Both the position numbers and the translations under genes were made by a program. Source: an uncultured virus (IMG/VR IMGVR_UViG_3300023687_000086) (Duplodnaviria; Heunggongvirae; Uroviricota; Caudoviricetes). From it: DNA of 64,000 nt. The DNA lies in the IMG/VR virus record IMGVR_UViG_3300023687_000086. One strand, given 5' to 3'. Below the pieces are notes generated by a model. The model was not told the origin of the DNA and ran no database searches. It worked only from the letters and a program-made list of their open reading frames with translations. This document shows, in pieces, positions 1-64,000 of this stretch. Each line of letters starts with the position of its first letter. Within the stretch, counting starts at the first letter, position 1.

Positions 1-178
1 TTCTTTCTTTTTTGAAAAATAACCAAAAAGAAAGGGACTTTTCAAGATTTTTCATCTTGACATATCACCGCTAGACTTTCATAGCACGAAATACTTTGTT
101 ACATGTTAAATATGGTTCGGTTTTACACACTCAAAACTGATATAATAGAACCATAACAAACGTATATTAGGAGGAAAA

Positions 179-892
179 ATGAAAGACGTAACCACATTAA
201 CGGAACAAATGTTGGCTGCCATTTTCAATAGCAGTATTTTCAATGGAATCGAAATCACAACAATATCTGAACTACTCCGCTCCGATTACATCACACTTAA
301 GCAATTTAAACCTGGAGATACGATTCTTAAGGTCGGTTCTAAAGTGAAGCGATTATATTTAGTATTAGAAGGAACTGTTTGCTCTTGTAGAACGAATTAT
401 TGGAATGAATCATCTAATGTAGAACGTTTCTATTCAGGCAGCTTCATCGGTTTGGAATCGTTTATGGATCCTGATAAGGTTCGTAGACTTGAATATAATT
501 ATCAGGCCATAATGGATACGGAGAAAAAGAAACAGCAGCTCGTATCCGTCCTCGTAATCGATGTTAATGGTATAACTGCGGACCCTCAATTTTCGGGTGA
601 AACAATGTGGAATCAGAATTTGTTGCGCATCTATACGAATCGAATTAATGCGCTCCAAGATCTTACATACGAACTGGTGCAGCAAACTCAAGCTGATAAA
701 GTCAAGGCGTTTTTAACAAATCAGGCCCGCCAGTTCAAAACGAATAAGATCCACATCAATTTAGACCGCCAGGCTATGGCTAATCGATTTGGACAAGATC
801 GAGCATCGATTGCGGTCGTAATGTCATCGTTACAAAAGAAGAACCTATTTACGTATCACAAAGGGGACTTCGAGTTATTTGATAAAAATTAA
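179..892 (+). CDS. Crp/Fnr-family transcriptional regulator
   Basis: cNMP-binding-like N-terminus (FKPGDTILKVG...LYLVLEGTV) and C-terminal HTH (RQAMANRFGQDRASIAVVMSSL); RBS AGGAGG. Confidence 0.8.
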   Translation: MKDVTTLTEQMLAAIFNSSIFNGIEITTISELLRSDYITLKQFKPGDTILKVGSKVKRLYLVLEGTVCSCRTNYWNESSNVERFYSGSFIGLESFMDPDKVRRLEYNYQAIMDTEKKKQQLVSVLVIDVNGITADPQFSGETMWNQNLLRIYTNRINALQDLTYELVQQTQADKVKAFLTNQARQFKTNKIHINLDRQAMANRFGQDRASIAVVMSSLQKKNLFTYHKGDFELFDKN

Positions 893-1108
893 CAAGTGGT
901 AGTATATTTGCAATCGATTTCATTGTGCAAATAATTATTTCAACATTTTATCAAAAAGCGTCATTTTCGTGCACAGATGTGTAGAAATTTACGCGAAAAT
1001 AAGTCATATTTTTTAAAGTATTTTTAAGGTAATACCTATATAATATAGTTGTTGATAACGATTCTTCTTTTTATTTGTTATACGTTATTAAGCACATTAC
1101 ACACACAT

Positions 1109-1162
1109 GGAGGCGCGGCTTGCGTCTCTTTTTTTTGCGCTTCTTCTTTATTCCATATTTAA
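1109..1162 (+). promoter_or_regulatory. Terminator hairpin + T-tract + CCATATTTAA module (plus-strand copy of class-1 motif)
   Basis: GGAGGCGC-GGCTT-GCGTCTCT then T-run, CCATATTTAA at 1153-1162, RBS GAAAGGAG at 1189-1196. Confidence 0.65.
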
Positions 1163-1203
1163 TACGTAACCAATCAAACCTCATTCACGAAAGGAGAAAA
1201 AAT

Positions 1204-1350
1204 ATGGATGAGAAGATTACAAGAGCAATTGTTAATACTGAGAAGTTTGTAGAAAGTGTTATTGAACTGAACGAATTTGCTGAAACACCGGTTTGCGCCG
1301 GATTCGAGTATGATTTCAATATCCATGACATATTAAAAGGGGCTGCATAA
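1204..1350 (+). CDS. Small hypothetical protein (48 aa)
   Basis: Strong RBS GAAAGGAG before ATG 1204; ORF-track start 1075 is probably over-extended. Confidence 0.6.
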   Translation: MDEKITRAIVNTEKFVESVIELNEFAETPVCAGFEYDFNIHDILKGAA

Positions 1351-1386
1351 TTGCAGCCTCTTTTCTATTGCGCTATAATAAGCTTC

Positions 1387-1653
1387 ATGAATCAGCAGCT
1401 CGTATTTAACCACAGACAAAATCTATTCATTAACTGGTGTATGGATCACATCCCGTTCATAACGTTCCTAGAGTCAGAAAGCGGAATGTTGGATGATCCA
1501 TTTACTAAGCAGCATATTGCCGGCGTATTTTATTATAAGGCACCAGCAATTGTTTCGATTATTATAGATTTGATTGTAGATTGCCTATCGGACGAAGATT
1601 CGGCCCGAAATGAGGCAAAATGTATTCAGTACAACTACATTGAGCAGATATAA
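1387..1653 (+). CDS. Hypothetical protein, possibly leaderless
   Basis: TTGCAG-17-TATAAT promoter at 1351-1379 directly before ATG 1387. Confidence 0.45.
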   Translation: MNQQLVFNHRQNLFINWCMDHIPFITFLESESGMLDDPFTKQHIAGVFYYKAPAIVSIIIDLIVDCLSDEDSARNEAKCIQYNYIEQI

Positions 1654-1665
1654 GAAAAGAGGCCA

Positions 1666-2163
1666 TTAACTGGCCTCTTTTGTGTTCTTTAATTCAGGGA
1701 CCTTTTTAAGGTCCTTTTTGACTTCCCATAGGTGATATGTAACGTATGGTGTATTGTATTGCTTTGTTACATTCTCAACTCTGGATACATCATCTTGGTA
1801 CGCATCAAACACCCGCATCCAAAACTTACGGGCACCTTTATTCATGTTTAAAATAAACAGGCCGCACCGTCCCGGATTATTAGCAAACAGGTTCTCAACG
1901 GCACGGAAAACGATGCCCTTTTCACGATAATCTGGATGCATGTATGTTTCCATGATCATGTAATCTGCATCTGGAGGGCAATGCTCTCCATTTACGACCA
2001 AAATGAATCCTACGACTTCCGGGCCGTAGTATAAATCGATCCAGGTAAGATCACTAAAACCAGACACTTCATGGTAATCTTTCAATGAATCTCGGTTTCT
2101 AAGCTGCGGATTGAAGAAACATAATTCTTCAATGTAGCTACGATATAATCGTTCTCTAGTCAT
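1666..2163 (-). CDS. GNAT-family acetyltransferase
   Basis: YMHPDYREKG acetyl-CoA motif and N..ARKFW motif. Confidence 0.75.
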   Translation of the reverse strand: MTRERLYRSYIEELCFFNPQLRNRDSLKDYHEVSGFSDLTWIDLYYGPEVVGFILVVNGEHCPPDADYMIMETYMHPDYREKGIVFRAVENLFANNPGRCGLFILNMNKGARKFWMRVFDAYQDDVSRVENVTKQYNTPYVTYHLWEVKKDLKKVPELKNTKEAS

Positions 2164-2169
2164 GCTGTT

Positions 2170-2583
2170 CTAGCTCCACATGGACTCGGAAGACTCATAT
2201 GCCTGCTCATCCACTTCTTCCATTTCAGTGAATCGAACCTCAGTGGCATTGATTCGCAATACGCCACGGGCTTCTCCCTTTGAATCGATATACGTAGAAA
2301 TTCCAGAAACAGATCCTGTTACATCGATATAATCACCTGGCTTAGGTGCATTCTCCTTGCTAAAATCCGTCTGAGTAACAATCTTAGCGTCTCCGCAGAA
2401 AATAGCAACTTCTACGTTCATTGCCGGCTTCTTCTGATGGTTTGCATCGTAACCACAGTTCTTATAGCCATTAATAATGACCAAATTCTTAGATACCTGC
2501 TTAATTGCCTTTCGATTATCAAAATCATTTGAAATTCGAATAGTCATGGTTAAATCGTTCTTATACTTAGGTTTAGTTCCCAT
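2170..2583 (-). CDS. OB-fold single-stranded DNA-binding-like protein
   Basis: KPGDYIDVTGSV...YIDSKGEARGVLRINATEVRF and acidic C-tail typical of SSB. Confidence 0.55.
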   Translation of the reverse strand: MGTKPKYKNDLTMTIRISNDFDNRKAIKQVSKNLVIINGYKNCGYDANHQKKPAMNVEVAIFCGDAKIVTQTDFSKENAPKPGDYIDVTGSVSGISTYIDSKGEARGVLRINATEVRFTEMEEVDEQAYESSESMWS

Positions 2584-2595
2584 TAATACTCCTTT

Positions 2596-3315
2596 CTACA
2601 TGTGTTCTAATACAGAATCAATAACTGATTCATCAACGGTTACATTTGATAGTGCCGAATTGATCTTAAACCCATGGGCTTCATTTACGCACACCTGGTA
2701 AGAAGATACCTTGCCATCAAAACCATTTGCCTTTAATTTACTGCAAAAATCAACGGCACAATTCTGCGCTTCCTCTTCTGACATCGCTACTCCATACATT
2801 TGAACATACAAAACGTCATCCTCGAAGCAAAGTTTAAGGCCGTCGTTTTTATATTCATCAGCCACGTACTGATAGATCTCGCTTGTATCTGCAGATAATG
2901 ATGCAGATACTTCTTCATACGTTACATTCGTTCCAGCAATATCGATATACCCAATAATGCTTTCCGGGAAACCATTCTCGTCACAATTGACATACTGGCC
3001 GCCCTTGGTGATATCAGAGAATGGGAAATAAATACCCGTTCCATCATCAAACATAAAAGTCGTATATTCTTTGCTATCTGCTAAACCACTATCCAAAGTT
3101 GGTTTTACGGCATTTAAGAACCCAGCCGCATCCATTCCTTCGAACCGCGTTTTATCTGCATGGACAACGATATACGCATTCGAATCGTTTTTGCTTGTTT
3201 CTATTGCAGGTTCTGGCTGCTGTGTGCTTTTCTCGCTTAAATTAATATAAAACGATGTTGCAACGATTCCAGCGATTAGAATACCTCCTACAACTAAATA
3301 CCAACGATTTTTCAA
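2596..3315 (-). CDS. Membrane-anchored/secreted hypothetical protein
   Basis: N-terminal hydrophobic helix, RBS GGAGG. Confidence 0.65.
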   Translation of the reverse strand: MKNRWYLVVGGILIAGIVATSFYINLSEKSTQQPEPAIETSKNDSNAYIVVHADKTRFEGMDAAGFLNAVKPTLDSGLADSKEYTTFMFDDGTGIYFPFSDITKGGQYVNCDENGFPESIIGYIDIAGTNVTYEEVSASLSADTSEIYQYVADEYKNDGLKLCFEDDVLYVQMYGVAMSEEEAQNCAVDFCSKLKANGFDGKVSSYQVCVNEAHGFKINSALSNVTVDESVIDSVLEHM

Positions 3316-3342
3316 ATTAATTCCTCCAATCCGTTCGAGGTG

Positions 3343-3576
3343 TTATCCTCTCTTCTTCTCGAAAAACATAGCTAACTTATAAGCCAGCTTGTCGCAAAGA
3401 TCAGACTTAATGAACAAAAGTACTCCAACAACAGCAATGAACCATACACAAGCGCCAGTCAAAATTGCCATATTATAGCCATAGGATCCAACGTACTGTA
3501 CATGAGTCATCTCATAATAAGTAACGCTTACACGCTCCATAACCTCTGCTGCCATTCTACTTAAAGTCTCTAACAT
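3343..3576 (-). CDS. Small membrane protein
   Basis: One TM segment, RBS AAGGAG. Confidence 0.6.
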   Translation of the reverse strand: MLETLSRMAAEVMERVSVTYYEMTHVQYVGSYGYNMAILTGACVWFIAVVGVLLFIKSDLCDKLAYKLAMFFEKKRG

Positions 3577-3723
3577 ATTAACTCCTTCCCGGACGTAAAA
3601 TTCGTCCCTTAACCATTTTTTCTGTCATAATGTTTATACGTTGTGTTCGTATACTTATATGACGCAAACCAATTTTTTAAAGTTTTATATATCCAAAAAA
3701 TAATTAGTTTTCTCTTTTACCTA

Positions 3724-3757
3724 TAATACGTATCATTAGAAACCATTTTGTGACAAA
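3724..3757 (-). promoter_or_regulatory. Class-2 34-bp motif (TTTGTCACAAAA-N8-AATGATACGTATTA), copy 1
   Basis: Near-identical copies at 8362, 43703, 50261, 60655. Confidence 0.7.
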
Positions 3758-3811
3758 CTTTTTCATTTTTCACGTATTTTTTTAAAAGACGACAAAGGCC
3801 CCGAAAACGGC

Positions 3812-4444
3812 TTATTTAATGCGGGTCTTTTCGATATCTCTCTTGCACATGCTTATATGATTCTTAATGTAGTCATATGTTTTCGGACATGATACTTTTA
3901 GAGCTTCATTGTTAAGTACATATTTTTGGAATGATTCTGCAAAGAACTCTGCTGGCGACGAAACGTTTGCTTCCGCACACTCCGGAAACGCTTCTTGAAA
4001 CAACTCTCGTTCTGCGTTATAGATTTCAATACTATCTGCTTCTTTTGACGGAAATCCCTGTATATAGTCTACAGCGTGCCATGTTTCATGGACCAACGAA
4101 TCGATTCTGTCTTCTGGAAGATAAATGATATGGTTGTCGTACACGGTAAGTCCAATGATCTTTTCGTCGTATCCATATCGCATCGCAAGGTACGCCATTT
4201 CATCTTCGGAATCTACAATATAGCCCCACTGATGGACCATTAACAGCTGCGTCACTTCGCTCGGAAGTACATCCAGATAATTTTGCAGCGTCTCCGAACT
4301 GTTTTCGCCGGCTTTTACATGAAGTTCTTCCATCTTTGCATCTGTAGTATATTGCACGTCTTTTTTGGCATAAAAAGTGGCACCACTTAAGAGGGATGCC
4401 ATGAATGCAAGAACTACGAACGCTTGCAATATTCTATTTCTCAA
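3812..4444 (-). CDS. Secreted zinc metallopeptidase, anthrax lethal-factor (ATLF)-like domain
   Basis: Signal peptide, HETWH (HExxH) and EFFAESF...CPKTYDYI motifs. Confidence 0.7.
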   Translation of the reverse strand: MRNRILQAFVVLAFMASLLSGATFYAKKDVQYTTDAKMEELHVKAGENSSETLQNYLDVLPSEVTQLLMVHQWGYIVDSEDEMAYLAMRYGYDEKIIGLTVYDNHIIYLPEDRIDSLVHETWHAVDYIQGFPSKEADSIEIYNAERELFQEAFPECAEANVSSPAEFFAESFQKYVLNNEALKVSCPKTYDYIKNHISMCKRDIEKTRIK

Positions 4445-4477
4445 CGGTACTCCTCCTTTCGTTGTATTAACGAAGGA

Positions 4478-4576
4478 TTAACAATCTAAGAAACGATGTC
4501 TTCCGTTCCAGATAATTGTAGCCATAACAAACAGTACATATGGGCAAATTCCAAATAACAATACGATTCGTTTCAT
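4478..4576 (-). CDS. Small hydrophobic peptide (32 aa)
   Basis: MKRIVLLFGICPYVLFVMATIIWNG..., RBS AAGGAGG, directly downstream of class-1 motif at 4599. Confidence 0.45.
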   Translation of the reverse strand: MKRIVLLFGICPYVLFVMATIIWNGRHRFLDC

Positions 4577-4677
4577 AAAACAATCCTCCTTTATGCCTTT
4601 AAATATGTAACGTGTTTGTGGAAACAAAAAATGCCCCCAACCGAATCGGTTGAGAGCATTTGTGCTTCGTAAATTTC

Positions 4678-6729
4678 TTATGAAGATAACTTCATATTCA
4701 TTTGGCCTTTTAAAGTTCCATTAAGCGCGGCTGCGATGACAGCTGCCTTTTTGTCAGCACGCTTCTGACGCGCCTTCTCGTTGTTCTTCTTACGACGCTC
4801 CTCCAGCATCAAAGCAACTTCCTGACGGTATGCCATGCATTCGGCTTCCCAAACGGATGTGTCACCATCGCGGGCTACGTACAACTCACGTAAGAACTGA
4901 TTGAACACTTCACCATCAAAGTCGTTCTTGTAAGTAACATAGGCTCCGGTACAGTACAGCAACTTCTTTGCACGGGTCATTGCAACGAAGATAAGTCTTC
5001 GCTCCTCTTCCACCTCGAGCTTCGCACTTGGTTTGTGGTACTGGTTGTTATCGAAATCGTCCATCAAGCAAAATACACAATCGTACTCCAGACCCTTAGA
5101 AGAGTGAGCCGTAGTAAGAATGAAATCAGCTACATAGTCCTTTTTCATCTTAAGTTCTACCTTCTGGCCGTATAACTTGAATTTACGGATTGACTCATAA
5201 ATCCAGAATGGCTCGTTATTTACGGACCCTTCCTTCTGGCAACCGGTTAAGGCTTCCTGGTAAATCATATCCTTCCAAGCCATGTACAGCTCATCGTCCT
5301 TATCCAAGGAATCGAGTAACTCATGCATTCTCTGACGCTGAGTGTACGCACTCTTTGTCTTTAGATTCGTAATCTCGAATCTCATTGCCTCAATTGCCTG
5401 CTTCTGCTCCGATTCAGATAAATCCTTAAACAGATTATCATTAACTACGGTCAAATAGTCGTAGATACCCTGAGTAGACTCCTCATCACCGAAACACTCA
5501 AACAGGTTCGTTGCTGCAATAACACGAGTGTTTTCGCACAACTTCATTGGAGCTTTCATAACCCATGTCTGATCAGCCTTGGACAACGCCTGTGAAACGT
5601 TAGCAAGGTTTTTCTTATTACGAGTCATAAAGCAAATCGTCCAATCCGGATGATCCTTACGAACCTGTACAGCTTCTTCGATGCAATAAGCTAACTCTTC
5701 GTCCCAGTTCTTAAATCCCTTAAAGGTGACATTCTCTCCAGGACCATTAGCTGCAACAAGCTGCTTCACCACACGTTCCTCGTTATTCGCAACGAATGTG
5801 TTGGACGGATCCAAGATGTTAGATGTGGAACGATAATTATTAACCAGGTTGAAATGATCCACCGGATCCGAAGCGAACTCATCACGTTCGTGAATCTTCT
5901 CTTCAAAATGATTAAAATTATCTACGATCGCATTTCGGAACGAATAGATAGACTGATCAGAATCACCGATAACGAGGATTGACTTAATGGTTCCGCCATG
6001 AATATCACGGCAGCCCTGCAATCGACGAACGAATTCCATGTTGAAATCATTGGAATCCTGAAACTCATCAATAACGACGTGCCAAAATCCAAGACTGTTC
6101 AAATAGTCCGGATGCAAGTCCAACAGGCTGATACCAATTGGCTCCTGGTCGGCGAATGTGATAAGTCCCTCGGCCTTTAAAATGGATTCATACTCAACGT
6201 ACACATCAAACAACTTCTGATATGCAGCGTCACTCGAGATTTTACCATCATAGCCGGCATCCTTCATAGCGGTTTCGAGTTCAGTTGCATCTTCCAGGTG
6301 CAGCTCCTTAATCAAATTAAAGGCTGCGAATGCGATTGGTAACGCACCCTGTGCTCCTTTTGCACCCATGTTCATAGATACCGGAATCTCATAGTTGATG
6401 CCCGGAATCTGATTCTCGCCGGTTACGAGTGGCAATACCTTGTCGACCTGTCGGATCGGATTCACGTCTACAACCGTCGGCTGTACCGCGTAATCTAAAT
6501 CTTCATAGAACTTATGCAAAAGATCCATATCAAACGCGTTGAATGTGAGTACCGGTAACAAACTTGTATCGATGTTATAACCACGACCCAAGCACTTACC
6601 AGCAATACGGTCCGCCATCTCCTTAGTTGCCGCGTCCGTAAAGGTGATGTGTAAGAAGTGCGAAAGAATCTGTGATAACCACTGTTCTTTCTGTTCCTGC
6701 GTCGCTACACGCTTTTTTGTTTCTGCCAT
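4678..6729 (-). CDS. UvrD/PcrA-like SF1 helicase lacking Walker A (motifs Ia-VI only)
   Basis: ITFTDAATKEM (Ia), VIDEFQD (II), GDSDQSIYSFR (III), NYRS (IV), TAHSSKGLEY (V), EERRLIFVAMTRAK (VI); no GxxGxGKT. Confidence 0.85.
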   Translation of the reverse strand: MAETKKRVATQEQKEQWLSQILSHFLHITFTDAATKEMADRIAGKCLGRGYNIDTSLLPVLTFNAFDMDLLHKFYEDLDYAVQPTVVDVNPIRQVDKVLPLVTGENQIPGINYEIPVSMNMGAKGAQGALPIAFAAFNLIKELHLEDATELETAMKDAGYDGKISSDAAYQKLFDVYVEYESILKAEGLITFADQEPIGISLLDLHPDYLNSLGFWHVVIDEFQDSNDFNMEFVRRLQGCRDIHGGTIKSILVIGDSDQSIYSFRNAIVDNFNHFEEKIHERDEFASDPVDHFNLVNNYRSTSNILDPSNTFVANNEERVVKQLVAANGPGENVTFKGFKNWDEELAYCIEEAVQVRKDHPDWTICFMTRNKKNLANVSQALSKADQTWVMKAPMKLCENTRVIAATNLFECFGDEESTQGIYDYLTVVNDNLFKDLSESEQKQAIEAMRFEITNLKTKSAYTQRQRMHELLDSLDKDDELYMAWKDMIYQEALTGCQKEGSVNNEPFWIYESIRKFKLYGQKVELKMKKDYVADFILTTAHSSKGLEYDCVFCLMDDFDNNQYHKPSAKLEVEEERRLIFVAMTRAKKLLYCTGAYVTYKNDFDGEVFNQFLRELYVARDGDTSVWEAECMAYRQEVALMLEERRKKNNEKARQKRADKKAAVIAAALNGTLKGQMNMKLSS

Positions 6730-6834
6730 AATATTCTCCTTTCATAGTTGGCATATATTTTTGCGTACTTAAATATGTGATTGTTGTGTGGGTACAAAAA
6801 AAAAGAGGCTAATAAGTAGCCTCTTCGTTTACGG

Positions 6835-8340
6835 TTATACAGTCATCGGCGCATAATATTCGTATTCATCTAAGAACGGATTATGATTTGTAATATATTC
6901 GTTCGGATGCACTAAGAAATCCTCAACGATCTCATCAATCATGTCAATCTGATCATGACGAATATGAAGCATCGGGATGTTCATATATTCCCATAAAGAC
7001 TGTTTGATAAAGTCCGCATTAAGACGTCTCATAAAATCTTCGAGCGTCTTGAAGAAGTATTCGACGATTTTTTGATGCTGAATACCATCAAATTCAATCA
7101 CGCCAGTAATTCCGTTATTTTCGTAAAGAACAAAATCCGGACGTAACCTTGCAATTCTCTGTTTCGTCCACTCAATTCCGCGTTCCGATAGGTCTTCTTG
7201 AAGTGCCGTTAAGAAGTCATTCCAATCAACATCAACATGGAGTTCCTTGAATATAGTTTTGATTGTACAGTCGTGATAAAAGGTTACATTATGACGTTTC
7301 AAACATTCTGCAACACGGTATTCTCCAATATGCATATGAGACGGAATTGTAAGGGCTTCTTGTAGTGACCAGCCACGTTCAATTCGTTTGTTAAACATCT
7401 TATATTGTACTTTGTACTCATCGCACATCTTTTTAATTGACGGAAAGACTTTTCCATTGTGATCCGTTACTACTTTTTTTCTTGGATACACAGGCATCGA
7501 TAAAGCATCTTCGATAGAATGGCCACGACTTAATCTTGAGCGAACTAACGAATAACTAATATTATTGATGCTACATAATTTCTTAATGGAAGAATCATTG
7601 GAAGTATTATGAAGAATATTATCTATAGCTTCTTCAATAGAGTGGCCACGATTTATTCTTTGACGAACCGTGTTTATATTTATATTTTTGGCTGTACACA
7701 ATTCATCTAATGATGCATATCTTTGCCCGTTATATAATACGGATTTCTTTTTATTGGTTGTCTTCGGTGGCATAGTTAATGCATCACGCACTGACATTCC
7801 CTGTGATATTCTTCGTCGGTAAGTGCATTTCGAAATATGATAATGCTGGCACATGGAGGCTTCACTAGCATACTCGTTACCAAAATGGTCAAAACATGTC
7901 CATGATTCTCCTCTTTTAGGCGTCGTTAATGCCTCCTCTATTGTCATCCCAGCTTTAATTCTATCGCAATATGATTGTCTGGATATATGCCAATATTTAG
8001 CCATTTCATTAAGTGAGTTAAAAGTATTACCAAGATGATCCTTAACAACTATTGGCGTCCTGTATTTTGGTGCGGTTGCGGCCTTTTCTGCAGACCATCC
8101 ATAACGGCGTATTCGTTGGTACAACAAGTCGTCTCGTATTCCAGATTTTTTACACATTGCTTCTATTTCATATGTTTTAATTCGGTTCCGATTAACAGGA
8201 AGTTCCAATGAATCTTTTAATGACAACCCTTTGTCTAGGCGATGCTGAAGTGTTCTCGGATTCACCCCGTAAAAAGCACACATATCTTTTATTGAGCTAT
8301 ATACATTTCCTAAATGATCTCTACATTCTTTCTTTGACAT
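6835..8340 (-). CDS. Tandem HTH-repeat protein with C-terminal PD-(D/E)xK (Vsr/DUF559-like) endonuclease
   Basis: About 7 repeats of DHxGxxYxSxxxMCxxYxI...RIxxGxSxxxAL(T)xP; C-terminal LRPDF...IEFDGIQH. Confidence 0.7.
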   Translation of the reverse strand: MSKKECRDHLGNVYSSIKDMCAFYGVNPRTLQHRLDKGLSLKDSLELPVNRNRIKTYEIEAMCKKSGIRDDLLYQRIRRYGWSAEKAATAPKYRTPIVVKDHLGNTFNSLNEMAKYWHISRQSYCDRIKAGMTIEEALTTPKRGESWTCFDHFGNEYASEASMCQHYHISKCTYRRRISQGMSVRDALTMPPKTTNKKKSVLYNGQRYASLDELCTAKNININTVRQRINRGHSIEEAIDNILHNTSNDSSIKKLCSINNISYSLVRSRLSRGHSIEDALSMPVYPRKKVVTDHNGKVFPSIKKMCDEYKVQYKMFNKRIERGWSLQEALTIPSHMHIGEYRVAECLKRHNVTFYHDCTIKTIFKELHVDVDWNDFLTALQEDLSERGIEWTKQRIARLRPDFVLYENNGITGVIEFDGIQHQKIVEYFFKTLEDFMRRLNADFIKQSLWEYMNIPMLHIRHDQIDMIDEIVEDFLVHPNEYITNHNPFLDEYEYYAPMTV

Positions 8341-8361
8341 GTTTACCTCCGTTTCAATATT

Positions 8362-8395
8362 AAATACGTATCAATCGACCCTCTTTTGTGACAAA
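8362..8395 (-). promoter_or_regulatory. Class-2 34-bp motif, copy 2
   Basis: AAATACGTATCAAT-CGACCCTC-TTTTGTGACAAA (plus strand) just upstream of the endonuclease gene. Confidence 0.7.
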
Positions 8396-8429
8396 AAAAA
8401 AGAGCCCCAACATGGAGCTCTTCTTTTTG

Positions 8430-8687
8430 TTACTTACCCAAAACTTCTTTTAGATACGCAGCTTTCTTGTTGCCAGTTGCAGCAGGACGAGGGTGAACAG
8501 TTCCAAAACTTGGTTTCGGAGTTTGTCTGGTCTTTTGGCCAGTTACTAGTTCAACTTCACATAACGGGTCAAACCAACCACTATCCATGTCATCGTTGAA
8601 CTCTTTTCCGCCCTTTTCTTCTGCCTCGGCAATACTGTTAGCCTCTACTTCGTACTCACTAACGAATCGAACACGGTACTTAGCCAT
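8430..8687 (-). CDS. Hypothetical protein
   Basis: ORF with RBS AAGGAGG. Confidence 0.6.
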   Translation of the reverse strand: MAKYRVRFVSEYEVEANSIAEAEEKGGKEFNDDMDSGWFDPLCEVELVTGQKTRQTPKPSFGTVHPRPAATGNKKAAYLKEVLGK

Positions 8688-8699
8688 TACATTACCTCC

Positions 8700-8855
8700 T
8701 TAAATACGATCAGCGGCTTCTCTAAGTTCATCCGCACTGTATCCCATGAGAGGTACGCGTTCCCATTCGCCGTATTCTTCAACGAGCTCTGCCTCCTGGA
8801 TAAGGTCATCACGTGTAAAGCCATGAACTTTAACAATCTTCATTAACTCATCCAT
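8700..8855 (-). CDS. Small hypothetical protein (51 aa)
   Basis: MDELMKIVKVHGFTRDDLIQ..., TAATG overlap with upstream gene. Confidence 0.5.
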   Translation of the reverse strand: MDELMKIVKVHGFTRDDLIQEAELVEEYGEWERVPLMGYSADELREAADRI

Positions 8856-9628
8856 TACGCAAATACCGCCTTAAACGCATCGGCATTTGGCCCAGGAATA
8901 ACAGCGAATACTACCTTCTCAAAGGAATAATCGTATTCATCCAAAAGGGTCTTAAAAATAGATGCTACTTCATGAGCATCCTGATCAAACACGCCACATC
9001 CAAATGCACCAAGAATCGGAACCTTCACACCTTCATTCTCCATAATGTTCAAAACATAATAGATACGAGACTTAAGAACCTCATAATTCTCTTCTCTGGT
9101 TACCTTCTGGTATGTATGTGCAGCTTTGAAATTTGGAGCGGCACATGTGAGTACGTCGCAAAAAACGATATTGTCGTAGTCTCTAGCAAAAGCGATTTCC
9201 GGTGTATATAATGCACGGTTCTTATATAATGCACGATTCAATTCAGAACGATTCGGCTCGTAATAATCTGCCTCGAACTGTGAAAGTACGTTATATAAGG
9301 TACTCTCGGCGCATAAACACTCCTCCTGAGCAATTGAACCGGACAAATACATACCACCAGCCTGCTTATAAGATGCAAAATTCAATACGCATGCCTTGGA
9401 ACCCATCTCCGCATACTCTATAACGGCCGATACAGAGTCAATTTCTTCGACGATGCAAGGAATCCGATTGTCAGAGAAGCCCCTAGTAAGTGGTTCCTCA
9501 TCATAAATCGTTGCATTCTTAACGGATAGACTAATGCGTTCCGGGAAAATGCGGGCCATCTCATCTACGTGCCGTTTTGCAGCTGCGGCCTTTTCGTTTT
9601 TCTTGCTAAAATAGTTTTGATGTTTCAT
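8855..9628 (-). CDS. Microbial PARG-type macrodomain (TIGR02452/DUF2263 family)
   Basis: LNFASYKQAGG...AQEECLC and ILGAFGCGVF motifs. Confidence 0.85.
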   Translation of the reverse strand: MKHQNYFSKKNEKAAAAKRHVDEMARIFPERISLSVKNATIYDEEPLTRGFSDNRIPCIVEEIDSVSAVIEYAEMGSKACVLNFASYKQAGGMYLSGSIAQEECLCAESTLYNVLSQFEADYYEPNRSELNRALYKNRALYTPEIAFARDYDNIVFCDVLTCAAPNFKAAHTYQKVTREENYEVLKSRIYYVLNIMENEGVKVPILGAFGCGVFDQDAHEVASIFKTLLDEYDYSFEKVVFAVIPGPNADAFKAVFA

Positions 9629-9725
9629 AATTTATTCTCCTTTCAGCGAAACATTATTAGATACGTATTAAATATGGCGACAAATAAGCATAAAAAAAAA
9701 CGAGCCCAAAGGACTCGTTCTTTTC

Positions 9726-10256
9726 TTAGATTTCATATTCGCTATATACGATCTTCTCTCGGGATCTCGTCGCCGGAACATCAATAACGCGCTGATTTGA
9801 AGAACCTCTAAATTTTAAGCTGATATTCTTCTTATCAATCTGAAACTCGCCATCAACTAGGACGTCAATTATGGATAAAATAGCATCCGTATCATCACTA
9901 TGACACCGGGTATTGTTTGTGTCGGTTAGTTCCTCGTAAGTGTATCCGGAATAGATCCAAATAGTTTTGTCTGGCAGCTCCTCTTTGATTCGTTCTAGGA
10001 ACGGTCTAAGTGCCGCCTGATTCTGAACTTCCATCGGTTCCCCACCTAAGATCGTAAAACCATCGATATAATCTGGTTGGCTATCCTCGATTAACTGGTC
10101 TTGAACCTCTTTTGTGAATGGATTTCCGTATGAAAAATCCCAAGTCATAGAGTTAAAGCACCCTTTACAGTGATGCGTACATCCGGACACGAATAAACTG
10201 GTGCGACAACCTGGTCCGTTGGCCACGTCGAACATGTGAATATTTGCGTAATTCAT
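9726..10256 (-). CDS. nrdG: Anaerobic ribonucleotide reductase activase
   Basis: DVANGPGCRTSLFVSGCTHHCKGCFN, GGEP, FRGSSNQR; start moved to RBS-supported ATG 10256. Confidence 0.95.
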   Translation of the reverse strand: MNYANIHMFDVANGPGCRTSLFVSGCTHHCKGCFNSMTWDFSYGNPFTKEVQDQLIEDSQPDYIDGFTILGGEPMEVQNQAALRPFLERIKEELPDKTIWIYSGYTYEELTDTNNTRCHSDDTDAILSIIDVLVDGEFQIDKKNISLKFRGSSNQRVIDVPATRSREKIVYSEYEI

Positions 10257-10359
10257 ATATAATCTCCTTTCAAAATTACAGCATTTACGTACTAAATATG
10301 GATGCGTAAAGTTGGAATAAAAAAAAAGAGCCACACCACGTGACTCTTTTCATCCGTTA

Positions 10360-10617
10360 TTAACTAGCAAAGGCGTAATTTTCTATTGATTCCGACTCTT
10401 CGTACACCATATACGGGTTGATGTCAGTACTTTCATTCCAACAGATCAGACCCATCTCATCAATATGAACAGTGTTGAAAAAGCTTATATCCTTAATACA
10501 TTCGAATAATGGATCATCAAACAATTTGTAACAATTGAACACTCGAATAGATTCATCATCGAAACGGATTAACAAAATGTAATTATCTAATGGTTTAACA
10601 TCTTTTGCTCTATGCAT
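10360..10617 (-). CDS. DUF2442-like protein (putative TA partner)
   Basis: VKPLDNYILLIRFDD...F..VHID..ICW...DINP pattern; follows DUF4160-like gene. Confidence 0.7.
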   Translation of the reverse strand: MHRAKDVKPLDNYILLIRFDDESIRVFNCYKLFDDPLFECIKDISFFNTVHIDEMGLICWNESTDINPYMVYEESESIENYAFAS

Positions 10618-10626
10618 AAAAACCTC

Positions 10627-10899
10627 CTAATCAATCACACCCGGATTGATACCATTGTTGATATCATCCCAAGCCTTATCGAGTTCAGACTGATGTTGCT
10701 TAATCCATGATTCAACTACTTTTCTGTCTTCTTTGCGCTTTAGTCCAGACGTCCCTTTCATAGGCATTCCATCGAACCCATATTGACAGTGTTCGTCAGG
10801 CTTAAGCACCAACAAGTGTTTCTTGTGGTGTGGATTGTTCTTCTCGCCGTAAATGTAAATAGCTATATTTAACGCCTCGAAATATTTGATTCTAGCCAT
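10627..10899 (-). CDS. DUF4160-like protein
   Basis: IYIYGEKNNPHH..HL...VESWIKQHQSELDKAW pattern. Confidence 0.65.
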   Translation of the reverse strand: MARIKYFEALNIAIYIYGEKNNPHHKKHLLVLKPDEHCQYGFDGMPMKGTSGLKRKEDRKVVESWIKQHQSELDKAWDDINNGINPGVID

Positions 10900-10994
10900 A
10901 TTTATCTCCCTTCTTATTTTATCATATTTGGCAATAATAAATATGGACAAATAAAAAGAGCCGCCAATGGCGACTCATTCTTACGTTAAAACGA

Positions 10995-11534
10995 TTAAAG
11001 ATCCATTTCCATACAACGTTCACGCTGCTCATCAAGGAAATGCTTTGCAGTGCCTTTGTAATCATCCATCGTACCGTCATTATGAATCTCGTAATCGTAG
11101 TCATAATTGTATACGTTAGCATCTGCATGATTGGACGGATTGGTTTCATATCCGGCCCTTCTAACAAGGATCGATTCTGCAGCAAAAGTGTTACAAAAAT
11201 ACTCGATATCTCTAGGTTCTCTAGCATGAACGAACATAATCTGTGGCTCGTCCGCCATGATGAACTTATCATATTCGTCCTCAATTGCACGGATACTCAT
11301 CTGGTTATACTCATCACATAAGTCCTTCAAATCGGCCAAAAACTTTCTGGAGCGAGGGGTCTTCTGACCGTCCCATCCGCACATCTTTGCGATTTCTTTT
11401 ACCTTATCTACCATGGATACGTTTAAGATGGTGCCGCTAGAAAAGCCTTCTTCCTGTAACACGTCCTGACAAAGAGATACAAATGTATCCTTTCCACATC
11501 CAGCCTCACCATTAATAACAAACACTTTTTTCAT
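10995..11534 (-). CDS. P-loop kinase, deoxynucleoside monophosphate kinase-like
   Basis: INGEAGCGKDT Walker A, REPRDI, NHAD, YDYEIHNDGT motifs of phage dNMP-kinase-like proteins. Confidence 0.65.
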   Translation of the reverse strand: MKKVFVINGEAGCGKDTFVSLCQDVLQEEGFSSGTILNVSMVDKVKEIAKMCGWDGQKTPRSRKFLADLKDLCDEYNQMSIRAIEDEYDKFIMADEPQIMFVHAREPRDIEYFCNTFAAESILVRRAGYETNPSNHADANVYNYDYDYEIHNDGTMDDYKGTAKHFLDEQRERCMEMDL

Positions 11535-11631
11535 ATTCTATTCTCCTTTCTTGCAAGTGTCATTTAACTGGTATTAAATATGGGAATGAAATGCGTAAAT
11601 AAAAAGAACCTATATAATCTAGTCCATTGTG

Positions 11632-11660
11632 TTGACAACGTATGTATACCGAATTACAAT
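11632..11660 (+). promoter_or_regulatory. Sigma70/SigA promoter of TA operon
   Basis: TTGACA-17-TACAAT. Confidence 0.7.
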
Positions 11661-11702
11661 TAAGACAGAAGAAAACCTGTAACGATATAGGAGGTACATC
11701 TT

Positions 11703-11960
11703 ATGGCACAGTTAAGTATGCGCGTTGATGATAACGTAAAGAAAAAGGCCGAACTGGCTTGCGAAGCTCTTGGACTAACCATGACAGCAGCAATCAATCT
11801 TTATCTTGTAAAACTTGGAAATGAGATGCGGATTCCATTCGAAGTTTCTGTGGATCCGTTCTACAATCCAGAAAACCAGCGCGTCTTAGAAAAGTCTATC
11901 CAACAGTTAAACTCCGGCAAAGGTGAAAAACATGATTTGATTGAGGTGGACGATGAATAA
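11703..11960 (+). CDS. RelB/DinJ-family antitoxin
   Basis: LSMRVDDNVKKKAE..CEALGLTMTAAINLYL...IPFEV. Confidence 0.85.
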   Translation: MAQLSMRVDDNVKKKAELACEALGLTMTAAINLYLVKLGNEMRIPFEVSVDPFYNPENQRVLEKSIQQLNSGKGEKHDLIEVDDE

Positions 11961-12216
11961 GACCTGGTCTGATATCGCTTGGAACGATTACTTGTACTGG
12001 CAAGAGCAAGATAAAAAGACGCTAAGAAAAATCAACGCTCTGATTAAAGATATTGACCGGAATGGCTACAAATGCAAAGGTGGTCCAGAACCGTTAAAAG
12101 GAAACCTTACCGGTTACTGGAGCGTACGTATCAATCAAAAAGATCGTTTGGTCTTTAGAATCATAGACGGTGAACTCGAGATCGTTCAGTGTAGGACTCA
12201 TTATGGTGATAAATAG
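11953..12216 (+). CDS. yoeB: Txe/YoeB-family toxin
   Basis: AWNDYLYWQEQDKKTLRKINALIKDI...PEPLKGNLTGYWSVRINQKDRLVF. Confidence 0.9.
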   Translation: MNKTWSDIAWNDYLYWQEQDKKTLRKINALIKDIDRNGYKCKGGPEPLKGNLTGYWSVRINQKDRLVFRIIDGELEIVQCRTHYGDK

Positions 12217-12253
12217 AACATACAAAAGAAAAGAGCCCTAAGGCTCTTTTCTT

Positions 12254-13093
12254 TTAGCTTAGCATATAAGCGTCACATACATTTTCAAGCAAAGATAATC
12301 GAGTTAACAATCCAACGCCGCCCGGAACCGGTGTAATAAACTTTGGAGTCATATCAAATGACTCGGCATCTACGTCACCGCATAACTTATTATCTTCGGA
12401 GCGATTGATTCCAACATCGATAATAACAGCATCCGGTTTTACCATATCACCCGTTACGAATCGTGGCTTTCCGATCGCAGAAATAAGGATATCAGCAGTT
12501 CTTGTGATATCTGCCAGATTCTGAGTGTGGGAATTGCATACGGTAACAGTAGCATCTGTTTCCTCAATAAGCAGTTTCGCCATTGGCTTGCCGACAATAT
12601 CGGAGCGACCAAGGATTACAACATGCTTTCCATCAAGTCTACAGTCGTCACAACATACCACATCTGTAAGTAAGTTATAGATGCCAAGAGGTGTACACGG
12701 AACGAACGGCGTATCGGCCTTGAATCCATCTACATCCTTATATGGCGGGATACCTTCGGTAACAACATCCGGACGAATATGATCCGGAAGTGGTAACTGA
12801 ACAATAATTCCGTCATAATCATGATTAGAGCCCAACATAGCTACTCTATTTGCCAACTCTTCTTCGGTTATAGATTCATCGAACTTACAAAGCTCGCACT
12901 CAATACCTACTTCTTCGCAGTCTCGCATCTTACCACCAACGTACTTATTGGAAGCGTAATTGTCGCCAACCTGCACGATCGCTAATTTTGGAGCTCGTCC
13001 ATAATGAGCAACGGCATCTATGATAGTAGCCTTTCGGATATCGATGTACTCTTTTATTGGTTCTTTGAATGAAATATACTCTTCTCTATTCAT
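12254..13093 (-). CDS. folD: Methylenetetrahydrofolate dehydrogenase/cyclohydrolase
   Basis: GIIVQLPLP, KDVDGF, PCTPLG, GRSDIVGKP, TPVPGGVG. Confidence 0.95.
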   Translation of the reverse strand: MNREEYISFKEPIKEYIDIRKATIIDAVAHYGRAPKLAIVQVGDNYASNKYVGGKMRDCEEVGIECELCKFDESITEEELANRVAMLGSNHDYDGIIVQLPLPDHIRPDVVTEGIPPYKDVDGFKADTPFVPCTPLGIYNLLTDVVCCDDCRLDGKHVVILGRSDIVGKPMAKLLIEETDATVTVCNSHTQNLADITRTADILISAIGKPRFVTGDMVKPDAVIIDVGINRSEDNKLCGDVDAESFDMTPKFITPVPGGVGLLTRLSLLENVCDAYMLS

Positions 13094-13212
13094 ATTATTC
13101 TCCTCTCTACGATATATTTTCATCGCCACTTAAATATGGGCACTATCTCTTACGCACAAAAAAAAGAAGAACCCATTACGGATTCCTCTCCTTTTTAGAT
13201 TCAATGCGCTTA

Positions 13213-13752
13213 TTAATCGCACTCTACAACTTCACCGACACCAACTATACGCATCGGGCTTTCCCAATCATCCGGGATATTATCATCCTCACGATTCTTA
13301 AAATGTCCTTCAAGAACAAGGAACTTTTGCCCAACTTCTATAGATACATCATCATCGTACATCATGTCGATTGTTACATCTATTTGACTACCAGGTTTTG
13401 CAGATTTCTTTTTAGGATGGTTCATAACACCAATACAAGCAGAATCTCCAATTGCAATTACCGGTCTAAAGTAATTACATACTTCTACTGACCAGCCACC
13501 TTCTTCTTTAGCGAAATAATGCACTTTCGCTTCATAAGTAATAGTATCTTTAGACTCGAAAACATTATGATACTTGGCTATATCGACGCAATTAATAGGA
13601 TTAGTCAATTTACCATAATTCGTATGTACTATTTCATGTCCTTCGACGGAATCAAGAGTTAGTAGTTCTTCTTTCTTGCATGCAGATGCGCATACACACA
13701 TAGAGATAGCCATTAATAAAGCGGCTATTCGTTTTGTTCGTATCTTTTTCAT
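13213..13752 (-). CDS. Putative lipoprotein
   Basis: Basic N-terminus, hydrophobic core, lipobox-like ASAC. Confidence 0.6.
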   Translation of the reverse strand: MKKIRTKRIAALLMAISMCVCASACKKEELLTLDSVEGHEIVHTNYGKLTNPINCVDIAKYHNVFESKDTITYEAKVHYFAKEEGGWSVEVCNYFRPVIAIGDSACIGVMNHPKKKSAKPGSQIDVTIDMMYDDDVSIEVGQKFLVLEGHFKNREDDNIPDDWESPMRIVGVGEVVECD

Positions 13753-13859
13753 TTCTATTATACCTTTCTTGTTTTTAAAATTTCGAACTTAAATATGGAA
13801 CAAAAAAAGAGGAACTAATATTAGTCCCTCTTTTTAGTTTGTTTAATCATGCCTAATCA

Positions 13860-16052
13860 TTACAGATGGAGCACACGATCCTTAACATCACCCATACGAC
13901 CCTGATTGAAGTCATTTACGCCGATGTAACCACACACTCTACGAGCCGTGTTCATCTTATCGTGATCAGTGTTACCACAGCATGGGCACTTCCAGATGAG
14001 CTTCTTCTCCTCGTTCTCAACGATTTGGATCTCACCTTCGAATCCACATACCTGGCAATAATCAGACTTCGTGTTCATCTCGGCATACATAATGTTGTCC
14101 TTAATGAATCGCATCACAGATAATACGGCCGGGATATTATGGTTCAGATTCGGAACCTCAACGTAGCTGATTGCTCCGCCTGGTGCCATATTCTGGAACT
14201 CAGATTCGAACTTCAACTTCTGGAACGCATCAATCTTCTCACGTACACATACATGATAGGAATTGGTAATGTAATTATGGTCAGATACGTTAGGAATCTT
14301 ACCAAAATCACGCTGCAGAGCCTTTGCAAACTTATAAGTTCCGGACTCCATTGGAGTGCCATATACAGAGTAATCAATGTTTTCAGCAGCCTTCCATTCG
14401 GCACACTTATCATTGAGCTTCTGCATAACAGCAATTGCAAATGGCTTCGCTTCCGGATCCGTGTGAGACTTACCTGTCATTCTCATACAGGTCTCGTACA
14501 AACCGGAGAATCCAAGAGAAATGGTTGAATATCCGTCGAATAACAACGGATCAATCACCTCGCCCTTATCCAAACGTGCCAGTGCACCATTCTGCCACAA
14601 AATCGGAGCAACATCAGATACAGTACCAAGTAAACGCTCATGACGCTTACGAAGCGCTCTGTGGCACAACTCTAAGCGGTCTTCTAAGATCTCCCAGAAC
14701 TTGTCCATATCGCCGTTTGATTCACAAGCTACGTATGGAAGGTTAATGGTTACCACGCCCTGGTTGAATCGACCCCAGTAACGATGCTCGCCTTCGCGGT
14801 AATTCTTGCGCTTTTCCTTGTTACCGAATCCGGCATCTGTAAACCGGTCCGGAGTTAAGAATGAACGACATCCCATACAGGTATAAGTATCTCCGCCCTT
14901 TAATTCACGCATTACCTTCAAAGAAATGTAATCCGGAACCATTCTCTTTGCGGTACACTTTGCAGCCAGCTCAGTCAAATCAGCATAGGTAGTAAAGGAT
15001 TCATCATCCAATGCGTAAATCAACTTCGGGAACGCCGGAGTAATCCATACGCCCTGCTCATTCTTTACGCCCTGCATACGCTGCTTTAACACCTCTTCGA
15101 TACACATGATAAGATCGTCTCTCTGCTGCCCTTCCGGGACCTCAAATACGTTCAAATACATGGTTACGAATGGGGCCTGTCCGTTGGTAGTCATAAGTGT
15201 GATCAACTGGTACTGAATTGTCTGGATACCACGAGCGATTTCATTACGAACTCGCTTCTCAACAATAGACTCGATATCCGCCTCATCAAAGTTTCCAAGT
15301 CCCATCAATTCATCACGTACGATTTTACGGTATCTCTGTCTGGACACTTCTACGAACGGAGAAATATGTGCCAAAGTAAAGCTCTGGCCACCATACTGAT
15401 TGGATGCCACCTGTGCTACGACCTGTGTTGTTACGTTACAAGCAGTATAGAAGCTATGCGGACGCTCAATCATGGTTCCGGAAATAACGGTACCGTTCTG
15501 AAGCATATCCTCAAGGTTAATCAAATCACAGTTGTGCTCGCGCTGAGCGAAGTAATCAGAATCATGAAAATGAATCTTGCCGGCATTGTGTGCCTCAACA
15601 ATGTCCTGTGGAAGCAAAACACGCATTGCTAAGTCCTTAGAAACTTCACCTGCCATGTAGTCACGCTGTGTGGAGTTAATTGTAGGGTTCTTATTTGCGT
15701 TCTCTGCCTTAGCTTCCTCATTGGATAACTCAATCAATGAAATGATAGCGTCATCTGTTGTGTTAGCCTTGCGAGCCAACATACGCTGATATCTAAACTC
15801 GGTATAATTCTGTGCCAAGTGGTAAAAACCAGCTCGCATCAGATATTGAATTACCATGTTCTGGATATCCTCAACGTTTGCTGCGTGATCATACAGGCTA
15901 AGATCATGTTCAATGTTTTCGATTACTCTATCAATAGCCTCATCCTGAATCTGCTCTGTTACTGCGACAGACTTGTTAGCCTTTTTAATTGCTGCTTTGA
16001 TTTTGTTGCTCTCATATGCAACTTCTGTTCCATCTCTTTTGATAATATTCAT
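13860..16052 (-). CDS. nrdD: Anaerobic (class III) ribonucleoside-triphosphate reductase
   Basis: ATP-cone (IIKRDG), HFHD, MGCRS, glycyl-radical RRVCGY, CxxC zinc motifs. Confidence 0.97.
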   Translation of the reverse strand: MNIIKRDGTEVAYESNKIKAAIKKANKSVAVTEQIQDEAIDRVIENIEHDLSLYDHAANVEDIQNMVIQYLMRAGFYHLAQNYTEFRYQRMLARKANTTDDAIISLIELSNEEAKAENANKNPTINSTQRDYMAGEVSKDLAMRVLLPQDIVEAHNAGKIHFHDSDYFAQREHNCDLINLEDMLQNGTVISGTMIERPHSFYTACNVTTQVVAQVASNQYGGQSFTLAHISPFVEVSRQRYRKIVRDELMGLGNFDEADIESIVEKRVRNEIARGIQTIQYQLITLMTTNGQAPFVTMYLNVFEVPEGQQRDDLIMCIEEVLKQRMQGVKNEQGVWITPAFPKLIYALDDESFTTYADLTELAAKCTAKRMVPDYISLKVMRELKGGDTYTCMGCRSFLTPDRFTDAGFGNKEKRKNYREGEHRYWGRFNQGVVTINLPYVACESNGDMDKFWEILEDRLELCHRALRKRHERLLGTVSDVAPILWQNGALARLDKGEVIDPLLFDGYSTISLGFSGLYETCMRMTGKSHTDPEAKPFAIAVMQKLNDKCAEWKAAENIDYSVYGTPMESGTYKFAKALQRDFGKIPNVSDHNYITNSYHVCVREKIDAFQKLKFESEFQNMAPGGAISYVEVPNLNHNIPAVLSVMRFIKDNIMYAEMNTKSDYCQVCGFEGEIQIVENEEKKLIWKCPCCGNTDHDKMNTARRVCGYIGVNDFNQGRMGDVKDRVLHL

Positions 16053-16325
16053 ACTAATCTCCTTTCAAACAGATGGTTATAAATTGTTTCGAGATTAAAT
16101 ATGTACTTCTTTTTTGTGTTCAAAAAGAATTGCGTATTTACGTACGTTTTCCAAAACAAAAAAGGCATCTGGATATATACGAATCCAAATACCTCATGTT
16201 TTCCCGAACGAGACTATACCATGTATTACTATTTCCGCCAATACTTAATACCAATTTAGTATCAAGTTTTTTTTTTGATAAAAAAAAGAAGCTACGAAAT
16301 GTAGCTCCTCTTTCTGATAATTTCC

Positions 16326-17267
16326 CTAAAAAACGATACTTGCTGCGCTATCCCAGGACGAATACATCTTACCGTTTTCCCGAATGATATAGTATTTGAT
16401 TGCTGCATTGGTTTCATCTTTAGCCATCGAATCAGTGTCGATGACGATAGAAAATCCCAAATAATCATATCTTGATGCACCATAAGGAAGCTTATTTAAA
16501 AGCGTTCCTTTAATCATTACAATATTTACAATCGTGGAAAGGATGTCGTCAGCGAAACTCTCATTCGCATGAATCCAATCAGCTTCTGGCGTGCCATCAT
16601 TCGCCCACATCTTTCTGAACGTTACCTGGTTAGCATGAAGCTCATGACAGCGATTTAACAAATCGTTCACACATTCATTCATAAGCGCCGTTTTCCCTGA
16701 TACAGATTCTGTTCCAAGACGTCTACGTTGAGATTCCGTGAGAACATAGTCCGTAACATTAACACAGATGCGGACATTCATTCCGAGGTCATTAATATTG
16801 TCGCAAAGTTCTTGAATCTTTAGGTCCTTATCTGCGTTTCCTTCAATTGCGCGATTGATTTTGTCATCAAAAACGCTAAACGTTGATACAGCGACCGTAG
16901 TTACTCCGAACCACTTTAAAAATTCAAGATAATCGCGATCAAGGAATGCACCGGTCGTCTGAATCTCAATATTGTTGAACGGCTTATCCAATGACTTCAT
17001 AGCAAGGTACAAACCTTCTAACCAGCGCTTATTCTGCTGCGGCTCATTAGAACCGGTTAACATGACCGTTGTGCAACCCTTGTCCTGTGCGTGTTTCATT
17101 CGTTTAATGACATCGTTCCAATACTCAAAACACTCCATATGGGTTCCGTCGTATTTATTTTTGTACGGGTTCGTGTGCTGTCTGGCCGTACAAGTGGCAC
17201 AATGGTTGATGCATTTTCCCGATGGGGACGGGCAGCAAATTGATAAACTTTGAATAACTTCTGACAT
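16326..17267 (-). CDS. Radical SAM protein
   Basis: CINHCATC (CxxxCxxC), TGSNEP. Confidence 0.8.
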   Translation of the reverse strand: MSEVIQSLSICCPSPSGKCINHCATCTARQHTNPYKNKYDGTHMECFEYWNDVIKRMKHAQDKGCTTVMLTGSNEPQQNKRWLEGLYLAMKSLDKPFNNIEIQTTGAFLDRDYLEFLKWFGVTTVAVSTFSVFDDKINRAIEGNADKDLKIQELCDNINDLGMNVRICVNVTDYVLTESQRRRLGTESVSGKTALMNECVNDLLNRCHELHANQVTFRKMWANDGTPEADWIHANESFADDILSTIVNIVMIKGTLLNKLPYGASRYDYLGFSIVIDTDSMAKDETNAAIKYYIIRENGKMYSSWDSAASIVF

Positions 17268-17352
17268 TTTATGCTCCTTTCATAAAACAATTATTGTTAC
17301 AACCTTAAATATGTATCAAGTAAACGCACACATAAAAAAAAAGAAGCCCATA

Positions 17353-18084
17353 TTAGGCTTCTCTTTTGATTAGGTAAATAACATCGCCAGAATTGACGGA
17401 CGTCGATAGCGTCTTGTTTCGTGCGTCTTTATGCATTTTTTCACTATAATTGTAGTTTTCGCTGAGCTCATGTCCAGCCATTAGTTTTCCACAAGAACGG
17501 AAAATGATTGATGAAATCCCCGCTTGTTTTCGAAAATACTTCTTCCAATTAAACTCTTCATGGTCATGCTTTTTTCGCCTAGAAATATATTTTTTGAATT
17601 TTCTCTGGTTAAGCCGCACCCACTTACAACGGCCCGGATCCATCGACTGCATATTACCATTGTTAGTTCGAATTAAAATGTAATGCAAAGTAGTTATTGC
17701 TCCAACTGGAATGAACACAAAAGAATCATTATTACGAAGCTTATTTTTAAGTTCGTTATATGAATCAATACGTTTAATGACGGTCATATGATTATATACT
17801 TCTGGAAAATAGTCCTTAATGATAGTTTCGCATGTTGTGTGGTCGAAAATTTCTCCAACGATAGTAAGACCTCTTTCGTGACATTTTTTAATAATGTCTA
17901 ACATTTCCGCCTGTGTCTTTTTGGGGTATCCAAGTTCACTCAAGGCATTATTTAGTGCATAGAATCCGCATGTAGAACCAATTTGTGCAGTTCTCGCCTT
18001 TTGCAAATATACGTTACAAGCAAGAAGGAAAAAATACAATACAACTAAAACAATGACAACGATAAAATAAATATTCATATTCAT
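17353..18084 (-). CDS. Membrane-anchored papain-fold cysteine peptidase-like protein (C39/ACTMAP-like)
   Basis: N-terminal TM; QIGSTCGFYAL catalytic Cys motif, GEIF, HYILI His, DP. Confidence 0.5.
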   Translation of the reverse strand: MNMNIYFIVVIVLVVLYFFLLACNVYLQKARTAQIGSTCGFYALNNALSELGYPKKTQAEMLDIIKKCHERGLTIVGEIFDHTTCETIIKDYFPEVYNHMTVIKRIDSYNELKNKLRNNDSFVFIPVGAITTLHYILIRTNNGNMQSMDPGRCKWVRLNQRKFKKYISRRKKHDHEEFNWKKYFRKQAGISSIIFRSCGKLMAGHELSENYNYSEKMHKDARNKTLSTSVNSGDVIYLIKREA

Positions 18085-18182
18085 ACTCCTTTCATATTTT
18101 GTTCTATTTATTTCATTCTAAAATATGTGACAAAACAACGCACTACAAAAAAAAAGAAGCCCCAATATGGGACTCCTTCTTG

Positions 18183-18656
18183 TTACTCGTATCGATTCTT
18201 CTGAACCTCACATGCAGAATTCCGTATATTCTCAGCCATGGTGTAGAACTGTTCTAACGTCTTCTCGATATGCGTTTCTTTCTTGCGCACGACTTTCAAG
18301 TTATCTGGGCTAGATTTCTCCCACTTGTCCTTAATACTGGCAAGCATGGATTCGTATTTTTCAAGTTCTATGCGCTTCAGAATAGCCTGCCGGCAATAAT
18401 CTGTGTAAAGAAGTTCTAATGCGCCACTTGCAGACGGATCAAAGCTGTACCAGAAGATAACATTACTATCTAATTCCGAATCATAATATACGTCCAGCTT
18501 CTTCAACTCATCTTCTCGAAGCCATACACTGATATTATCGTCTTCGCTCAAAACATGATACATTCCAGATTCCGTACATTCAACCGGAAGCTCTGTTGCA
18601 TACCCAGAATTCGTTTTTACAACGTGCCGCCAATAGTAAATGTGTCTTGTTCGCAT
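18183..18656 (-). CDS. Hypothetical protein
   Basis: 157-aa ORF in operon with 18659-19345. Confidence 0.6.
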   Translation of the reverse strand: MRTRHIYYWRHVVKTNSGYATELPVECTESGMYHVLSEDDNISVWLREDELKKLDVYYDSELDSNVIFWYSFDPSASGALELLYTDYCRQAILKRIELEKYESMLASIKDKWEKSSPDNLKVVRKKETHIEKTLEQFYTMAENIRNSACEVQKNRYE

Positions 18657-18658
18657 AC

Positions 18659-19345
18659 CTAATCCTCCGCTCCATATTTGGTCATAATCTCATGATAGTG
18701 TTCACGTAGCACTTTTAAACCTGCGGCCGCTTCTTCTTCGGCCCGCTCTAAGGTCCGTTTGTATACTGGGCGATGGTCCAATAACAAAAGGAACAGATGA
18801 GGGCCAACATTATGTACAGATCTTGAAATAAAGTGGTTCTCGATGCGATGCAAACCAGCGGATCCTTCATCTTCGCCCGTAAAAATAGCATCACGTTCTG
18901 TGAATGTCTGAAGGTATTCGTACACATAATCTCCAAAATCCTGAAGGCGAGTTTCTTCAAACGGTACGTCGGCCAGTTCCAATAAGTCAACGTAACTGAT
19001 GTCTCCAGATTGAAACTCCTTAATTGATTCAACAATCATATCCAGTTTCCCAGTCAACAACCAAGCTGTTGCCGTTGCTCGCATTATGTATCCAGAACGT
19101 ACTGACTTAGATTCATTATTTGTACTTTCTTTAAGGCAGTACATAAGAAAATCAATCATTCTGCCGTGTTCGTCTTCATAATTGCTGCCAGCATCCAGGT
19201 AAAAACAATATCCGTACCGAAGATTCATTTCCTCATGTCGAACCGGAATCATTTCGGCATCCTCTGTCTCAGAACAAAATACTTTACCAGCATATTCTGG
19301 CTCTAAAAAAATCGTACCAATCGGTGTCTTAATTTGAGTCTCCAT
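18659..19345 (-). CDS. Hypothetical protein (RBS disrupted by IS110)
   Basis: 228-aa ORF; its RBS and class-1 motif now lie beyond the IS at 20938-20984. Confidence 0.6.
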   Translation of the reverse strand: METQIKTPIGTIFLEPEYAGKVFCSETEDAEMIPVRHEEMNLRYGYCFYLDAGSNYEDEHGRMIDFLMYCLKESTNNESKSVRSGYIMRATATAWLLTGKLDMIVESIKEFQSGDISYVDLLELADVPFEETRLQDFGDYVYEYLQTFTERDAIFTGEDEGSAGLHRIENHFISRSVHNVGPHLFLLLLDHRPVYKRTLERAEEEAAAGLKVLREHYHEIMTKYGAED

Positions 19346-19365
19346 ATTTATCTCGTATTATATAG

Positions 19366-19552
19366 TCATACCCATTCTTTACCTGTTCTTAGGCATAGGG
19401 TATGCTGTTGAAGATGCTGTGGATTGGTTCTTTATCCCTACCGCATAGACGGTTTTTTGAAAGGCTCCAACCACAGCCTCTTTGTCACAATGTTAATCAG
19501 TTAGATACCGCATGACGGTTTATTTAGAACGAGGTTACATCGGCAGAGAGCC
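19366..19552 (+). ncRNA. Putative IS110 bridge RNA (5-prime hairpin, target-binding loop, donor-binding loop)
   Basis: CATACCC/GGGTATG hairpin; stems GCTGTGGATTGG/CCAACCACAGC and CTCTTTGTC/GGCAGAGAG each enclosing an ACCGCAT(A)GACGGT hairpin; loop segments match target and donor junctions. Confidence 0.65.
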
Positions 19553-19599
19553 CTGTGGATCCAATACAGCGTCAAATACTTTTAAGGAGGATCATGCGT

Positions 19600-20769
19600 A
19601 TGATCTATGTTGGTATCGATGTTGCAAAGGACAAGCACGATTGCTGCATCCTGGGATCGGAAGCCGATAAAATATATCCGGTCTTTACCATCCCGAATAA
19701 CAAAGCAGGCTTTGATGAGTTGTATGAGAAGATTTTCTCCGTGACTGATGATCTGAATGAAATAAAAGTAGGCCTTGAAGCTACCGGTCACTACTCACTC
19801 AATCTTCTCGGTTCGCTCATTGATAAAGGTCTGACCACCTGTGTTATCAACCCGTTACATACAAATCTTTACAGAAAAGGTCTAAGCCTTAGAAAGACGA
19901 AAACGGATAAGGTCGACGCCGGTTCAATTGCAATGATGTTGATGACTAATAAGACTCTCAAGCCCTACTCAGACACATCATATCATAGTGAAGAACTCAA
20001 GTCATTAACCCGCTACCGTTTCGACAAGGTTCAAGAGCGAGCCAAGCTTAAATCGTCTGTGGCTCGTCTTATTAACATCTTGTTTCCAGAACTGGAAAAG
20101 CTCGTTTCTAATCTTCATATGGCTTCTGTGTACGCCTTACTTTCTGAGTTTCCCGGTGCTTCTTACATCGCTGAAAGTCACCTTACCCATCTCAGAAATG
20201 TCCTTGAAACAGCTTCTAAGGGACACTACGGACGAGATATGGCTGTCACCATAAGAGATGCTGCCAAGGATTCAATCGGTTCTGTTATGCCTGCAAAGTC
20301 AATGGAGTTGAAGCACACCATCCATCTGATCGAGGTGATGACAGATGAGATTGATGAAATCGAAGCTTCAATCAAATCCATCATGGATACTTGCAACTCT
20401 CCGATTATGACAATCCCAGGAATCAGCTACCGCATGGGAGCAATGATTCTTGCTGAGATTGGCGATTTCACCCGTTTCAGCAATGCCGATCAGATACTTG
20501 CGTTTGCAGGGTTATCGCCATCTACATATCAGTCAGGGCAGCTTGATTCAAGCTATTCCCATATGGAAAAGCGAGGATCCCGTTATCTGAGGTATGCTTT
20601 GTTTAATGCCACTAAGTTCGTCTGCAAATGGGATGAAAACTTCGGAGCCTACCTTTCAAAGAAGATAAGCGAAGGCAAGCATTACAACGTTGCAGTCGGT
20701 CATGCGACGAAAAAGCTGATACGCACCATCTATCGAATGGAACTTACAGGCGAAGCCTACCGAAAATAA
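19600..20769 (+). CDS. IS110 DEDD recombinase/transposase
   Basis: YVGIDVAKDKHD, GLEATGHY, KTDKVDA, TIPGI, AFAGLSP..YQSG, KRGSRYLR; RBS AAGGAGG. Confidence 0.95.
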   Translation: MIYVGIDVAKDKHDCCILGSEADKIYPVFTIPNNKAGFDELYEKIFSVTDDLNEIKVGLEATGHYSLNLLGSLIDKGLTTCVINPLHTNLYRKGLSLRKTKTDKVDAGSIAMMLMTNKTLKPYSDTSYHSEELKSLTRYRFDKVQERAKLKSSVARLINILFPELEKLVSNLHMASVYALLSEFPGASYIAESHLTHLRNVLETASKGHYGRDMAVTIRDAAKDSIGSVMPAKSMELKHTIHLIEVMTDEIDEIEASIKSIMDTCNSPIMTIPGISYRMGAMILAEIGDFTRFSNADQILAFAGLSPSTYQSGQLDSSYSHMEKRGSRYLRYALFNATKFVCKWDENFGAYLSKKISEGKHYNVAVGHATKKLIRTIYRMELTGEAYRK

Positions 20770-21036
20770 AGGTTCTTTAACTTAAATCCTTTTCTTAGAG
20801 CACCTGTTCAGATGCTCTGTTTGTCATGCAGTTTTCAAGGTACTGATTGAGGCTTAAGCCTGCCTCCAGGCTATCTAAAACATCTCATAATGCTTTATTC
20901 AAAAATCGATGTTTTGCTATTGACTTTTAATAGTTAGTCTCCTCGTTCATTAACTCAAATATTATAGTTTCGAGTTAAATATGGTTATTATGTATAAAAA
21001 CAAAAAAAATAAGCCACCTAAGGTAGCTTATTTTCA

Positions 21037-21411
21037 TTAGCCATAAATAACTCGACTATTCTTGGATTCTTTCACAAGCTCATTTGCCCGTTCGTTCTTC
21101 GGCTCAAACTTGTGCTCCAGTAACCAATGCACGGATAAGCGTGACGGGAATGATGATACTAAACCATTTACATCATTGATATGATACAAAGTTCTTGTAA
21201 ACATGGCACTGTCCATGGTTCCACCCACGATAATCTGATAATAATGCTTATCATCATTCGGAGTAACCGTACCCTTTTCTTCCATTTCAGCGTAGGAATC
21301 AAAGTCTCGAGGCAACACAAAAATTTGAACATCAACCCTTCTTAAATTAAGGTGCGGCTTGGATGAATAAAATACCTGGTACGTGTCTGATTGGAATGTC
21401 TTATACAACAT
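21037..21411 (-). CDS. Hypothetical protein
   Basis: ORF overlapping upstream stop, RBS AAGGAG. Confidence 0.55.
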   Translation of the reverse strand: MLYKTFQSDTYQVFYSSKPHLNLRRVDVQIFVLPRDFDSYAEMEEKGTVTPNDDKHYYQIIVGGTMDSAMFTRTLYHINDVNGLVSSFPSRLSVHWLLEHKFEPKNERANELVKESKNSRVIYG

Positions 21412-22102
21412 TGGCCTTTTTCTCCTTCTTCTCCAAATACTCATGGATTCGATGTAACGTATCGATCTGCTTTGGTTCATATGCATCCGGACAATCACTT
21501 ATGACGTCCATAATGTATTCATACCAATCATTGCAGCCTTCCAAAGCATCCTTGTAGTACATAGTTGCGCCGCCGAATGTAGTCATAATGTACTCATATG
21601 GCTTCCCATCGCCATCAACCAGAATCCCGTATCGGCTTCCGATATCCTTTAATAGCTCTCGTCCTCTCGCGTACAAATAGGTACTGTATTCGAAACTATC
21701 CAAGATCCATACACCTTCTTGCTTACGAACATCGTAGCGATATACCATGCCTGGCCCAGTCACTTTGTCTTCATAATCCATTGGCAACATCCCCTTCGGT
21801 CGTACACCAACCATTAAATCTCTCACCTGAACATCAGATAAATTCGGCATCTTATGCTCGAATGGACATTTACGGTTCCAAGCCTCATGATGTTCGTTTA
21901 CTTCGCCAACCACTGTAGCCTGGTCTAAATCGGTATCCATTGAGATTTCCGGATAAACCGTAAGGTAGCCTATCTCTGTATAGCATAATGGACACTTGAT
22001 ATCGCCTGCCCCAGTACCGGTACCAAATAGCGGTTTAAAATCACCTATCACGTCTTTTCGAACCTGAGAAATTGGTGTCGGGCTCTTATACTTAACTTTC
22101 AT
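21401..22102 (-). CDS. Hypothetical CxxC protein, paralog of 37771-38628
   Basis: GDFKPLFGTGTGAGDIKCPLC...WNRKCP. Confidence 0.65.
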   Translation of the reverse strand: MKVKYKSPTPISQVRKDVIGDFKPLFGTGTGAGDIKCPLCYTEIGYLTVYPEISMDTDLDQATVVGEVNEHHEAWNRKCPFEHKMPNLSDVQVRDLMVGVRPKGMLPMDYEDKVTGPGMVYRYDVRKQEGVWILDSFEYSTYLYARGRELLKDIGSRYGILVDGDGKPYEYIMTTFGGATMYYKDALEGCNDWYEYIMDVISDCPDAYEPKQIDTLHRIHEYLEKKEKKANVV

Positions 22103-22249
22103 GTCTATTCTCCTTTCAATATGACATAGTTTCTAATATTCGTTCTTAAATATGGTCCGAAAAACAAATTTACAAATTGTCATTCCAACTTTTGTACCCA
22201 TATTTATATCGAATATATGAATTAGCAACTCATGAAAGGAGAATACATT

Positions 22250-22819
22250 ATGGACGAGTTACTAAAAGGCATCACTTCTGATACCAAGATCTATTTCGAT
22301 ATGGATGGTGTCATTGCTAAGTGGAACGAAAATGCGACTCTAGAAGAAGTTGGGGCCGAAGGTTATTTCCTTGGACGCGAATTGGAAGAGAACGTATACT
22401 TACTTATCCGGAAGCTCAAAGATATGCACTTTGACGTATCTATTTTAACTGCCGTTTATTCGAACGGATATGCAGAACGTGAAAAGCGTGAATGGGCAAA
22501 TCGATGCGGTCTTGCTGACGTAGACATCATCTTTGTTCCATATGGTGAATCAAAGTTCGACTATGTCGATACTACAAGAGGAACTAAGATCCTGGTGGAC
22601 GATTTTAAGAAGAACCTTATTGAGTGGCGCCAAAATGGTGGAATCTCTATTAAATTCTTCAACGGAATCAATAACCGGCCAAGAATGACATTCGATGACA
22701 CCGGCGTTGGACATTTGGTTCAGGATTCGTGGAACGGACCGGCAATCGACCATAGACAGAGTGTCAAATGCATGGCTTCTGTTATTATGGGACAGATTAT
22801 GGCTCAGAAGATTGCGTAA
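22250..22819 (+). CDS. HAD-family 5(3)-deoxyribonucleotidase-like protein
   Basis: YFDMDGVIA, ILTA, K..., LVDD..KNL.EW..NGG; plus-strand class-1 motif at 22198. Confidence 0.75.
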   Translation: MDELLKGITSDTKIYFDMDGVIAKWNENATLEEVGAEGYFLGRELEENVYLLIRKLKDMHFDVSILTAVYSNGYAEREKREWANRCGLADVDIIFVPYGESKFDYVDTTRGTKILVDDFKKNLIEWRQNGGISIKFFNGINNRPRMTFDDTGVGHLVQDSWNGPAIDHRQSVKCMASVIMGQIMAQKIA

Positions 22820-23023
22820 CAAAAAGAAAGACGTACCGCAAATTACGGTGCGTCTTTTTGTTTTTCTAGGAATTTAGGCTTCCAGTGTAGATTTTCGTTC
22901 ATAGCATAGATGAACCAACATACAGGCACGACTAATAAGATTGGGTAATTTTCGGATATATGGAATTGGATGTGGGCTAATTGCATTCCGATTCCTTACA
23001 CCCTAATGGTTCTTATTCTCATT

Positions 23024-23197
23024 TTAAAACTCCCATTTGCTAAAACAATACGTTATCAGTAGTATACCGACACAACAGGCGGCCGCCATACAAAGTAGTA
23101 TGATAAATATTATCATTAACTTCGTCTTTTTATATTTTCTACTCAATATTATTCCTACGGCAAATATGATTGCCAGTAATAAACAAATCCAAAACAT
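23024..23197 (-). CDS. Small two-TM membrane protein (57 aa)
   Basis: MFWICLLLAIIFAVGIIL..., RBS AGGAGG, class-1 motif at 23230. Confidence 0.5.
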   Translation of the reverse strand: MFWICLLLAIIFAVGIILSRKYKKTKLMIIFIILLCMAAACCVGILLITYCFSKWEF

Positions 23198-23319
23198 TAT
23201 TTACCAAATCCTCCTGTAAAAGATATTTCTTAAATATGAGCCAAATTTTGAGTAATAAAAAAACGAACCACATAGAGTGGTCCGTCTTTCTGTCCGTTAA
23301 AGTAGAAATCAATATCAAA

Positions 23320-23490
23320 TTAATTGCTCTCTTTCTTTGCCTTTTCAGCCTCCCATGCTTCTCTTGCAAGCTGTTCTTCATACTGTTCTCTAGCGAGCTC
23401 CTCTTCAAATTCGTCCCTGGCTAAAGCCTCTAAATGGTTGTACTCGGCTATAGAAACATAGTCACCTGCTGCCAACATTTCTTGAAACAT
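23320..23490 (-). CDS. Small acidic coiled-coil protein (56 aa)
   Basis: TAATG coupling to upstream gene; MFQEMLAAGDYVSIAEY... Confidence 0.5.
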   Translation of the reverse strand: MFQEMLAAGDYVSIAEYNHLEALARDEFEEELAREQYEEQLAREAWEAEKAKKESN

Positions 23491-23771
23491 TACTTCGGCA
23501 CCTCGTCATTTCTATGGTTGTATGATGCGTTCCAGTGTTCCTTTTCAATACCCATATGAGTTGTTTTACTGGTCGATATTTGAACAAATTGCTTTGCAAT
23601 TCCATATTCTGGCTCTTCAACAACAATCTCTGGGAACACAGCCATAGCAATGTCGCCAACAGTGGCAGTGTCACTGATCAGCTGCAGTGCATCTTTTAAA
23701 CATGATTCGCTAGAAAGCTTCGCACAGCCGGATGGGCTGTATAACTGGCACAATTCACATACATTCTTCAT
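23490..23771 (-). CDS. Hypothetical Cys-rich protein
   Basis: TAATG-coupled operon member. Confidence 0.6.
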   Translation of the reverse strand: MKNVCELCQLYSPSGCAKLSSESCLKDALQLISDTATVGDIAMAVFPEIVVEEPEYGIAKQFVQISTSKTTHMGIEKEHWNASYNHRNDEVPK

Positions 23772-24139
23772 TACTCGTTACCTTCCTTTACGTCTAATTC
23801 GAATGGATTCTCCGGCATCGGACCATTTGGATCGTACGGTTCGTTCAGCCAATCATAAAACTGTGAACTAATCCATACCTTATGTGCACCCTTAATAATA
23901 AGTGTCCATTGAGCATGAATACCATCAAATTCCAATCTGGTTCCAGGGAATAGAGCTTTAAGAAAATCAAGGTTTGTCTCACACTTTACCGTCATACTGT
24001 CGATGGCGCCGTAAATGTTTTCTGCAAGGTTCTTATCAACCTGGCAACCACCATCACAACCGGTATCGCTACGCATCGGATTTGTACAAATGGTACATTC
24101 TACCGCATTATCTATACAACTATCATTGATAATTCTCAT
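23771..24139 (-). CDS. Hypothetical Cys-rich phage-like protein
   Basis: CTIC...GCDGGC, TNLDFLK, WLNEPY; TAATG coupling. Confidence 0.6.
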   Translation of the reverse strand: MRIINDSCIDNAVECTICTNPMRSDTGCDGGCQVDKNLAENIYGAIDSMTVKCETNLDFLKALFPGTRLEFDGIHAQWTLIIKGAHKVWISSQFYDWLNEPYDPNGPMPENPFELDVKEGNE

Positions 24140-24741
24140 TACTTATTACCTCCGCTATAAATAACCTCGGTTCCAACCTCGTTATCATTCAAATCGTAAC
24201 GAATTTCAACAACCTCCGTATAAACGGATGGATCAAGTCCAACATGTACTGCAGCGGAAATGGCTTCGGCTCTTGATTTGAATACGTCCAACTGACGTTC
24301 AAAAGAATTATCACTTGCGTTACGGATCTGTACTGCGTATTCGCGCTTTTCATCCAGTAACATAGACCAAGAACGGTTGAAAGCATCATGCTTTGATGTA
24401 AGGTCATCAAGAACCTTTCTCTTCTCCGAGATACTATCTCTATACTTTTCATCAAAGATTTCGAATGCTCGTTGTTTATTCGGCTCTAACAAGATACAAA
24501 TCATCGTTGTAAGACCGCCGTACGTAGATAATTCCTTACCAATACTAGACTTTGCGATTTGAGATGTATACAGGCCATCAAATGATACGGATTTCCCTTC
24601 TTTCTTCTCTGCAATGTATAGCTTCGGCGTTTCTCTACACTGGTACTCATTCACTGTGAGCGTTGTGCCCTTATAAGATCCGCCGGTAATTTCCTGCTTT
24701 AGGACATACTCGTATAAAGTTACGATTTTCTGCTCTGCCAT
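24139..24741 (-). CDS. Hypothetical protein
   Basis: 200-aa ORF, TAATG coupling. Confidence 0.6.
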   Translation of the reverse strand: MAEQKIVTLYEYVLKQEITGGSYKGTTLTVNEYQCRETPKLYIAEKKEGKSVSFDGLYTSQIAKSSIGKELSTYGGLTTMICILLEPNKQRAFEIFDEKYRDSISEKRKVLDDLTSKHDAFNRSWSMLLDEKREYAVQIRNASDNSFERQLDVFKSRAEAISAAVHVGLDPSVYTEVVEIRYDLNDNEVGTEVIYSGGNK

Positions 24742-25055
24742 TATGCATTCACCTCCGGTCCAAAAGTATAGTCCGGATCACAAGTTAGATCCTTGGTCAT
24801 AATAAAACCAGCTTGCATATCTGGCATTTCTCTTAGAACCGACACAAACGTATCAATATAGTCGTTTGCGATGTCGATACAAATCTCATCATTGCTTACA
24901 CTAACTTCAATTATATCGAATCGTTCTTCAGAGAATGAATAGCAACTCTCATTTTCGAGATAACGTTTAACCTTACTAAAATCTCTTCCGTTGCTAAATT
25001 TAAGAATGTATGGAGTTGATGCAATCTCAACTACTCTTTTCTGTTCTACTATCAT
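24741..25055 (-). CDS. Hypothetical protein
   Basis: RBS GAAAGGAG before ATG 25055. Confidence 0.6.
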   Translation of the reverse strand: MIVEQKRVVEIASTPYILKFSNGRDFSKVKRYLENESCYSFSEERFDIIEVSVSNDEICIDIANDYIDTFVSVLREMPDMQAGFIMTKDLTCDPDYTFGPEVNA

Positions 25056-25097
25056 ATTTGTTCTCCTTTCATTGATAGCAATATTGTTGTTTCGTCT

Positions 25098-25155
25098 TAA
25101 ATATGGCCCAAATAAAAGGGCAATAAAAAAGAAGCCCATATTATGAGCCTCTTTT
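25098..25155. repeat. Direct repeat copy A (class-1 motif + terminator) flanking hipA-like gene
   Basis: TAAATATGGCCCAAATAAAAGGGCAATAAAAAAGAAGCCCATATTATGAGCCTCTTTT; 2 mismatches and 1 indel versus 26435-26493. Confidence 0.85.
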
Positions 25156-25168
25156 ATCCTTGATATAA

Positions 25169-26347
25169 TTATCGATTATCACCAATATCAAAATTATCCA
25201 TCGCGTCAGACGGATCTTTTCTTTCGTTCGGATAATCATTAACAGGAAACAAATCTTTTTCCAATGCAATTTCTTTCTCGAGCGAATTAATTCGTTCTTG
25301 TACGTATTCACCGTATTGATAATCACATAAATCAAGCGCTTTTACGCGTTGCATTAAATCGTCATCTTTTTTCAGTATTTCTTTGCACGCCTCAAACAAT
25401 CTTGCTTGTCGGCCGATAAGTAAGTACGGCTGACATATTGCCCCATCATTCGCTTCAAATGCATGATCAAAATCATAGATGGGCGATAATGCGATTGGTC
25501 TCAACTGATCCAACTGGCAAGTGTAAGTTACGCCCCAGTTTTTAGCATGCCTATCGACATTTCCAACCAAGCAATCAGTGACAACCATTTGATTCAGCTG
25601 CTTTCTATAAATAGTCTCTAGGTCTATACCAAAGTTACCGTCATGGTTCATCTGATAGATGCTATAATAATCAGCTTTTACCATGTTAAGAGTTTCGTTT
25701 GTAAAGCATTTACACTTCGACACCTCTTTACCAGATACCGTATCCCTTTCGTATAATACAACAGCGTCACCGAAAAGCTGTCTTGCTATGCTTGAAGCTT
25801 CCACTTCTCTCGTAACCGAATTGTGTTCGTTGTCAGCTTTTAATAAATAAAAATCTTTTCCATCTCGGAGCCAAGCTTTAGCTGCTTTCCCATCGGTATT
25901 TATATCTGGTGATATAGAATCTCGGTTAATTGTAAATCCTTTTCCAATAAGCGGGACCTCAAATACAGCTCCATTAAGACTATTCTTAAAAAGGTTCGCA
26001 TCTTTCCACTCAATCGGGTCACCTTTTTCTCGTACCCAAAAACAATCGTTTAATGATAATGCTCGTGTGGCAATTCCTATCTGTGCACGCTCTTGAAAAG
26101 TTCTTGCATTATCGAAATTGTAATAAGCTAATAGCTCTTTTGCATATTTACGGTCTACAGGGATAATACGTTCGCTACACCAAGTCTTAAAATTAACGAG
26201 ATTGTTAACTCGGTCATCTATATCGTCGCTTTCTTCCACATAAATATCCATTGGTATGATATTAGGATTCTTTACAGAAACATCGCCGCCGTCTGTTATG
26301 GAAAACGCAATATCATTGCGATACAAAACCTCATATACTTTTCCCAT
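25169..26347 (-). CDS. HipA/CtkA-like Ser/Thr kinase
   Basis: TDGKAAKAW, LLKA, DCLVGNVDRHAKNWG, LSPIYDFDHAF. Confidence 0.75.
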   Translation of the reverse strand: MGKVYEVLYRNDIAFSITDGGDVSVKNPNIIPMDIYVEESDDIDDRVNNLVNFKTWCSERIIPVDRKYAKELLAYYNFDNARTFQERAQIGIATRALSLNDCFWVREKGDPIEWKDANLFKNSLNGAVFEVPLIGKGFTINRDSISPDINTDGKAAKAWLRDGKDFYLLKADNEHNSVTREVEASSIARQLFGDAVVLYERDTVSGKEVSKCKCFTNETLNMVKADYYSIYQMNHDGNFGIDLETIYRKQLNQMVVTDCLVGNVDRHAKNWGVTYTCQLDQLRPIALSPIYDFDHAFEANDGAICQPYLLIGRQARLFEACKEILKKDDDLMQRVKALDLCDYQYGEYVQERINSLEKEIALEKDLFPVNDYPNERKDPSDAMDNFDIGDNR

Positions 26348-26434
26348 ACAGCACTCCTTCCTGACTAAATGTCTAGTTGTTTTATATTATACTGTTTTCG
26401 TGGTTGATTACACAAATATTAATAACTGCATCCA

Positions 26435-26493
26435 TAAATATGGCCCAAATAAAAGGACAATAAAAAAAGAAGCCCATATCATGAGCCTCTTTT
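26435..26493. repeat. Direct repeat copy B
   Basis: Near-identical to 25098-25155. Confidence 0.85.
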
Positions 26494-26497
26494 TTGG

Positions 26498-26872
26498 TTA
26501 GTTAAATGTCCATCCCCAATCAGATGGGTCATTTTCAGGGCACGGTTCATTCGGATCCTCATGAGCCATTGACCATTCTTCTGGGTCGATTGCAAAAGTA
26601 ATCGATTTTCCCGGTCCGTTTAATTCCGGAATCGCCGTCTGTGTAAAGAATGTTCCAGCACTATTACACAGAACGTAATCAGAATTTAATGTTACGAAAA
26701 TACCACAGCCATCATCATCGTGCCGGATATCATACGCATGCCATCCATCCGGAAGCGTGTTACGGTCTAATTTCGGGTCGCAATAATAACCATCATATAC
26801 ACGGCCGTCTGGTGATGTAACCGACATCGGCTGTGGGTTGTTCATTGCTTGTTCATAAAATTGTGATGCCAT
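26498..26872 (-). CDS. LPD28-like (large polyvalent protein-associated domain) protein
   Basis: LDRNTLPDGWHAYDIRHDDDG...VLCNSAGTF. Confidence 0.6.
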   Translation of the reverse strand: MASQFYEQAMNNPQPMSVTSPDGRVYDGYYCDPKLDRNTLPDGWHAYDIRHDDDGCGIFVTLNSDYVLCNSAGTFFTQTAIPELNGPGKSITFAIDPEEWSMAHEDPNEPCPENDPSDWGWTFN

Positions 26873-27154
26873 ATTCGTTATCTCCTTTCGCTGGCAATAT
26901 ATTAGTTCGTATTAAATATGGTTCAGACAAAAGAATGACAAAAAAAACAAGCACCTCATCACGAGATGCCTGTCTATGGTTGTTACGATTTCTACGATTC
27001 ATTACTAGACATATTTTTGGTTAGATTACATAGTGTCCGCCGGGCTTCAATGGACACTTCTTGTCACGGTAATATTCTTTGATCTCATTACCAAGTCCAT
27101 CATGAAGTACGTTTTCATACGAAATAGCCGCATCGAATACACTGTCACCATGAA

Positions 27155-27379
27155 TCAATTTGCAAAAATCAATTCGTGTCGTGCGTTTCCATCCTGCACA
27201 CATTCTCGTGCTGGACACCGAACACAACTGTCAGGTATCTCGAATGTTTGTGACGGGATTGGACGATATGATATAGTAACCACATTTCCAGCAGGCGCGT
27301 TACATTTTGCACTTGCGGTGCTTACATGCTTTTGCTCCTGTTTCAAAGATGCCATATATCGTTCCTTTCTATCGCTCAT
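27155..27379 (-). CDS. Small hypothetical protein with CxxC
   Basis: Directly follows ligA; RBS GGAGG. Confidence 0.4.
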   Translation of the reverse strand: MSDRKERYMASLKQEQKHVSTASAKCNAPAGNVVTISYRPIPSQTFEIPDSCVRCPARECVQDGNARHELIFAN

Positions 27380-27380
27380 A

Positions 27381-29609
27381 TTATGCCTCCAGGCCAGCGA
27401 GCTTACGATACTCGGCCTCTGAAATGATTTTAACACCAATCTCCTTGGCCTTCTTATTCTTTCCGGAATTCGACTCGGTATCATTATTGATCAAATAATC
27501 CGTCTTAGAAGACACGGAACCAGATACTTTGCCGCCCAAAGACTCGATTTCTTTTTCAAGGATAGAACGCGGCTTATAGTGTTCAAATGAACCGGTTACT
27601 ACAAAAGTAAGACCATTTAAGCACATCGCCTCGGCCGCAGCAGCAGCATCGATTTCGAATTCGTCTTCTTCTTGATCAAATACCAAAGAATTAAACAAGA
27701 ACCCGTACCAGTTCTTCCAATAAGAATCCATCTTCGCGCTTTCTAACCAGCCAGTTAAATTCGCAACCAACTGCTGGCCGAATCCTTCGATACGAATAAA
27801 TTCGTAACCGTTCTCATAAGCGTAGAATAGAACCTCCATCAAAGATACGTGGCGTTCTTTAGTTCCATAATAGGCTTTCGCTCCATCATCCTCTCGTACG
27901 TACTGAATCATAGCAGCCTTTAACAGCTTTGCCTGACCATGTCCGATGCCAGAGATGCCTAAAGATGCTAGGAAACGAATAAATGTGGTATGACGAGACT
28001 TATTAATCGACTCAACCAAGTTCTTCACACTCTTGTTACTCCAACCCTGCTGCTTAGATAACGGAATTGTCTCGTTCTCATTATCAGCATAGATGTCGTT
28101 CTGGAACTCATAATCATTTGCACGCTCGTATAAAGTAGATGGATCATAAATATTGATATATCCACGAGTATTCAAATAACGAATCGTCTCCTCAGATAAG
28201 CCATCAATGTTCATCTGATTACGGCCCACAAAATAAACCATCTGCTGGATAGCACGTTCATCACAATTCTCATTGGAACAGTACACGTCTACACTTCCAT
28301 GGTCTTCGACACGGCTTCCACAGAACGGACAAACTTCCGGTGCCTGGTAAATCTTCTCTGGCTCACGGAAAATGGTATCTGTAAGCTTTGGAATGATCTC
28401 TCCGGACTTAATAATTCCGTACACACCACCGATTCCGATATGATGTTCTCTGATATAGTCCATGTTATTGAGTGTTACACGGCTAACCTCGGTACCGCAC
28501 ATCTGTAACGGCATACCCGTCTCGTCATCACATACGATGCCTGTAAAGGACAATTTACCAGTACGGCCAACACCTACTTCGACACCAAGCAAACGGGCTC
28601 TCTTTTCGGTCTGTGGGTACTTGTACGCAATGTGTCCGGCGCAATACTTTGCGGTGCCAGTGAAGTCGTCTTGGTACGCAATCTCATTCACCTTAACAAC
28701 GGCGCCGTCGATGTCGTAACCAAATCTTCCGTCCTTATGCTGTTCGAACTGATCAATGATAGCATTAACAGTCTCGAAACAGTCAGCATGATAACAAAGT
28801 ACGGTATCGAACCACTTGGATAAGATCTGCATCGCATCGTACTGAGTTCTTGTAAGATTATCGAGCTTCGCATTATCTACCTTCTGAACACGGAAGATAA
28901 ACATATGTAAGCCACGTTCCTTAACAAGAGCTGCATCCTTCTGGCGTAGAGTACCAGCAGCAAGGTTACGAGGGTTCGCAGCCTTCTCTTTACCTGCTGC
29001 AACCTGAGCCTTATTATATCGCTCAAAGTCTTCGTGTTTCATGTAGATCTCACCACGAATCTGGAATTCGTCACCAAAAGTGTCATGAGGCAACACAAGT
29101 ACAGCTGGAACGCCTTCAACCTGAAGTGCATTCTCGGTAACATCTTCACCGATGAACCCATTTCCACGAGTCTCAGCTAGCACCAATCGGTACTGATCCT
29201 GGTACAATTCGTCCGGATTGCCAAGGACAGGTGTCTCTACGTACTGATAACGAAGAGTACAGGAAAGACCATCAATCTTCTCTTCTACAGTAAATGTAGC
29301 GTCTGGATGTACGGACTTTACCTTATTAACCCATTCCTTTACGGATTCCTTATCGAACTTATCCTCGATGGAAAGCATTGGGACATCGTGCTCCACCTTA
29401 GAGAACTTAGAAGAGGCAACGCCACCAATTACCTGTGTAATGGAATATGGGGTTACATATTCTGGATGCTTTGCTTCGATTGCCTTGATTTTAAGCATCA
29501 AGCTATCGTACTCTTCATCCGTAGCAGCAGGTGCATCCTGATTGTAGTACGCATCTGCCAATTTGGCAGCCTTATCTTGAAGTTCCAAATATAATTCTTT
29601 TTCTGTCAT
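27381..29609 (-). CDS. ligA: NAD-dependent DNA ligase
   Basis: EEKIDGLS, TRGNG..GEDVT, NPRNLAAGTLRQ, zinc finger, C-terminal BRCT. Confidence 0.97.
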   Translation of the reverse strand: MTEKELYLELQDKAAKLADAYYNQDAPAATDEEYDSLMLKIKAIEAKHPEYVTPYSITQVIGGVASSKFSKVEHDVPMLSIEDKFDKESVKEWVNKVKSVHPDATFTVEEKIDGLSCTLRYQYVETPVLGNPDELYQDQYRLVLAETRGNGFIGEDVTENALQVEGVPAVLVLPHDTFGDEFQIRGEIYMKHEDFERYNKAQVAAGKEKAANPRNLAAGTLRQKDAALVKERGLHMFIFRVQKVDNAKLDNLTRTQYDAMQILSKWFDTVLCYHADCFETVNAIIDQFEQHKDGRFGYDIDGAVVKVNEIAYQDDFTGTAKYCAGHIAYKYPQTEKRARLLGVEVGVGRTGKLSFTGIVCDDETGMPLQMCGTEVSRVTLNNMDYIREHHIGIGGVYGIIKSGEIIPKLTDTIFREPEKIYQAPEVCPFCGSRVEDHGSVDVYCSNENCDERAIQQMVYFVGRNQMNIDGLSEETIRYLNTRGYINIYDPSTLYERANDYEFQNDIYADNENETIPLSKQQGWSNKSVKNLVESINKSRHTTFIRFLASLGISGIGHGQAKLLKAAMIQYVREDDGAKAYYGTKERHVSLMEVLFYAYENGYEFIRIEGFGQQLVANLTGWLESAKMDSYWKNWYGFLFNSLVFDQEEDEFEIDAAAAAEAMCLNGLTFVVTGSFEHYKPRSILEKEIESLGGKVSGSVSSKTDYLINNDTESNSGKNKKAKEIGVKIISEAEYRKLAGLEA

Positions 29610-29761
29610 ATTTTAATCTCCTTTCGTATATGACTTTTTTGTTACGGATTAAATATGAATCGAAAACATAAGCACAAAAAATAGCACCATATATAATGAT
29701 GCTACCTTTCTAAATAATCGAGACCAGTCCCAGATAAAAAAAAGTTCAATATCATGCGTTT

Positions 29762-30574
29762 TCATGCTTTCCTTCCTTTCAAATGACGTTTTTCAAAACG
29801 ATACAGTATCTGCAACAGCTCATCTGGTAAACTGTTATTAACCTCTTGTTTTAGCATAAATGGTACCCTATACATAGCCTCGGCCATACTTCCGGCAATA
29901 CAAGCTACGGTATCACAATCTCCTCCCAAAGAAACAGCATTTCTGATCGTATCTTTATAATTCCGACCTTCAATAAATGCCGCAAAAGCCTGCGGGACCG
30001 TATTAGGACAATCTTCTTGGTGATAATAGTCCGGCCGGATTTCATCGCACGTTTTACTTAAATCATAATCGAATTCACTTGTTACGTACGAAAGAATCTC
30101 ATTCTTGCTATGCCCTGTTCTAGCCAGATAAATAACAGATGCAACAAATTCAGCACCCTTTATACCTTCCGGATGATTATGTGTAACCTCGGCTGTCCAC
30201 CGAGCTACTCTTCTCGTTTCTTCTATAGAGTCGTATAACCATCCGGCAGCTGATACTCTCATTGCAGAGCCATTGCCATAACTATTATATGGAACCGGAA
30301 TAGGTTCTAGTAACCAGATCCTAAATCGGCCACCACATTCTAAGTAGCAGTATTTTCTTGCAAAGTAGCGCAGCTCATATATTAAATTCTTTTTAACCAG
30401 GCTCTCTTCTGGGTGGGTACCGGAATCTAAGAGTGCTTTTGCAACAGCAAGAGATAAAACACTGTCGTCAGTATAATGTGAGAATTCGCTAAATAGCGGA
30501 AACTTCTTTGTCTTGTCGCCTCTATCAAATTCATACGGGCTACCAATAATATCGCCCAAAATTGCTCCATACAT
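29762..30574 (-). CDS. ADP-ribosylglycohydrolase (DraG/ARH family)
   Basis: GAILGDIIGSPYE, TDD, SYGNGSAMR, THNHPEG, GGDCDT. Confidence 0.92.
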   Translation of the reverse strand: MYGAILGDIIGSPYEFDRGDKTKKFPLFSEFSHYTDDSVLSLAVAKALLDSGTHPEESLVKKNLIYELRYFARKYCYLECGGRFRIWLLEPIPVPYNSYGNGSAMRVSAAGWLYDSIEETRRVARWTAEVTHNHPEGIKGAEFVASVIYLARTGHSKNEILSYVTSEFDYDLSKTCDEIRPDYYHQEDCPNTVPQAFAAFIEGRNYKDTIRNAVSLGGDCDTVACIAGSMAEAMYRVPFMLKQEVNNSLPDELLQILYRFEKRHLKGRKA

Positions 30575-30691
30575 ATATGAGTCCTCCTGTTCTTTTCACA
30601 TAAATATGGTTTGTGTTTTTGGAGACCTATTCGTAAAAAAAAGAAGCCCAATTATAGGCTTCTTTTACTCTGTAACGGATTGAAAGCAATG

Positions 30692-32155
30692 TTACGCACT
30701 TTGCTGCTCATGCTTATAATTCCAAATGATATCATCGATAGAATCATCAATGGAGTCTAACACGTCACCATAGTGAGTCAATAGACAATCATCGCCGAAA
30801 TTATTCTTCGCAAACTCTAAAATCTCATTCTGGATGAGCTGACATTCTCTTTCGGAAAATTCTTCGTCTACGTCGTTATCGGTAAGCATTTTCTTTAGTT
30901 TATCAATCCATTTGTAACTACACATCGATTCAACAACATCTTCTCTGAAATTCGCTTCAGCGCAATTACGCATTAGTTCATCGCGTTTCTCTCGTGAAAG
31001 ATTCTTTTCCTTTACAGATAAATCTGTTTCACTTAGGATATCAAACAAGGCAGTAAGTGCATATGTAGATACATAATGATCTGTTGCCCAACAATAGATA
31101 CGATCCTCAATAGAACGTTCAACATCTTCGTTCTTTGCATTGGATAAGACATCTCGATAAGCGGTTGAAGACTCCTCTAATAAAGATGCTACATTATCAT
31201 TAGCAACCACAACTCGGTGTCCAATGTACTTGTGTGATAACTTCTCTCTAGAGTCCTCAGATGACGCCAAAATGACGCCCTCACCATACTTATTTTCGAG
31301 ATCTTCATACAAGCTATCCGCAACAGATGTGCACGCTTCGTATAAACGTTCTTCAACGGAATAAGTGCGGGCATATTGGAAATGCTCTACGTCTTTTGCT
31401 CCCCTTTCAAGCATGTCCATGATTCTGGTGTTATCATCAGATAACAGCCACATGTTACGAGTAACGTCGCTTAAATCCCAGTCGGCAATCAAGTTACGAT
31501 CACGTCCAATCTTAATATACTGAGGCTTAATATCGTAACCATACTCATAACAATCCTTCTTTGCTACGAATAACCCGTTTACATAGACCTTGCCCTGGTA
31601 TTCTGGATCCATAAGAATTCGACCGAAGTCTGTGTCGATAGTCACAGCATCCTCCTTGATAAGTAACTCAAGATACTCTTCATACTGTTCCTTCTTTAAT
31701 CCGGTTAACACAATCGTTAAATTGTCATTCGGTACCTTCTTAAAGAAAGCCTGGGTCTCAACGTCACATACCAATGATTCCTTATAATCGTACTTCTTAA
31801 GCTTGGAAAACTTGAATGTCCAAATTTCCTTTGCTCCGTAATTCTCGAATCTCACATCAATACCGTTACGAACCATTACCAGGCACGCAAGCTTGTATCC
31901 TTCACCAAAGCCACCGATATCGGTCTCATTCTTTGTGGAAGTACCTAAAAGAAGACTACTCTTCTCTAGTACGGATGATTTATTCGAAATACGGAGTTCC
32001 TCAAGTTCTTCGTTATAAGAGACATTATATGCGTTGTCCTCGCTCTTCTGAGACTGATCGATTGCATTCTGCATGAACTCTCTGACAGCATTTAGAACTG
32101 TCCAATCTGCTACATAATCCTTTGCTAATCCTAATTCAAATCTTTTCTTTGCCAT
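30692..32155 (-). CDS. GHKL (HATPase_c-like) ATPase domain protein
   Basis: AVREFMQNAID, LLLGTSTK, IGGFGEGYKLA. Confidence 0.75.
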   Translation of the reverse strand: MAKKRFELGLAKDYVADWTVLNAVREFMQNAIDQSQKSEDNAYNVSYNEELEELRISNKSSVLEKSSLLLGTSTKNETDIGGFGEGYKLACLVMVRNGIDVRFENYGAKEIWTFKFSKLKKYDYKESLVCDVETQAFFKKVPNDNLTIVLTGLKKEQYEEYLELLIKEDAVTIDTDFGRILMDPEYQGKVYVNGLFVAKKDCYEYGYDIKPQYIKIGRDRNLIADWDLSDVTRNMWLLSDDNTRIMDMLERGAKDVEHFQYARTYSVEERLYEACTSVADSLYEDLENKYGEGVILASSEDSREKLSHKYIGHRVVVANDNVASLLEESSTAYRDVLSNAKNEDVERSIEDRIYCWATDHYVSTYALTALFDILSETDLSVKEKNLSREKRDELMRNCAEANFREDVVESMCSYKWIDKLKKMLTDNDVDEEFSERECQLIQNEILEFAKNNFGDDCLLTHYGDVLDSIDDSIDDIIWNYKHEQQSA

Positions 32156-32282
32156 TTCATATTCTCCCTTCATGTTTGGCATATATTGTTTATGGTTTAA
32201 ATATGGATAGCAAAAGAATGTACAAAAAAAAAAGAACCGAATATATCGATTCTTTTCTTTTGTTGACAGTAAAATGAACGTA

Positions 32283-32810
32283 TTAGTGCGTAATTGGATT
32301 GGCTTTACGAGGAATTTCTACATGGTTTCCTTCCCGGATATCAGCAACTGTTACATACTTAGAATCTCCGGACCAATCTAAAAGGTACTGAATTTCCTCG
32401 TCCGACAGTTCTGCGCCTTCTTCAATGATGTTTCGTAAAAACTCGGAAGCAACAACATCAGAATAATACATTTCTTCCTTAATCTGTTCGAACGATTTTG
32501 CCTGATTCTGAATAACTGTTACCAATGCTTCCTTCAATTCTTTTGGCATCTTAGTTGCTAATCGTTTTGCTTGAGCCATAACATTTGGTGCCGCATAAGT
32601 TACATCATCAAGATCCGGGCGCTTATCTAGAACGACGGTTCCATTTTCATCAACGACATATGCCATTTCCCACGTACCATTGTCGTCCGAAATGAAATCG
32701 CCACCCTCTGCCGCCTCTGCAACCTCAAGTGCCGCCTCTGGCGAATCCACATCATTAACCTTTAGTACTGGGTACTCTGTAGTTTTAGCTACAACTTCAT
32801 AATAACTCAT
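32283..32810 (-). CDS. Hypothetical protein
   Basis: ORF with RBS GAAAGGAG and class-1 motif. Confidence 0.6.
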   Translation of the reverse strand: MSYYEVVAKTTEYPVLKVNDVDSPEAALEVAEAAEGGDFISDDNGTWEMAYVVDENGTVVLDKRPDLDDVTYAAPNVMAQAKRLATKMPKELKEALVTVIQNQAKSFEQIKEEMYYSDVVASEFLRNIIEEGAELSDEEIQYLLDWSGDSKYVTVADIREGNHVEIPRKANPITH

Positions 32811-32914
32811 TCTATTCTCCTTTCATTGAGTTACATACTATTAGATACGTAATAAATATGTTTTGCAAATGTGTGTAAAAAAAAGAGTCCTAATAATAGG
32901 ACCCTTTATTTTTG

Positions 32915-33115
32915 TTACATCTCGACACGTTCAAAATCCGTTGCTGTGGTCTTATCTAAAGCTTCTGCTAATGTCCAAGCGCATTCTTTGCACACATGAA
33001 AACGTAAGTGGTTCTTATTATCGATATCTCCAAGATGTACGATAATCTTCGCAAACGAATTATGACATTCTTCACACCACACATAATTAAATCTTGGTTC
33101 CTTTTCGATAATCAT
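32915..33115 (-). CDS. Small zinc-ribbon protein
   Basis: CEEC...CKEC, RBS GGAGG. Confidence 0.55.
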   Translation of the reverse strand: MIIEKEPRFNYVWCEECHNSFAKIIVHLGDIDNKNHLRFHVCKECAWTLAEALDKTTATDFERVEM

Positions 33116-33132
33116 AACTTATTTGCACCTCC

Positions 33133-34050
33133 TTACGCCATAACAAATCCAGCCGCATGAATCTGGGACAAACATAATCGATTCGAGATCTTTACAACCA
33201 AGTCATGCGATTTCTCAACAAGAATACACTTTCGACCGGTATTCAGACATGCCTGTCCAACGGATCCGGAACCAGCGAACTGGTCCAATACAACCTCGTC
33301 CGGCCTTGTCACGAATTCAAGAAGCTGCTCGAATAATCGTGCCGGCTTTTCACTCTGTGTTATACGTTCTTTCCTTGATACCGCCTGAACGTCAAACATC
33401 GCCGGTAACATCCCATTAGTTCCACTCATAAACCTAGTTGGAATTCCATTTATGACACCACGCTGCTTGTCCGGCTTTAACGCTCTCGGTTTACCTTTCG
33501 AAAAAATAATAATGTCTTCGAAAGCCTTTGCGTTTCGACCGGTGTTTGATACGAATGTACCCTTTTTCCATGGCACTTTACAATAATACTCGAAACCTGC
33601 TGACTCGGCCATCTTTTTGATCTCATAAAGATAGTCATAGTTGTTTGCGTTTTCTGCCGGAACACATTCGCACAAAAAAGAGCCGTCTTTTAATACTCTG
33701 GACTTTTCCATAAAATCAGCTACCGTATACCGAAAGCAATCATACGAAGCAAAGCTACGGTTTCTACCGATATTGCTTTTCTCATCCATCCATGGGTGGT
33801 CCGTAATGATGCAATCGATAGAAGAATCTTCTAAAAAGGATAAGTCTCTACCGTCTCCTTCAATTAGCACCGCATCTTCAGCTACGGAAATGTAGACTCC
33901 CCTGGACACACGAGTAAATACGGTCCCAAGGTTTTCATAGATTCTGGCACGAACACTTTCGCGATTTGTATTCGGGTTGACACTATATGCATCCTTAACT
34001 GTAAATTGCACGCACTGAAATGCATCTAAAATGTTACTTACAACACTCAT
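33133..34050 (-). CDS. Orphan DNA methyltransferase (N4-C/N6-A, beta class)
   Basis: IDCIITDHPW, SEKP, VLDQFAGSGS. Confidence 0.85.
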   Translation of the reverse strand: MSVVSNILDAFQCVQFTVKDAYSVNPNTNRESVRARIYENLGTVFTRVSRGVYISVAEDAVLIEGDGRDLSFLEDSSIDCIITDHPWMDEKSNIGRNRSFASYDCFRYTVADFMEKSRVLKDGSFLCECVPAENANNYDYLYEIKKMAESAGFEYYCKVPWKKGTFVSNTGRNAKAFEDIIIFSKGKPRALKPDKQRGVINGIPTRFMSGTNGMLPAMFDVQAVSRKERITQSEKPARLFEQLLEFVTRPDEVVLDQFAGSGSVGQACLNTGRKCILVEKSHDLVVKISNRLCLSQIHAAGFVMA

Positions 34051-34131
34051 TTTCTTATTCTCCTTTCGATGTGTAAGCTATTTGTTGCATCTTAAATATG
34101 GAGCCTATACCTAACAATAAAAAAAGAGCCG

Positions 34132-34623
34132 CTATGAAGCAGCTCTTAATTGTACGTTCAATCCATAGTACCCTGATAAACAGAATAAGATATCCGAAAC
34201 AACGCTTTTGAGTGCCGGATCATATGGTGAACCGCCATTCAATGATGGTTTCAGCCTTGGCCGGATATCTAGTCGACTCCGGTCAGTAGTTGGCAATTCT
34301 TCTTCAAACTCTCTGATGAAGTCGTTCCAATCAGTATTCATGCCACGTACATCAATATACGTACCATCCTTAACGACATAAGCATGTACCAAAGAATTAC
34401 CAACATGGAGATACTCCACCTTCGAACCTGGAATCATTCTGGATAGAATTGGTGCAAACACATCGCAGTATCCATGAAGGAATCCATACAGGTCACCAGT
34501 TTCTGCCTGTTCTATGCTGGAATAATCTTCGCACAACTCATTTTGCATGAACCCAAAATCAACGGTTCGAAGCGGGTACTGCAGCTGCAATTCGTCCCTT
34601 TTTAAAAAGAATCCGGTCTTCAT
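34132..34623 (-). CDS. Hypothetical protein (C...H...D triad-like)
   Basis: GYCDVFA...HAYVV...IDVRG. Confidence 0.55.
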   Translation of the reverse strand: MKTGFFLKRDELQLQYPLRTVDFGFMQNELCEDYSSIEQAETGDLYGFLHGYCDVFAPILSRMIPGSKVEYLHVGNSLVHAYVVKDGTYIDVRGMNTDWNDFIREFEEELPTTDRSRLDIRPRLKPSLNGGSPYDPALKSVVSDILFCLSGYYGLNVQLRAAS

Positions 34624-35000
34624 GCGTTCGCTCCCATAACCTCTTCTACGTACTTTGACTCAAAAGCTAAATACTCTTCGTCATCGTCCATACGTTCTCT
34701 AACATCGTATGCCTTATACCAAGCTTCTTCGTCATTGACTTCATAGTTTTCGCGAATATACTCAGCCGTAGCTGCAATTTCGTAGTTCTTAGAAAGCTGC
34801 ATCATCAAAGGATTAACAGGGGTCTCCGGTCCAAGCTTCTGTAATGCACAGATACATACATCCTGAAACGTCTCAAAGTAATTGCCGAAATCCCAGGTAT
34901 TTGTTTCCGGGTTATACCCTTTTACACAAACATAACGCTGAAACTTTGTACCACGATCCAAAATTGTACGGTCTCCAATGGTTCCTAAAACTGTAATCAT
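34620..35000 (-). CDS. Hypothetical protein
   Basis: RBS GAAAGGAG, class-1 motif at 35040. Confidence 0.6.
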   Translation of the reverse strand: MITVLGTIGDRTILDRGTKFQRYVCVKGYNPETNTWDFGNYFETFQDVCICALQKLGPETPVNPLMMQLSKNYEIAATAEYIRENYEVNDEEAWYKAYDVRERMDDDEEYLAFESKYVEEVMGANA

Positions 35001-35081
35001 ATATAATTCTCCTTTCAAATATGATTCATTATTACAGGATTAAATATGAATACGTTTTTAGGCAATAAAAAAAGAGTCCTA

Positions 35082-35717
35082 TTAAGACTCTTCTTTCGGT
35101 TCTATTTTTTGAACCTTTGCTATAATATTGGCACTAACACCTTCGGACTGCAAAACGTTTATCACATCATTTATACAATCGCCGTATATCTTTCTAATGT
35201 ATTGCATCTTATAGTGGTTCTTTTTCTTTTCCTTTTCTTCGTCTCTTTGTGTGGCGTATGGATTGTTGCCATTTGCTCGTATTACACGCTTTATTTGCTC
35301 ATTCATCCCTGTACATCTGGCTTCTGTGAATTTACATTCCTTTTCCAGAAGACATCTGTATAGCTCCTGAATCATTGCATAGTTCATGCCTGAACTCTTA
35401 AAGGCCTTTTCGAAACCAAGTGCTACTGGAGATATTACGCATACACGAGATTGTACATTAATGCAATCGACACATAACATTATCCCTTTGATTGCAGCCT
35501 GATTAGCGGTTTCGTCGTTAAGGGCTGTTGCTATATGTTTTGTATGCGTGCGGTATTTCAATAAAGCTTCGAATGATGCTCGTCCCGTTCGATCCGGACT
35601 TATTCCGGAACCATGAATCAGTATACAAACATCATTTTCGTGAAGTCGCAATACATCTTCAATGGTTGTATTTTCGTGATATTCCACCTGAAAATCCAGA
35701 TCTTCTTTATGAATCAT
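35082..35717 (-). CDS. RNase HI-fold protein, apparently lacking catalytic acidic residues
   Basis: VCILIHGS..GRASFEALLKYRTHTK...TANQAAIKGI parallels RNase HI VEIFTDGS..GYGAILRYRGREK...TNNRMELMAA. Confidence 0.5.
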   Translation of the reverse strand: MIHKEDLDFQVEYHENTTIEDVLRLHENDVCILIHGSGISPDRTGRASFEALLKYRTHTKHIATALNDETANQAAIKGIMLCVDCINVQSRVCVISPVALGFEKAFKSSGMNYAMIQELYRCLLEKECKFTEARCTGMNEQIKRVIRANGNNPYATQRDEEKEKKKNHYKMQYIRKIYGDCINDVINVLQSEGVSANIIAKVQKIEPKEES

Positions 35718-35802
35718 ATTTCCCCTCCAAAATATTAATCGTTGCTCGAAATTATACCACAAAACACAAAAAGAGTCCTATAATTAGGACCCTTTTTATT
35801 CG

Positions 35803-36297
35803 TTACGCAGTTTCGATGTGTGCCGTTAAGATAGCTTTTCCCTTGTCACTATTGATTAAAATGTGATTAGATGCACTATTACGGAACAACGCCTCAATAT
35901 GGACTCTCCATAAATGATACATCGTGTCTGGAATACCAATAATTTTTGAAACAGCCTCAAGCGAGTTCGCCGTTTTCTTTCGCACAAACGGATTTAAGTA
36001 TCTTATGTTGAAGGCTGTATCATATTCTGGGGCGCTAGATCCCGCGAACTCAGATTGCAGCTTATTGTAATAAGCGCTCACAAGTTCATCATTAGGCACA
36101 TCCATGCACACGTCAGGAATATACACATAATCCTCCACAAGCGCTTCCAGTTCATCTGGAATATCATTTCCTAACTGGATTCGCCATTTCAAAGTACTTG
36201 GTGCAAACTGGACCGTCTTCCCATCGATCTCTAACAGCCGAATGTAATAAACAGCGTCATTTAATGTGATAGTTGCGTATTCTTTTTTGGTTTTCAT
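35803..36297 (-). CDS. Hypothetical protein
   Basis: ORF with GGAGG RBS and class-1 motif. Confidence 0.6.
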   Translation of the reverse strand: MKTKKEYATITLNDAVYYIRLLEIDGKTVQFAPSTLKWRIQLGNDIPDELEALVEDYVYIPDVCMDVPNDELVSAYYNKLQSEFAGSSAPEYDTAFNIRYLNPFVRKKTANSLEAVSKIIGIPDTMYHLWRVHIEALFRNSASNHILINSDKGKAILTAHIETA

Positions 36298-36434
36298 GAT
36301 TATTTCCTCCATTCATGAATTTACTAAGATGTTTCGTAATAAATATGTGATTGCACTTGGCTTCAAAAAAAAAAGAGCTATTTGATAGCCCTTTTCTTTT
36401 CTGTTTACCAGGAACTGAAAGCCAGCACCTTATT

Positions 36435-36554
36435 TTAGTTCTTAGCTTGTTTTCTTCTTTTTAGGCTTGAAATGCCTTTTACTAAAAGAGAGAACGCAAC
36501 AAGAGCGACTGTTTTTACAACAACTAAGTACAAAAATTCCGATAACATAACCAT
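36435..36554 (-). CDS. Small single-TM peptide with basic tail (39 aa)
   Basis: MVMLSEFLYLVVVKTVALVAFSLLVKGISSLKRRKQAKN; own RBS, class-1 motif and terminator. Confidence 0.55.
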   Translation of the reverse strand: MVMLSEFLYLVVVKTVALVAFSLLVKGISSLKRRKQAKN

Positions 36555-36654
36555 TTTCTCCTTTCACATATGGAATATTGTTTATTACAGGATTAAATAT
36601 GGGTTTCTAAAAGTAGCAAAAAAAAGAGACCTAAAATAGGCCTCCTTCTTTTCG

Positions 36655-37038
36655 TTACACGTCAAGTCCAACGCAATGGTATGCCATCCAGCGTCCTCTT
36701 CGCTCGAATAACTTGTACCAGCAAGTAAACTTCTGGCCAGTGCAATCATACGGAGATGGGACATATACCAAACGTTCCTGATCCTCGAAATAATCGGTCG
36801 CTGTAACTTTGTCCTTGATCCGCTCCGGGAGTTCAATAAGTGATACGTATCCATCTACGTCACCTTTTATGATTCTCTCACTCGGAGTACGTTTTAAGAA
36901 TTGTCTTAATGACTTCTTCGTTTCGATTGTCGCGGAATCATTCAGGAAGTCCTTCGCCGGGAAATTCTCGCTCAACTCTTTGATTAGATTCAAAAAATCA
37001 AAGGCAAGCCTTACATCATGAGCATTTCGTACAATCAT
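36655..37038 (-). CDS. Hypothetical protein
   Basis: PSPYDCTGQKFT motif; ATGA coupling. Confidence 0.6.
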   Translation of the reverse strand: MIVRNAHDVRLAFDFLNLIKELSENFPAKDFLNDSATIETKKSLRQFLKRTPSERIIKGDVDGYVSLIELPERIKDKVTATDYFEDQERLVYVPSPYDCTGQKFTCWYKLFERRGRWMAYHCVGLDV

Positions 37039-37397
37039 AATCGGCCCTCCTTAATTCCGTCGATCCAACCCTGGATATTTGCTAACAATAAAATTAGGTC
37101 TCTTTCGTCGGTGTTATCCTTTAATGACGGGCAGAATCTCTGTACATTTCTGCGCTGATTTCTTCGAACGATGCAAAGTGCCTCATTCTCATCGTACGGA
37201 TATAGTTCGTACTTTCTATGATAGAGTCCGCTTCCGGAACCCATTTCGTGCCCACTAGGATCAAACTGAAATTCCTCCAGACCATCTACACGGATTCTTC
37301 CGGTTCTGGTAATCTTGGTAACCTTTCTCATAAATTCAGCACCACGGCCTTTAACAATTACGGTGTTGCCAACACTTACACTACCTGGCTCAATCAT
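37035..37397 (-). CDS. Hypothetical protein (KOW/SH3-like N-terminus)
   Basis: VSVGNTVIV...KVTKITRTGRIRV. Confidence 0.55.
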   Translation of the reverse strand: MIEPGSVSVGNTVIVKGRGAEFMRKVTKITRTGRIRVDGLEEFQFDPSGHEMGSGSGLYHRKYELYPYDENEALCIVRRNQRRNVQRFCPSLKDNTDERDLILLLANIQGWIDGIKEGRL

Positions 37398-37650
37398 AAT
37401 CTACCTCCAATTTGTATTCGTTCAGCGACTCTGCTAACTCACTTTCGTCTGATGATTCTGTTGTAAAGTAATTTGCGACATTAATTGCCTTATCAAGCAT
37501 TTCTTCATGTTCTGCTACAATCTTCTTGACGTCTTCCATATTCTCCGAACAAATGATTTCTGTACACATTCGATCTAAGCGGATCAGAACATCATAGAAC
37601 AATGAGATTTCACTTCCCTCGCGACTTGATAATTGATAAACAGTTTTCAT
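37390..37650 (-). CDS. Hypothetical protein
   Basis: RBS GAAAGGAG. Confidence 0.6.
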   Translation of the reverse strand: MKTVYQLSSREGSEISLFYDVLIRLDRMCTEIICSENMEDVKKIVAEHEEMLDKAINVANYFTTESSDESELAESLNEYKLEVDYD

Positions 37651-37770
37651 GCTATTCTCCTTTCATATACGCATGTTTTAATTACGCATTAAATATGTGA
37701 GAAAAAGGAAACAAAAAAAAACAGACCCCAAAATAGGGACCTGTTTTCTCGTTTTGTTACACCAACGCGC

Positions 37771-38628
37771 CTAATGAATGCCACATTCTTCTGCGAACTT
37801 ATTGTAAGAATCTGGAATAAAGTCACGATACTTAACAAAGAAATCTCGCTGCAATATTCTGGTTTCTTCAATCTCTGGTTCGCTAAAAACCGGGCTGTTA
37901 TTACGCTTAATTGTCTTACCATCGAACTCGTACTCAACAGTTTGTGCCGATGTATCAGCATGATAATGACAATCGTACGCCAATATTTCATCCGCTTTGT
38001 AGGCATAATTAATTGTCACCGTATTCAGGTGCGGCTTTACGTCGATCCAATTAATTTCTGGAACAGGAATACCGCTTTCCAGTCCATCAATTTGTTCTCC
38101 GATTTTGAAGGCCTCTAGAGCAATTTCTCCGCGCTTCACGCGCTCATATTCTGCATATCGTTGCTTAGAAAATCCCCACCGTCCTGTTTGTCCATGTATA
38201 TAGGCGGTCTCATATTCCATGCCCGGGTCTTCAATTTTTTCCATATATTCAAGTTCGACTAACCAGTTTGGCTTATGATGTCCTGATTCGTCCCAATACA
38301 TCCAACTTGGAATACCATGCAGCAGGTCCCTTGAACGAACTTTCGATAAATCCACCCTTTTGTTCTGTAATGGACATTTCTTTACCCAGGAACTTCCGTG
38401 GTCCGGATGCACTGGATCAACGTGGCCAACAACCAAAAAATCTTGTTCATTAAAAGATTCAACGGATTTTCCGCACACCATTAAAGAACCAAGTATCATT
38501 CCGCATCCTGGACAATCAAACGTACCAGAGCCTGTACCAATTTTGAAGTTTGGCACAAAGTCCCCATTAAACATATCACGGACCACAGCTATTGACGTTG
38601 GTTGCTCAAAATCAACACGACTCTTCAT
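37771..38628 (-). CDS. Hypothetical CxxC protein, paralog of 21401-22102
   Basis: GDFVPNFKIGTGSGTFDCPGC...WVKKCP. Confidence 0.65.
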   Translation of the reverse strand: MKSRVDFEQPTSIAVVRDMFNGDFVPNFKIGTGSGTFDCPGCGMILGSLMVCGKSVESFNEQDFLVVGHVDPVHPDHGSSWVKKCPLQNKRVDLSKVRSRDLLHGIPSWMYWDESGHHKPNWLVELEYMEKIEDPGMEYETAYIHGQTGRWGFSKQRYAEYERVKRGEIALEAFKIGEQIDGLESGIPVPEINWIDVKPHLNTVTINYAYKADEILAYDCHYHADTSAQTVEYEFDGKTIKRNNSPVFSEPEIEETRILQRDFFVKYRDFIPDSYNKFAEECGIH

Positions 38629-38733
38629 ATTTTCTCCTTTCCTTGCTGTCGTTTACCTTTTACGTATCTAAATATGGTTTCAAAATGTACGCATAAAAGA
38701 AAAAGTCCCACATAGGGACTATTTCTTAAACCG

Positions 38734-39150
38734 TTAACACTGAATTATCATTAAAGGTGTAAAGTATTTCTTCGCCCACTTAAAGTTATCCTTCGTACCT
38801 CTGGACTTTCCGTCCCAGAAGCAAACGCATACACGATATTCTTTGTCCTTGATAAACTCATGCATCTTCTTATTTCGCATCGGACCTGCTGCACGTCCAT
38901 ATTCGTCCCAATTCGCCAAGAACTCATGAATCGTACATTGGTGTGACATTCCATACTTTTGAGCCAAGGTATCTGCGCCTTTTGCCCCGCCATGAACAAT
39001 ATGGACACGAACATGCTCGAACGGACAGGATGCTATTAAAGAATCCAATGTCCGTTCCAAAAGTTCATAATCGTCAAAGGTTCGTGTGCCTGCAACTAAT
39101 ATGTATAGCTCCGGCCATTCCTGATCTGCTTTCCAACTATCGAACTTCAT
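38734..39150 (-). CDS. SLOG/YspA-like (DUF2493) protein
   Basis: ILVAGTRTF, IVHGGAKGADTLA, YGRAAGPMRN, FWDGKSRGT. Confidence 0.85.
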   Translation of the reverse strand: MKFDSWKADQEWPELYILVAGTRTFDDYELLERTLDSLIASCPFEHVRVHIVHGGAKGADTLAQKYGMSHQCTIHEFLANWDEYGRAAGPMRNKKMHEFIKDKEYRVCVCFWDGKSRGTKDNFKWAKKYFTPLMIIQC

Positions 39151-39152
39151 AA

Positions 39153-40025
39153 TTACACCGCAATGTCGAGCTTAATCTGTGGGTTCTGCTCTCTGATATC
39201 AGCGAGCGGATAACCAACGATCTTAACATCATCGGGCGTGTAATCATACCAGTCCTTTACGTCCGGATTAACCCAGATTGTTGGAGCACACTCTACGGAC
39301 TCTCTGCTAAGTAACTCCTTTGCAGCCTCAACGTGACGATCATAAATCTGGATATTGTCTACGAACCAAGTAAACTGGCCCGGAGTGTACCCAAGTACAT
39401 TCGCTACCATGCAAAGGAACACTGCATACTGTGTCTGATTAATGGATCCAGCAGTGATAAAATCAGAAGAGCGCTGCACAAGAACCATATCCAAGTAATC
39501 GACACCATCTTTTCCGTGGCGAACATTCCAAATCGTCTGGAACGCACATGGATTTAAGCCTGGCTCTTCAAAATCATCCTCCTGCCACATAGACAATATG
39601 TGTCTACGGCCGTCAGGATCCTTTTTAAGGCCTTCTAAGAGCTTATCCATAAGTTTATGCCTACGAACAGTTTCACCGTATCTAGCGCCGATTGTACGGT
39701 CTCCTACGTCCCATTCATTCCACCAATGAATGTCGTACTTATTCTCAAGCACGTCTAAGCTATTACTCTGATCCTGGTAGATCCAAAGCAACTCCTTAAT
39801 GGAACTTTTCCATGCGGTCGGTCTAAGGGTGATAATCGGCACCTGCCCCTTAGACAAATCATAGGTTACCATGCGATGGTTCACAGATAATGTGCGGGCC
39901 GGAGTTCTTGTCTCCGTTCCATCTTCGTTTCTGTCAATCCATACCGGTCTTGGATTCGCATCCAAACATCCGTTATCGAGAATATCTCGAATCAAGTTTT
40001 TAGTTACTTCATCTGCGTAATACAT
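39153..40025 (-). CDS. thyA: Thymidylate synthase
   Basis: PDGRRH, LNPCAF, QRSSD, QIYDRH. Confidence 0.93.
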   Translation of the reverse strand: MYYADEVTKNLIRDILDNGCLDANPRPVWIDRNEDGTETRTPARTLSVNHRMVTYDLSKGQVPIITLRPTAWKSSIKELLWIYQDQSNSLDVLENKYDIHWWNEWDVGDRTIGARYGETVRRHKLMDKLLEGLKKDPDGRRHILSMWQEDDFEEPGLNPCAFQTIWNVRHGKDGVDYLDMVLVQRSSDFITAGSINQTQYAVFLCMVANVLGYTPGQFTWFVDNIQIYDRHVEAAKELLSRESVECAPTIWVNPDVKDWYDYTPDDVKIVGYPLADIREQNPQIKLDIAV

Positions 40026-40134
40026 ATTTAATCTCCTTTCTACTACGCGTATATTTTTACGAGCTTAAATATGGGTTTACTTTTGGCATCTAAAAACCTA
40101 CATTGGGACCCAGGCGCCGGCGCTCGTCTTTTAG

Positions 40135-40488
40135 CTACAAGATTCGGCCAGACATTTGCAATGAGGATTCTACCTCTTTTAAATTCCGATAATGTGAATG
40201 TATATAAACCGTTTTAGCCTCTTTTCCAAATTTATATTCTTCAAAAAGTTTGGATTTATGAATCAATTTTGCACATGCATATATTATATCTGTGCTATAA
40301 AACGGTCCCAAAATTGACTTCACATTTTTTTCATCTGTCTCATAAACAAACCAAGCGTTATTTATTTCAAATGCCCCACGTGTGTTTGGCGCTTCCACTA
40401 ACTCTCCAAACACAAAGTCGTCAATCTCTTGCTCTCCATTCTTTATCAATACTGAATTGATTATTTGTTGAATATCTTTCGCAGTCAT
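40135..40488 (-). CDS. Hypothetical protein (possible polymorphic-toxin immunity protein)
   Basis: WFVYETDEK motif; weak resemblance only. Confidence 0.45.
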   Translation of the reverse strand: MTAKDIQQIINSVLIKNGEQEIDDFVFGELVEAPNTRGAFEINNAWFVYETDEKNVKSILGPFYSTDIIYACAKLIHKSKLFEEYKFGKEAKTVYIHSHYRNLKEVESSLQMSGRIL

Positions 40489-40512
40489 TACTTTCTCTTC
40501 ATCGTTTAATGT

Positions 40513-40794
40513 TCACATCGGAATCCAAGTGCCGGCATCGGTCTTTTGATCACAAGATTCAACCAGGCACTTTCCATCTCGGTACACCTTTTTGTTCGTA
40601 TTCATGCAGGTTGCATCGAACAAATTCAACCGACCACAACCATCACAAATGTTAGATTGCTTGGCAGCTTCTCGTTCTTCCTTGATTTGCTTTTCTAAAA
40701 TCTCGTTACAGCTTTTACATAACTGGATTCCGGTTCCCGAAATACGTTTACCACAACGGTCACATTCATAACGACCATTTCCTACATATGCCAT
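40513..40794 (-). CDS. Cys-rich zinc-binding hypothetical protein
   Basis: Multiple CxxC. Confidence 0.55.
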   Translation of the reverse strand: MAYVGNGRYECDRCGKRISGTGIQLCKSCNEILEKQIKEEREAAKQSNICDGCGRLNLFDATCMNTNKKVYRDGKCLVESCDQKTDAGTWIPM

Positions 40795-40798
40795 AACA

Positions 40799-41170
40799 TC
40801 ACCCCTTCATTTTTGCCCAAACAAGCCGACAAGTATCAACCTTTCTTTTTGCATAGACGTAAGCATCTTTTATCATCTTTTCTTGTTTTCGGAAAGGAGT
40901 ACTCGGTGCCAATTTGTGAACTTCGTTCATGGCTACAATATCCACGAGCCGATTTACCATTGCTTCCTCGGGCATCGTTGATGGCATCATTTTAATGAGA
41001 CGGCCATAGTTATCCCAAGCCATATATTTTAACCAAATCGGGACGGATTCCATATTCTGGATAGAATCAGGATTCTGTACTATGGTCATGAACTTGTAAT
41101 CTACAACGCTAACATAGAGTTGAAACGCCACGACTACCGAAAGTATGATCAACACAACAGTTTCAGACAT
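40799..41170 (-). CDS. Membrane protein, paralog of 41702-42106
   Basis: TM then DYKFMTIVQNPDSIQNMESVPIWLK. Confidence 0.6.
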   Translation of the reverse strand: MSETVVLIILSVVVAFQLYVSVVDYKFMTIVQNPDSIQNMESVPIWLKYMAWDNYGRLIKMMPSTMPEEAMVNRLVDIVAMNEVHKLAPSTPFRKQEKMIKDAYVYAKRKVDTCRLVWAKMKG

Positions 41171-41279
41171 AACATCACCCACCTACTTTTCATCATTATT
41201 TTTGCTCTTTTTATTACGCTCTTCCAAATACTTTACACATTAGCAATGCGCTTTACTAACCAATGATTCCTTTAATTAA

Positions 41280-41618
41280 CTATTCAATAGGTTCTAAATA
41301 ATTTACTCTTTTGCCATGAGCTTTAGCATAATCGATCTCAGAACGCGTACTATCACCTATATAACCGCCGACGTTGATTACAAATATTTCATCTGCCATA
41401 TCAATCTTTCGCTTATGCATATCATCAAGCATTTCTTTGGTCTTGGTTAATGTTCCTTCATCCATATTCTCCCAGATCTCAGAATCTCCAGAATGTCCGA
41501 AGAGACCAACACTGATTACAATGTTGCCCTTCAGAGTAAGTCGTTTCTGTACTTCCATGAATTCATTTTTAAACCGTGTACTTCCACAAAGTGTTATTAC
41601 ATGATACTGTCCTTGCAT
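41280..41618 (-). CDS. Nucleoside deoxyribosyltransferase-like (DUF4406-type) protein
   Basis: ITLCGSTRF, HKRKIDMADEIFVINVGGYIGDSTRSEI. Confidence 0.65.
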   Translation of the reverse strand: MQGQYHVITLCGSTRFKNEFMEVQKRLTLKGNIVISVGLFGHSGDSEIWENMDEGTLTKTKEMLDDMHKRKIDMADEIFVINVGGYIGDSTRSEIDYAKAHGKRVNYLEPIE

Positions 41619-41701
41619 ATCGTGTTCTCCTAAAAATCCTATTTGCAACGTTCTTTGTACCAATTATTCATACGAGTAGTAAAGCGTCAATAGCCATAAC
41701 A

Positions 41702-42106
41702 TCAGCCATCCATTTTGGCCCAAATACATCTGTATGCAGACAATTTACGCTTTGCCCATTCTTTTTCGTCTTTTAACACATATTTGCCAAAAATTTTTAT
41801 ATAAGATGACCTCTTATGCCTCTTAAGAATCTCTTCCGTCAGTTCGTTTTGTTCAATACTCCGCTCAACAGCTTCTACACCCAATTTAGCGGAATACCTC
41901 TTTATATACCATCCATAACGGCTCCAGACGAGGCATTTAAGCCAGAACGGTATTCGTTCCATATTATGGATAGACTCCGGTTCTTTTAACATGACTGTGA
42001 ACTTGTAATCCGTAACCCAACCACAGATCTTAAATGCCACAAATATTGTAAATATAATCATACCAAACACAATAATTGCACTCACACAAAGCCTCCTAAA
42101 GACCAT
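41702..42106 (-). CDS. Membrane protein, paralog of 40799-41170
   Basis: TM then DYKFTVMLKEPESIHNMERIPFWLK. Confidence 0.6.
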   Translation of the reverse strand: MVFRRLCVSAIIVFGMIIFTIFVAFKICGWVTDYKFTVMLKEPESIHNMERIPFWLKCLVWSRYGWYIKRYSAKLGVEAVERSIEQNELTEEILKRHKRSSYIKIFGKYVLKDEKEWAKRKLSAYRCIWAKMDG

Positions 42107-42109
42107 TCT

Positions 42110-42589
42110 TTATTTCGATACAACAATACTTTCATCATAAGCCGTTTTCGGTTCATAAATTATAATCTCATTCTTGGCGTCCACGCCGATATGCCATTTG
42201 TCATCATATGACTCCACTACATTCCTATCATCCATACCATGCCATTCCGTTATATACGTCTGTTCGTCTCCATTATCATCGAGATAATTGATTGTCAGCC
42301 CAAACGACGAATCTACAGAAGTAATCTCTCTATTAGCAACGGTATTTTGAATCTCTTGTAGTTCATTCGAACGCTGCTCCTTTAAGTAGGATATTGATGA
42401 ATTTGTTAAAACCGTAGAAACTATCAATAATGCAACTGCAATTACAAATGTCTTCCATTTAAACGGCTCTTTGTGGTTCAATGGTAAAATTCTACAAATG
42501 AGATCGGCTCCAAAACCTATAACGGTAAAGCCACTAACAAACTCTACCACCATTCCGGTAACTATTAACATAATACATAATACTGTCAT
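42110..42589 (-). CDS. Membrane protein
   Basis: Two TM segments. Confidence 0.6.
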   Translation of the reverse strand: MTVLCIMLIVTGMVVEFVSGFTVIGFGADLICRILPLNHKEPFKWKTFVIAVALLIVSTVLTNSSISYLKEQRSNELQEIQNTVANREITSVDSSFGLTINYLDDNGDEQTYITEWHGMDDRNVVESYDDKWHIGVDAKNEIIIYEPKTAYDESIVVSK

Positions 42590-42837
42590 ACGAATCCTCC
42601 TAAATCCAAATATCGAACCATCGATAAAACACCCATTGCTGCAGCGCCGATAAAAGCGACCGTATATAATCCGACCTGTTTGATATTCCTATATGGAGTT
42701 CCTTTCCGTTTCATTCGATGAAACTCTATCAGCTCATCGCAAATTGTATATACGGAACCGATAATCACACCGATGCCGGCAATTGCGTATAGGACTGGGG
42801 CATTTATCAATTTTGTTATAATCTGGAGTAAATCCAT
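42586..42837 (-). CDS. Small membrane protein
   Basis: Two TM segments, ATGA coupling. Confidence 0.55.
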   Translation of the reverse strand: MDLLQIITKLINAPVLYAIAGIGVIIGSVYTICDELIEFHRMKRKGTPYRNIKQVGLYTVAFIGAAAMGVLSMVRYLDLGGFV

Positions 42838-42850
42838 TGTTTTACCCTTT

Positions 42851-43609
42851 CTATAGAACTCTGATTATCTGTTCGTAAACAAGCCGGTCTTTCTCATTGA
42901 AGTTGCGGTTATCGTGATGATGACCACAAAACCAATATTTATAGTCCGTTTTGATACGAACCTCTTCCAAAAACTCGTTTAATGCATCGACATTTGGTCT
43001 TTCGCCGCATAATGCGTAATACAGAGTTAAAGTGGATGTTGGCATATCATGCGTAACAATATAGTCAACCTTGTAATTCACTTTTGCGAGCGATTCTAAG
43101 CCGTGTGCCATTTCATCAGCGTTTGGCATTTCTTCCTTCCACCAGGAGACATGATTGATACGAAACAGTTTCGAATAGTCATGTCTCCACTCATGAATCC
43201 TTGGGTCACCGACTTCCAAAACGCCGTCTCTGATATCGTGGCTTCTAGCCCCGCCAAATACAAAGAACTTCTTTCCATTAATGTCATATACTTCGCCGCG
43301 CATCAAATGAATGACCGACGGACGGATCTTATGAACCCGGCCACCATGCCACATTTCAACCGGATACGCATTTAGTCGGTCGAAGTTTTCGTGATTTCCA
43401 TCACAAAAGAGCGTTGTAAACGACCTCTTATCAAGTTCGTCAAGATTCCACGTTTCCATCCTGCTTTCTTTATCCCGGTCCCAAGCCAAACCAAAATCTC
43501 CGCAGATGATGACATAGTCATCTTTTGTTAGTTTTTTTTGTTCCGGAAAGTTCTCCGTATTTAGTCTTGGGAATGGCTCTCCATGAATATCACCTGTTAC
43601 GAATACCAT
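42851..43609 (-). CDS. Calcineurin-like metallophosphoesterase
   Basis: TGDIHG, CGDFG, DGNHE, VTH, CGHHH. Confidence 0.9.
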   Translation of the reverse strand: MVFVTGDIHGEPFPRLNTENFPEQKKLTKDDYVIICGDFGLAWDRDKESRMETWNLDELDKRSFTTLFCDGNHENFDRLNAYPVEMWHGGRVHKIRPSVIHLMRGEVYDINGKKFFVFGGARSHDIRDGVLEVGDPRIHEWRHDYSKLFRINHVSWWKEEMPNADEMAHGLESLAKVNYKVDYIVTHDMPTSTLTLYYALCGERPNVDALNEFLEEVRIKTDYKYWFCGHHHDNRNFNEKDRLVYEQIIRVL

Positions 43610-43702
43610 TTCTATTTCCTCCTGCCGCCAAAAAAAAATGACGAATAATATAACTACCACAATTTTAGTCCTTTATACTTACATACAAAAAAGTATCACT
43701 AA

Positions 43703-43736
43703 TAATACGTATCATTCGATACTGTTTTGTGACAAA
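43703..43736 (-). promoter_or_regulatory. Class-2 34-bp motif, copy 3
   Basis: TAATACGTATCATT-CGATACTG-TTTTGTGACAAA (plus strand). Confidence 0.7.
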
Positions 43737-43772
43737 AAAGAGTACCGATGAAAATCAGTATTCCAAATTATC

Positions 43773-44942
43773 CTAAAGCATTTCTTCCAATAGAGAATAG
43801 TTTTTATGAGTTCGCGGATCGTATTTCTTATCTACAATGGCATCACAGTTTCTAATCACGATGCAGTCTGTTCTTTTTAAACGCTCAACGGACTTTGCAT
43901 CTAAACTTTCGAAAGTCTCTAAGTAACTTTGTGTATTTATATTGCTTCCACCAAAATACACGATATTGTCCGACATTCTTCTTAAGAGCGCAGCATAACT
44001 TCTGCCGTAAAAAGACACTAGTTCGTCCAAATCTGATGCTACGATGTCAAAAGATACGTCGTACAGATGATTTGCTTCTACTGCCAATGGAAGACTATCA
44101 ACTATTCCAATAAGATCCAAACTATCAAGTACAAATCTTACTGGCACACTATTAGCACGAGAAAAGCAGCATTTAGTAGCCTGTTCGATAGCAACGGCTC
44201 CAATTCCCCTGATGGCATGGTCTGGAGCAATAAGATATAATACCGTTTTCTTTTGCCCGATCGTCTCAAAACCTAACTCATCATCCGCAAAAAGCGGTTT
44301 ATAGTATCTTGGCAGCGCGCCCTTTAGTGAGCTTAAATAAACAAAGCTAATGTCCCTAAATTCTCTAATAATATGACAAGATGCTTTAATCGGCGCCTTA
44401 GTAAATGTCATATAATAATCAAGCGCAGCACTTGCTGGATTCTTCTTTCTTACGGCTTCCGCTAATTCTTCGAACGGCGATTCCCAATTCACATTTGTGA
44501 ACATTTCATACATGGTCAAAAGACTAGCATCATCTCCATACACTTCTTTAATACCAATAATCAAGAAAGACAGAAGATTCTTCTTAGCATTAAAAAAGTA
44601 CTCATCAGAAGCATTCAATTCGTGTTTAACCAGCGTTTCCGCCATTAATTCCGCATCATATTCCTCGTGAATATATACGAATGGGTTATAATGCATGGAC
44701 TCTTCTGGCCGCATAAAATCAAGCACACGAATGTCATAACCGTTCTTATCAAACATATGTCTTGTTTTTGCATACAGCTCTCCTTTTGGATCCGCGATAA
44801 CGTAACTACCATCCATTTGCATTAGATTTGGGATTATGTAATTAAGCGTCTTTCCAGTTCCGGTACGACCAAGCACCAATGTATTATGGCAATTCGCATG
44901 TCCAATTAGATTTTTCGATAAAATCGGTTCCTTCATTTTCAT
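43773..44942 (-). CDS. VirD4/TraG-like coupling-protein homolog, lacking N-terminal TM and with degenerate Walker B
   Basis: NTLVLGRTGTGKT..YIIPNL, DPKGEL, YNPF; VRFVLDSL instead of LDEF. Confidence 0.75.
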   Translation of the reverse strand: MKMKEPILSKNLIGHANCHNTLVLGRTGTGKTLNYIIPNLMQMDGSYVIADPKGELYAKTRHMFDKNGYDIRVLDFMRPEESMHYNPFVYIHEEYDAELMAETLVKHELNASDEYFFNAKKNLLSFLIIGIKEVYGDDASLLTMYEMFTNVNWESPFEELAEAVRKKNPASAALDYYMTFTKAPIKASCHIIREFRDISFVYLSSLKGALPRYYKPLFADDELGFETIGQKKTVLYLIAPDHAIRGIGAVAIEQATKCCFSRANSVPVRFVLDSLDLIGIVDSLPLAVEANHLYDVSFDIVASDLDELVSFYGRSYAALLRRMSDNIVYFGGSNINTQSYLETFESLDAKSVERLKRTDCIVIRNCDAIVDKKYDPRTHKNYSLLEEML

Positions 44943-45044
44943 TCGTTCAATATCCTTTCTGCTATACATATATCTTTGATAAAATATGACACGCATTTTT
45001 GTAAACAAAAAAAAAGAACGGCCATTTCTGACCGCTCTTTTCGA

Positions 45045-45263
45045 TTAAACCAATAATTGGCTTTCTTTGTAATATCTTGCACTAACAACCGGTGTCGTGT
45101 AAAAATAAGTACCGCCCTCAACAGCAAACATCATTGGAGCTCCAGGAATCGGAGTTGGCAAACCACCAATGTACTTCTTTCTTCCAGAAACTTTGCCTCC
45201 GGATACGTGGCCACCTTTGAATGTATAAGTAGATCCACTCTCTGTTTTTACTGTTAATCCCAT
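45045..45263 (-). CDS. Small hypothetical protein
   Basis: MGLTVKTESGSTYTF...TTPVV; RBS GAAAGGAG. Confidence 0.6.
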   Translation of the reverse strand: MGLTVKTESGSTYTFKGGHVSGGKVSGRKKYIGGLPTPIPGAPMMFAVEGGTYFYTTPVVSARYYKESQLLV

Positions 45264-45367
45264 GTTGTTTCTCCTTTCATGTATGGAAATTAGTTTTGAT
45301 ACTTTAAATATGGCGCATCCATAAAGGCGTAAAAAAAAAGACCCACATCTGTGAGTCTTTTCCTTCG

Positions 45368-46762
45368 TTACAATGAGTAGCATTTTCTGGTTTCAATCTC
45401 GAATGCATCATAAAACAATACACGTTCCGGCTTAGAAATCGAAGCTACTGTTCTACCAACAAGGTTCGTAGATTCAAGCGCCTTTTCATAGGATTCTTCG
45501 TATACGCTCTTATACTTTTCGAACGTATATGGCTTTGCTTCGTACTTTTTGCCGTTGATGATAAGGTCGTCAATGCCTTTTCCAAAATCCGGATCCCAGA
45601 TGACATACAACGTATCTTTGGATGCCTTCTTTTTGATATAATCGCCAAGAGCAATTCCGGCCTTATACACGGTTCCATTCCGCAACTGATCCGCATCATA
45701 AAATACATAGATCTGCTTGATAAAGGTATTTGTAATTGCTTCGATATCCTTGATATCCTTCTCGATGCCGGCATAGTTGTTTACTCCTTGAACCGACATA
45801 GTAATGAAGCCCTGCATTGCAACAAGTTCCGCTTTAAATCGGCCCTCCATGATAGCAACCTTTCCGTTCCAATCGGCCGGAATGATGATATCAATTGGGG
45901 TTCCTACCGTATTTCCGCCTCTCATGTACTTGCTCTTTGAAGGTACCTTGTAACTAAAATACTTGTAACGAACATCCGCATCTTCATCTTTGTCACGAAT
46001 CTGAATAGCTACCACTTGTCCGGCTGCATTTCGAAGTAAGATTCCAATTGCATCATACTCAAAACAAGTAATCTGCCAACGTTCCCGATCTTTCGCCTCG
46101 AAAAACCCTGGGATATCTACGAGCTTGTCAGCATATTCTGGGAAATTTGATTTTAGATCAAACACCAGGCGGCTAATGACTCTTGGATCCTTTGTGTTAA
46201 TACTAAAGTAATCCTTTAAACGTTCTTCCGATATGTGACGAATCTCTCGTAGCGTCTGTTCGTCCTCTTCCAATAAGCCGAACCAATCACGAACGAATTC
46301 ATAAATTTCGGTCCACATAGAAAGTGTCTCTGATGACGGGCGTTTCTTTGCACGTTCTTTGATTACTTTTACTTCCTTACCAAGCTTTTCATATTCCATA
46401 CCGATAAGGCTAGAATATGTCTTGGCGTCAATCAAATTGAAGTCACAAGCAATTTGCAGAACGGTTTCGACGTACGTCTTTTTCCAGATCTTCTTCATGG
46501 AATTAATGGAATTGCCACCTTGATTACAAGCATAACACCAGCACGTATTCTTTTCGGTATCCATGGAAAAGGAACCAATATGCTCATCCATATGAAATGG
46601 ACAAAGGGCCAAGATACGGCTTCCAGTGTGTCGAACCGGTTCTACTCCGTAGCGAGATAATACCGCATCGATTGGAAGAGCCTGAACTTCCTGGATAATC
46701 ATATCAAGCTGATCATCTTCAGCAAGATCCCATCCTTGCTTTATCATTTCGCTTCTATTCAT
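45368..46762 (-). CDS. DNA primase-like protein (CHC2 zinc finger + TOPRIM)
   Basis: CPFH...CYAC, IMEGRFKA, FYDAD, KGIDD. Confidence 0.8.
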   Translation of the reverse strand: MNRSEMIKQGWDLAEDDQLDMIIQEVQALPIDAVLSRYGVEPVRHTGSRILALCPFHMDEHIGSFSMDTEKNTCWCYACNQGGNSINSMKKIWKKTYVETVLQIACDFNLIDAKTYSSLIGMEYEKLGKEVKVIKERAKKRPSSETLSMWTEIYEFVRDWFGLLEEDEQTLREIRHISEERLKDYFSINTKDPRVISRLVFDLKSNFPEYADKLVDIPGFFEAKDRERWQITCFEYDAIGILLRNAAGQVVAIQIRDKDEDADVRYKYFSYKVPSKSKYMRGGNTVGTPIDIIIPADWNGKVAIMEGRFKAELVAMQGFITMSVQGVNNYAGIEKDIKDIEAITNTFIKQIYVFYDADQLRNGTVYKAGIALGDYIKKKASKDTLYVIWDPDFGKGIDDLIINGKKYEAKPYTFEKYKSVYEESYEKALESTNLVGRTVASISKPERVLFYDAFEIETRKCYSL

Positions 46763-46873
46763 ATTCTTTACTCCTTTCGATATAGAAACTTATGTTTTCG
46801 CACTTAAATATGTGCGGATAATTGAGAATCAAAAAAAATAGACCGGAGTTCTTCCGATCTATTTCTTTTAAAA

Positions 46874-48523
46874 CTATTCTTTTACCAATGTTCGATTCCA
46901 AGACGGGTCGCTTTCTACGTTTATGTATATAGTACCGTCTTCGTTTGGCGTAATTGTAAAGGTATAATCCAAACCAGGTGATTCCTCTTCACTAAATCCA
47001 AGGTATTCTGCATTAACATGCGCTTCATAGTGGTCACCAACTTTTGAAAAATTGCCGGCCTCATCGCCAATGCCAATGAAGCCACTGTCTTTGGTATCGA
47101 ATCGGATCAGTATTGTTGACCCATTATCTCCTCCAGTCGGATTCGTCCAAGACCCAATTAAATTGAATTCTTCTTCGTCGACGATTGTGGTATCGGATTC
47201 GACGACAGATTCTGAATCGTCCATTCGAACGCTTGTTTTCTCGATACCTTCTAATGAATCTACCGGCTTAGTATCAATACTACTATATACAAAATAGTAA
47301 CGATCATTTATTGTCGTTTGATAAATAAGATCATAGTATACCCTATCGTCAGACTCCATGACATTTGGAGTTGAGTGTTCGGAAAAATAGTCTTCGCCAT
47401 AGTTCTCGAGCCATTCTCGATATATTTTTTCCGTGTATACCATTATATCATAATCGTTTCCCCAGCCGTAACCACGCCAAAAATCATCCGGATCACCATC
47501 CCAGTCCGTATTTATGTCTCGAACAACTTCTTTCTCTAACGTTCGACAGGCCTCTTCATAACGCTCCTCTATAAGAAGCTCGTATACGAGTTCGCGTACG
47601 TCCGGCTCATTTTGATTTATTACCACAGCTGCGCCAATAGATCCGGCAGCAACCACTCCGGCCGTACCAATCGCAATCACTTTTGTGCTCACAGTTTTGC
47701 CAGCCACTGTTATGGATTTCGAGAAAAAGGCCTTAATTGTGGCCAATATACCCTTCGGAGCGGCTTTCGTTGCAACATTAGCGGCCACAAATGCTGCTCC
47801 GGTAACAGGTAACGTAGCAGCCTCTGCTTCGACACTTGTATGGAACATTGCAAGTACGAATACAATAGCTGCACCATGAATCTTGATACCTCTGGATTTC
47901 TCAATTTCTAGGATCTTCTTTTTCGCCTTTGCCTTACCCTGGTTCACATAACTTTTTACGGTATTCACGGACACACCATACACGTCCGCGATTTCCGTTT
48001 GCTTATATCCCTGCAAGAACTGCATAATAAGAGCTTCTCTTTGTTCCGTAGTTAATGTATCAAGCACTTCTTTTACAATTTCATCGACACTTTCTTTTTC
48101 GAACAACAAAGCGTCCGGGCGCTTATAAAACTCGTTCAAAGCGTACATGATTTGGTCGTCGGAATCCAATTCATCCAAAATATTTAGCTCTTCTTCGTCG
48201 CCATTTTCTACCGGCTTAATAATCGATTCCGCATTGATACGTTTCTTGGCTTCTCTGGCCTGGATCATATCCGTCGCTGCATTTCTGGCCGCATTTTTAA
48301 CATAAGACCCAAAATTCGTGATATCCTCGCCAGCCTGTAACTTAGCGAAGCACTTTACAAAAGCCTCTTGCGTTGCATCTTCGCGGTCTTCAGCGGTCCC
48401 AAGATGCTCAGTGCCAGAATACGCGTGCTTATAATAGGCTTCATATAAATACGCAAACGCTTCCTGATCGCCAGTTTTGGCTCGTTTTAGCATTTCGTTT
48501 GCTTTATCATAATCAAAGTTCAT
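46874..48523 (-). CDS. ECF-type sigma factor fused to TM segments and an extracytoplasmic domain
   Basis: Region 2 (DREDATQEAFVK...NAARNAATD), region 4 (GYKQTEIADVYGVSVNTVKSY), then hydrophobic segments and about 240-aa acidic tail. Confidence 0.85.
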   Translation of the reverse strand: MNFDYDKANEMLKRAKTGDQEAFAYLYEAYYKHAYSGTEHLGTAEDREDATQEAFVKCFAKLQAGEDITNFGSYVKNAARNAATDMIQAREAKKRINAESIIKPVENGDEEELNILDELDSDDQIMYALNEFYKRPDALLFEKESVDEIVKEVLDTLTTEQREALIMQFLQGYKQTEIADVYGVSVNTVKSYVNQGKAKAKKKILEIEKSRGIKIHGAAIVFVLAMFHTSVEAEAATLPVTGAAFVAANVATKAAPKGILATIKAFFSKSITVAGKTVSTKVIAIGTAGVVAAGSIGAAVVINQNEPDVRELVYELLIEERYEEACRTLEKEVVRDINTDWDGDPDDFWRGYGWGNDYDIMVYTEKIYREWLENYGEDYFSEHSTPNVMESDDRVYYDLIYQTTINDRYYFVYSSIDTKPVDSLEGIEKTSVRMDDSESVVESDTTIVDEEEFNLIGSWTNPTGGDNGSTILIRFDTKDSGFIGIGDEAGNFSKVGDHYEAHVNAEYLGFSEEESPGLDYTFTITPNEDGTIYINVESDPSWNRTLVKE

Positions 48524-48692
48524 TCATTTTTAACCTTTCTTTTAGTTTATTCCATGTTCGTTCCTTTTGAATCGGATTCTGCGCCTCTTGTATCGCTTGC
48601 ATTCGATACAAAACAAAGAACTTCGTCAGTGGGCCGTATTCGTTTGAACGCAAAAATTCATTTAACGTCATCGATTTGATGTCTCCATTCAT
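48513..48692 (-). CDS. Small hypothetical protein (59 aa) upstream of sigma gene
   Basis: Open frame MNGDIKSMTLNEF..., overlapping sigma start. Confidence 0.4.
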   Translation of the reverse strand: MNGDIKSMTLNEFLRSNEYGPLTKFFVLYRMQAIQEAQNPIQKERTWNKLKERLKMNEL

Positions 48693-48710
48693 ATAGTCAC
48701 CGCCTTTCTA

Positions 48711-48745
48711 TTATTAAGACGATAAATCGATTCGAATGGTTTTAC
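48711..48745 (-). promoter_or_regulatory. Candidate ECF autoregulatory promoter
   Basis: Minus strand GTAAAAC-17-CGTC-TTAATA, like SigM/SigV/SigW AAAC-N16/17-CGT. Confidence 0.5.
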
Positions 48746-49110
48746 TTATTCGTTTTGTCGAAATTATGTAACATCAAATCAAACAGACCAGTAGCCTGCA
48801 TAGCTTTGACAAGTATTCTTTGATCTTCTTCACTCATCTTTACATACTTTTCACTAAAATCCCTTAGATTCTCGTCTACAGGTGTTTTTGTTATTACTAC
48901 TAAACTACGAACAAGATTTTCCAAATGTTTTCTTTCATCTGCCTTTATTGAGGCTTCTTTCTTGCCGTAACCTGTGCGGAGCCAATTCGGGTTTACGTCG
49001 TACGCCTTACAAAACTCATGAATTAGTTGTTCATTCGGCTCGGATTTGCTGTTTTCGTCCATTACCTGCTTCATTCGTTCATATATATTTACATTGCTAT
49101 TTTCTTGCAT
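48742..49110 (-). CDS. Truncated XRE/phage-repressor-like protein
   Basis: FCKAYDVNPNWLRTGYG, typical of the XRE domain end. Confidence 0.55.
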   Translation of the reverse strand: MQENSNVNIYERMKQVMDENSKSEPNEQLIHEFCKAYDVNPNWLRTGYGKKEASIKADERKHLENLVRSLVVITKTPVDENLRDFSEKYVKMSEEDQRILVKAMQATGLFDLMLHNFDKTNK

Positions 49111-49180
49111 ACCACCCTCCTCTTTTGTCCCTTATTATATACGAATAGAGGCTCATTGTGTGAGCCCCTACCCCTATATC

Positions 49181-50227
49181 CTATAAATCTTCCCAGAAGT
49201 ACTTTTCAATCAGTGCGTTTACATCCGCTCTATGTGCTTCTGACAAATGCGCGTACATCTTTTTTACCTTTGAAAGACCATTACGAGCGCAATTATCGTC
49301 AATCTTAATATCCGGTTTGATATCCTCATTCGGCTCGGATGTCGCTACCTCTGTATTATCATTTTCGTTTATTTGCAACACCGTATCAGACGGTGCGTCA
49401 TCTTCAGTAACCCTTGCATTATTCGTGTCGTGAATGAAACTTAATATGCTTTCCTTTGATACTGTAAAATCATCTTCCGACATGATTCTAGTTCTGAATG
49501 TATTCGCATCGACGTTCAATACCAAAGCAAATGCTTTTGCCATAGGCTCAGACATAGGATATTCGAACCTAAGCAGCTGGTTACCACTTGTTGATGCCTT
49601 CCCTACAGCCACACTAAATGGCGCCATTGGAACCTGATATTTACGCTTAACAATACTGAGATTGTAATTGCCGATGTAGTTATTAATGGTTCGATCGAAC
49701 ATTGTTAAATACTCTTTTTCGCTAATTAGTCCCTTTCGAGACAATTCGCTTCCGAGCAAACAGAACACCTTAAGTGTCATACTATACTTTTCAGTACGAT
49801 ACGCGCTAAACGTGGTAGTTCCACACTTTGTGATATTTTCAATCTTACTACCAGACATTTTTAGATGCTTCTCTAACCATCGTGCGAAAAGTCTAGCTAC
49901 CTTCAACTGGTAATCCTTTGGAAGTGTGTGATACTTAGCATATGCGTTTCGATACAACGCCATTGATGAAGATACGCTATTTGCCTCTACATCCTGGTTC
50001 TTAATCGGAGTGGCAAGCTGCACACCATTTGTGAACATTACGACAGATACCTGAAACGCCTTACTAAGGTTCTCAATCTCTTCGACGGTAGGTTCTTCTC
50101 TATCTGCTAAAAGATCATACAAACGACGTTCCGCAATGCCGCTTCTTTGTGCTAAATCCGTTGAACTAAGACAATTTGCATTTTTCCATGTTTTTAAACT
50201 CTGGCCAAATGATACCATTTTATACAC
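49181..50227 (-). CDS. XRE-family HTH regulator (multi-HTH)
   Basis: FGQSLKTWK...LSSTDLAQRSGI...EPTVEEIENLSKAF. Confidence 0.7.
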   Translation of the reverse strand: MYKMVSFGQSLKTWKNANCLSSTDLAQRSGIAERRLYDLLADREEPTVEEIENLSKAFQVSVVMFTNGVQLATPIKNQDVEANSVSSSMALYRNAYAKYHTLPKDYQLKVARLFARWLEKHLKMSGSKIENITKCGTTTFSAYRTEKYSMTLKVFCLLGSELSRKGLISEKEYLTMFDRTINNYIGNYNLSIVKRKYQVPMAPFSVAVGKASTSGNQLLRFEYPMSEPMAKAFALVLNVDANTFRTRIMSEDDFTVSKESILSFIHDTNNARVTEDDAPSDTVLQINENDNTEVATSEPNEDIKPDIKIDDNCARNGLSKVKKMYAHLSEAHRADVNALIEKYFWEDL

Positions 50228-50260
50228 CTTTCTTTTGCAAAATCATACTTCTCTACCAAT

Positions 50261-50294
50261 TAAAACGTATCATTAGGTCTTATTTTGTGACAAA
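50261..50294 (-). promoter_or_regulatory. Class-2 34-bp motif, copy 4
   Basis: TAAAACGTATCATT-AGGTCTTA-TTTTGTGACAAA (plus strand). Confidence 0.7.
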
Positions 50295-50398
50295 AAAAAA
50301 AGAAGCCCAAAAGTGAGCTCCTTTTCTTGATTACGATTCAATTAACACATCCAATAACTCGGACACAGCGGTCTTGAAATCTTCGATCCATTCACGCA

Positions 50399-50560
50399 CT
50401 AACAAACACCTGCCTTTCGTTTAGCTTTTACCCAGGCATCGTACTGTTCAATGGTTAGATTTAATGAAAATGTACCATCTTTGTTTTCATGGACGCTTGC
50501 TCCAGACCGACTTGCACATATATCTGCAAATGCCTTAATTGGGAATACTACCGTTCTCAT
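50399..50560 (-). CDS. Small hypothetical protein (53 aa)
   Basis: ATGA coupling, RBS AAGGAGG. Confidence 0.5.
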   Translation of the reverse strand: MRTVVFPIKAFADICASRSGASVHENKDGTFSLNLTIEQYDAWVKAKRKAGVC

Positions 50561-50772
50561 ACAGCCGCCTCCTTTGAATCGTCCTGGTAGATTTCTACAT
50601 AGAACTCATTTTTTCCAGATGGTCGCACAAAAATAACATTCTCATTATTGTACTTAGGGTCGATTGAATCTCGTCCGTCATAGTGCGCAATCTCGGTTCC
50701 ATTCTGATCTGCGAGAATAATCGCAACAGACTCACTAGTTACACGAAATAACATTTCTACTGTAAAATCCAT
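50557..50772 (-). CDS. Hypothetical protein
   Basis: ORF with RBS. Confidence 0.55.
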   Translation of the reverse strand: MDFTVEMLFRVTSESVAIILADQNGTEIAHYDGRDSIDPKYNNENVIFVRPSGKNEFYVEIYQDDSKEAAV

Positions 50773-50776
50773 TATC

Positions 50777-51022
50777 TTAGTTCTCCTCTTCTACATCTTC
50801 AACCGTAATGTGTTCCGGCTTATAATTGGTTCCAAAGAATATGTTCTGGCAATCGAAGCAATAACCGGATTTGATTAACTCATGTTCTGCTGGATTGTAA
50901 TCCGGGAACGCATCCTGAATCGTTATTCCATATGCATATAAGTACTTAGTAAATCCGATATCATCAACCTGTACTATCATTGTTCGGTTACACTTTGGAC
51001 ATTTTTTAAAAACCTCTCTCAT
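50777..51022 (-). CDS. Small zinc-binding protein
   Basis: CPKC...IQDAFP...CFDCQ. Confidence 0.6.
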   Translation of the reverse strand: MREVFKKCPKCNRTMIVQVDDIGFTKYLYAYGITIQDAFPDYNPAEHELIKSGYCFDCQNIFFGTNYKPEHITVEDVEEEN

Positions 51023-51129
51023 ATTCATTCTCCTTTCATATATGAGACTTTGTTACGTCCTTAAATATGGGATGTAAATATAGATAAAAAAAAGACACCC
51101 CATATAACCAACGGGATGTCCTTTCTTTG

Positions 51130-51324
51130 TTAGAACGGCAATGAAAACGTATCTTCGATCAGTTCCTGTAACTCGGTTAAACATACTGGACAAATATTTG
51201 TCTCCATGCCACCGCCACTAAAATACTCCATCTCTAAATGATGAACGTTCACTAGGGACTTACCGCAATACAGGCACTGGTTTTCGCCTGGCAATTCTTT
51301 GATTCGGAACTGATTCTTACTCAT
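51130..51324 (-). CDS. Small zinc-ribbon protein
   Basis: CLYC...CPVC. Confidence 0.55.
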   Translation of the reverse strand: MSKNQFRIKELPGENQCLYCGKSLVNVHHLEMEYFSGGGMETNICPVCLTELQELIEDTFSLPF

Positions 51325-51851
51325 GCTGCACACCTCACAATAAAGTCACGGCACTTAACTCGAACGTGTCGGTATCCATCACTTTCGGCCGTGTGCCAAT
51401 TCGCAGAAAAATCGATATGATCGACAAGCTGCTCCGGTATTTCACATCCAAATCCATTGAATCCAATTTCTTCGTACATAACTCTACCAAGATTGTCTTC
51501 TGTTGCGCATACACCATGACCGTTGTTCCAGTTATTTGTGATTGCATCGAAATCGAGAATCTCGATATCTTCGAATCCATATTTAGCGAACTCTACGATT
51601 TCGCTAAAAAGATACGTTTTTGAAAGCACCTTTAAATTCTCTTCTGTAAGATCCGCTTCTTTTGCCGCACGCAAAACCTCACGGACCGTTTCAATCGGGT
51701 CAAATTCGCTAGGATCCAAAGTGCTATCATGGTCAACGACCATGTATTCGTGGTCCGGATTTAACTGAAGCGTCATAACGTCTCCAGATATATCCGCACA
51801 AACATCTGCAGCACCATTTGCAATTGTTAAATCTCTTACAACAATCTGCAT
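51321..51851 (-). CDS. Hypothetical acidic protein (weak ArdA-like C-terminus)
   Basis: EDNLGR...EIPEQLVDHIDF resembles ArdA EIPE.L..YIDY. Confidence 0.5.
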   Translation of the reverse strand: MQIVVRDLTIANGAADVCADISGDVMTLQLNPDHEYMVVDHDSTLDPSEFDPIETVREVLRAAKEADLTEENLKVLSKTYLFSEIVEFAKYGFEDIEILDFDAITNNWNNGHGVCATEDNLGRVMYEEIGFNGFGCEIPEQLVDHIDFSANWHTAESDGYRHVRVKCRDFIVRCAA

Positions 51852-52225
51852 TACGCTACCTCCACATACTGTTCTCTATGCCACAAATCGTGTCTCATCC
51901 ATTCAACATATGAAGAATAGAATCTAGCACCAAGGCTTCTAGCAAAGCTGAATCCTCGCCACTCGCACTGTTCTAGGATTTCTCTTGTGAATTCCTTAAT
52001 TGGTGTCTTATTCGTAGCGTCACACCCAGACCCAGTAGGAGCATATGGCTTATATTTAAACGTAACATTAAAGCCACGATCAAAACACTCACGCTGCACG
52101 TAAAGAACATTTCCTTTTGGGGTAATTACATAGAACCAGGAGGTTCCAGGCGCTTTTAATACACGGTATCCGCCAATAGCCTTAATCTGTTCGATTGCTT
52201 CTTGAAGTAATTCTGCTTTATTCAT
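51851..52225 (-). CDS. Hypothetical protein
   Basis: RBS GAAAGGAG, class-1 motif at 52268. Confidence 0.6.
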   Translation of the reverse strand: MNKAELLQEAIEQIKAIGGYRVLKAPGTSWFYVITPKGNVLYVQRECFDRGFNVTFKYKPYAPTGSGCDATNKTPIKEFTREILEQCEWRGFSFARSLGARFYSSYVEWMRHDLWHREQYVEVA

Positions 52226-52336
52226 AACTGTTCTCCTTTCGTGATAAAGCAATTGTTTTTTACCTACTTAAATATGGACACGATTAAAAGGTACAAAAAA
52301 ACACTCCCGAATTGATCGAGAGTGCCTTTGCTGTAA

Positions 52337-53233
52337 TTAGAGAGTGATTTCACCGGTCTTTCTGTTGTAGTAGTATGGATGGTCAGATAAAATATCTTCC
52401 GGTGCAACTTCCGTGGCATTTACCTGCTGCACCAACTCCATAAGTCCCGCATAATCGCTCTTGTCCATCGCTGGAAACAAAATAAGTTCATGGATGTTTG
52501 ACGGCAAAATGAAGAAATCTGACTGTACGCACTTAGCGAATTCGGAAAGCATATCCGGATACAACATAGTGGTCGCGCCATTAACCTTCGGTCCGTTGGA
52601 AACAATATAGAGACGCTGCAGCTGCATAACCTCCATAAGCTCGTCGTCCATTGGAATACCCATCATCTCTTCAAGAACTTCTCCCATTGGACGGACAACG
52701 TGCGGCAATAAGCGCGGAGTATTTGCTGACGCAGCTTCCCACAAGTCATCGACAGTTACGTTCCACAGCTTCAAATGTGAATTATGCAAAAGAATAGTCG
52801 CAGTCTCATTTTCCTTCTGCTCGAATAAACATAAGAATACTATTGCAAGATCCAAGTAATCTACATACGGAACGTCCTTCAATAGATCCTTGTTCCTGTC
52901 CTTGTTCACAAGCTTATAGATGACACGAGGCTTCACAGACTCGAAATCGTTGAAAAAGTCCACATCAAGATCCTGACTTGGCCGGTTGTTCTCGTAAATC
53001 TGCACCACCTTATCTAGCACTTCAGAAAAGCTAAGCTCCCCTTCTTTCATTCGACGGTAAAACTCGTTCAAATAGATTGTAGGCGAAATTGAACATCCTG
53101 GCTCGCGAATCACAAGGCCATCTAACTTGCGGTCATTGTTCTTTAGTACGGTTCGGATGCAGATCTCAGTGTCATCAGAAAATCTACTACTAAGGCTGAT
53201 TGGTACTTCTTTTAAGAATTCTTCATACAACAT
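52337..53233 (-). CDS. DUF5688-family protein
   Basis: ISPTIYLNEFY, YLDLAIVF, NGATTMLY, ILPSNIHELI, EVAPEDILSDHPYYY. Confidence 0.8.
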   Translation of the reverse strand: MLYEEFLKEVPISLSSRFSDDTEICIRTVLKNNDRKLDGLVIREPGCSISPTIYLNEFYRRMKEGELSFSEVLDKVVQIYENNRPSQDLDVDFFNDFESVKPRVIYKLVNKDRNKDLLKDVPYVDYLDLAIVFLCLFEQKENETATILLHNSHLKLWNVTVDDLWEAASANTPRLLPHVVRPMGEVLEEMMGIPMDDELMEVMQLQRLYIVSNGPKVNGATTMLYPDMLSEFAKCVQSDFFILPSNIHELILFPAMDKSDYAGLMELVQQVNATEVAPEDILSDHPYYYNRKTGEITL

Positions 53234-53516
53234 TTTTTTGTTCTCCTCTCATGTATGAGTTATTTGGTACTTTGTACCTGTTACATACTTAAATATGGGA
53301 GAAATTTTCATATACAAAAAAAAGAGACCCATGTATGGTCTCTTCATAAGCTCTTAGCATGAATTTTGTACATTCCGATAATACCATTCGTCTACTCGAT
53401 GGCCACGGTAATGTATCACCGATATCCATATTGATTCAGTTCTCTTTCAAACATCAGGCGTACGTGTATCTGGTAACCATCTCGTGTGCTGTAACGAGTA
53501 AAAATGCAAGATGTCT

Positions 53517-53749
53517 CCTCGATACCCTTGTTAGCCAGTATCCCTCTCGGCCATTCTTCTTCTCATATACTCCAACTCTCCACCTCGATACACTTATTAA
53601 TCAGTAGCCCTATCGGGCCAGCAATTAATGGGTTCTCAGTCCAGTCAACCTCGATACCCTTACTAACTGGTAGTCCTCTTGGACTCAAAAGGAAGTTCGA
53701 CGTAGATTTAGCTGCATCGACACCCTTGTAACTGGTAGCCTTCTCGGAC
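53517..53749. repeat. Regularly interspaced 36-nt repeats with 30-nt unique spacers (degenerate CRISPR-like orphan array)
   Basis: Repeats at 53517, 53583, 53649, 53715 (period 66), consensus CCTCGATACCCTTRYTAACYRGTAGCCCTCTCGGAC; decayed copies near 53452 and 53774. Confidence 0.7.
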
Positions 53750-53865
53750 GTCATATAGGGTGGCCTGTACGACAAGTTCTACCACATCTAATACGTAGTC
53801 CTACCTTGTTTTCCAGGGCCGGTTCGGCTAAAAGCCAGGACGATCGTTCGCCCAAATCAATTCTA

Positions 53866-54030
53866 TCAACTAGTTTCCAATAATTCAATGTCGGATTTTG
53901 CCATCTCCGATACGCTCTTATCACGTTCCACGAGAACAGATGTATCTAATTCACTAATGATTCTATACACATTCCCATCATAGATGTTTCGAACTTTCGA
54001 GTCCTCTAAATAAACAGTCTTCTTCTTCAT
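53866..54030 (-). CDS. Small beta-rich (SH3/KOW-like?) protein, 54 aa, upstream of repeat array
   Basis: MKKKTVYLEDSKVRNIYDGNVYRIISELDTSVLVERDKSVSEMAKSDIELLETS; RBS GAAAGGA. Confidence 0.5.
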   Translation of the reverse strand: MKKKTVYLEDSKVRNIYDGNVYRIISELDTSVLVERDKSVSEMAKSDIELLETS

Positions 54031-54091
54031 TACTTTAGTCCTTTCTCAAACAAGAAGGCCGAACCATTTTGGCGCGGCCTTTTCGTTTGAT

Positions 54092-57000
54092 CTAATTCGT
54101 TTTTGTTATCGTAACAACAACTTCGTCTAACCGAGCCTTTGCTTCATCAGAAACTGGTACTTCTTGGCCACCTTCTTTTGGTGTAAAGGTTATGTACACT
54201 GTTGTTGGCTCATTAAACGTTTCTGTATACTGTTTCGCGTTAGCTGGTTGCAACTTACGAACTCCAGTAGAATCTTTCACAAATACCTTAAAAATGTAGT
54301 CTTCAAACAACATTGTTGCGTCAGAATTTAATGTATATGTACCAGATGGTACCGTAAATTCTTGATACGAAAAGGCTTTGTTCCAGCCTTCTGCATGCAC
54401 GCTTGTCGCATCGGCCCATCGATTGTAATTTACGAGTAAATTCGTATCGACAGTGTATGTAACGCCATTTTGCGGATCTTGTGTCGAGCTAACGCCATTG
54501 ATATCCGGCAGTCTTGTGAACTGAACAGACAACTCATTTAATCGCTCGATTTCAGATTGTGTGATTACACCAGCATCGCTATTTGGCAGTTTTTCCACAA
54601 GTACATATATAACTGTATCTTCTGAAATTGTAATTATACTACTCTTATCTGTGTCACAAAGATATCTAGCACCTGCTGCCGTAACACCAATAACGGCGAT
54701 TTTTCCGGTGGACCATAACGAACTATAATCGGCGATCATCTTATATCGTCCAGGTTTTAAAACGAATGGTTCGTAAGAAACACGATGATTCCAAGTTTCC
54801 GCATGAAGTGCTGGGATTTCTTCTTTTCCGACCCAATAACTTTGTGCGAATTTAACGCTCGTTTCAACAGCTTTTGTCTCTCCAACAGAAAGTTCCATGA
54901 TCGGTTTTGTTGATTCTCCCCAACGATTCTTAATGAATTCAGCCTGACGGGTATCAATATTCTTCATCGAATCCGGGAATACAACCTTCGATACACCGGT
55001 GTACACTGGTGTGTTACCATTATCCAGCCAAAAAGCATTTGGAGCGATATTCTCGCAGCCATCAACGATTCTAATTTCACCTTCGTAGAAATGAGGGACC
55101 GCTAATAAAGTCTTTTTGTCCTTCGTATATAATAAACCATCGATGGCGGTATAATTAGGATTCGTATCTTTTGTTTCGTACCTTTTAATTGGTACGTAGG
55201 CATATGTAGAAACAGACAAACTGTTACCACTATTCAATGCGGCCGGGTATAATGTCTCTTTAATTGTTTGCTCATTAATATCCGGAATAAACTGGTATGA
55301 ATCTCCAATTACGAGCGTGTTGATGTTTTTGTTTCGTGAAAACGATAATTCACCAATATATTTCGTCTCATCCGGCATTACAAATGTATTATTTTCGAAT
55401 TCTGCAGCTCGTGGAATAGACACTAAACGCTCTTTTCCCTTTGTATAAAGGATACCATTATCGGTTTCGAAATGAGTGTTGCCTTCTTCTACGATAAATT
55501 CTTTAAACACACCATCTTTACCCATGTTATAAAATGTATGTGCGCCAACGCCAGAACCAATTTTCTCTACATTTTTCGGAATCACATAAGAAGAACCATT
55601 GTATGCCGTGTAGTGACAGAAGACGAAGTCATATAATTCATTGACATCTTCTCCAAGTATCATTTGTTGATCGCCGAATACATAATCATGGCCGGACGTA
55701 TTTGTTAAATACTGAATCGCTAACTGATTAACCACAAATTCAGTTGCATCTGGGAATGTATCTCGTAAAAATTTCATACCGCTTCCGGAACTGACTGCAA
55801 AACCACCAGTAAGCTTAGAAAAATCAACCTTTGTTATTCCATGGAACACACCCCTAAGGGAGACGTAACTGTTATTACCATTTTCTAGTACTAGTGTCTT
55901 TGCCTCTGCAGGCACGATATCAGGAGAAATCGTCCAAGTACCATTATCAACGGTTAACTCGTCATACGGGTACCGGAAAACATCACCTTCGCATGTATAT
56001 GTTCTGTGCGCCAAATGGCCACCAATATTAACATCTTCTCCGTTTGATGCAGAGATCAGGTCGTCTAGATACGCGGTGTCTGTAAATGCACTTGGACTTA
56101 CATAATCTAGATGGTCCGGTAAAGTCACGGACCTTAAATTTCTGCAGCCAGCAAAAGCCTCAGCGTCAATATAACGGACATGTTCACCCAAAACGACTTC
56201 TTCTAATCGGCTTCTCTTTAACATGTCTGCACTAAATGCGTTACGCGTTACGTACGGCAAATCATAGTACAGTTTTTTCGGACCGTTTCCACTCCACCGA
56301 ATCTGCTTTATGTTCTTTGATGCACTATATTTAACAGTTAAGGTATCGCACTTATCTACAAACGATGGGTCATAGGAGTCAAAATATGTGTTCTCGTCAA
56401 TCACAACATCTTTTAAATGGTTGTAATGATCTGATAAATAATACGGACCATCTCGATACTCTGGAGCTATTTCTGTAGATCCATCCGGCTTTAACACGTA
56501 ATTGTTATACAACCGTCCTTCAATCTTTAAATACGGTCCAGCATTTTCGAATACCACATCACTCGACAAATACAAATCATTTAATATTGGGGATCCATTA
56601 TTAAAATCAAATGTGACTGGATGATCGTAATAAAACGCATCTTGTCCTTTACCACTGCTTTTGCGCAATACGGTCAATTCCTTGTTATCCGGAAATACAA
56701 TCTTCTGTAAATTCGGGTATGCAACCGAAATGCCAGCTAAATCAACACTCTGGATCAGAACATCGTCGACTCGACTCGGAATGATTAGTTCTGTGATATT
56801 CGAATCCGAAGCAATTCGTTCCTTCATGTCAGATACAGTGAGTTTTGCCCCATGTTCGGATATTGAAATGTTAACCGGGATCACAGTTGTATATTTTCCC
56901 GCACGCAATTCCGGAACTGTATACCACATATCGCCCATAAACCCAGACTGCGTTTGGCCGCCGATAAAATAGTTATGTGCAGATCTTCCACCTGTTAACT

Positions 57001-57349
57001 CGTAGTCTTCTTCGGTACCTTCCCTATGAATCGAAAGTGTTCTTGGAATGCTCAAGTCGATACGTTTAGAATCCGGCAATGTATTCTTTGTAACACTGGC
57101 GTGCCACTGTAGCGGCCACTTAATCGGTTCTTTTGAGTTCTTCAACGACATTGATACCTTTGTTGGCACCTGGATTTCAAACTCGCCCTGTTCCGTCGCG
57201 TCAGCCGTTACAACAATATCCTGCGTTTGCTGATTCGGATTAGACTCTGCTGCGTAAGCAAACTGTGGTTGCGAAATCATCGTAACCGACAACAGACCCA
57301 AGCTAATCGCCCGTTTAATTGTGCTCAGTTTGAGATAACTGGATGTCAT
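54092..57349 (-). CDS. Large secreted BspA-type leucine-rich-repeat surface protein
   Basis: Signal peptide; IDAEAFAGCRNLRSVTLPD, NPNYTAIDGLLYTKDKKTLL repeats. Confidence 0.8.
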   Translation of the reverse strand: MTSSYLKLSTIKRAISLGLLSVTMISQPQFAYAAESNPNQQTQDIVVTADATEQGEFEIQVPTKVSMSLKNSKEPIKWPLQWHASVTKNTLPDSKRIDLSIPRTLSIHREGTEEDYELTGGRSAHNYFIGGQTQSGFMGDMWYTVPELRAGKYTTVIPVNISISEHGAKLTVSDMKERIASDSNITELIIPSRVDDVLIQSVDLAGISVAYPNLQKIVFPDNKELTVLRKSSGKGQDAFYYDHPVTFDFNNGSPILNDLYLSSDVVFENAGPYLKIEGRLYNNYVLKPDGSTEIAPEYRDGPYYLSDHYNHLKDVVIDENTYFDSYDPSFVDKCDTLTVKYSASKNIKQIRWSGNGPKKLYYDLPYVTRNAFSADMLKRSRLEEVVLGEHVRYIDAEAFAGCRNLRSVTLPDHLDYVSPSAFTDTAYLDDLISASNGEDVNIGGHLAHRTYTCEGDVFRYPYDELTVDNGTWTISPDIVPAEAKTLVLENGNNSYVSLRGVFHGITKVDFSKLTGGFAVSSGSGMKFLRDTFPDATEFVVNQLAIQYLTNTSGHDYVFGDQQMILGEDVNELYDFVFCHYTAYNGSSYVIPKNVEKIGSGVGAHTFYNMGKDGVFKEFIVEEGNTHFETDNGILYTKGKERLVSIPRAAEFENNTFVMPDETKYIGELSFSRNKNINTLVIGDSYQFIPDINEQTIKETLYPAALNSGNSLSVSTYAYVPIKRYETKDTNPNYTAIDGLLYTKDKKTLLAVPHFYEGEIRIVDGCENIAPNAFWLDNGNTPVYTGVSKVVFPDSMKNIDTRQAEFIKNRWGESTKPIMELSVGETKAVETSVKFAQSYWVGKEEIPALHAETWNHRVSYEPFVLKPGRYKMIADYSSLWSTGKIAVIGVTAAGARYLCDTDKSSIITISEDTVIYVLVEKLPNSDAGVITQSEIERLNELSVQFTRLPDINGVSSTQDPQNGVTYTVDTNLLVNYNRWADATSVHAEGWNKAFSYQEFTVPSGTYTLNSDATMLFEDYIFKVFVKDSTGVRKLQPANAKQYTETFNEPTTVYITFTPKEGGQEVPVSDEAKARLDEVVVTITKTN

Positions 57350-57827
57350 ACGTCAGCGTTCCTTTCCATTTTCCAGGTCGAACAGATTGACCGCTCGCCG
57401 GTTTTAAATTGCAGTGAACCAAAGTTTCGGTGTCAGGGTTTACATCATCATAAGAAAATACCGTCTTTGGGTCTTCCACTTCCATTGTTATCACTTCCGG
57501 ATTTTTATCAAATACGCCTTGTTTTTCTAGGTTGAAATTTGTACCATCTACAGAATCGACCTCATCTTTTGGTGCAACCATTAGTTGATACATCGGATCT
57601 ATATCGCCTTTAATTGCGATATCATATCCGCCGACTCCGCTTGTTGAGTCTAATGCTACCGATGTAGGCAATCCGACCGTAAAAGACGAACCAATAACAA
57701 CTTCTGCTTCGATCTGAGCTGTTCCTGAATTAGACATTGACGTTCTTTCAGAAGCCTGTACAGGCATCATACAAAAAATCAACGCAATAGCGGTGCCGGA
57801 TGCAATTATTCCATTACTCCACCTCAT
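57315..57827 (-). CDS. Secreted WxL/fimbrial-shaft-like protein
   Basis: Signal peptide; FTVGLP...GKWKGTLTYDI. Confidence 0.55.
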   Translation of the reverse strand: MRWSNGIIASGTAIALIFCMMPVQASERTSMSNSGTAQIEAEVVIGSSFTVGLPTSVALDSTSGVGGYDIAIKGDIDPMYQLMVAPKDEVDSVDGTNFNLEKQGVFDKNPEVITMEVEDPKTVFSYDDVNPDTETLVHCNLKPASGQSVRPGKWKGTLTYDIQLSQTEHN

Positions 57828-57838
57828 GATAAGCCTCC

Positions 57839-58303
57839 TTACTGCTTGTGAATAACCAAACCATCAACATTTGAGGCAGCAACAATCTCGTTCTTATGAA
57901 ACACGGTGATTTTATATTTCAAATCGTTCGCGCCATCATGAAGCACCTCATTCGTATACACATTCAATGGTTCTGCATCTCCAGGTTTAATTACACTAGA
58001 TTTGTGAACCTTCTGCCCATTGATGTATACGTCATACTGCAATGTGTATCCCTTTTCCTCGTTCGCCTCATCGTTTACAAGATAAATGTTTGGTTGATTC
58101 TCGGATACACTTACATCAGAACGTCCGGAAATATATGCCATATCGCTAACCTGGCTACTTGTTGTCTCGTTCGGAATATCAGCGATTGCAATGGTATTTG
58201 CCGGCTCTACGCTTCGCGTAAGATAAAACCACATAGCAGCGGCACCGGCAGCCATTGCAGCCACAACTCCGAGTGCAATTAGTATTCTTTTCTTTGACTT
58301 CAT
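57839..58303 (-). CDS. Membrane-anchored Ig-like protein
   Basis: N-terminal TM; LVNDEAN...LQYDV...SSVIKPG. Confidence 0.55.
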   Translation of the reverse strand: MKSKKRILIALGVVAAMAAGAAAMWFYLTRSVEPANTIAIADIPNETTSSQVSDMAYISGRSDVSVSENQPNIYLVNDEANEEKGYTLQYDVYINGQKVHKSSVIKPGDAEPLNVYTNEVLHDGANDLKYKITVFHKNEIVAASNVDGLVIHKQ

Positions 58304-58484
58304 ATAAACCCTTTCTACTGGTTAATCAATAATTGATAACCATCTGCAAAGAGCCACAAAATTCCGGTCCCTTTATTGAGGAACCGGATTGGCAGCCCAT
58401 GTTTAGAAAACTCTTTGGAGATCATCTCATAATCAGTGCAAAACTGTTGTATGCAACAATTAACGTCTCTTTGAAACGCGTCCA

Positions 58485-60104
58485 TTATGCGATTCCCTCT
58501 CTGTCTATGCGATCTTTCCAGTAACGCATACCTTTATCAAAAGTCGCCTTATCATAATAAAATGGCAACTTTGCTTCATCGTCCTTAAAAGACTTGACCG
58601 TAAGATCATGCGCTTGATATTTTGGGTACCTACCCTCATAAGCACGGCGCTTTCTTATGTAATTTCTGCGGATATAATCAAACGTCTTATCCGCATCGAT
58701 AACTTTCATTGGCCCCCGTTTTTGAGCACGTAACTTTTGATTTTCAATCAAAAGGTTCTTCGTTTCGTCCTGCATTCGAGCCACTTTCTCGTTCGCCTCA
58801 TCCGCTTGTTTCTTTGCATTTGCAACTAACTTCTTCATAGAGCCTAACTCTTTTGAAATTCGGTTGTATACTTTAACAAGACGAGAAAATAGATCCTCAA
58901 CGGTGACCTCAACCATATCAACCGGTTGTGGATCCAAATCATTGATCATACGAATCACTTCATTCGCCTGATCACGGCGTTTCTTTTCAGCCCGTTTCTC
59001 TTCCTTGGATATACCGTTATACTTCCACTTGATAAACGGATCCATAATAGGAAGTGCGCAATCTGGCTGAGCAAACTCGGATATTGAATCTCCGTGGTCC
59101 ACAAATACCGCACTATCTTTGGAATCATGGATACGTAAAATTCGTCCCACCATCTGGAACCAAAGTGGACGCGACTTAATGTGTCGGCAAGAAAACGCAT
59201 AATATACTTCCGGGCAATCAAATCCATACGTAAGCAATGCAGCGTTTACAAGGCCATCACAATCGCCATTCTTAAGCGCATCCAATAGGACTCTTCTCTC
59301 CGCAACGTCCATTTCGCCACTAATTACCCTAAAGTCATATCCGGCGGCGTTAAATATCTGGCAAACAGATTCGGCCATCTGAATTGTCACAGTGAATCCA
59401 ATGGCAGGCTTTCGCTCCGGATTATATTGCTCGTAGCAAGCAACCAAATCGCCCCAGATTTCGTTCTTATCGAACAGTTCCATCATCTGTCTGCCAGAAA
59501 ACTCTTCGCTCGTTGCACTATCGGACTTCATAGATGTAATGCCATCAATTGGTCTCGTATAATACTTAAGCGGAGTTAAGTAACCCTTCTTAATTAGCGT
59601 CGGAACGGTTTCTGCTACAAGGACATCATCAAAAACACCGAATTTATGGATTGGACCGGCTCCTTTCGTAAGAGCAAGTCCATCCATTCTCTCCGGAGTT
59701 GCAGTCAATCCAAGTACTCGGTCCGGGTTAATGGCATCTACCAACTTGAATGTCTGCTCGATGCCAATATGGACCTCATCAAAGATCAGCGTAATAGGAT
59801 GAATATCCGGTACATTCTTAATCTGAGTTCGAAGCGAATCTTTGGAAGCGATAATCGTATTCTTCCCTGTAAGCTCCGTTTTGTCAGCCCAGATAATATC
59901 TACGTCACCAAACTCATCATGCGCCTGCTTTATAAGTTCTAAGCGCGGCACGACAAAGATCTTAAGGCCTGGCAACTGCGACATAAGTGCGTTTGCGATA
60001 ACCGTTTTGCCGGCGCCGGTTGGAAGTGTGATACAAAGATCTAAGTCACTGTCTAATACCTGCTGCACAACGCGTTTTTGATAATCTCTTAGCTCTTTTG
60101 CCAT
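58485..60104 (-). CDS. SF2 DExH helicase (RadD/ResIII-like)
   Basis: LRDYQ, LPTGAGKT, DEVH, LTATPER, GFDCP, QMVGRILR. Confidence 0.9.
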   Translation of the reverse strand: MAKELRDYQKRVVQQVLDSDLDLCITLPTGAGKTVIANALMSQLPGLKIFVVPRLELIKQAHDEFGDVDIIWADKTELTGKNTIIASKDSLRTQIKNVPDIHPITLIFDEVHIGIEQTFKLVDAINPDRVLGLTATPERMDGLALTKGAGPIHKFGVFDDVLVAETVPTLIKKGYLTPLKYYTRPIDGITSMKSDSATSEEFSGRQMMELFDKNEIWGDLVACYEQYNPERKPAIGFTVTIQMAESVCQIFNAAGYDFRVISGEMDVAERRVLLDALKNGDCDGLVNAALLTYGFDCPEVYYAFSCRHIKSRPLWFQMVGRILRIHDSKDSAVFVDHGDSISEFAQPDCALPIMDPFIKWKYNGISKEEKRAEKKRRDQANEVIRMINDLDPQPVDMVEVTVEDLFSRLVKVYNRISKELGSMKKLVANAKKQADEANEKVARMQDETKNLLIENQKLRAQKRGPMKVIDADKTFDYIRRNYIRKRRAYEGRYPKYQAHDLTVKSFKDDEAKLPFYYDKATFDKGMRYWKDRIDREGIA

Positions 60105-60138
60105 AAATACACTCCTTTCTACATAGTCGTTACAACCA

Positions 60139-60582
60139 TTACGCTACTCCAGTGCTACCAAAGCCATTATCGCCACGTTCGGTTTCCGCAAATGCATCTA
60201 CAATGTGCAATTCCGGGCACTCACATGCCATAAAGATAATCTGCACAATCTTGTCGCCAGCATGGAATACATGATCAGTGTCACCAAAGTTATAAAGCTT
60301 TGCTACAACGGATCCAGTATAACCAGCATCGATAACGCCGCCACAAGAAACAACGGACGACTTGACGTTAAGACCAGACTTAGACTCCAGCTTACCGTAA
60401 TAACCCTTTGGAATCTCAAAATGAACACCGGTATCAATCGCAACACATCCATGTGCTGGAACAATAACATCTTCCTTTGCTCGTAAATCCAATCCTGCGT
60501 CTTCCGCATGACCTCTTACCGGCTTACAATGATTTGCGTCTAACATAATGTTCATGTTTTCTAACACTCTTTTTTCCTCCAT
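60139..60582 (-). CDS. dut: dUTP diphosphatase (start may be GTG 60567)
   Basis: DAGLDL, SKSGL, GVIDAGYTG, GDKIVQ, RGDNGFGSTG. Confidence 0.93.
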   Translation of the reverse strand: MEEKRVLENMNIMLDANHCKPVRGHAEDAGLDLRAKEDVIVPAHGCVAIDTGVHFEIPKGYYGKLESKSGLNVKSSVVSCGGVIDAGYTGSVVAKLYNFGDTDHVFHAGDKIVQIIFMACECPELHIVDAFAETERGDNGFGSTGVA

Positions 60583-60654
60583 ATCTATAAAAAAATCTTC
60601 TATTCCGTACTTAATTATGTGTAGAAATTTTGGAAACAAAAAAAACTACATATA

Positions 60655-60688
60655 TAATACGTATCATTGGATACTCTTTTGTGACAAA
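60655..60688 (-). promoter_or_regulatory. Class-2 34-bp motif, copy 5
   Basis: TAATACGTATCATT-GGATACTC-TTTTGTGACAAA (plus strand). Confidence 0.7.
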
Positions 60689-60791
60689 AAATGGGCACCA
60701 ACGTCCGTGGTACCATAAAATTATCTACTCAAATATGGGTACGAATTATGGAAAATAAAAAAAGAGCCGATATAATCGACTCTTTTATCTA

Positions 60792-62048
60792 TTACTCCAT
60801 TGCTAAAGAATAAATAGGGTTGTACTCAATATCTACATACTGTTTTGCGCTACTCTGAGTGTATGTCTTTCCAGATTCGCTCTTATAAATTGGAGTCAAC
60901 TCTATGGCAATAGAGCTAAATCTTTCCATAGAACGTGTTGCATTATTATAAATGAATGTTGCACTTCCGGAACCAGCAGCAGCGATTACGCCCTCTCGTT
61001 TACCATTAACGGTTTTAACGCTAAGGTCAATATCTATCTGGTTGGTCGTTGGATTTACAGTAACTTCTTGTGGAGAGCAAAGTGCAAATTGACCTTCATC
61101 GTCAACATAGTATACTGTTGCCATGTATCGTTGCGGATTATTAGTCATAACCTTTCCATCGCCACGAGTCCAACTATTGGTTCCTGTCGCTCCTGTCATA
61201 AGTACGTTTGCATTCGCATTATATTGTGCTTCTGGCGTTAAACTAAAGTTACCAGAATACGTAAACGACTCAATCATCGGGATCTCTTTTTTGACTCTAG
61301 AAATCACTTCTCCACATTCGCAATAAGAGACCTCATCATAAGATCCAGCTTTTGCGGTCGTTGCAGCAACCTCGTTCTCCTTTTCGGTTCTAACTACTTT
61401 GTGAACATGGAGCTTTGGTATTTCCTTTTTGGTTCGAGACATTTCCTTTCCGCAATCACAATATTCAACCTCATCATATGAACCTGTTGCCGTCTCTGTT
61501 GCTGGCACCTCATTTTCCATTACAGTCATAGCAACCGAATGAGTGTGCTTTACTGTTGGTTCCACCAACTTGAACTTATAATTTGCCGTACCAGTATAGG
61601 TACCAGTTTTTACACCATCGAAGTCGCATCTTGTAATACCGGTAATCGATTGCCAATCCTTGGATAATACAGATTCACCTTCATGCTCTCCAAATACGTA
61701 CTCATGGTTCTTCTCGCCAGCCGGCACTTGTCCGATATAGTTCTCTAATACGAGCTTGTCACCGGACTCACTTGTTACATCGATATCTCCGGTCTCTAAT
61801 TTAAGCACCTTATCCGGCACCTCTCCGCACACCTGAATCTCGTAATCGTCTTTATATGACACGCTTTCTTCGTCATACTCAAGGTCGATTGCAGCAGGCA
61901 GCTTTACCTGGTACCAATGTTTGATTTCCAATTTTGTTGGAACCGAACCACTGGTTGGATTGACGACACTTGCAGCACTGGCGCCAATCGTCTGTCCTAA
62001 AACAGCAACGGACATAGCAATTAGTGGAAGGATGTTCTTTTTTCTCAT
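60792..62048 (-). CDS. Secreted protein with WxL-like N-domain and two His/Cys repeats
   Basis: Signal peptide; H.H...ENEV.AT....GSYDEV.YC.CG repeated twice. Confidence 0.7.
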   Translation of the reverse strand: MRKKNILPLIAMSVAVLGQTIGASAASVVNPTSGSVPTKLEIKHWYQVKLPAAIDLEYDEESVSYKDDYEIQVCGEVPDKVLKLETGDIDVTSESGDKLVLENYIGQVPAGEKNHEYVFGEHEGESVLSKDWQSITGITRCDFDGVKTGTYTGTANYKFKLVEPTVKHTHSVAMTVMENEVPATETATGSYDEVEYCDCGKEMSRTKKEIPKLHVHKVVRTEKENEVAATTAKAGSYDEVSYCECGEVISRVKKEIPMIESFTYSGNFSLTPEAQYNANANVLMTGATGTNSWTRGDGKVMTNNPQRYMATVYYVDDEGQFALCSPQEVTVNPTTNQIDIDLSVKTVNGKREGVIAAAGSGSATFIYNNATRSMERFSSIAIELTPIYKSESGKTYTQSSAKQYVDIEYNPIYSLAME

Positions 62049-62179
62049 CCCAATACCTCATATATAGATTTTTGCACGCTTAGATGCATACAATTAAATA
62101 TGGTATGAAAATTAGGCGCCAAAAGCGCAAAAAAAAATACACCCAACATAGTTGAGTGTATTTATGCTATTACATCATT

Positions 62180-62407
62180 TTACGCAGCCTTTGAATAATC
62201 GATAATAGAGATTTCTTGAAAAACATTCTTCGCTGCGGATACAATTTCTTCCAAACGTTCGGATACTTCATCACTAAAGGTGACTTCTCCACATACTTGG
62301 CATTCAAGACAAGGCACGTTCCGAACAACTATGATGCATCCATTGTATTCCACTGTAAAAGTAGTAAGTGTATGGACTTTATTGTCCCCAAAACAAGCAT
62401 TACACAT
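62180..62407 (-). CDS. YgiT/MqsA-type zinc-finger antitoxin-like protein
   Basis: MCNAC...VRNVPCLECQVCGE. Confidence 0.8.
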   Translation of the reverse strand: MCNACFGDNKVHTLTTFTVEYNGCIIVVRNVPCLECQVCGEVTFSDEVSERLEEIVSAAKNVFQEISIIDYSKAA

Positions 62408-62409
62408 AG

Positions 62410-62745
62410 CTATTTCTCCTTTCTTGTCTTATAATCCTGTTCCCAGTGTTCCATATCTGGCCGATATGCGGAAATGATAATGATTTTCCGCTCATTAAAT
62501 CCAACAACAACATGTATTGCTCCATTTTCTTGAATATCAATCCATAATATCAAACATGATGGAAATGAGCCGTCGTGCACGTTATCCGCATCAAGAGGAT
62601 AGTCTTCAATTATTTCGCCATGAAGAATACAGTTAGCTATATCATTTCTTGAAATATTCCTTTCAAGCATTCTTTTCTGGCAATGAACCGTGTACTCCAC
62701 AGGAATCCCTGATGTAAAAGCATCTCGCAGTTCTTTAATGTCCAT
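62410..62745 (-). CDS. DUF4258 toxin-like protein
   Basis: YTVHCQKRMLERNI...GEIIEDYP...IHVV...ISAYRPD...W. Confidence 0.8.
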   Translation of the reverse strand: MDIKELRDAFTSGIPVEYTVHCQKRMLERNISRNDIANCILHGEIIEDYPLDADNVHDGSFPSCLILWIDIQENGAIHVVVGFNERKIIIISAYRPDMEHWEQDYKTRKEK

Positions 62746-62869
62746 ATTGCTAATTCCTTCTCACTTTTATTTATTCCAAGTTAGAGAAAGTCCACGAAGG
62801 ACTCTCTCTATTCTCTCAAAAGAGAATCCTTCTTGGTAAGGATATTATAGCACGTTTTGAAGATTCAAA

Positions 62870-64000
62870 CTATACTAGTTCTTCTTCCTCATCGGCCCAA
62901 TTCTGCTCTGCAGACTTACCGTTGATAAGAACCTCAGCCTCTAATCCATCGGACTGCTTACACAAGAACGATGCGGTTACCGGAACTTCGACATCCTCTC
63001 CGGCCTCGTATCTCGCAACCACATCATCCAGTAATTCAAGAGCCATCTGAACGGTTCGTTCGGTTGTGATCTCTGTTTTTCCTGAACCAGGAGGCGCATC
63101 TACGATACCGGTGCCGGCACGATAATTGGTAACTACCTGCTGATACTCATCCTGCTGAATAGATCCACGAGCTTTTAAGGTTCCGGTCTCTTCATCAGAA
63201 TCAGCAAGAATTGGTGGCTCCTTGAAGTAACAAGAGATATAGTTCGGACAACCCTTACAATCAGTCTCTTCCTTCAAATCACACTTTTCGTAACCGGTTG
63301 CATACTTCTCGAGCAACTCTCGGAACTTCTTGTCCAGATCGTTATCCGGGAACCGAGCATCGTTTGCCATCTTTGTGTACACTTCTTCTTGGCGTCTAAT
63401 AGCCTTCGTGTCAGCAAAATAATCCTCAATTTCGTACGTCTTACCAGACTTGTCCGTGTCTTTACGTAAAAAGTAATACGTAGCCTTAATATCGATACTC
63501 TGGTTTGGCAACAAAAAAGTATCTGCATACTTACGAAGTGCGTGACGCATTACATGAAGCCACATATCAGTCTGTGGGTTGCTCTGTCCTCTTAACGTCT
63601 CGGAAATATCCGGACGGCCTTTACGAAGGATAGCACCTTCTAAGACACCAATATGCATTGGTTTATCGGTTTTGATAATATCTTTTCGAATCCAAGTAAA
63701 CCGGACCTCAATATCATCATCATCAATAAAGTGCGTTCCATCCGCAGCATCGATGAAGTCCGTTAGGTCCAAATAAATCGGATCTTCCGGTACAAACACG
63801 GCCTGCTTCTCTGGATCTGGATTTCCGTATGGCCAGCAGAACGAATTAATGAATCGGTATAAGCACTTAGAAAGTACGTTTACAGCTGCATCCTGAATCT
63901 CAGAAATATCATCTACATTCTCATCACTATAAGATATAGATACATCTTCCTTGATTTCATCAACAGATTGCGGGTCATATTCACCCTTAATAAACGCTTC
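62870..64000 (-). CDS. Nuclease-like Cys-cluster domain fused to N-terminal fragment of UvrD-type helicase (5-prime truncated by window edge)
   Basis: Frame open to 64000; C..(7)..CxxC....C cluster, then QDEYQQVV...IVDAPPGSGKT Walker A, then acidic tail and stop. Confidence 0.7.
   Translation of the reverse strand, partial: EAFIKGEYDPQSVDEIKEDVSISYSDENVDDISEIQDAAVNVLSKCLYRFINSFCWPYGNPDPEKQAVFVPEDPIYLDLTDFIDAADGTHFIDDDDIEVRFTWIRKDIIKTDKPMHIGVLEGAILRKGRPDISETLRGQSNPQTDMWLHVMRHALRKYADTFLLPNQSIDIKATYYFLRKDTDKSGKTYEIEDYFADTKAIRRQEEVYTKMANDARFPDNDLDKKFRELLEKYATGYEKCDLKEETDCKGCPNYISCYFKEPPILADSDEETGTLKARGSIQQDEYQQVVTNYRAGTGIVDAPPGSGKTEITTERTVQMALELLDDVVARYEAGEDVEVPVTASFLCKQSDGLEAEVLINGKSAEQNWADEEEELV

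What the first reader, a model, noticed from the sequence alone, without database searches (positions are those of the whole stretch)
4678..64000. UvrD-type helicase split into two genes 56 kb apart
Seen: ORF 62870->64000 ends shortly after a Q-motif and Walker A (QDEYQQ...IVDAPPGSGKTEITTERTVQMAL) with an acidic tail of about 50 aa. ORF 4678-6729 begins with a short K/R-containing leader and then motif Ia (HITFTDAATKEMADRI) through VI, with no Walker A. Known: in SF1 helicases motif Ia follows motif I after about 25-30 residues, so the two pieces are complementary, on the same strand and in colinear order. The C-terminal half has its own class-1 motif, RBS and terminator, so it does not look like a decaying fragment. 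The N-terminal half also carries a Cys-cluster AddB/Cas4-like nuclease-type domain. Inference: a naturally split nuclease-helicase that reassembles in trans, possibly via charge-complementary tails, or is joined at RNA/DNA level.
Basis: partly seen in the sequence, partly recalled or inferred. Interest (0 to 1): 0.72.

Follow-up and report, generated by a model that had tools for sequence, protein, structure and literature searches.

The report
Conserved two-gene split UvrD-type helicase
A DNA helicase of a large gut-bacterial mobile element is encoded as two separate genes cut inside its ATP-binding domain, here 56 kb apart, and this cut is old and kept by selection, so the enzyme most likely assembles from two proteins.

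Summary
Both ORFs lie on the minus strand. The N-piece (64000..62870) runs off the window and is 416 aa in full. It has a Cas4/AddB-like Cys-cluster nuclease fold, then Q-motif, Walker A and one helix. The C-piece (6729..4678, 683 aa) starts just before motif Ia and carries motifs Ia-VI. No Walker A was found in any of the 37 closest C-type relatives.

This is neither decay nor an assembly artefact. Both halves belong to families (37-100% identical) that break at the same loop. The halves tile the nearest fused relative, leaving 7 residues uncovered. In both half-trees the split forms are one clade nested among about 930-1040-aa fused proteins, which points to a single old fission.

In 22 of 26 related metagenome loci the halves lie within about 0.3-1.4 kb, 12 as N then C and 10 as C then N. 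The 56-kb spacing is therefore probably derived. The variable order, the conserved stop and start, and the lack of any intron or intein signal argue against joining at DNA, RNA or protein level.

The most likely reading is a heterodimeric helicase with a composite ATP site. Binding itself was not tested, because the complex prediction never ran. DNA upstream of the N-piece is unseen.

The parts
62870..64000 (-). N-piece gene. It runs off the window; the full protein is 416 aa and its start lies about 120 nt beyond base 64000.
   Evidence: ORF listing. Identical 416-aa protein P0121. tblastn shows a single copy in the window.
63221..64000 (-). Cas4/AddB/RecB-type nuclease-fold domain (residues 41 to about 300 are visible in the window).
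   Evidence: AF2 model, core pLDDT 80-94. VIA-align matches: AdnA nuclease 6ppr_A Z 10.8, AddB 4cej_B Z 9.6, ACE1 Cas4-family 9iac_B Z 9.7, RecB 5ld2_B Z 9.2. No Pfam hit.
63230..63259 (-). Cys cluster C288-x2-C291-x5-C297. Together with the invariant C14, which lies outside the window, it gives the iron-staple pattern.
   Evidence: These columns are invariant in alignments A1 and A3.
63074..63142 (-). Q-motif (Q327) through Walker A (G345-S-G-K-T349) of the helicase.
   Evidence: Invariant in A3. The L165 homolog matches UvrD-helicase profile positions 1-41.
62873..63004 (-). Acidic tail after helix alpha1 (residues 373-416). The first half (RYEAGEDVxVPVTAxF) is conserved; the end varies.
   Evidence: Alignments. 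Against L163: pN 0.13, pS 0.99. Charge.
4678..6729 (-). C-piece gene, 683 aa: leader, then SF1A motifs Ia-VI. No Walker A (P0001, 99.7% identical to it, was the sequence checked).
6646..6729 (-). Conserved 28-residue leader (M..K/R..AT..QK..WL..ILSHFLHI), ending at the start of TFTDAA.
   Evidence: By regex, 33 of 37 relatives start 20-32 residues before the motif. P0023 also fits by eye, at 26 residues.
6628..6645 (-). Motif Ia (TFTDAA).
   Evidence: Invariant in A2.
6055..6069 (-). Motif II / Walker B (DEFQD).
   Evidence: Invariant D221-D225 in A2.
6736..6740 (-). AGGAG ribosome-binding site, 6 nt before the ATG of the C-piece.
   Evidence: Sequence read.
6802..6826 (-). Terminator-like hairpin between the upstream ORF and the C-piece.
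4629..4661 (-). Terminator-like hairpin after the C-piece.
6835..8340 (-). Homing-endonuclease-like ORF directly upstream of the C-piece: repeated HTH-like modules plus a DUF2726 / PD-(D/E)XK-like C-terminus.
   Evidence: Pfam PVL_ORF50, HTH_36 and DUF2726, all below their cutoffs. PHROGs families named HNH endonuclease (9.5e-36) and homing endonuclease (3e-4). No PDB sequence match.
52337..53233 (-). DUF5688 gene lying between the halves on the same strand. A DUF5688 gene is the only gene between the halves in group A relatives.
6730..62869 (.). 56.1 kb of intervening element genes, nearly all on the minus strand.

Best explanation
The two ORFs are the two subunits of one nuclease-fold/SF1A (UvrD/PcrA-type) helicase. 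It belongs to a large conjugative-type mobile element of gut Bacillota.

A single old gene fission cut an ancestral fused protein of about 950-1040 aa. The cut fell in the surface loop between helix alpha1 (which follows the P-loop) and strand beta2 (motif Ia) of RecA domain 1A.

The N-piece supplies the Fe-S nuclease-like domain, the Q-motif, strand beta1, the Walker A lysine and alpha1. The C-piece supplies motifs Ia-VI, that is Walker B, the DNA-binding motifs and the arginine finger. ATP binding and hydrolysis therefore need both polypeptides, which dock non-covalently to complete domain 1A.

Shown here: the break point, its conservation, co-inheritance of the halves, and selection. Inferred: physical assembly, activity, and the role in the element (DNA unwinding or end processing for replication, transfer or recombination).

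The halves were probably first adjacent (N, one inserted gene, C) and were later moved apart. The 56-kb spacing in this window is the extreme case.
For: (1) The pieces are complementary. The C-piece covers UvrD-helicase profile positions 48-271 and the L165 N-piece covers 1-41. By BLASTP the N-piece covers residues 120-355 of fused P0038 and the C-piece covers 363-938, with 7 residues uncovered and no overlap. That gap falls in the loop/helix at 353-367 of the P0038 model, between alpha1 (336-352) and beta2 (370-374).

(2) The break point is conserved. Walker A is found in 0 of 37 C-type proteins (P0001-P0037, 38-100% identical), and motif Ia in 36 of 37. All 36 N-type proteins examined (23 from P0121-P0142 plus P0145, and 13 representatives P0146-P0158) have Walker A, end 30-134 residues after it, and lack motif Ia. 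Among the listed longer relatives, 82 of 83 have Walker A, and motif Ia follows a median of 23 residues later.

(3) The catalytic residues of both halves are invariant: Q327 and G345/G347/K348/T349 in A3, and DEFQD and motifs III-VI in A2.

(4) There was one fission and the halves were co-inherited. In the C-half tree the 25 split rows form one clade (SH-aLRT 100), nested among fused rows. In the N-half tree the 16 split rows form one clade (99). Both trees place P0038 (with P0049 in the C-half tree) as fused sister and group A at the base.

(5) The halves co-occur. In 22 of 26 metagenome loci found with the N-piece profile, a C-piece lies 307-1410 bp away on the same strand. None of the 26 is fused.

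(6) Selection acts on the N-piece. Against L163, pN is 0.14 while pS is 0.79 (saturated). The tail alone gives pN 0.13 and pS 0.99.

(7) The helicase stub is disordered when modelled alone (pLDDT below 50 at residues 277-323 and 339-355). The same elements score 82-92 in the fused relative.

(8) The C-piece has its own ribosome-binding site and flanking terminators. An independent run's contig spans the C-piece start together with the upstream ORF.
Against: No direct test of binding or activity was obtained.

The DNA upstream of the N-piece, beyond base 64000, is unseen. In 10 related loci a C gene sits exactly there, so a second, adjacent C-type partner cannot be excluded for this element.

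The leader and the tail are only weakly charge-complementary (+1 against -14).

In the window's subclade the Asp of the nuclease PD motif is Thr or Asn in 10 of 16 split sequences. At least the nuclease part may therefore have changed its role.

The trees were built with quick searches and SH-aLRT support only.

Only 5 distinct N/C pairs are known to me, too few for a co-variation test.
Confidence: 0.74

Rival explanations
1. The halves no longer work together. After the fission each was put to a separate use, for example the N-piece as an Fe-S DNA-end-binding protein and the C-piece as an ATPase-dead DNA-binding or scaffold protein. On this view the 56-kb separation reflects lost coupling in this lineage.
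For: The halves are 56 kb apart in different transcription units. The 47%-identical relative L164 also has no C-piece within 3 kb upstream or 10 kb downstream. The PD-motif Asp is lost in the window's subclade.
Against: Walker A and the Q-motif stay invariant in the N-pieces, and motifs II-VI stay invariant in the C-pieces, including the window's subclade. That is hard to explain if neither half can form an ATP site. The stub and the tail are under purifying selection. The two half-trees have the same shape.
Confidence: 0.12
2. The window's N-piece has a different, adjacent C-type partner just outside the window (the C-then-N arrangement of group B). The C-piece at 4678-6729 would then be a paralog with a partner elsewhere.
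For: 10 of 26 related loci have the C gene 0.3-1.2 kb upstream of N. The window ends inside the N-piece. No whole genome is held.
Against: L164, the closest relative with flanking DNA, has no C-piece in the 3 kb upstream of its N-piece. The numbers of close N-variants and C-variants in the protein collections are similar, and their identity ladders run in parallel: 80/78/78/74% against 83/80/78/78%. One 72-kb NCBI contig length is listed for both P0003 (C) and P0125 (N).
Confidence: 0.08
3. The halves are joined into one product, by excision of the 56 kb, by RNA trans-splicing, or by a split intein.
For: The halves are on the same strand in colinear order in this window. Split-intein 'fractured genes' with an endonuclease gene between the halves are known (PMC2677866, abstract and passages). 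A homing-endonuclease-like ORF lies next to the C-piece.
Against: The order is C then N in 10 related loci. The stop codon after the N-tail, and the start with its ribosome-binding site and leader, are conserved. Rfam gives 0 matches in the whole window at gathering threshold. The spacers next to the halves are only about 105-125 nt and hold a terminator or promoter-like sequence. No Pfam intein/Hint hit was found. The sequence beyond the aligned core is about 44 aa plus 24 aa, it varies in length between relatives (N-pieces end 30-134 residues after Walker A), and it has no recognisable intein blocks. No recombinase gene lies at either border.
Confidence: 0.03
4. The split is an assembly or sequencing artefact, or a recent frameshift or pseudogene.
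For: None was found. Metagenome assemblies can be chimeric in general.
Against: The same split appears in dozens of independently assembled sequences from several sources. Contigs of other runs match the C-piece region with 0-1 differences, and one spans 6607-7879.
Confidence: 0.01

Closest known systems
Fused relatives of the same family (e.g. P0038, 1041 aa; P0058, 930 aa): an N-terminal Cys-cluster nuclease fold plus a UvrD-type helicase in one chain
   Same: They have the same domains in the same order and the same Cys pattern. The helicase part is 34-36% identical. They come from the same kind of gut mobile-element contigs. L081/L082 also carry a methylase 68% identical to the window's.
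   Different: They are one polypeptide, with motif Ia a median of 23 residues after Walker A. The window's clade is cut there into two genes.
UvrD / PcrA / Rep (SF1A helicases)
   Same: The motif set is the same. The helicase part of the fused relative's model matches PcrA 1qhg (E 3.6e-30), UvrD and Rep. Pfam and NCBIfam hits agree.
   Different: Those enzymes are single chains without an N-terminal nuclease domain. All NCBIfam scores are far below the equivalog cutoffs (145 against 911 bits for PcrA), so this is not an ortholog of any of them.
AddAB / AdnAB / RecBCD helicase-nucleases
   Same: They combine an SF1A motor with a RecB-family nuclease domain, which in AddB holds an Fe-S 'iron staple'. 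They are multi-subunit. The nuclease domains are the best structural matches (Z 9-10.8).
   Different: In those enzymes each subunit has a complete (or degenerate but complete) motor core, and the nuclease is C-terminal. Here the nuclease is N-terminal and the subunit boundary runs through RecA domain 1A.
Genes-in-pieces created by insertion of a gene into a coding region (phage Aeh1 nrdA split by an HNH homing-endonuclease gene; split gp43 of T4-like phages)
   Same: An enzyme is cut inside a domain into two separately translated chains that must reassemble. PMC2677866 (passages) reports that the two NrdA parts form a functional reductase. Group A relatives have one inserted gene between the halves, and a homing-endonuclease-like ORF abuts the window's C-piece.
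   Different: In group A the inserted gene is a DUF5688 gene, not a recognisable endonuclease. The halves are rearranged (C then N) or 56 kb apart. The split is old, and about 16 clusters at 50% identity carry it.
Fractured genes with split inteins (Dassa et al. 2009, PMC2677866)
   Same: [quoted passage not shown]
   Different: No intein was found here, so no covalent rejoining is expected.
UvrD-Cas4-like fusions and unfused uvrD + cas4-like operons of Clostridiales (Hudaiberdiev et al. 2017, PMC5704561, passages)
   Same: They associate a Cas4-like nuclease with a UvrD-like helicase, fused or as neighbouring genes, partly in Clostridiales.
   Different: The proteins described there belong to pfam12705. 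The window's N-piece has no Pfam hit and carries the helicase's own Walker A. The passages I read do not mention a break inside the helicase core. I did not see their Figure 6 or their supplements, so overlap with group A or B loci cannot be excluded.

Membership tests
SF1A UvrD/PcrA/Rep-type helicase | Q-motif and motif I (Walker A, GxGKT) | tested here: met
   Present and invariant, but on the N-piece only. The L165 N-piece hits UvrD-helicase profile positions 1-41.
SF1A UvrD/PcrA/Rep-type helicase | Motifs Ia, II (DExQD), III, IV, V and VI | tested here: met
   All are on the C-piece. Pfam UvrD-helicase 48-270 of 271 (3.9e-25) and UvrD_C (1.1e-27). The columns are invariant in A2.
SF1A UvrD/PcrA/Rep-type helicase | All motor motifs on one polypeptide | tested here: not met
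   Walker A and motif Ia are on different gene products.
SF1A UvrD/PcrA/Rep-type helicase | Four-subdomain 1A/1B/2A/2B fold | tested here: inconclusive
   Shown only for the fused relative P0038 (model pLDDT 79.7; PcrA 1qhg E 3.6e-30, TM 0.67 on the target). The two window pieces were not modelled together.
SF1A UvrD/PcrA/Rep-type helicase | DNA-dependent ATPase with 3'-5' unwinding | not testable with these tools
   Needs biochemistry.
Cas4/AddB-type 'iron-staple' PD-(D/E)XK nuclease domain | One N-terminal Cys plus C-x2-C-x5-C | tested here: met
   C14, C288, C291 and C297 are invariant, also in fused relatives. The name and the pattern of the motif are recalled, not taken from a call.
Cas4/AddB-type 'iron-staple' PD-(D/E)XK nuclease domain | RecB-like nuclease fold | tested here: met
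   VIA-align: AdnA 6ppr_A Z 10.8 (206 aligned, rmsd 4.0), AddB Z 9.6, ACE1 Z 9.7, RecB Z 9.2, Cas4 Z 6.6-7.2. Foldseek's best hit is 9iac_B at E 9.8e-4.
Cas4/AddB-type 'iron-staple' PD-(D/E)XK nuclease domain | Catalytic D ... (D/E)xK residues | tested here: not met
   The PD-motif Asp is present in 13 of 14 fused and 6 of 16 split sequences. It is Thr in the window's protein (T142). No canonical (D/E)xK is seen; the motif reads E161-x4-R166-K167. The residue assignment rests on the alignment only.
Cas4/AddB-type 'iron-staple' PD-(D/E)XK nuclease domain | Sequence-profile membership (Pfam Cas4 / PDDEXK_1) | tested here: not met
   The N-piece has no hit in Pfam, NCBIfam, PADLOC or PHROGs. The A3 profile has no PDB sequence match.
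Split-intein 'fractured gene' | Intein (Hint) halves at the two break ends | tested here: not met
   No Pfam Hint/intein hit. The tails are short, vary in length, and end in ordinary stop and start codons.
Genes-in-pieces by insertion of a mobile gene | Halves flank an inserted free-standing gene | tested here: inconclusive
   Met in 12 group A loci, but the insert is a DUF5688 gene. Not met in 10 group B loci. In the window, a homing-endonuclease-like ORF lies upstream of the C-piece, but 56 kb lies between the halves.
Genes-in-pieces by insertion of a mobile gene | The separately made halves reassemble into an active enzyme | not tested
   The complex prediction could not be run. Activity needs biochemistry.

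The most novel reading that the evidence does not exclude
This would be a natural, evolutionarily stable SF1 helicase whose ATP site is built from two polypeptides: the P-loop on one, and Walker B plus the arginine finger on the other. The two genes have drifted into distant transcription units of a mobile element. Motor activity would then exist only when both modules are expressed, a built-in two-key switch for DNA unwinding or processing during the element's life cycle. The stretch between the halves may have grown from one inserted gene (DUF5688) to 56 kb of cargo.
Probability: 0.2. Interest if true: 0.75.

Novelty: new variant of a known kind. Interest (0 to 1): 0.55.

Why it matters
Gene fission inside a folded catalytic domain is rare. 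The few studied cases, such as split phage RNR and split polymerases, are young and keep the halves adjacent.

Here a RecA-type motor domain is cut between Walker A and motif Ia. About 16 clusters at 50% identity keep the cut, and the halves have been shuffled in order and, in this element, moved 56 kb apart.

If the halves do reassemble, this would matter in three ways. It would give a natural blueprint for a split, conditionally active SF1 helicase. It would offer a test case for how intradomain complementation evolves. It would also warn annotators that "Walker-A-less UvrD" genes and "hypothetical Cys-rich" genes in gut mobile elements can be two halves of one enzyme.

My three literature searches for split helicases or gene fission in helicases found no description of such a helicase in the held library.

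Tried and rejected
Complex prediction of the N-stub (A3, residues 300-416) with the C-piece (A2, residues 1-660) never ran. The queue was full or the machine gave no usable answer, and then the cap was reported as used. There is therefore no result either way on binding.

No whole genome is held for the window, and earlier scan notes had nothing.

DNA and protein searches of phage and plasmid records found no close relative. The phage protein hits were only generic UvrD at 30% identity or less.

The genome-contig scan with the C-piece profile used generic UvrD patterns. It returned only hits whose longer alignments were 21-36% identical (a few short segments reached 52%), so no close relative's replicon could be read. 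IMG/VR held fused forms only.

A search of 401 genomes of one family found 1 hit, a fused form.

Cluster look-up gave no accession numbers, so gene order on the 72-kb and 8.5-kb contigs that list both halves could not be read.

Rfam found no matches in the window.

Read laying returned only short, low-depth contigs. Two 151-nt contigs of an RNA library lie inside the C-piece, which does not show transcription. Two joints with 20-letter sides were treated as noise.

The split-intein idea was rejected (see rivals). The charge-zipper idea is only weakly supported.

Literature searches for split helicases returned nothing relevant, and no paper holds the term DUF5688.


Full report
OBSERVATION. 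The N-piece (64000..62870) is cut by the window end. An identical 416-aa protein, P0121, shows that the start lies about 120 nt further on. It ends with a Q-motif and Walker A (..IVDAPPGSGKTE..), one helix, and a tail; the 67 residues after GKT have net charge -14. The C-piece (6729..4678, 683 aa) begins 28 residues before TFTDAA. Its close copy P0001 (99.7% identical) has no Walker A. Pfam places it on the UvrD-helicase profile from position 48 of 271, plus UvrD_C. The N-piece of relative L165 matches positions 1-41 of the same profile. The C-piece has an AGGAG site 6 nt before its ATG and terminator-like hairpins on both sides. tblastn finds one copy of each half in the window.

WHAT THE PIECES ARE. 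The N-piece has no hit in Pfam, NCBIfam, PADLOC or PHROGs. Its AF2 model has a confident core at residues 30-275. That core aligns with the nuclease domains of AdnA (Z 10.8), AddB (9.6), ACE1/Cas4-family (9.7), RecB (9.2) and Cas4 (about 7). One N-terminal Cys and C-x2-C-x5-C are invariant. From memory, this is the AddB/Cas4 Fe-S 'iron staple' pattern. The Asp of the PD motif is present in 13 of 14 fused and 6 of 16 split relatives, but it is Thr142 in the window's protein, and no canonical (D/E)xK is seen. The nuclease may therefore be inactive or unorthodox here. The C-piece is a generic UvrD/PcrA-type motor. Its scores are far below the equivalog cutoffs, and its PADLOC hits are only the generic GajB/UvrD models.

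THE SPLIT IS CONSERVED AND OLD. The word-indexed protein search with the C-piece listed 120 proteins. The 37 closest (38-100% identical; 448-825 aa, most 670-750) all lack Walker A, and 36 of them have motif Ia. The exception, P0010, is a 5'-truncated fragment. By pattern, 33 of the 37 start 20-32 residues before motif Ia. P0023 does too by eye. P0015 starts 43 residues before it, and P0036 has a longer called ORF with an internal Met at the usual place. Of the next 83 proteins (mostly 920-1040 aa, about 34% identical), 82 have Walker A, with motif Ia a median of 23 residues later (range 23-41). These are fused forms with the same N-terminal Cys-cluster domain. The N-piece search found 22 proteins of 380-476 aa (37-100% identical). 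With a further cluster member (P0145) and 13 representatives from the exhaustive profile search, that makes 36. All 36 carry Walker A, stop 30-134 residues after it, and lack motif Ia. In the exhaustive search 258 proteins reached E <= 0.001. About 16 of the best 17 are split-sized, and nearly all the rest are 900-1050 aa. Fused is therefore the norm and the split clade is a minority.

ONE FISSION EVENT. In a tree of the helicase parts (48 rows) the 25 split rows form one clade (SH-aLRT 100) nested among fused rows. In a tree of the N-parts (30 rows) the 16 split rows form one clade (99). In both trees the fused P0038 lineage is the sister and group A is basal. Both trees come from quick searches without bootstraps. 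By BLASTP the window's halves cover P0038 residues 120-355 and 363-938. In the P0038 model (pLDDT 79.7) this gap lies between alpha1 (336-352) and beta2 (370-374) of domain 1A. The helicase part of that model matches PcrA, UvrD and Rep.

ARRANGEMENT IN RELATIVES. The N-piece profile found 26 metagenome loci.
- In 12 loci the order is N then C on one strand, 871-1410 bp apart, with a DUF5688 gene in between where examined.
- In 10 loci the order is C then N, 307-1165 bp apart.
- In 4 loci only N is seen. In three of these the contig is too short or is cut on the relevant side. The fourth, L164 (47% identical), has no C-piece within 3 kb upstream or 10 kb downstream.
- None of the 26 is fused.

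Adjacency is thus the common state, and the 56 kb seen here is probably derived. In the window a DUF5688 gene (52337-53233) still lies between the halves on the same strand. This fits, but does not show, growth of the gap by insertion.

AGAINST JOINING OR ARTEFACT.
- The C-then-N order occurs in 10 loci.
- The stop, the start, the ribosome-binding site and the leader are conserved.
- Rfam gives no match in the window.
- The short spacers are occupied by a terminator or a promoter-like sequence.
- There is no intein domain, and the tails vary in length.
- No recombinase gene lies at the borders.
- Contigs of other runs match the C-piece region, and one spans 6607-7879.

SELECTION AND FOLDING HINTS. 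Against L163 (79% identical), the N-piece has pN 0.14 with saturated pS 0.79. The tail alone has pN 0.13 and pS 0.99. Walker A and the Q-motif in the N-pieces, and motifs II-VI in the C-pieces, are invariant. Modelled alone, the helicase stub of the N-piece is disordered (pLDDT below 50 at 277-323 and 339-355). The same elements score 82-92 in the fused relative.

MECHANISM (INFERRED). The two proteins dock non-covalently so that beta1, the P-loop and alpha1 of the N-piece complete RecA domain 1A of the C-piece. ATP hydrolysis then needs both. The conserved start of the N-tail (RYEAGEDVxVPVTAxF) and the C-leader (..WL..ILSHF) are the likely clasp. Charge pairing is weak. The role in the element is not shown. 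The window looks like a large conjugative plasmid or ICE: VirD4-like coupling protein, DUF3854 primase, ArdA, methylase, NrdDG, ThyA, LigA. It comes from animal faecal metagenomes. I therefore favour DNA unwinding or end processing for the element's replication, transfer or recombination.

COMPARISON WITH WHAT IS KNOWN. The closest concepts are genes-in-pieces and 'fractured genes' (PMC2677866; abstract and passages read). An ORF with PHROG hits to families named HNH endonuclease and homing endonuclease abuts the C-piece. UvrD-Cas4 fusions and unfused Clostridiales operons are described in PMC5704561 (passages read). That work concerns pfam12705 proteins and, in the passages I saw, does not mention a break inside the motor. 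I could not see its figure or supplements. Searches for split helicases found nothing relevant.

OPEN POINTS. Binding was not tested because the complex prediction never ran. The DNA upstream of the N-piece is unseen, so a second adjacent C-type gene cannot be excluded. The spacing in the closest relatives is also unknown. One contig length is listed for both halves in two cases, 72 kb and 8.5 kb.

Noticed in passing
window 6835-8340 (-): A 501-aa ORF with about seven repeats of a ~45-aa HTH-like module and a DUF2726 / PD-(D/E)XK-like C-terminus. It hits PHROG families named HNH endonuclease and homing endonuclease. It looks like a free-standing homing-endonuclease-like gene sitting directly upstream of the C-piece.
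   Followed up: partly
window 52337-53233 (-); L165 11205-11894: A DUF5688 gene is the only gene between the helicase halves in group A relatives. A DUF5688 gene (25-28% identical) also lies between the halves in the window, 9.6 kb downstream of the N-piece.
   Followed up: partly
window 62180-62745 (-): A DUF4258 toxin-like ORF and a small MqsA/YokU-like zinc-ribbon antitoxin-like ORF follow the N-piece directly. A TTGAAT..TGcTATAAT promoter-like sequence lies in the spacer.
   Followed up: no
window 3812-4444 (-): A 210-aa ORF with a signal-like N-terminus and a Pfam ATLF hit (anthrax lethal factor N/C domain family, E 1.5e-7) lies directly downstream of the C-piece. It is probably a small secreted metalloprotease-like protein.
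   Followed up: no
window 19555-20769 (+): An IS110-family transposase. It is one of only about three annotated plus-strand genes in a window whose genes are otherwise nearly all on the minus strand, and the only large one inside the intervening 56 kb.
   Followed up: no
window 8855-9628, 27381-29609, 29762-30574, 38734-39150 (-): A cluster of ADP-ribose/NAD-related genes: microbial PARG, NAD-dependent DNA ligase, ADP-ribosylglycohydrolase, and a YAcAr/SLOG domain protein.
   Followed up: no
window 9726-17267, 39153-40025, 60139-60639 (-): The element carries its own nucleotide metabolism genes: NrdD, an NrdG-like activase, another radical-SAM protein, FolD, ThyA and dUTPase.
   Followed up: no
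window 43773-48523, 51321-51851 (-): A conjugation/establishment module: VirD4-like coupling protein, Zn-ribbon + DUF3854 primase, a 549-aa sigma-70-like protein, and ArdA.
   Followed up: no
window 58485-60104 (-): A second helicase, of SF2 type (ResIII + Helicase_C) with a coiled-coil tail. It has PADLOC PbeA-like hits.
   Followed up: no
L081 13014-13895; L082 13239-14117: IMG/VR contigs that encode the fused helicase also carry an N6/N4 DNA methylase 68% identical to window 33133-34050. This points to a shared gene pool between these elements.
   Followed up: no
L165 9224-9892: An HNH endonuclease gene lies directly upstream of the N-piece in a group A relative.
   Followed up: no

Follow-up and report, generated by a model that had tools for sequence, protein, structure and literature searches.

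On the minus strand of the window (the whole analysed stretch of 64,000 nt, from the uncultured virus record IMGVR_UViG_3300023687_000086), a candidate non-coding RNA gene lies between a 54-aa ORF and a DUF5688 gene (Table 1). It begins with a structured leader, continues with an array of degenerate 36-nt repeats and intervening linkers, and ends with an intrinsic terminator. The original prediction had described an orphan array of this geometry. The array stands, but it is only the middle of one larger RNA whose conserved parts are head and tail; the GC-rich leader, terminator and 54-aa ORF described around it were all three confirmed in the sequence.

Table 1 Features of the RNA locus and its neighbouring genes, in minus-strand order (window coordinates)
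Feature	Position	Strand	Remarks
54-aa ORF	53866..54030	-	homologs P0001 (94%), P0062 (47-55%)
Sigma-70/A-type promoter-like site	53860..53888	-	TTGAAT, 17 nt, TG-extended TAGAAT
Whole non-coding RNA gene, ~510-540 nt	53316..53853	-	RNA contigs, fold z, promoter, terminator
5' hairpin P1, 6 bp	53838..53853	-	pair probabilities 0.83-1.0, both alleles
5' strand of predicted long-range closing helix	53827..53836	-	
Conserved 5' domain	53762..53820	-	long irregular hairpin, three stems and two internal loops
Repeat unit U1 (35 nt)	53715..53749	-	
Linker/spacer S1 (30 nt)	53685..53714	-	
Repeat unit U2	53649..53684	-	
Linker/spacer S2 (30 nt)	53619..53648	-	
Repeat unit U3	53583..53618	-	
Linker/spacer S3 (30 nt)	53553..53582	-	
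Repeat unit U4	53517..53552	-	
Conserved last linker S4 (29 nt)	53488..53516	-	
Decayed fifth repeat	53452..53487	-	missing from L087
Conserved 3' irregular hairpin	53367..53418	-	2 one-sided changes with pairing kept, no double change
3' strand of predicted closing helix	53349..53358	-	
Intrinsic terminator	53316..53345	-	9-bp stem and U-run; conserved in L087
DUF5688 gene, downstream of RNA	52337..53233	-	own copy of recurrent promoter-like motif, ~53288-53299

Sequence comparison indicates that the 54-aa ORF belongs to a genuine but sparsely represented small protein family with two homolog clusters. It affiliates with no Pfam, PHROG or PADLOC family, and its structure was predicted at low confidence (pLDDT 57 from 3 sequences; Atlas matches below 0.9). 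In PLSDB the DUF5688 protein has matches on Butyrivibrio plasmids alone (3 records, 28-34%). On the Butyrivibrio plasmid pCY360 (L083, 1-4840), a DUF5688 gene stands head to head with cas12a; the RNA models gave no match on pCY360. An ArdA-like anti-restriction gene (51321-51851, minus strand) lies 1.5 kb downstream of the RNA amid small genes downstream of DUF5688, its assignment resting on a weak Pfam match below the cut-off (E 5e-5). This neighbourhood recalls a plasmid anti-defence region.

Gene density is high in the window, and nearly every gene is on the minus strand. Pfam matches include a CHC2/DUF3854 primase, a VirD4-like coupling protein, NrdD/NrdG, ThyA, FolD, NAD ligase, dUTPase and helicases, besides the ArdA-like and DUF5688 genes. 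The primase has about 32% identity to large clostridial plasmids and also matches 57 metagenomic proteins, and contigs of up to 155 kb carry proteins of the window. These data suggest that the window belongs to an uncultured megaplasmid-like element from gut Clostridia.

Several further features of the element were noted. The motif CATATTTAAG recurs at 13 minus-strand sites in the window, on the coding strand (53299, 52277, 51071, 46812, 40075, 34100, 25105, 23238, 22154, 17313, 13798, 13140 and 6777; raw count). It is mostly placed right behind a T-run and upstream of a gene, and is likely an element-specific promoter or operator. The element also encodes an ECF-like sigma factor (46874-48523, minus strand), in which a hydrophobic stretch separates sigma-70/ECF-like N-terminal domains from a long C-terminal part, and which looks like a membrane-tethered sigma factor fusion. 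Two overlapping small ORFs at 11703-12216 run on the plus strand, opposite to the general gene direction, and presumably resemble a type II toxin-antitoxin pair of the RelB/DinJ-YoeB kind. Another probable toxin-antitoxin pair consists of a DUF4258 gene followed by an MqsA/YokU-like zinc-ribbon gene (62180-62745, minus strand). An IS110 transposase (19555-20769, plus strand) looks intact, and a secreted-looking protein of 210 aa (3812-4444, minus strand) has a weak Pfam match to an ATLF metallopeptidase-like domain (E 1.5e-7).

Ends and transcription of the RNA

The promoter-like site overlaps the end of the 54-aa ORF and predicts a start at about 53853. It agrees with the consensus at 9 of 12 positions, within a region that as a whole is no richer in such sites than shuffles; in L087, an orthologous locus from metagenomes, both hexamers and their spacing are identical. 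The fold z of the minus strand is −2.85, versus −1.72 for the plus strand.

The listing for 53250-54100 comprises 24 sequencing runs, of which 14 sampled RNA from animal faeces. All but one of these 14, many of which may share one campaign, contain 26-46% of the sampled words; runs with shares below 0.2 that were not aligned were excluded from the evidence. The contigs of three RNA runs and one DNA run, chosen using this very stretch, were aligned to 52000-55000. In all three RNA runs the contigs of the locus are confined to 53351-53857, from promoter to terminator: X7 has a contig at 53352-53838 (487 nt, zero differences, depth 55), X9 has contigs at 53351-53777 (depth 235) and 53735-53853, and X19 has one at 53548-53824 (depth 5). 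Two RNA runs end at 53351-53352 without a loose end, and the DNA run continues past this point. The only other RNA pieces in the interval are short, of depth 2-4, and lie on DUF5688 and at the left edge. No RNA contig covers the 54-aa ORF, which lay within the query, and this does not imply that the flanking genes are silent.

The contig limits agree with the extended −10 promoter and the terminator, and their stops count as a weak hint, as contigs give neither strand, level, processing nor true ends. Since single contigs of 487 and 428 nt cross all repeats, long unprocessed molecules (or DNA) are present. The contigs support transcription of the locus as a long RNA, from about 53853 to the terminator, and the RNA is probably abundant. 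The array is non-coding and, given the RNA contigs in metatranscriptomes, very probably transcribed, as originally inferred. The intact 22-aa-repeat protein with invariant spacers, named at that time as the contrary outcome, did not appear: no reading frame crosses the array in either allele, and the linkers differ between the orthologous loci.

Repeats, linkers and folded ends

The four repeats are as claimed, with plus-strand starts 66 nt apart. Five ungapped copies are pairwise identical at 25-29 of 36 positions (69-81%). Over seven copies from two alleles, four from the window and three from L087, 13 of 36 columns are invariant and the conserved core reads UAC...UAAYAAG...UCGAGG. A covariance model of these seven copies scores the four window copies at 46-52 bits, by construction, and the next match in 99 kb at 11 bits; Tandem Repeats Finder reported nothing at the locus. 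Two decayed copies had been proposed in addition. The one at 53452-53487 is retained for its in-phase position behind a 29-nt linker: in a profile scan it falls within the top 0.3% of background at the best of 3 offsets, and the covariance model at E≤5 does not pick it up. The one near 53774 reaches only the top 4% of the profile scan at the best of 4 offsets and is not supported, this stretch belonging to the folded 5' domain. The linkers of the window are indeed unrelated to one another (shuffle p 0.45-1.0). The window is also cas-less: no cas family was found among 71 ORFs scanned with Pfam, and the sole Cas-type match of PADLOC on 24 ORFs was a weak Cas3g (E 2e-4) on a DEAD-box helicase.

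The covariation proposed for the repeat hairpins did not rise above the control, 148-218 of 500 shuffles reaching the observed value. For the two repeat hairpins 89% of cells can pair, with 1 double change. In the predicted ensemble of the whole RNA the repeat hairpins, some of which bear GNRA-type loops, are mostly unformed, and the fold of the array part is no more stable than that of shuffles (z −1.1 and 0.0).

Two full alleles were compared, those of the window and L087, plus partial contigs; L087 is the one true ortholog among the 12 loci of a metagenome pattern scan, and an X21 contig with its allele was not counted as a separate allele. L087 has three repeats, compared with four and a decayed one in the window, with linkers of 29 and 27 nt, periods of 65 and 63, and no decayed copy. 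It is also devoid of three surface-protein-like genes which in the window (54092-58303) stand between the helicase and the RNA and were therefore inserted or lost. In the neighbouring helicase 41 of 137 four-fold sites differ between window and L087, which sets a neutral yardstick of about 70% identity. Above it are the leader (76/87), the last linker (28/30, 53487-53516) and the tail (106/109, 97%); U4 and the last L087 repeat (27/36) are indistinguishable from neutral. In the two alleles the linkers have kept their length of 27-30 nt, but not their sequence. S3 and the L087 linker that holds the same place counted from the 3' end are near neutral (16/27). Their likeness exceeds that of shuffles (p 4e-4; 15 pairs tested, of which this one was expected by position), so that at least one linker has changed by drift and not by replacement. 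S1 and its L087 counterpart are identical at 12 of 29 positions (shuffle p 0.07), which is below neutral (P 0.001 ungapped; 14/28, P 0.02, gapped).

A second variant of the RNA is present in X7 (depth 45) and X9 (depth 480). It matches only 53735-53853, with 16 differences, and continues with the repeat consensus and then with other letters. In X9 record 16 and X21 record 6 this 5' end is preceded by unrelated sequence; beyond 53755 X21 record 6 carries a different hairpin-like sequence. Because these two contigs place the 5' end in other upstream contexts, the 5' domain defines a small family, and the 54-aa ORF, first seen as a companion of the array, is a neighbour but not an obligate partner of the RNA. 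One X21 DNA contig matches only 53377-53413, 37 nt of the 3' hairpin, with other letters on either side, those upstream partly alike; it is possibly a more distant member of the family.

The structure of the 5' domain is supported by covariation. Between the window and L087, 4 of its 24 pairs are compensatory, 3 are changed on one side with pairing kept and 1 is broken; pairing amounts to 98%, versus 25-48% in slid registers. The shuffle control gave 25/500, a value that could hardly be lower with two sequences, for a structure taken from the window's own fold. In L087, where a deletion intervenes, the first repeat takes over the 3' strand of the outer stem. A hand count of 11 listed among the 16 differences of the second variant places 4 in 2 compensatory pairs of the 5' domain, while 3 preserve pairing, 1 disrupts a pair and 3 are in a loop. 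P1 is invariant between window and L087, hence without covariation. A closing helix of 10 bp would link the 5' end to the stretch immediately ahead of the terminator (pair probability 0.84-1.0, both alleles) and, as its sequence is invariant between the alleles, is only predicted.

Searches and comparison with known systems

Blastn of the region gave no match in plasmids (E≤1) or phages (E≤5). The search for spacer targets also came back empty, with no match in plasmids, phages, 401 genomes or the window, in collections which hold few relatives of the elements of this habitat. Against the window, six linkers showed no self-target above shuffles; S2, the one of four spacers scanned against viral contigs, had no target there. 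Nothing found thus speaks positively for the guide function originally inferred: no target turned up, and one pair of linkers resembles homologs that have drifted apart. Pattern scans of viral contigs returned 0, 1, 0 and 57 loci, of which the 1 and the 57 were judged chance, and all 23 loci of a genome-contig pattern were single chance matches. A DNA search of the 401 genomes (the family of G100, picked for DUF5688 genes and presumed Lachnospiraceae) gave one match, in coding-like sequence and judged chance. The repeat model, with 46 candidates scored per genome, gave one match in a first set of 150 genomes, inside a 277-aa ORF and likewise judged chance, and none in a second set of 150. No host CRISPR array with a similar repeat was found in these 150 + 150 genomes by the repeat model or in the 401 by DNA search. 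The leader model had no match in 149 genomes, two Butyrivibrio plasmids and two viral records. None of 300 and none of 401 genomes contained the element's own primase; these samples thus contain no related element, and blank searches in them say little. The helicase and the 54-aa ORF had no relatives among viral contigs.

Rfam gave no family at gathering score, ROOL, GOLLD, OLE, 6S, tmRNA, riboswitches and ribozymes included, and at E≤10 only two chance rows (E 1.7 and 7.8); the repeat matched none of its CRISPR families. A tRNA/tmRNA scan found none. Likeness to hammerhead, twister, tRNA arms, a tracrRNA nexus and Cas13 repeats was considered, and none was backed by Rfam. No description of the RNA was found in open-access text by a word search, which is blind to an unnamed motif.

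CsrB/RsmZ sponges are single RNAs with repeated protein-binding hairpins and many GGA motifs in the loops. In contrast, the units of the RNA described here are long and regularly spaced, and GGA occurs at shuffle level (10 vs 11 expected and 6 vs 6.3 expected). With CRISPR arrays the locus shares the 36/30-nt repeat-spacer geometry and, in the window, unique spacers; however, such arrays require near-identical repeats, and those of the window agree at only 25-29 of 36 positions. Given repeats 69-81% alike and one linker pair that looks drifted, the array is no ordinary active CRISPR, as had been held from the start. Similar in setting are the CRISPR mini-arrays, cas-less arrays on mobile elements which, like the locus, have their own promoter and terminator and CRISPR-sized units (PMC11656645); the locus is cas-less within the 64-kb window. 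The mini-arrays described there have 1-2 spacers, repeats identical to those of the host and spacers mostly matching related viruses, whereas the RNA of the window has 3-5 diverged repeats, no targets found, and a conserved folded head and tail.

Racr and pseudo-ToxI are also promoter-driven RNAs of mobile elements, proposed to titrate a host RNA-binding defence protein (PMC10651486; PMC5086642). Racr RNA anti-CRISPRs are presented as solitary units resembling known CRISPR repeats (PMC10651486); the RNA of the window, in contrast, is an array of 3-5 units within a frame of 500 nt, with no similar repeat among the genomes and Rfam CRISPR families searched. TIGR arrays have in common with it degenerate hairpin-bearing units, an origin in gut metagenomes and a terminator at the end (PMC12045711; 10.64898/2026.09.09.750476), yet in these accounts they carry two variable segments of 8-12 nt, as opposed to one of 30 nt. 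With the TIGR motif set (10.64898/2026.09.09.750476), intervals of box C-9 nt-box D within 15 nt gave 0 pairs on either strand of either allele; as for a Tas gene, no Nop-domain Pfam match was found near the locus and the sole IS110-type gene is 33 kb away. Type III toxin-antitoxin systems (ToxI, CptI, TenpI, AbiQ) resemble the locus in the succession of promoter, RNA repeats, intrinsic terminator and gene, but their antitoxin repeats are described as tandem without unrelated linkers (PMC5086642), and those of the window are split by unrelated linkers of 30 nt. The downstream gene matched DUF5688 only in Pfam and nothing in PADLOC or PHROG, hence no ToxN/CptN/TenpN/AbiQ family, and it has a promoter-like motif of its own. 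ROOL and GOLLD, too, are large, apparently abundant structured RNAs of gut mobile elements with no function assigned (PMC12286853); the RNA of the window differs in having no Rfam match or tRNA island, and a variable internal array in place of a dense conserved fold.

Possible functions of the RNA

We tentatively consider the locus a plasmid-borne non-coding RNA gene whose product is a multivalent protein-binding decoy or scaffold, at somewhat less than an even chance. A housekeeping-type promoter at about 53853 would drive transcription to the terminator, and the 5' domain, the 3' hairpin and the end-joining helix would form a stable frame. This frame would enclose 3-5 modules, each of a 36-nt element with a conserved core and a 27-30-nt linker. 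The modules are read as protein-binding sites because the sequence core is kept while the hairpins are weak in naked RNA; each may bind one copy of a protein, and the abundant RNA would then act as multivalent decoy or scaffold. By analogy with RNA anti-CRISPRs or pseudo-ToxI repeats, the likeliest target would be an RNA-binding protein of the host with a role in defence or regulation; decoys that mimic repeats have precedents on mobile elements (PMC10651486; PMC5086642). RNA contigs from promoter to terminator, the conservation of leader, last linker and tail, a variable module number, repeats with 13 invariant columns in spite of 25-29/36 identity, the lack of spacer targets and the nearby ArdA-like gene are consistent with a decoy. 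Several observations argue against it: no partner protein or similar host CRISPR repeat was found (300 genomes, repeat model, 1 chance match), S1 is more diverged than neutral, and the repeat hairpins are mostly unformed, with non-significant covariation. Moreover, the 66-nt spacing, the unrelated linkers, the conserved last linker and the decayed terminal repeat have the polarity of a guide array.

This polarity suits a guide-RNA precursor, a reading that we regard as rather unlikely; the so far unrecognised RNA-guided effector would then be encoded by another part of the plasmid or by the host. Here the unit would be a 36-nt handle with a 27-30-nt guide, the 5' domain would serve as scaffold or processing signal, and diversification would proceed by mutation and recombination rather than by Cas1-Cas2 acquisition. 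The 36/30 geometry points this way, a 66-nt period being one of three modes of CRISPR arrays (10.64898/2026.10.21.760802, section 2.3), as do linkers that show no mutual relation inside the array and vary from allele to allele, S1 beyond neutral, and a third allele that carries the same repeat and then other letters. In its favour, too, the window takes in just 64 kb where the contig may reach 155 kb, and the TIGR arrays indicate that guide arrays may go without sequence conservation (10.64898/2026.09.09.750476). On the other side, the 64-kb window encodes no effector, the searches of plasmids, phages, 401 genomes and the window (and of viral contigs for S2) gave no target, S3 and its L087 counterpart are homologs at near-neutral divergence, and a predicted helix closes the whole RNA, with long contigs spanning the array. 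Slightly less probable again is its specific form, a precursor of an undescribed non-CRISPR, non-TIGR system of gut megaplasmids with a 5' scaffold, degenerate handles, no acquisition module and an effector elsewhere on the plasmid.

The same geometry and polarity could also be left over from a decaying orphan CRISPR array within a small RNA that is functional only in head and tail, the more so as divergence is close to neutral in the repeats and in S3, units were lost by deletion, and expressed yet unprocessed orphan arrays are reported (PMC5294841). Such a relic is improbable: 13 of 36 columns are invariant over 7 copies and two alleles, linker lengths remain 27-30 despite saturated sequences, and the first L087 repeat makes the 3' strand of a conserved stem of the 5' domain. 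A little less probable than a relic is an RNA-only structural assembly of the ROOL/GOLLD kind, with the modules in RNA-RNA contacts. Its size, apparent abundance and mobile-element origin are similar (PMC12286853) and some repeat hairpins have GNRA-type loops, but Rfam gave no match at E≤10 bar the 2 chance rows, the array part folds no better than shuffles, and inspection revealed no consistent pseudoknot. That the locus does not act as RNA at all, being a gene for a 22-aa repeat protein or a set of phased DNA sites (iterons, parS), is very improbable and largely refuted. In several repeats a motif can be read in one frame, the third codon positions are slightly more variable (0.19 vs 0.13-0.14) and 66 bp equal six helical turns; however, neither allele has a spanning frame, the L087 periods are 65 and 63, the 5' domain contains compensatory pairs, and the RNA contigs stop near promoter and terminator.

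The RNA is apparently undescribed, a conserved frame around a variable CRISPR-sized array which matches none of the tested array systems. One of the most visible transcripts of uncultured gut megaplasmids seems given over to an RNA unmatched in the libraries. With its small size, its defined ends and its presence in public metatranscriptomes, the gene lends itself to direct tests of both readings, as a decoy and as a guide precursor. A guide precursor would mark a new programmable system. If the RNA is instead a decoy, as we tentatively favour, RNA-based counter-defence would extend from solitary repeats to multivalent scaffolds and would point to an unknown target in the host.
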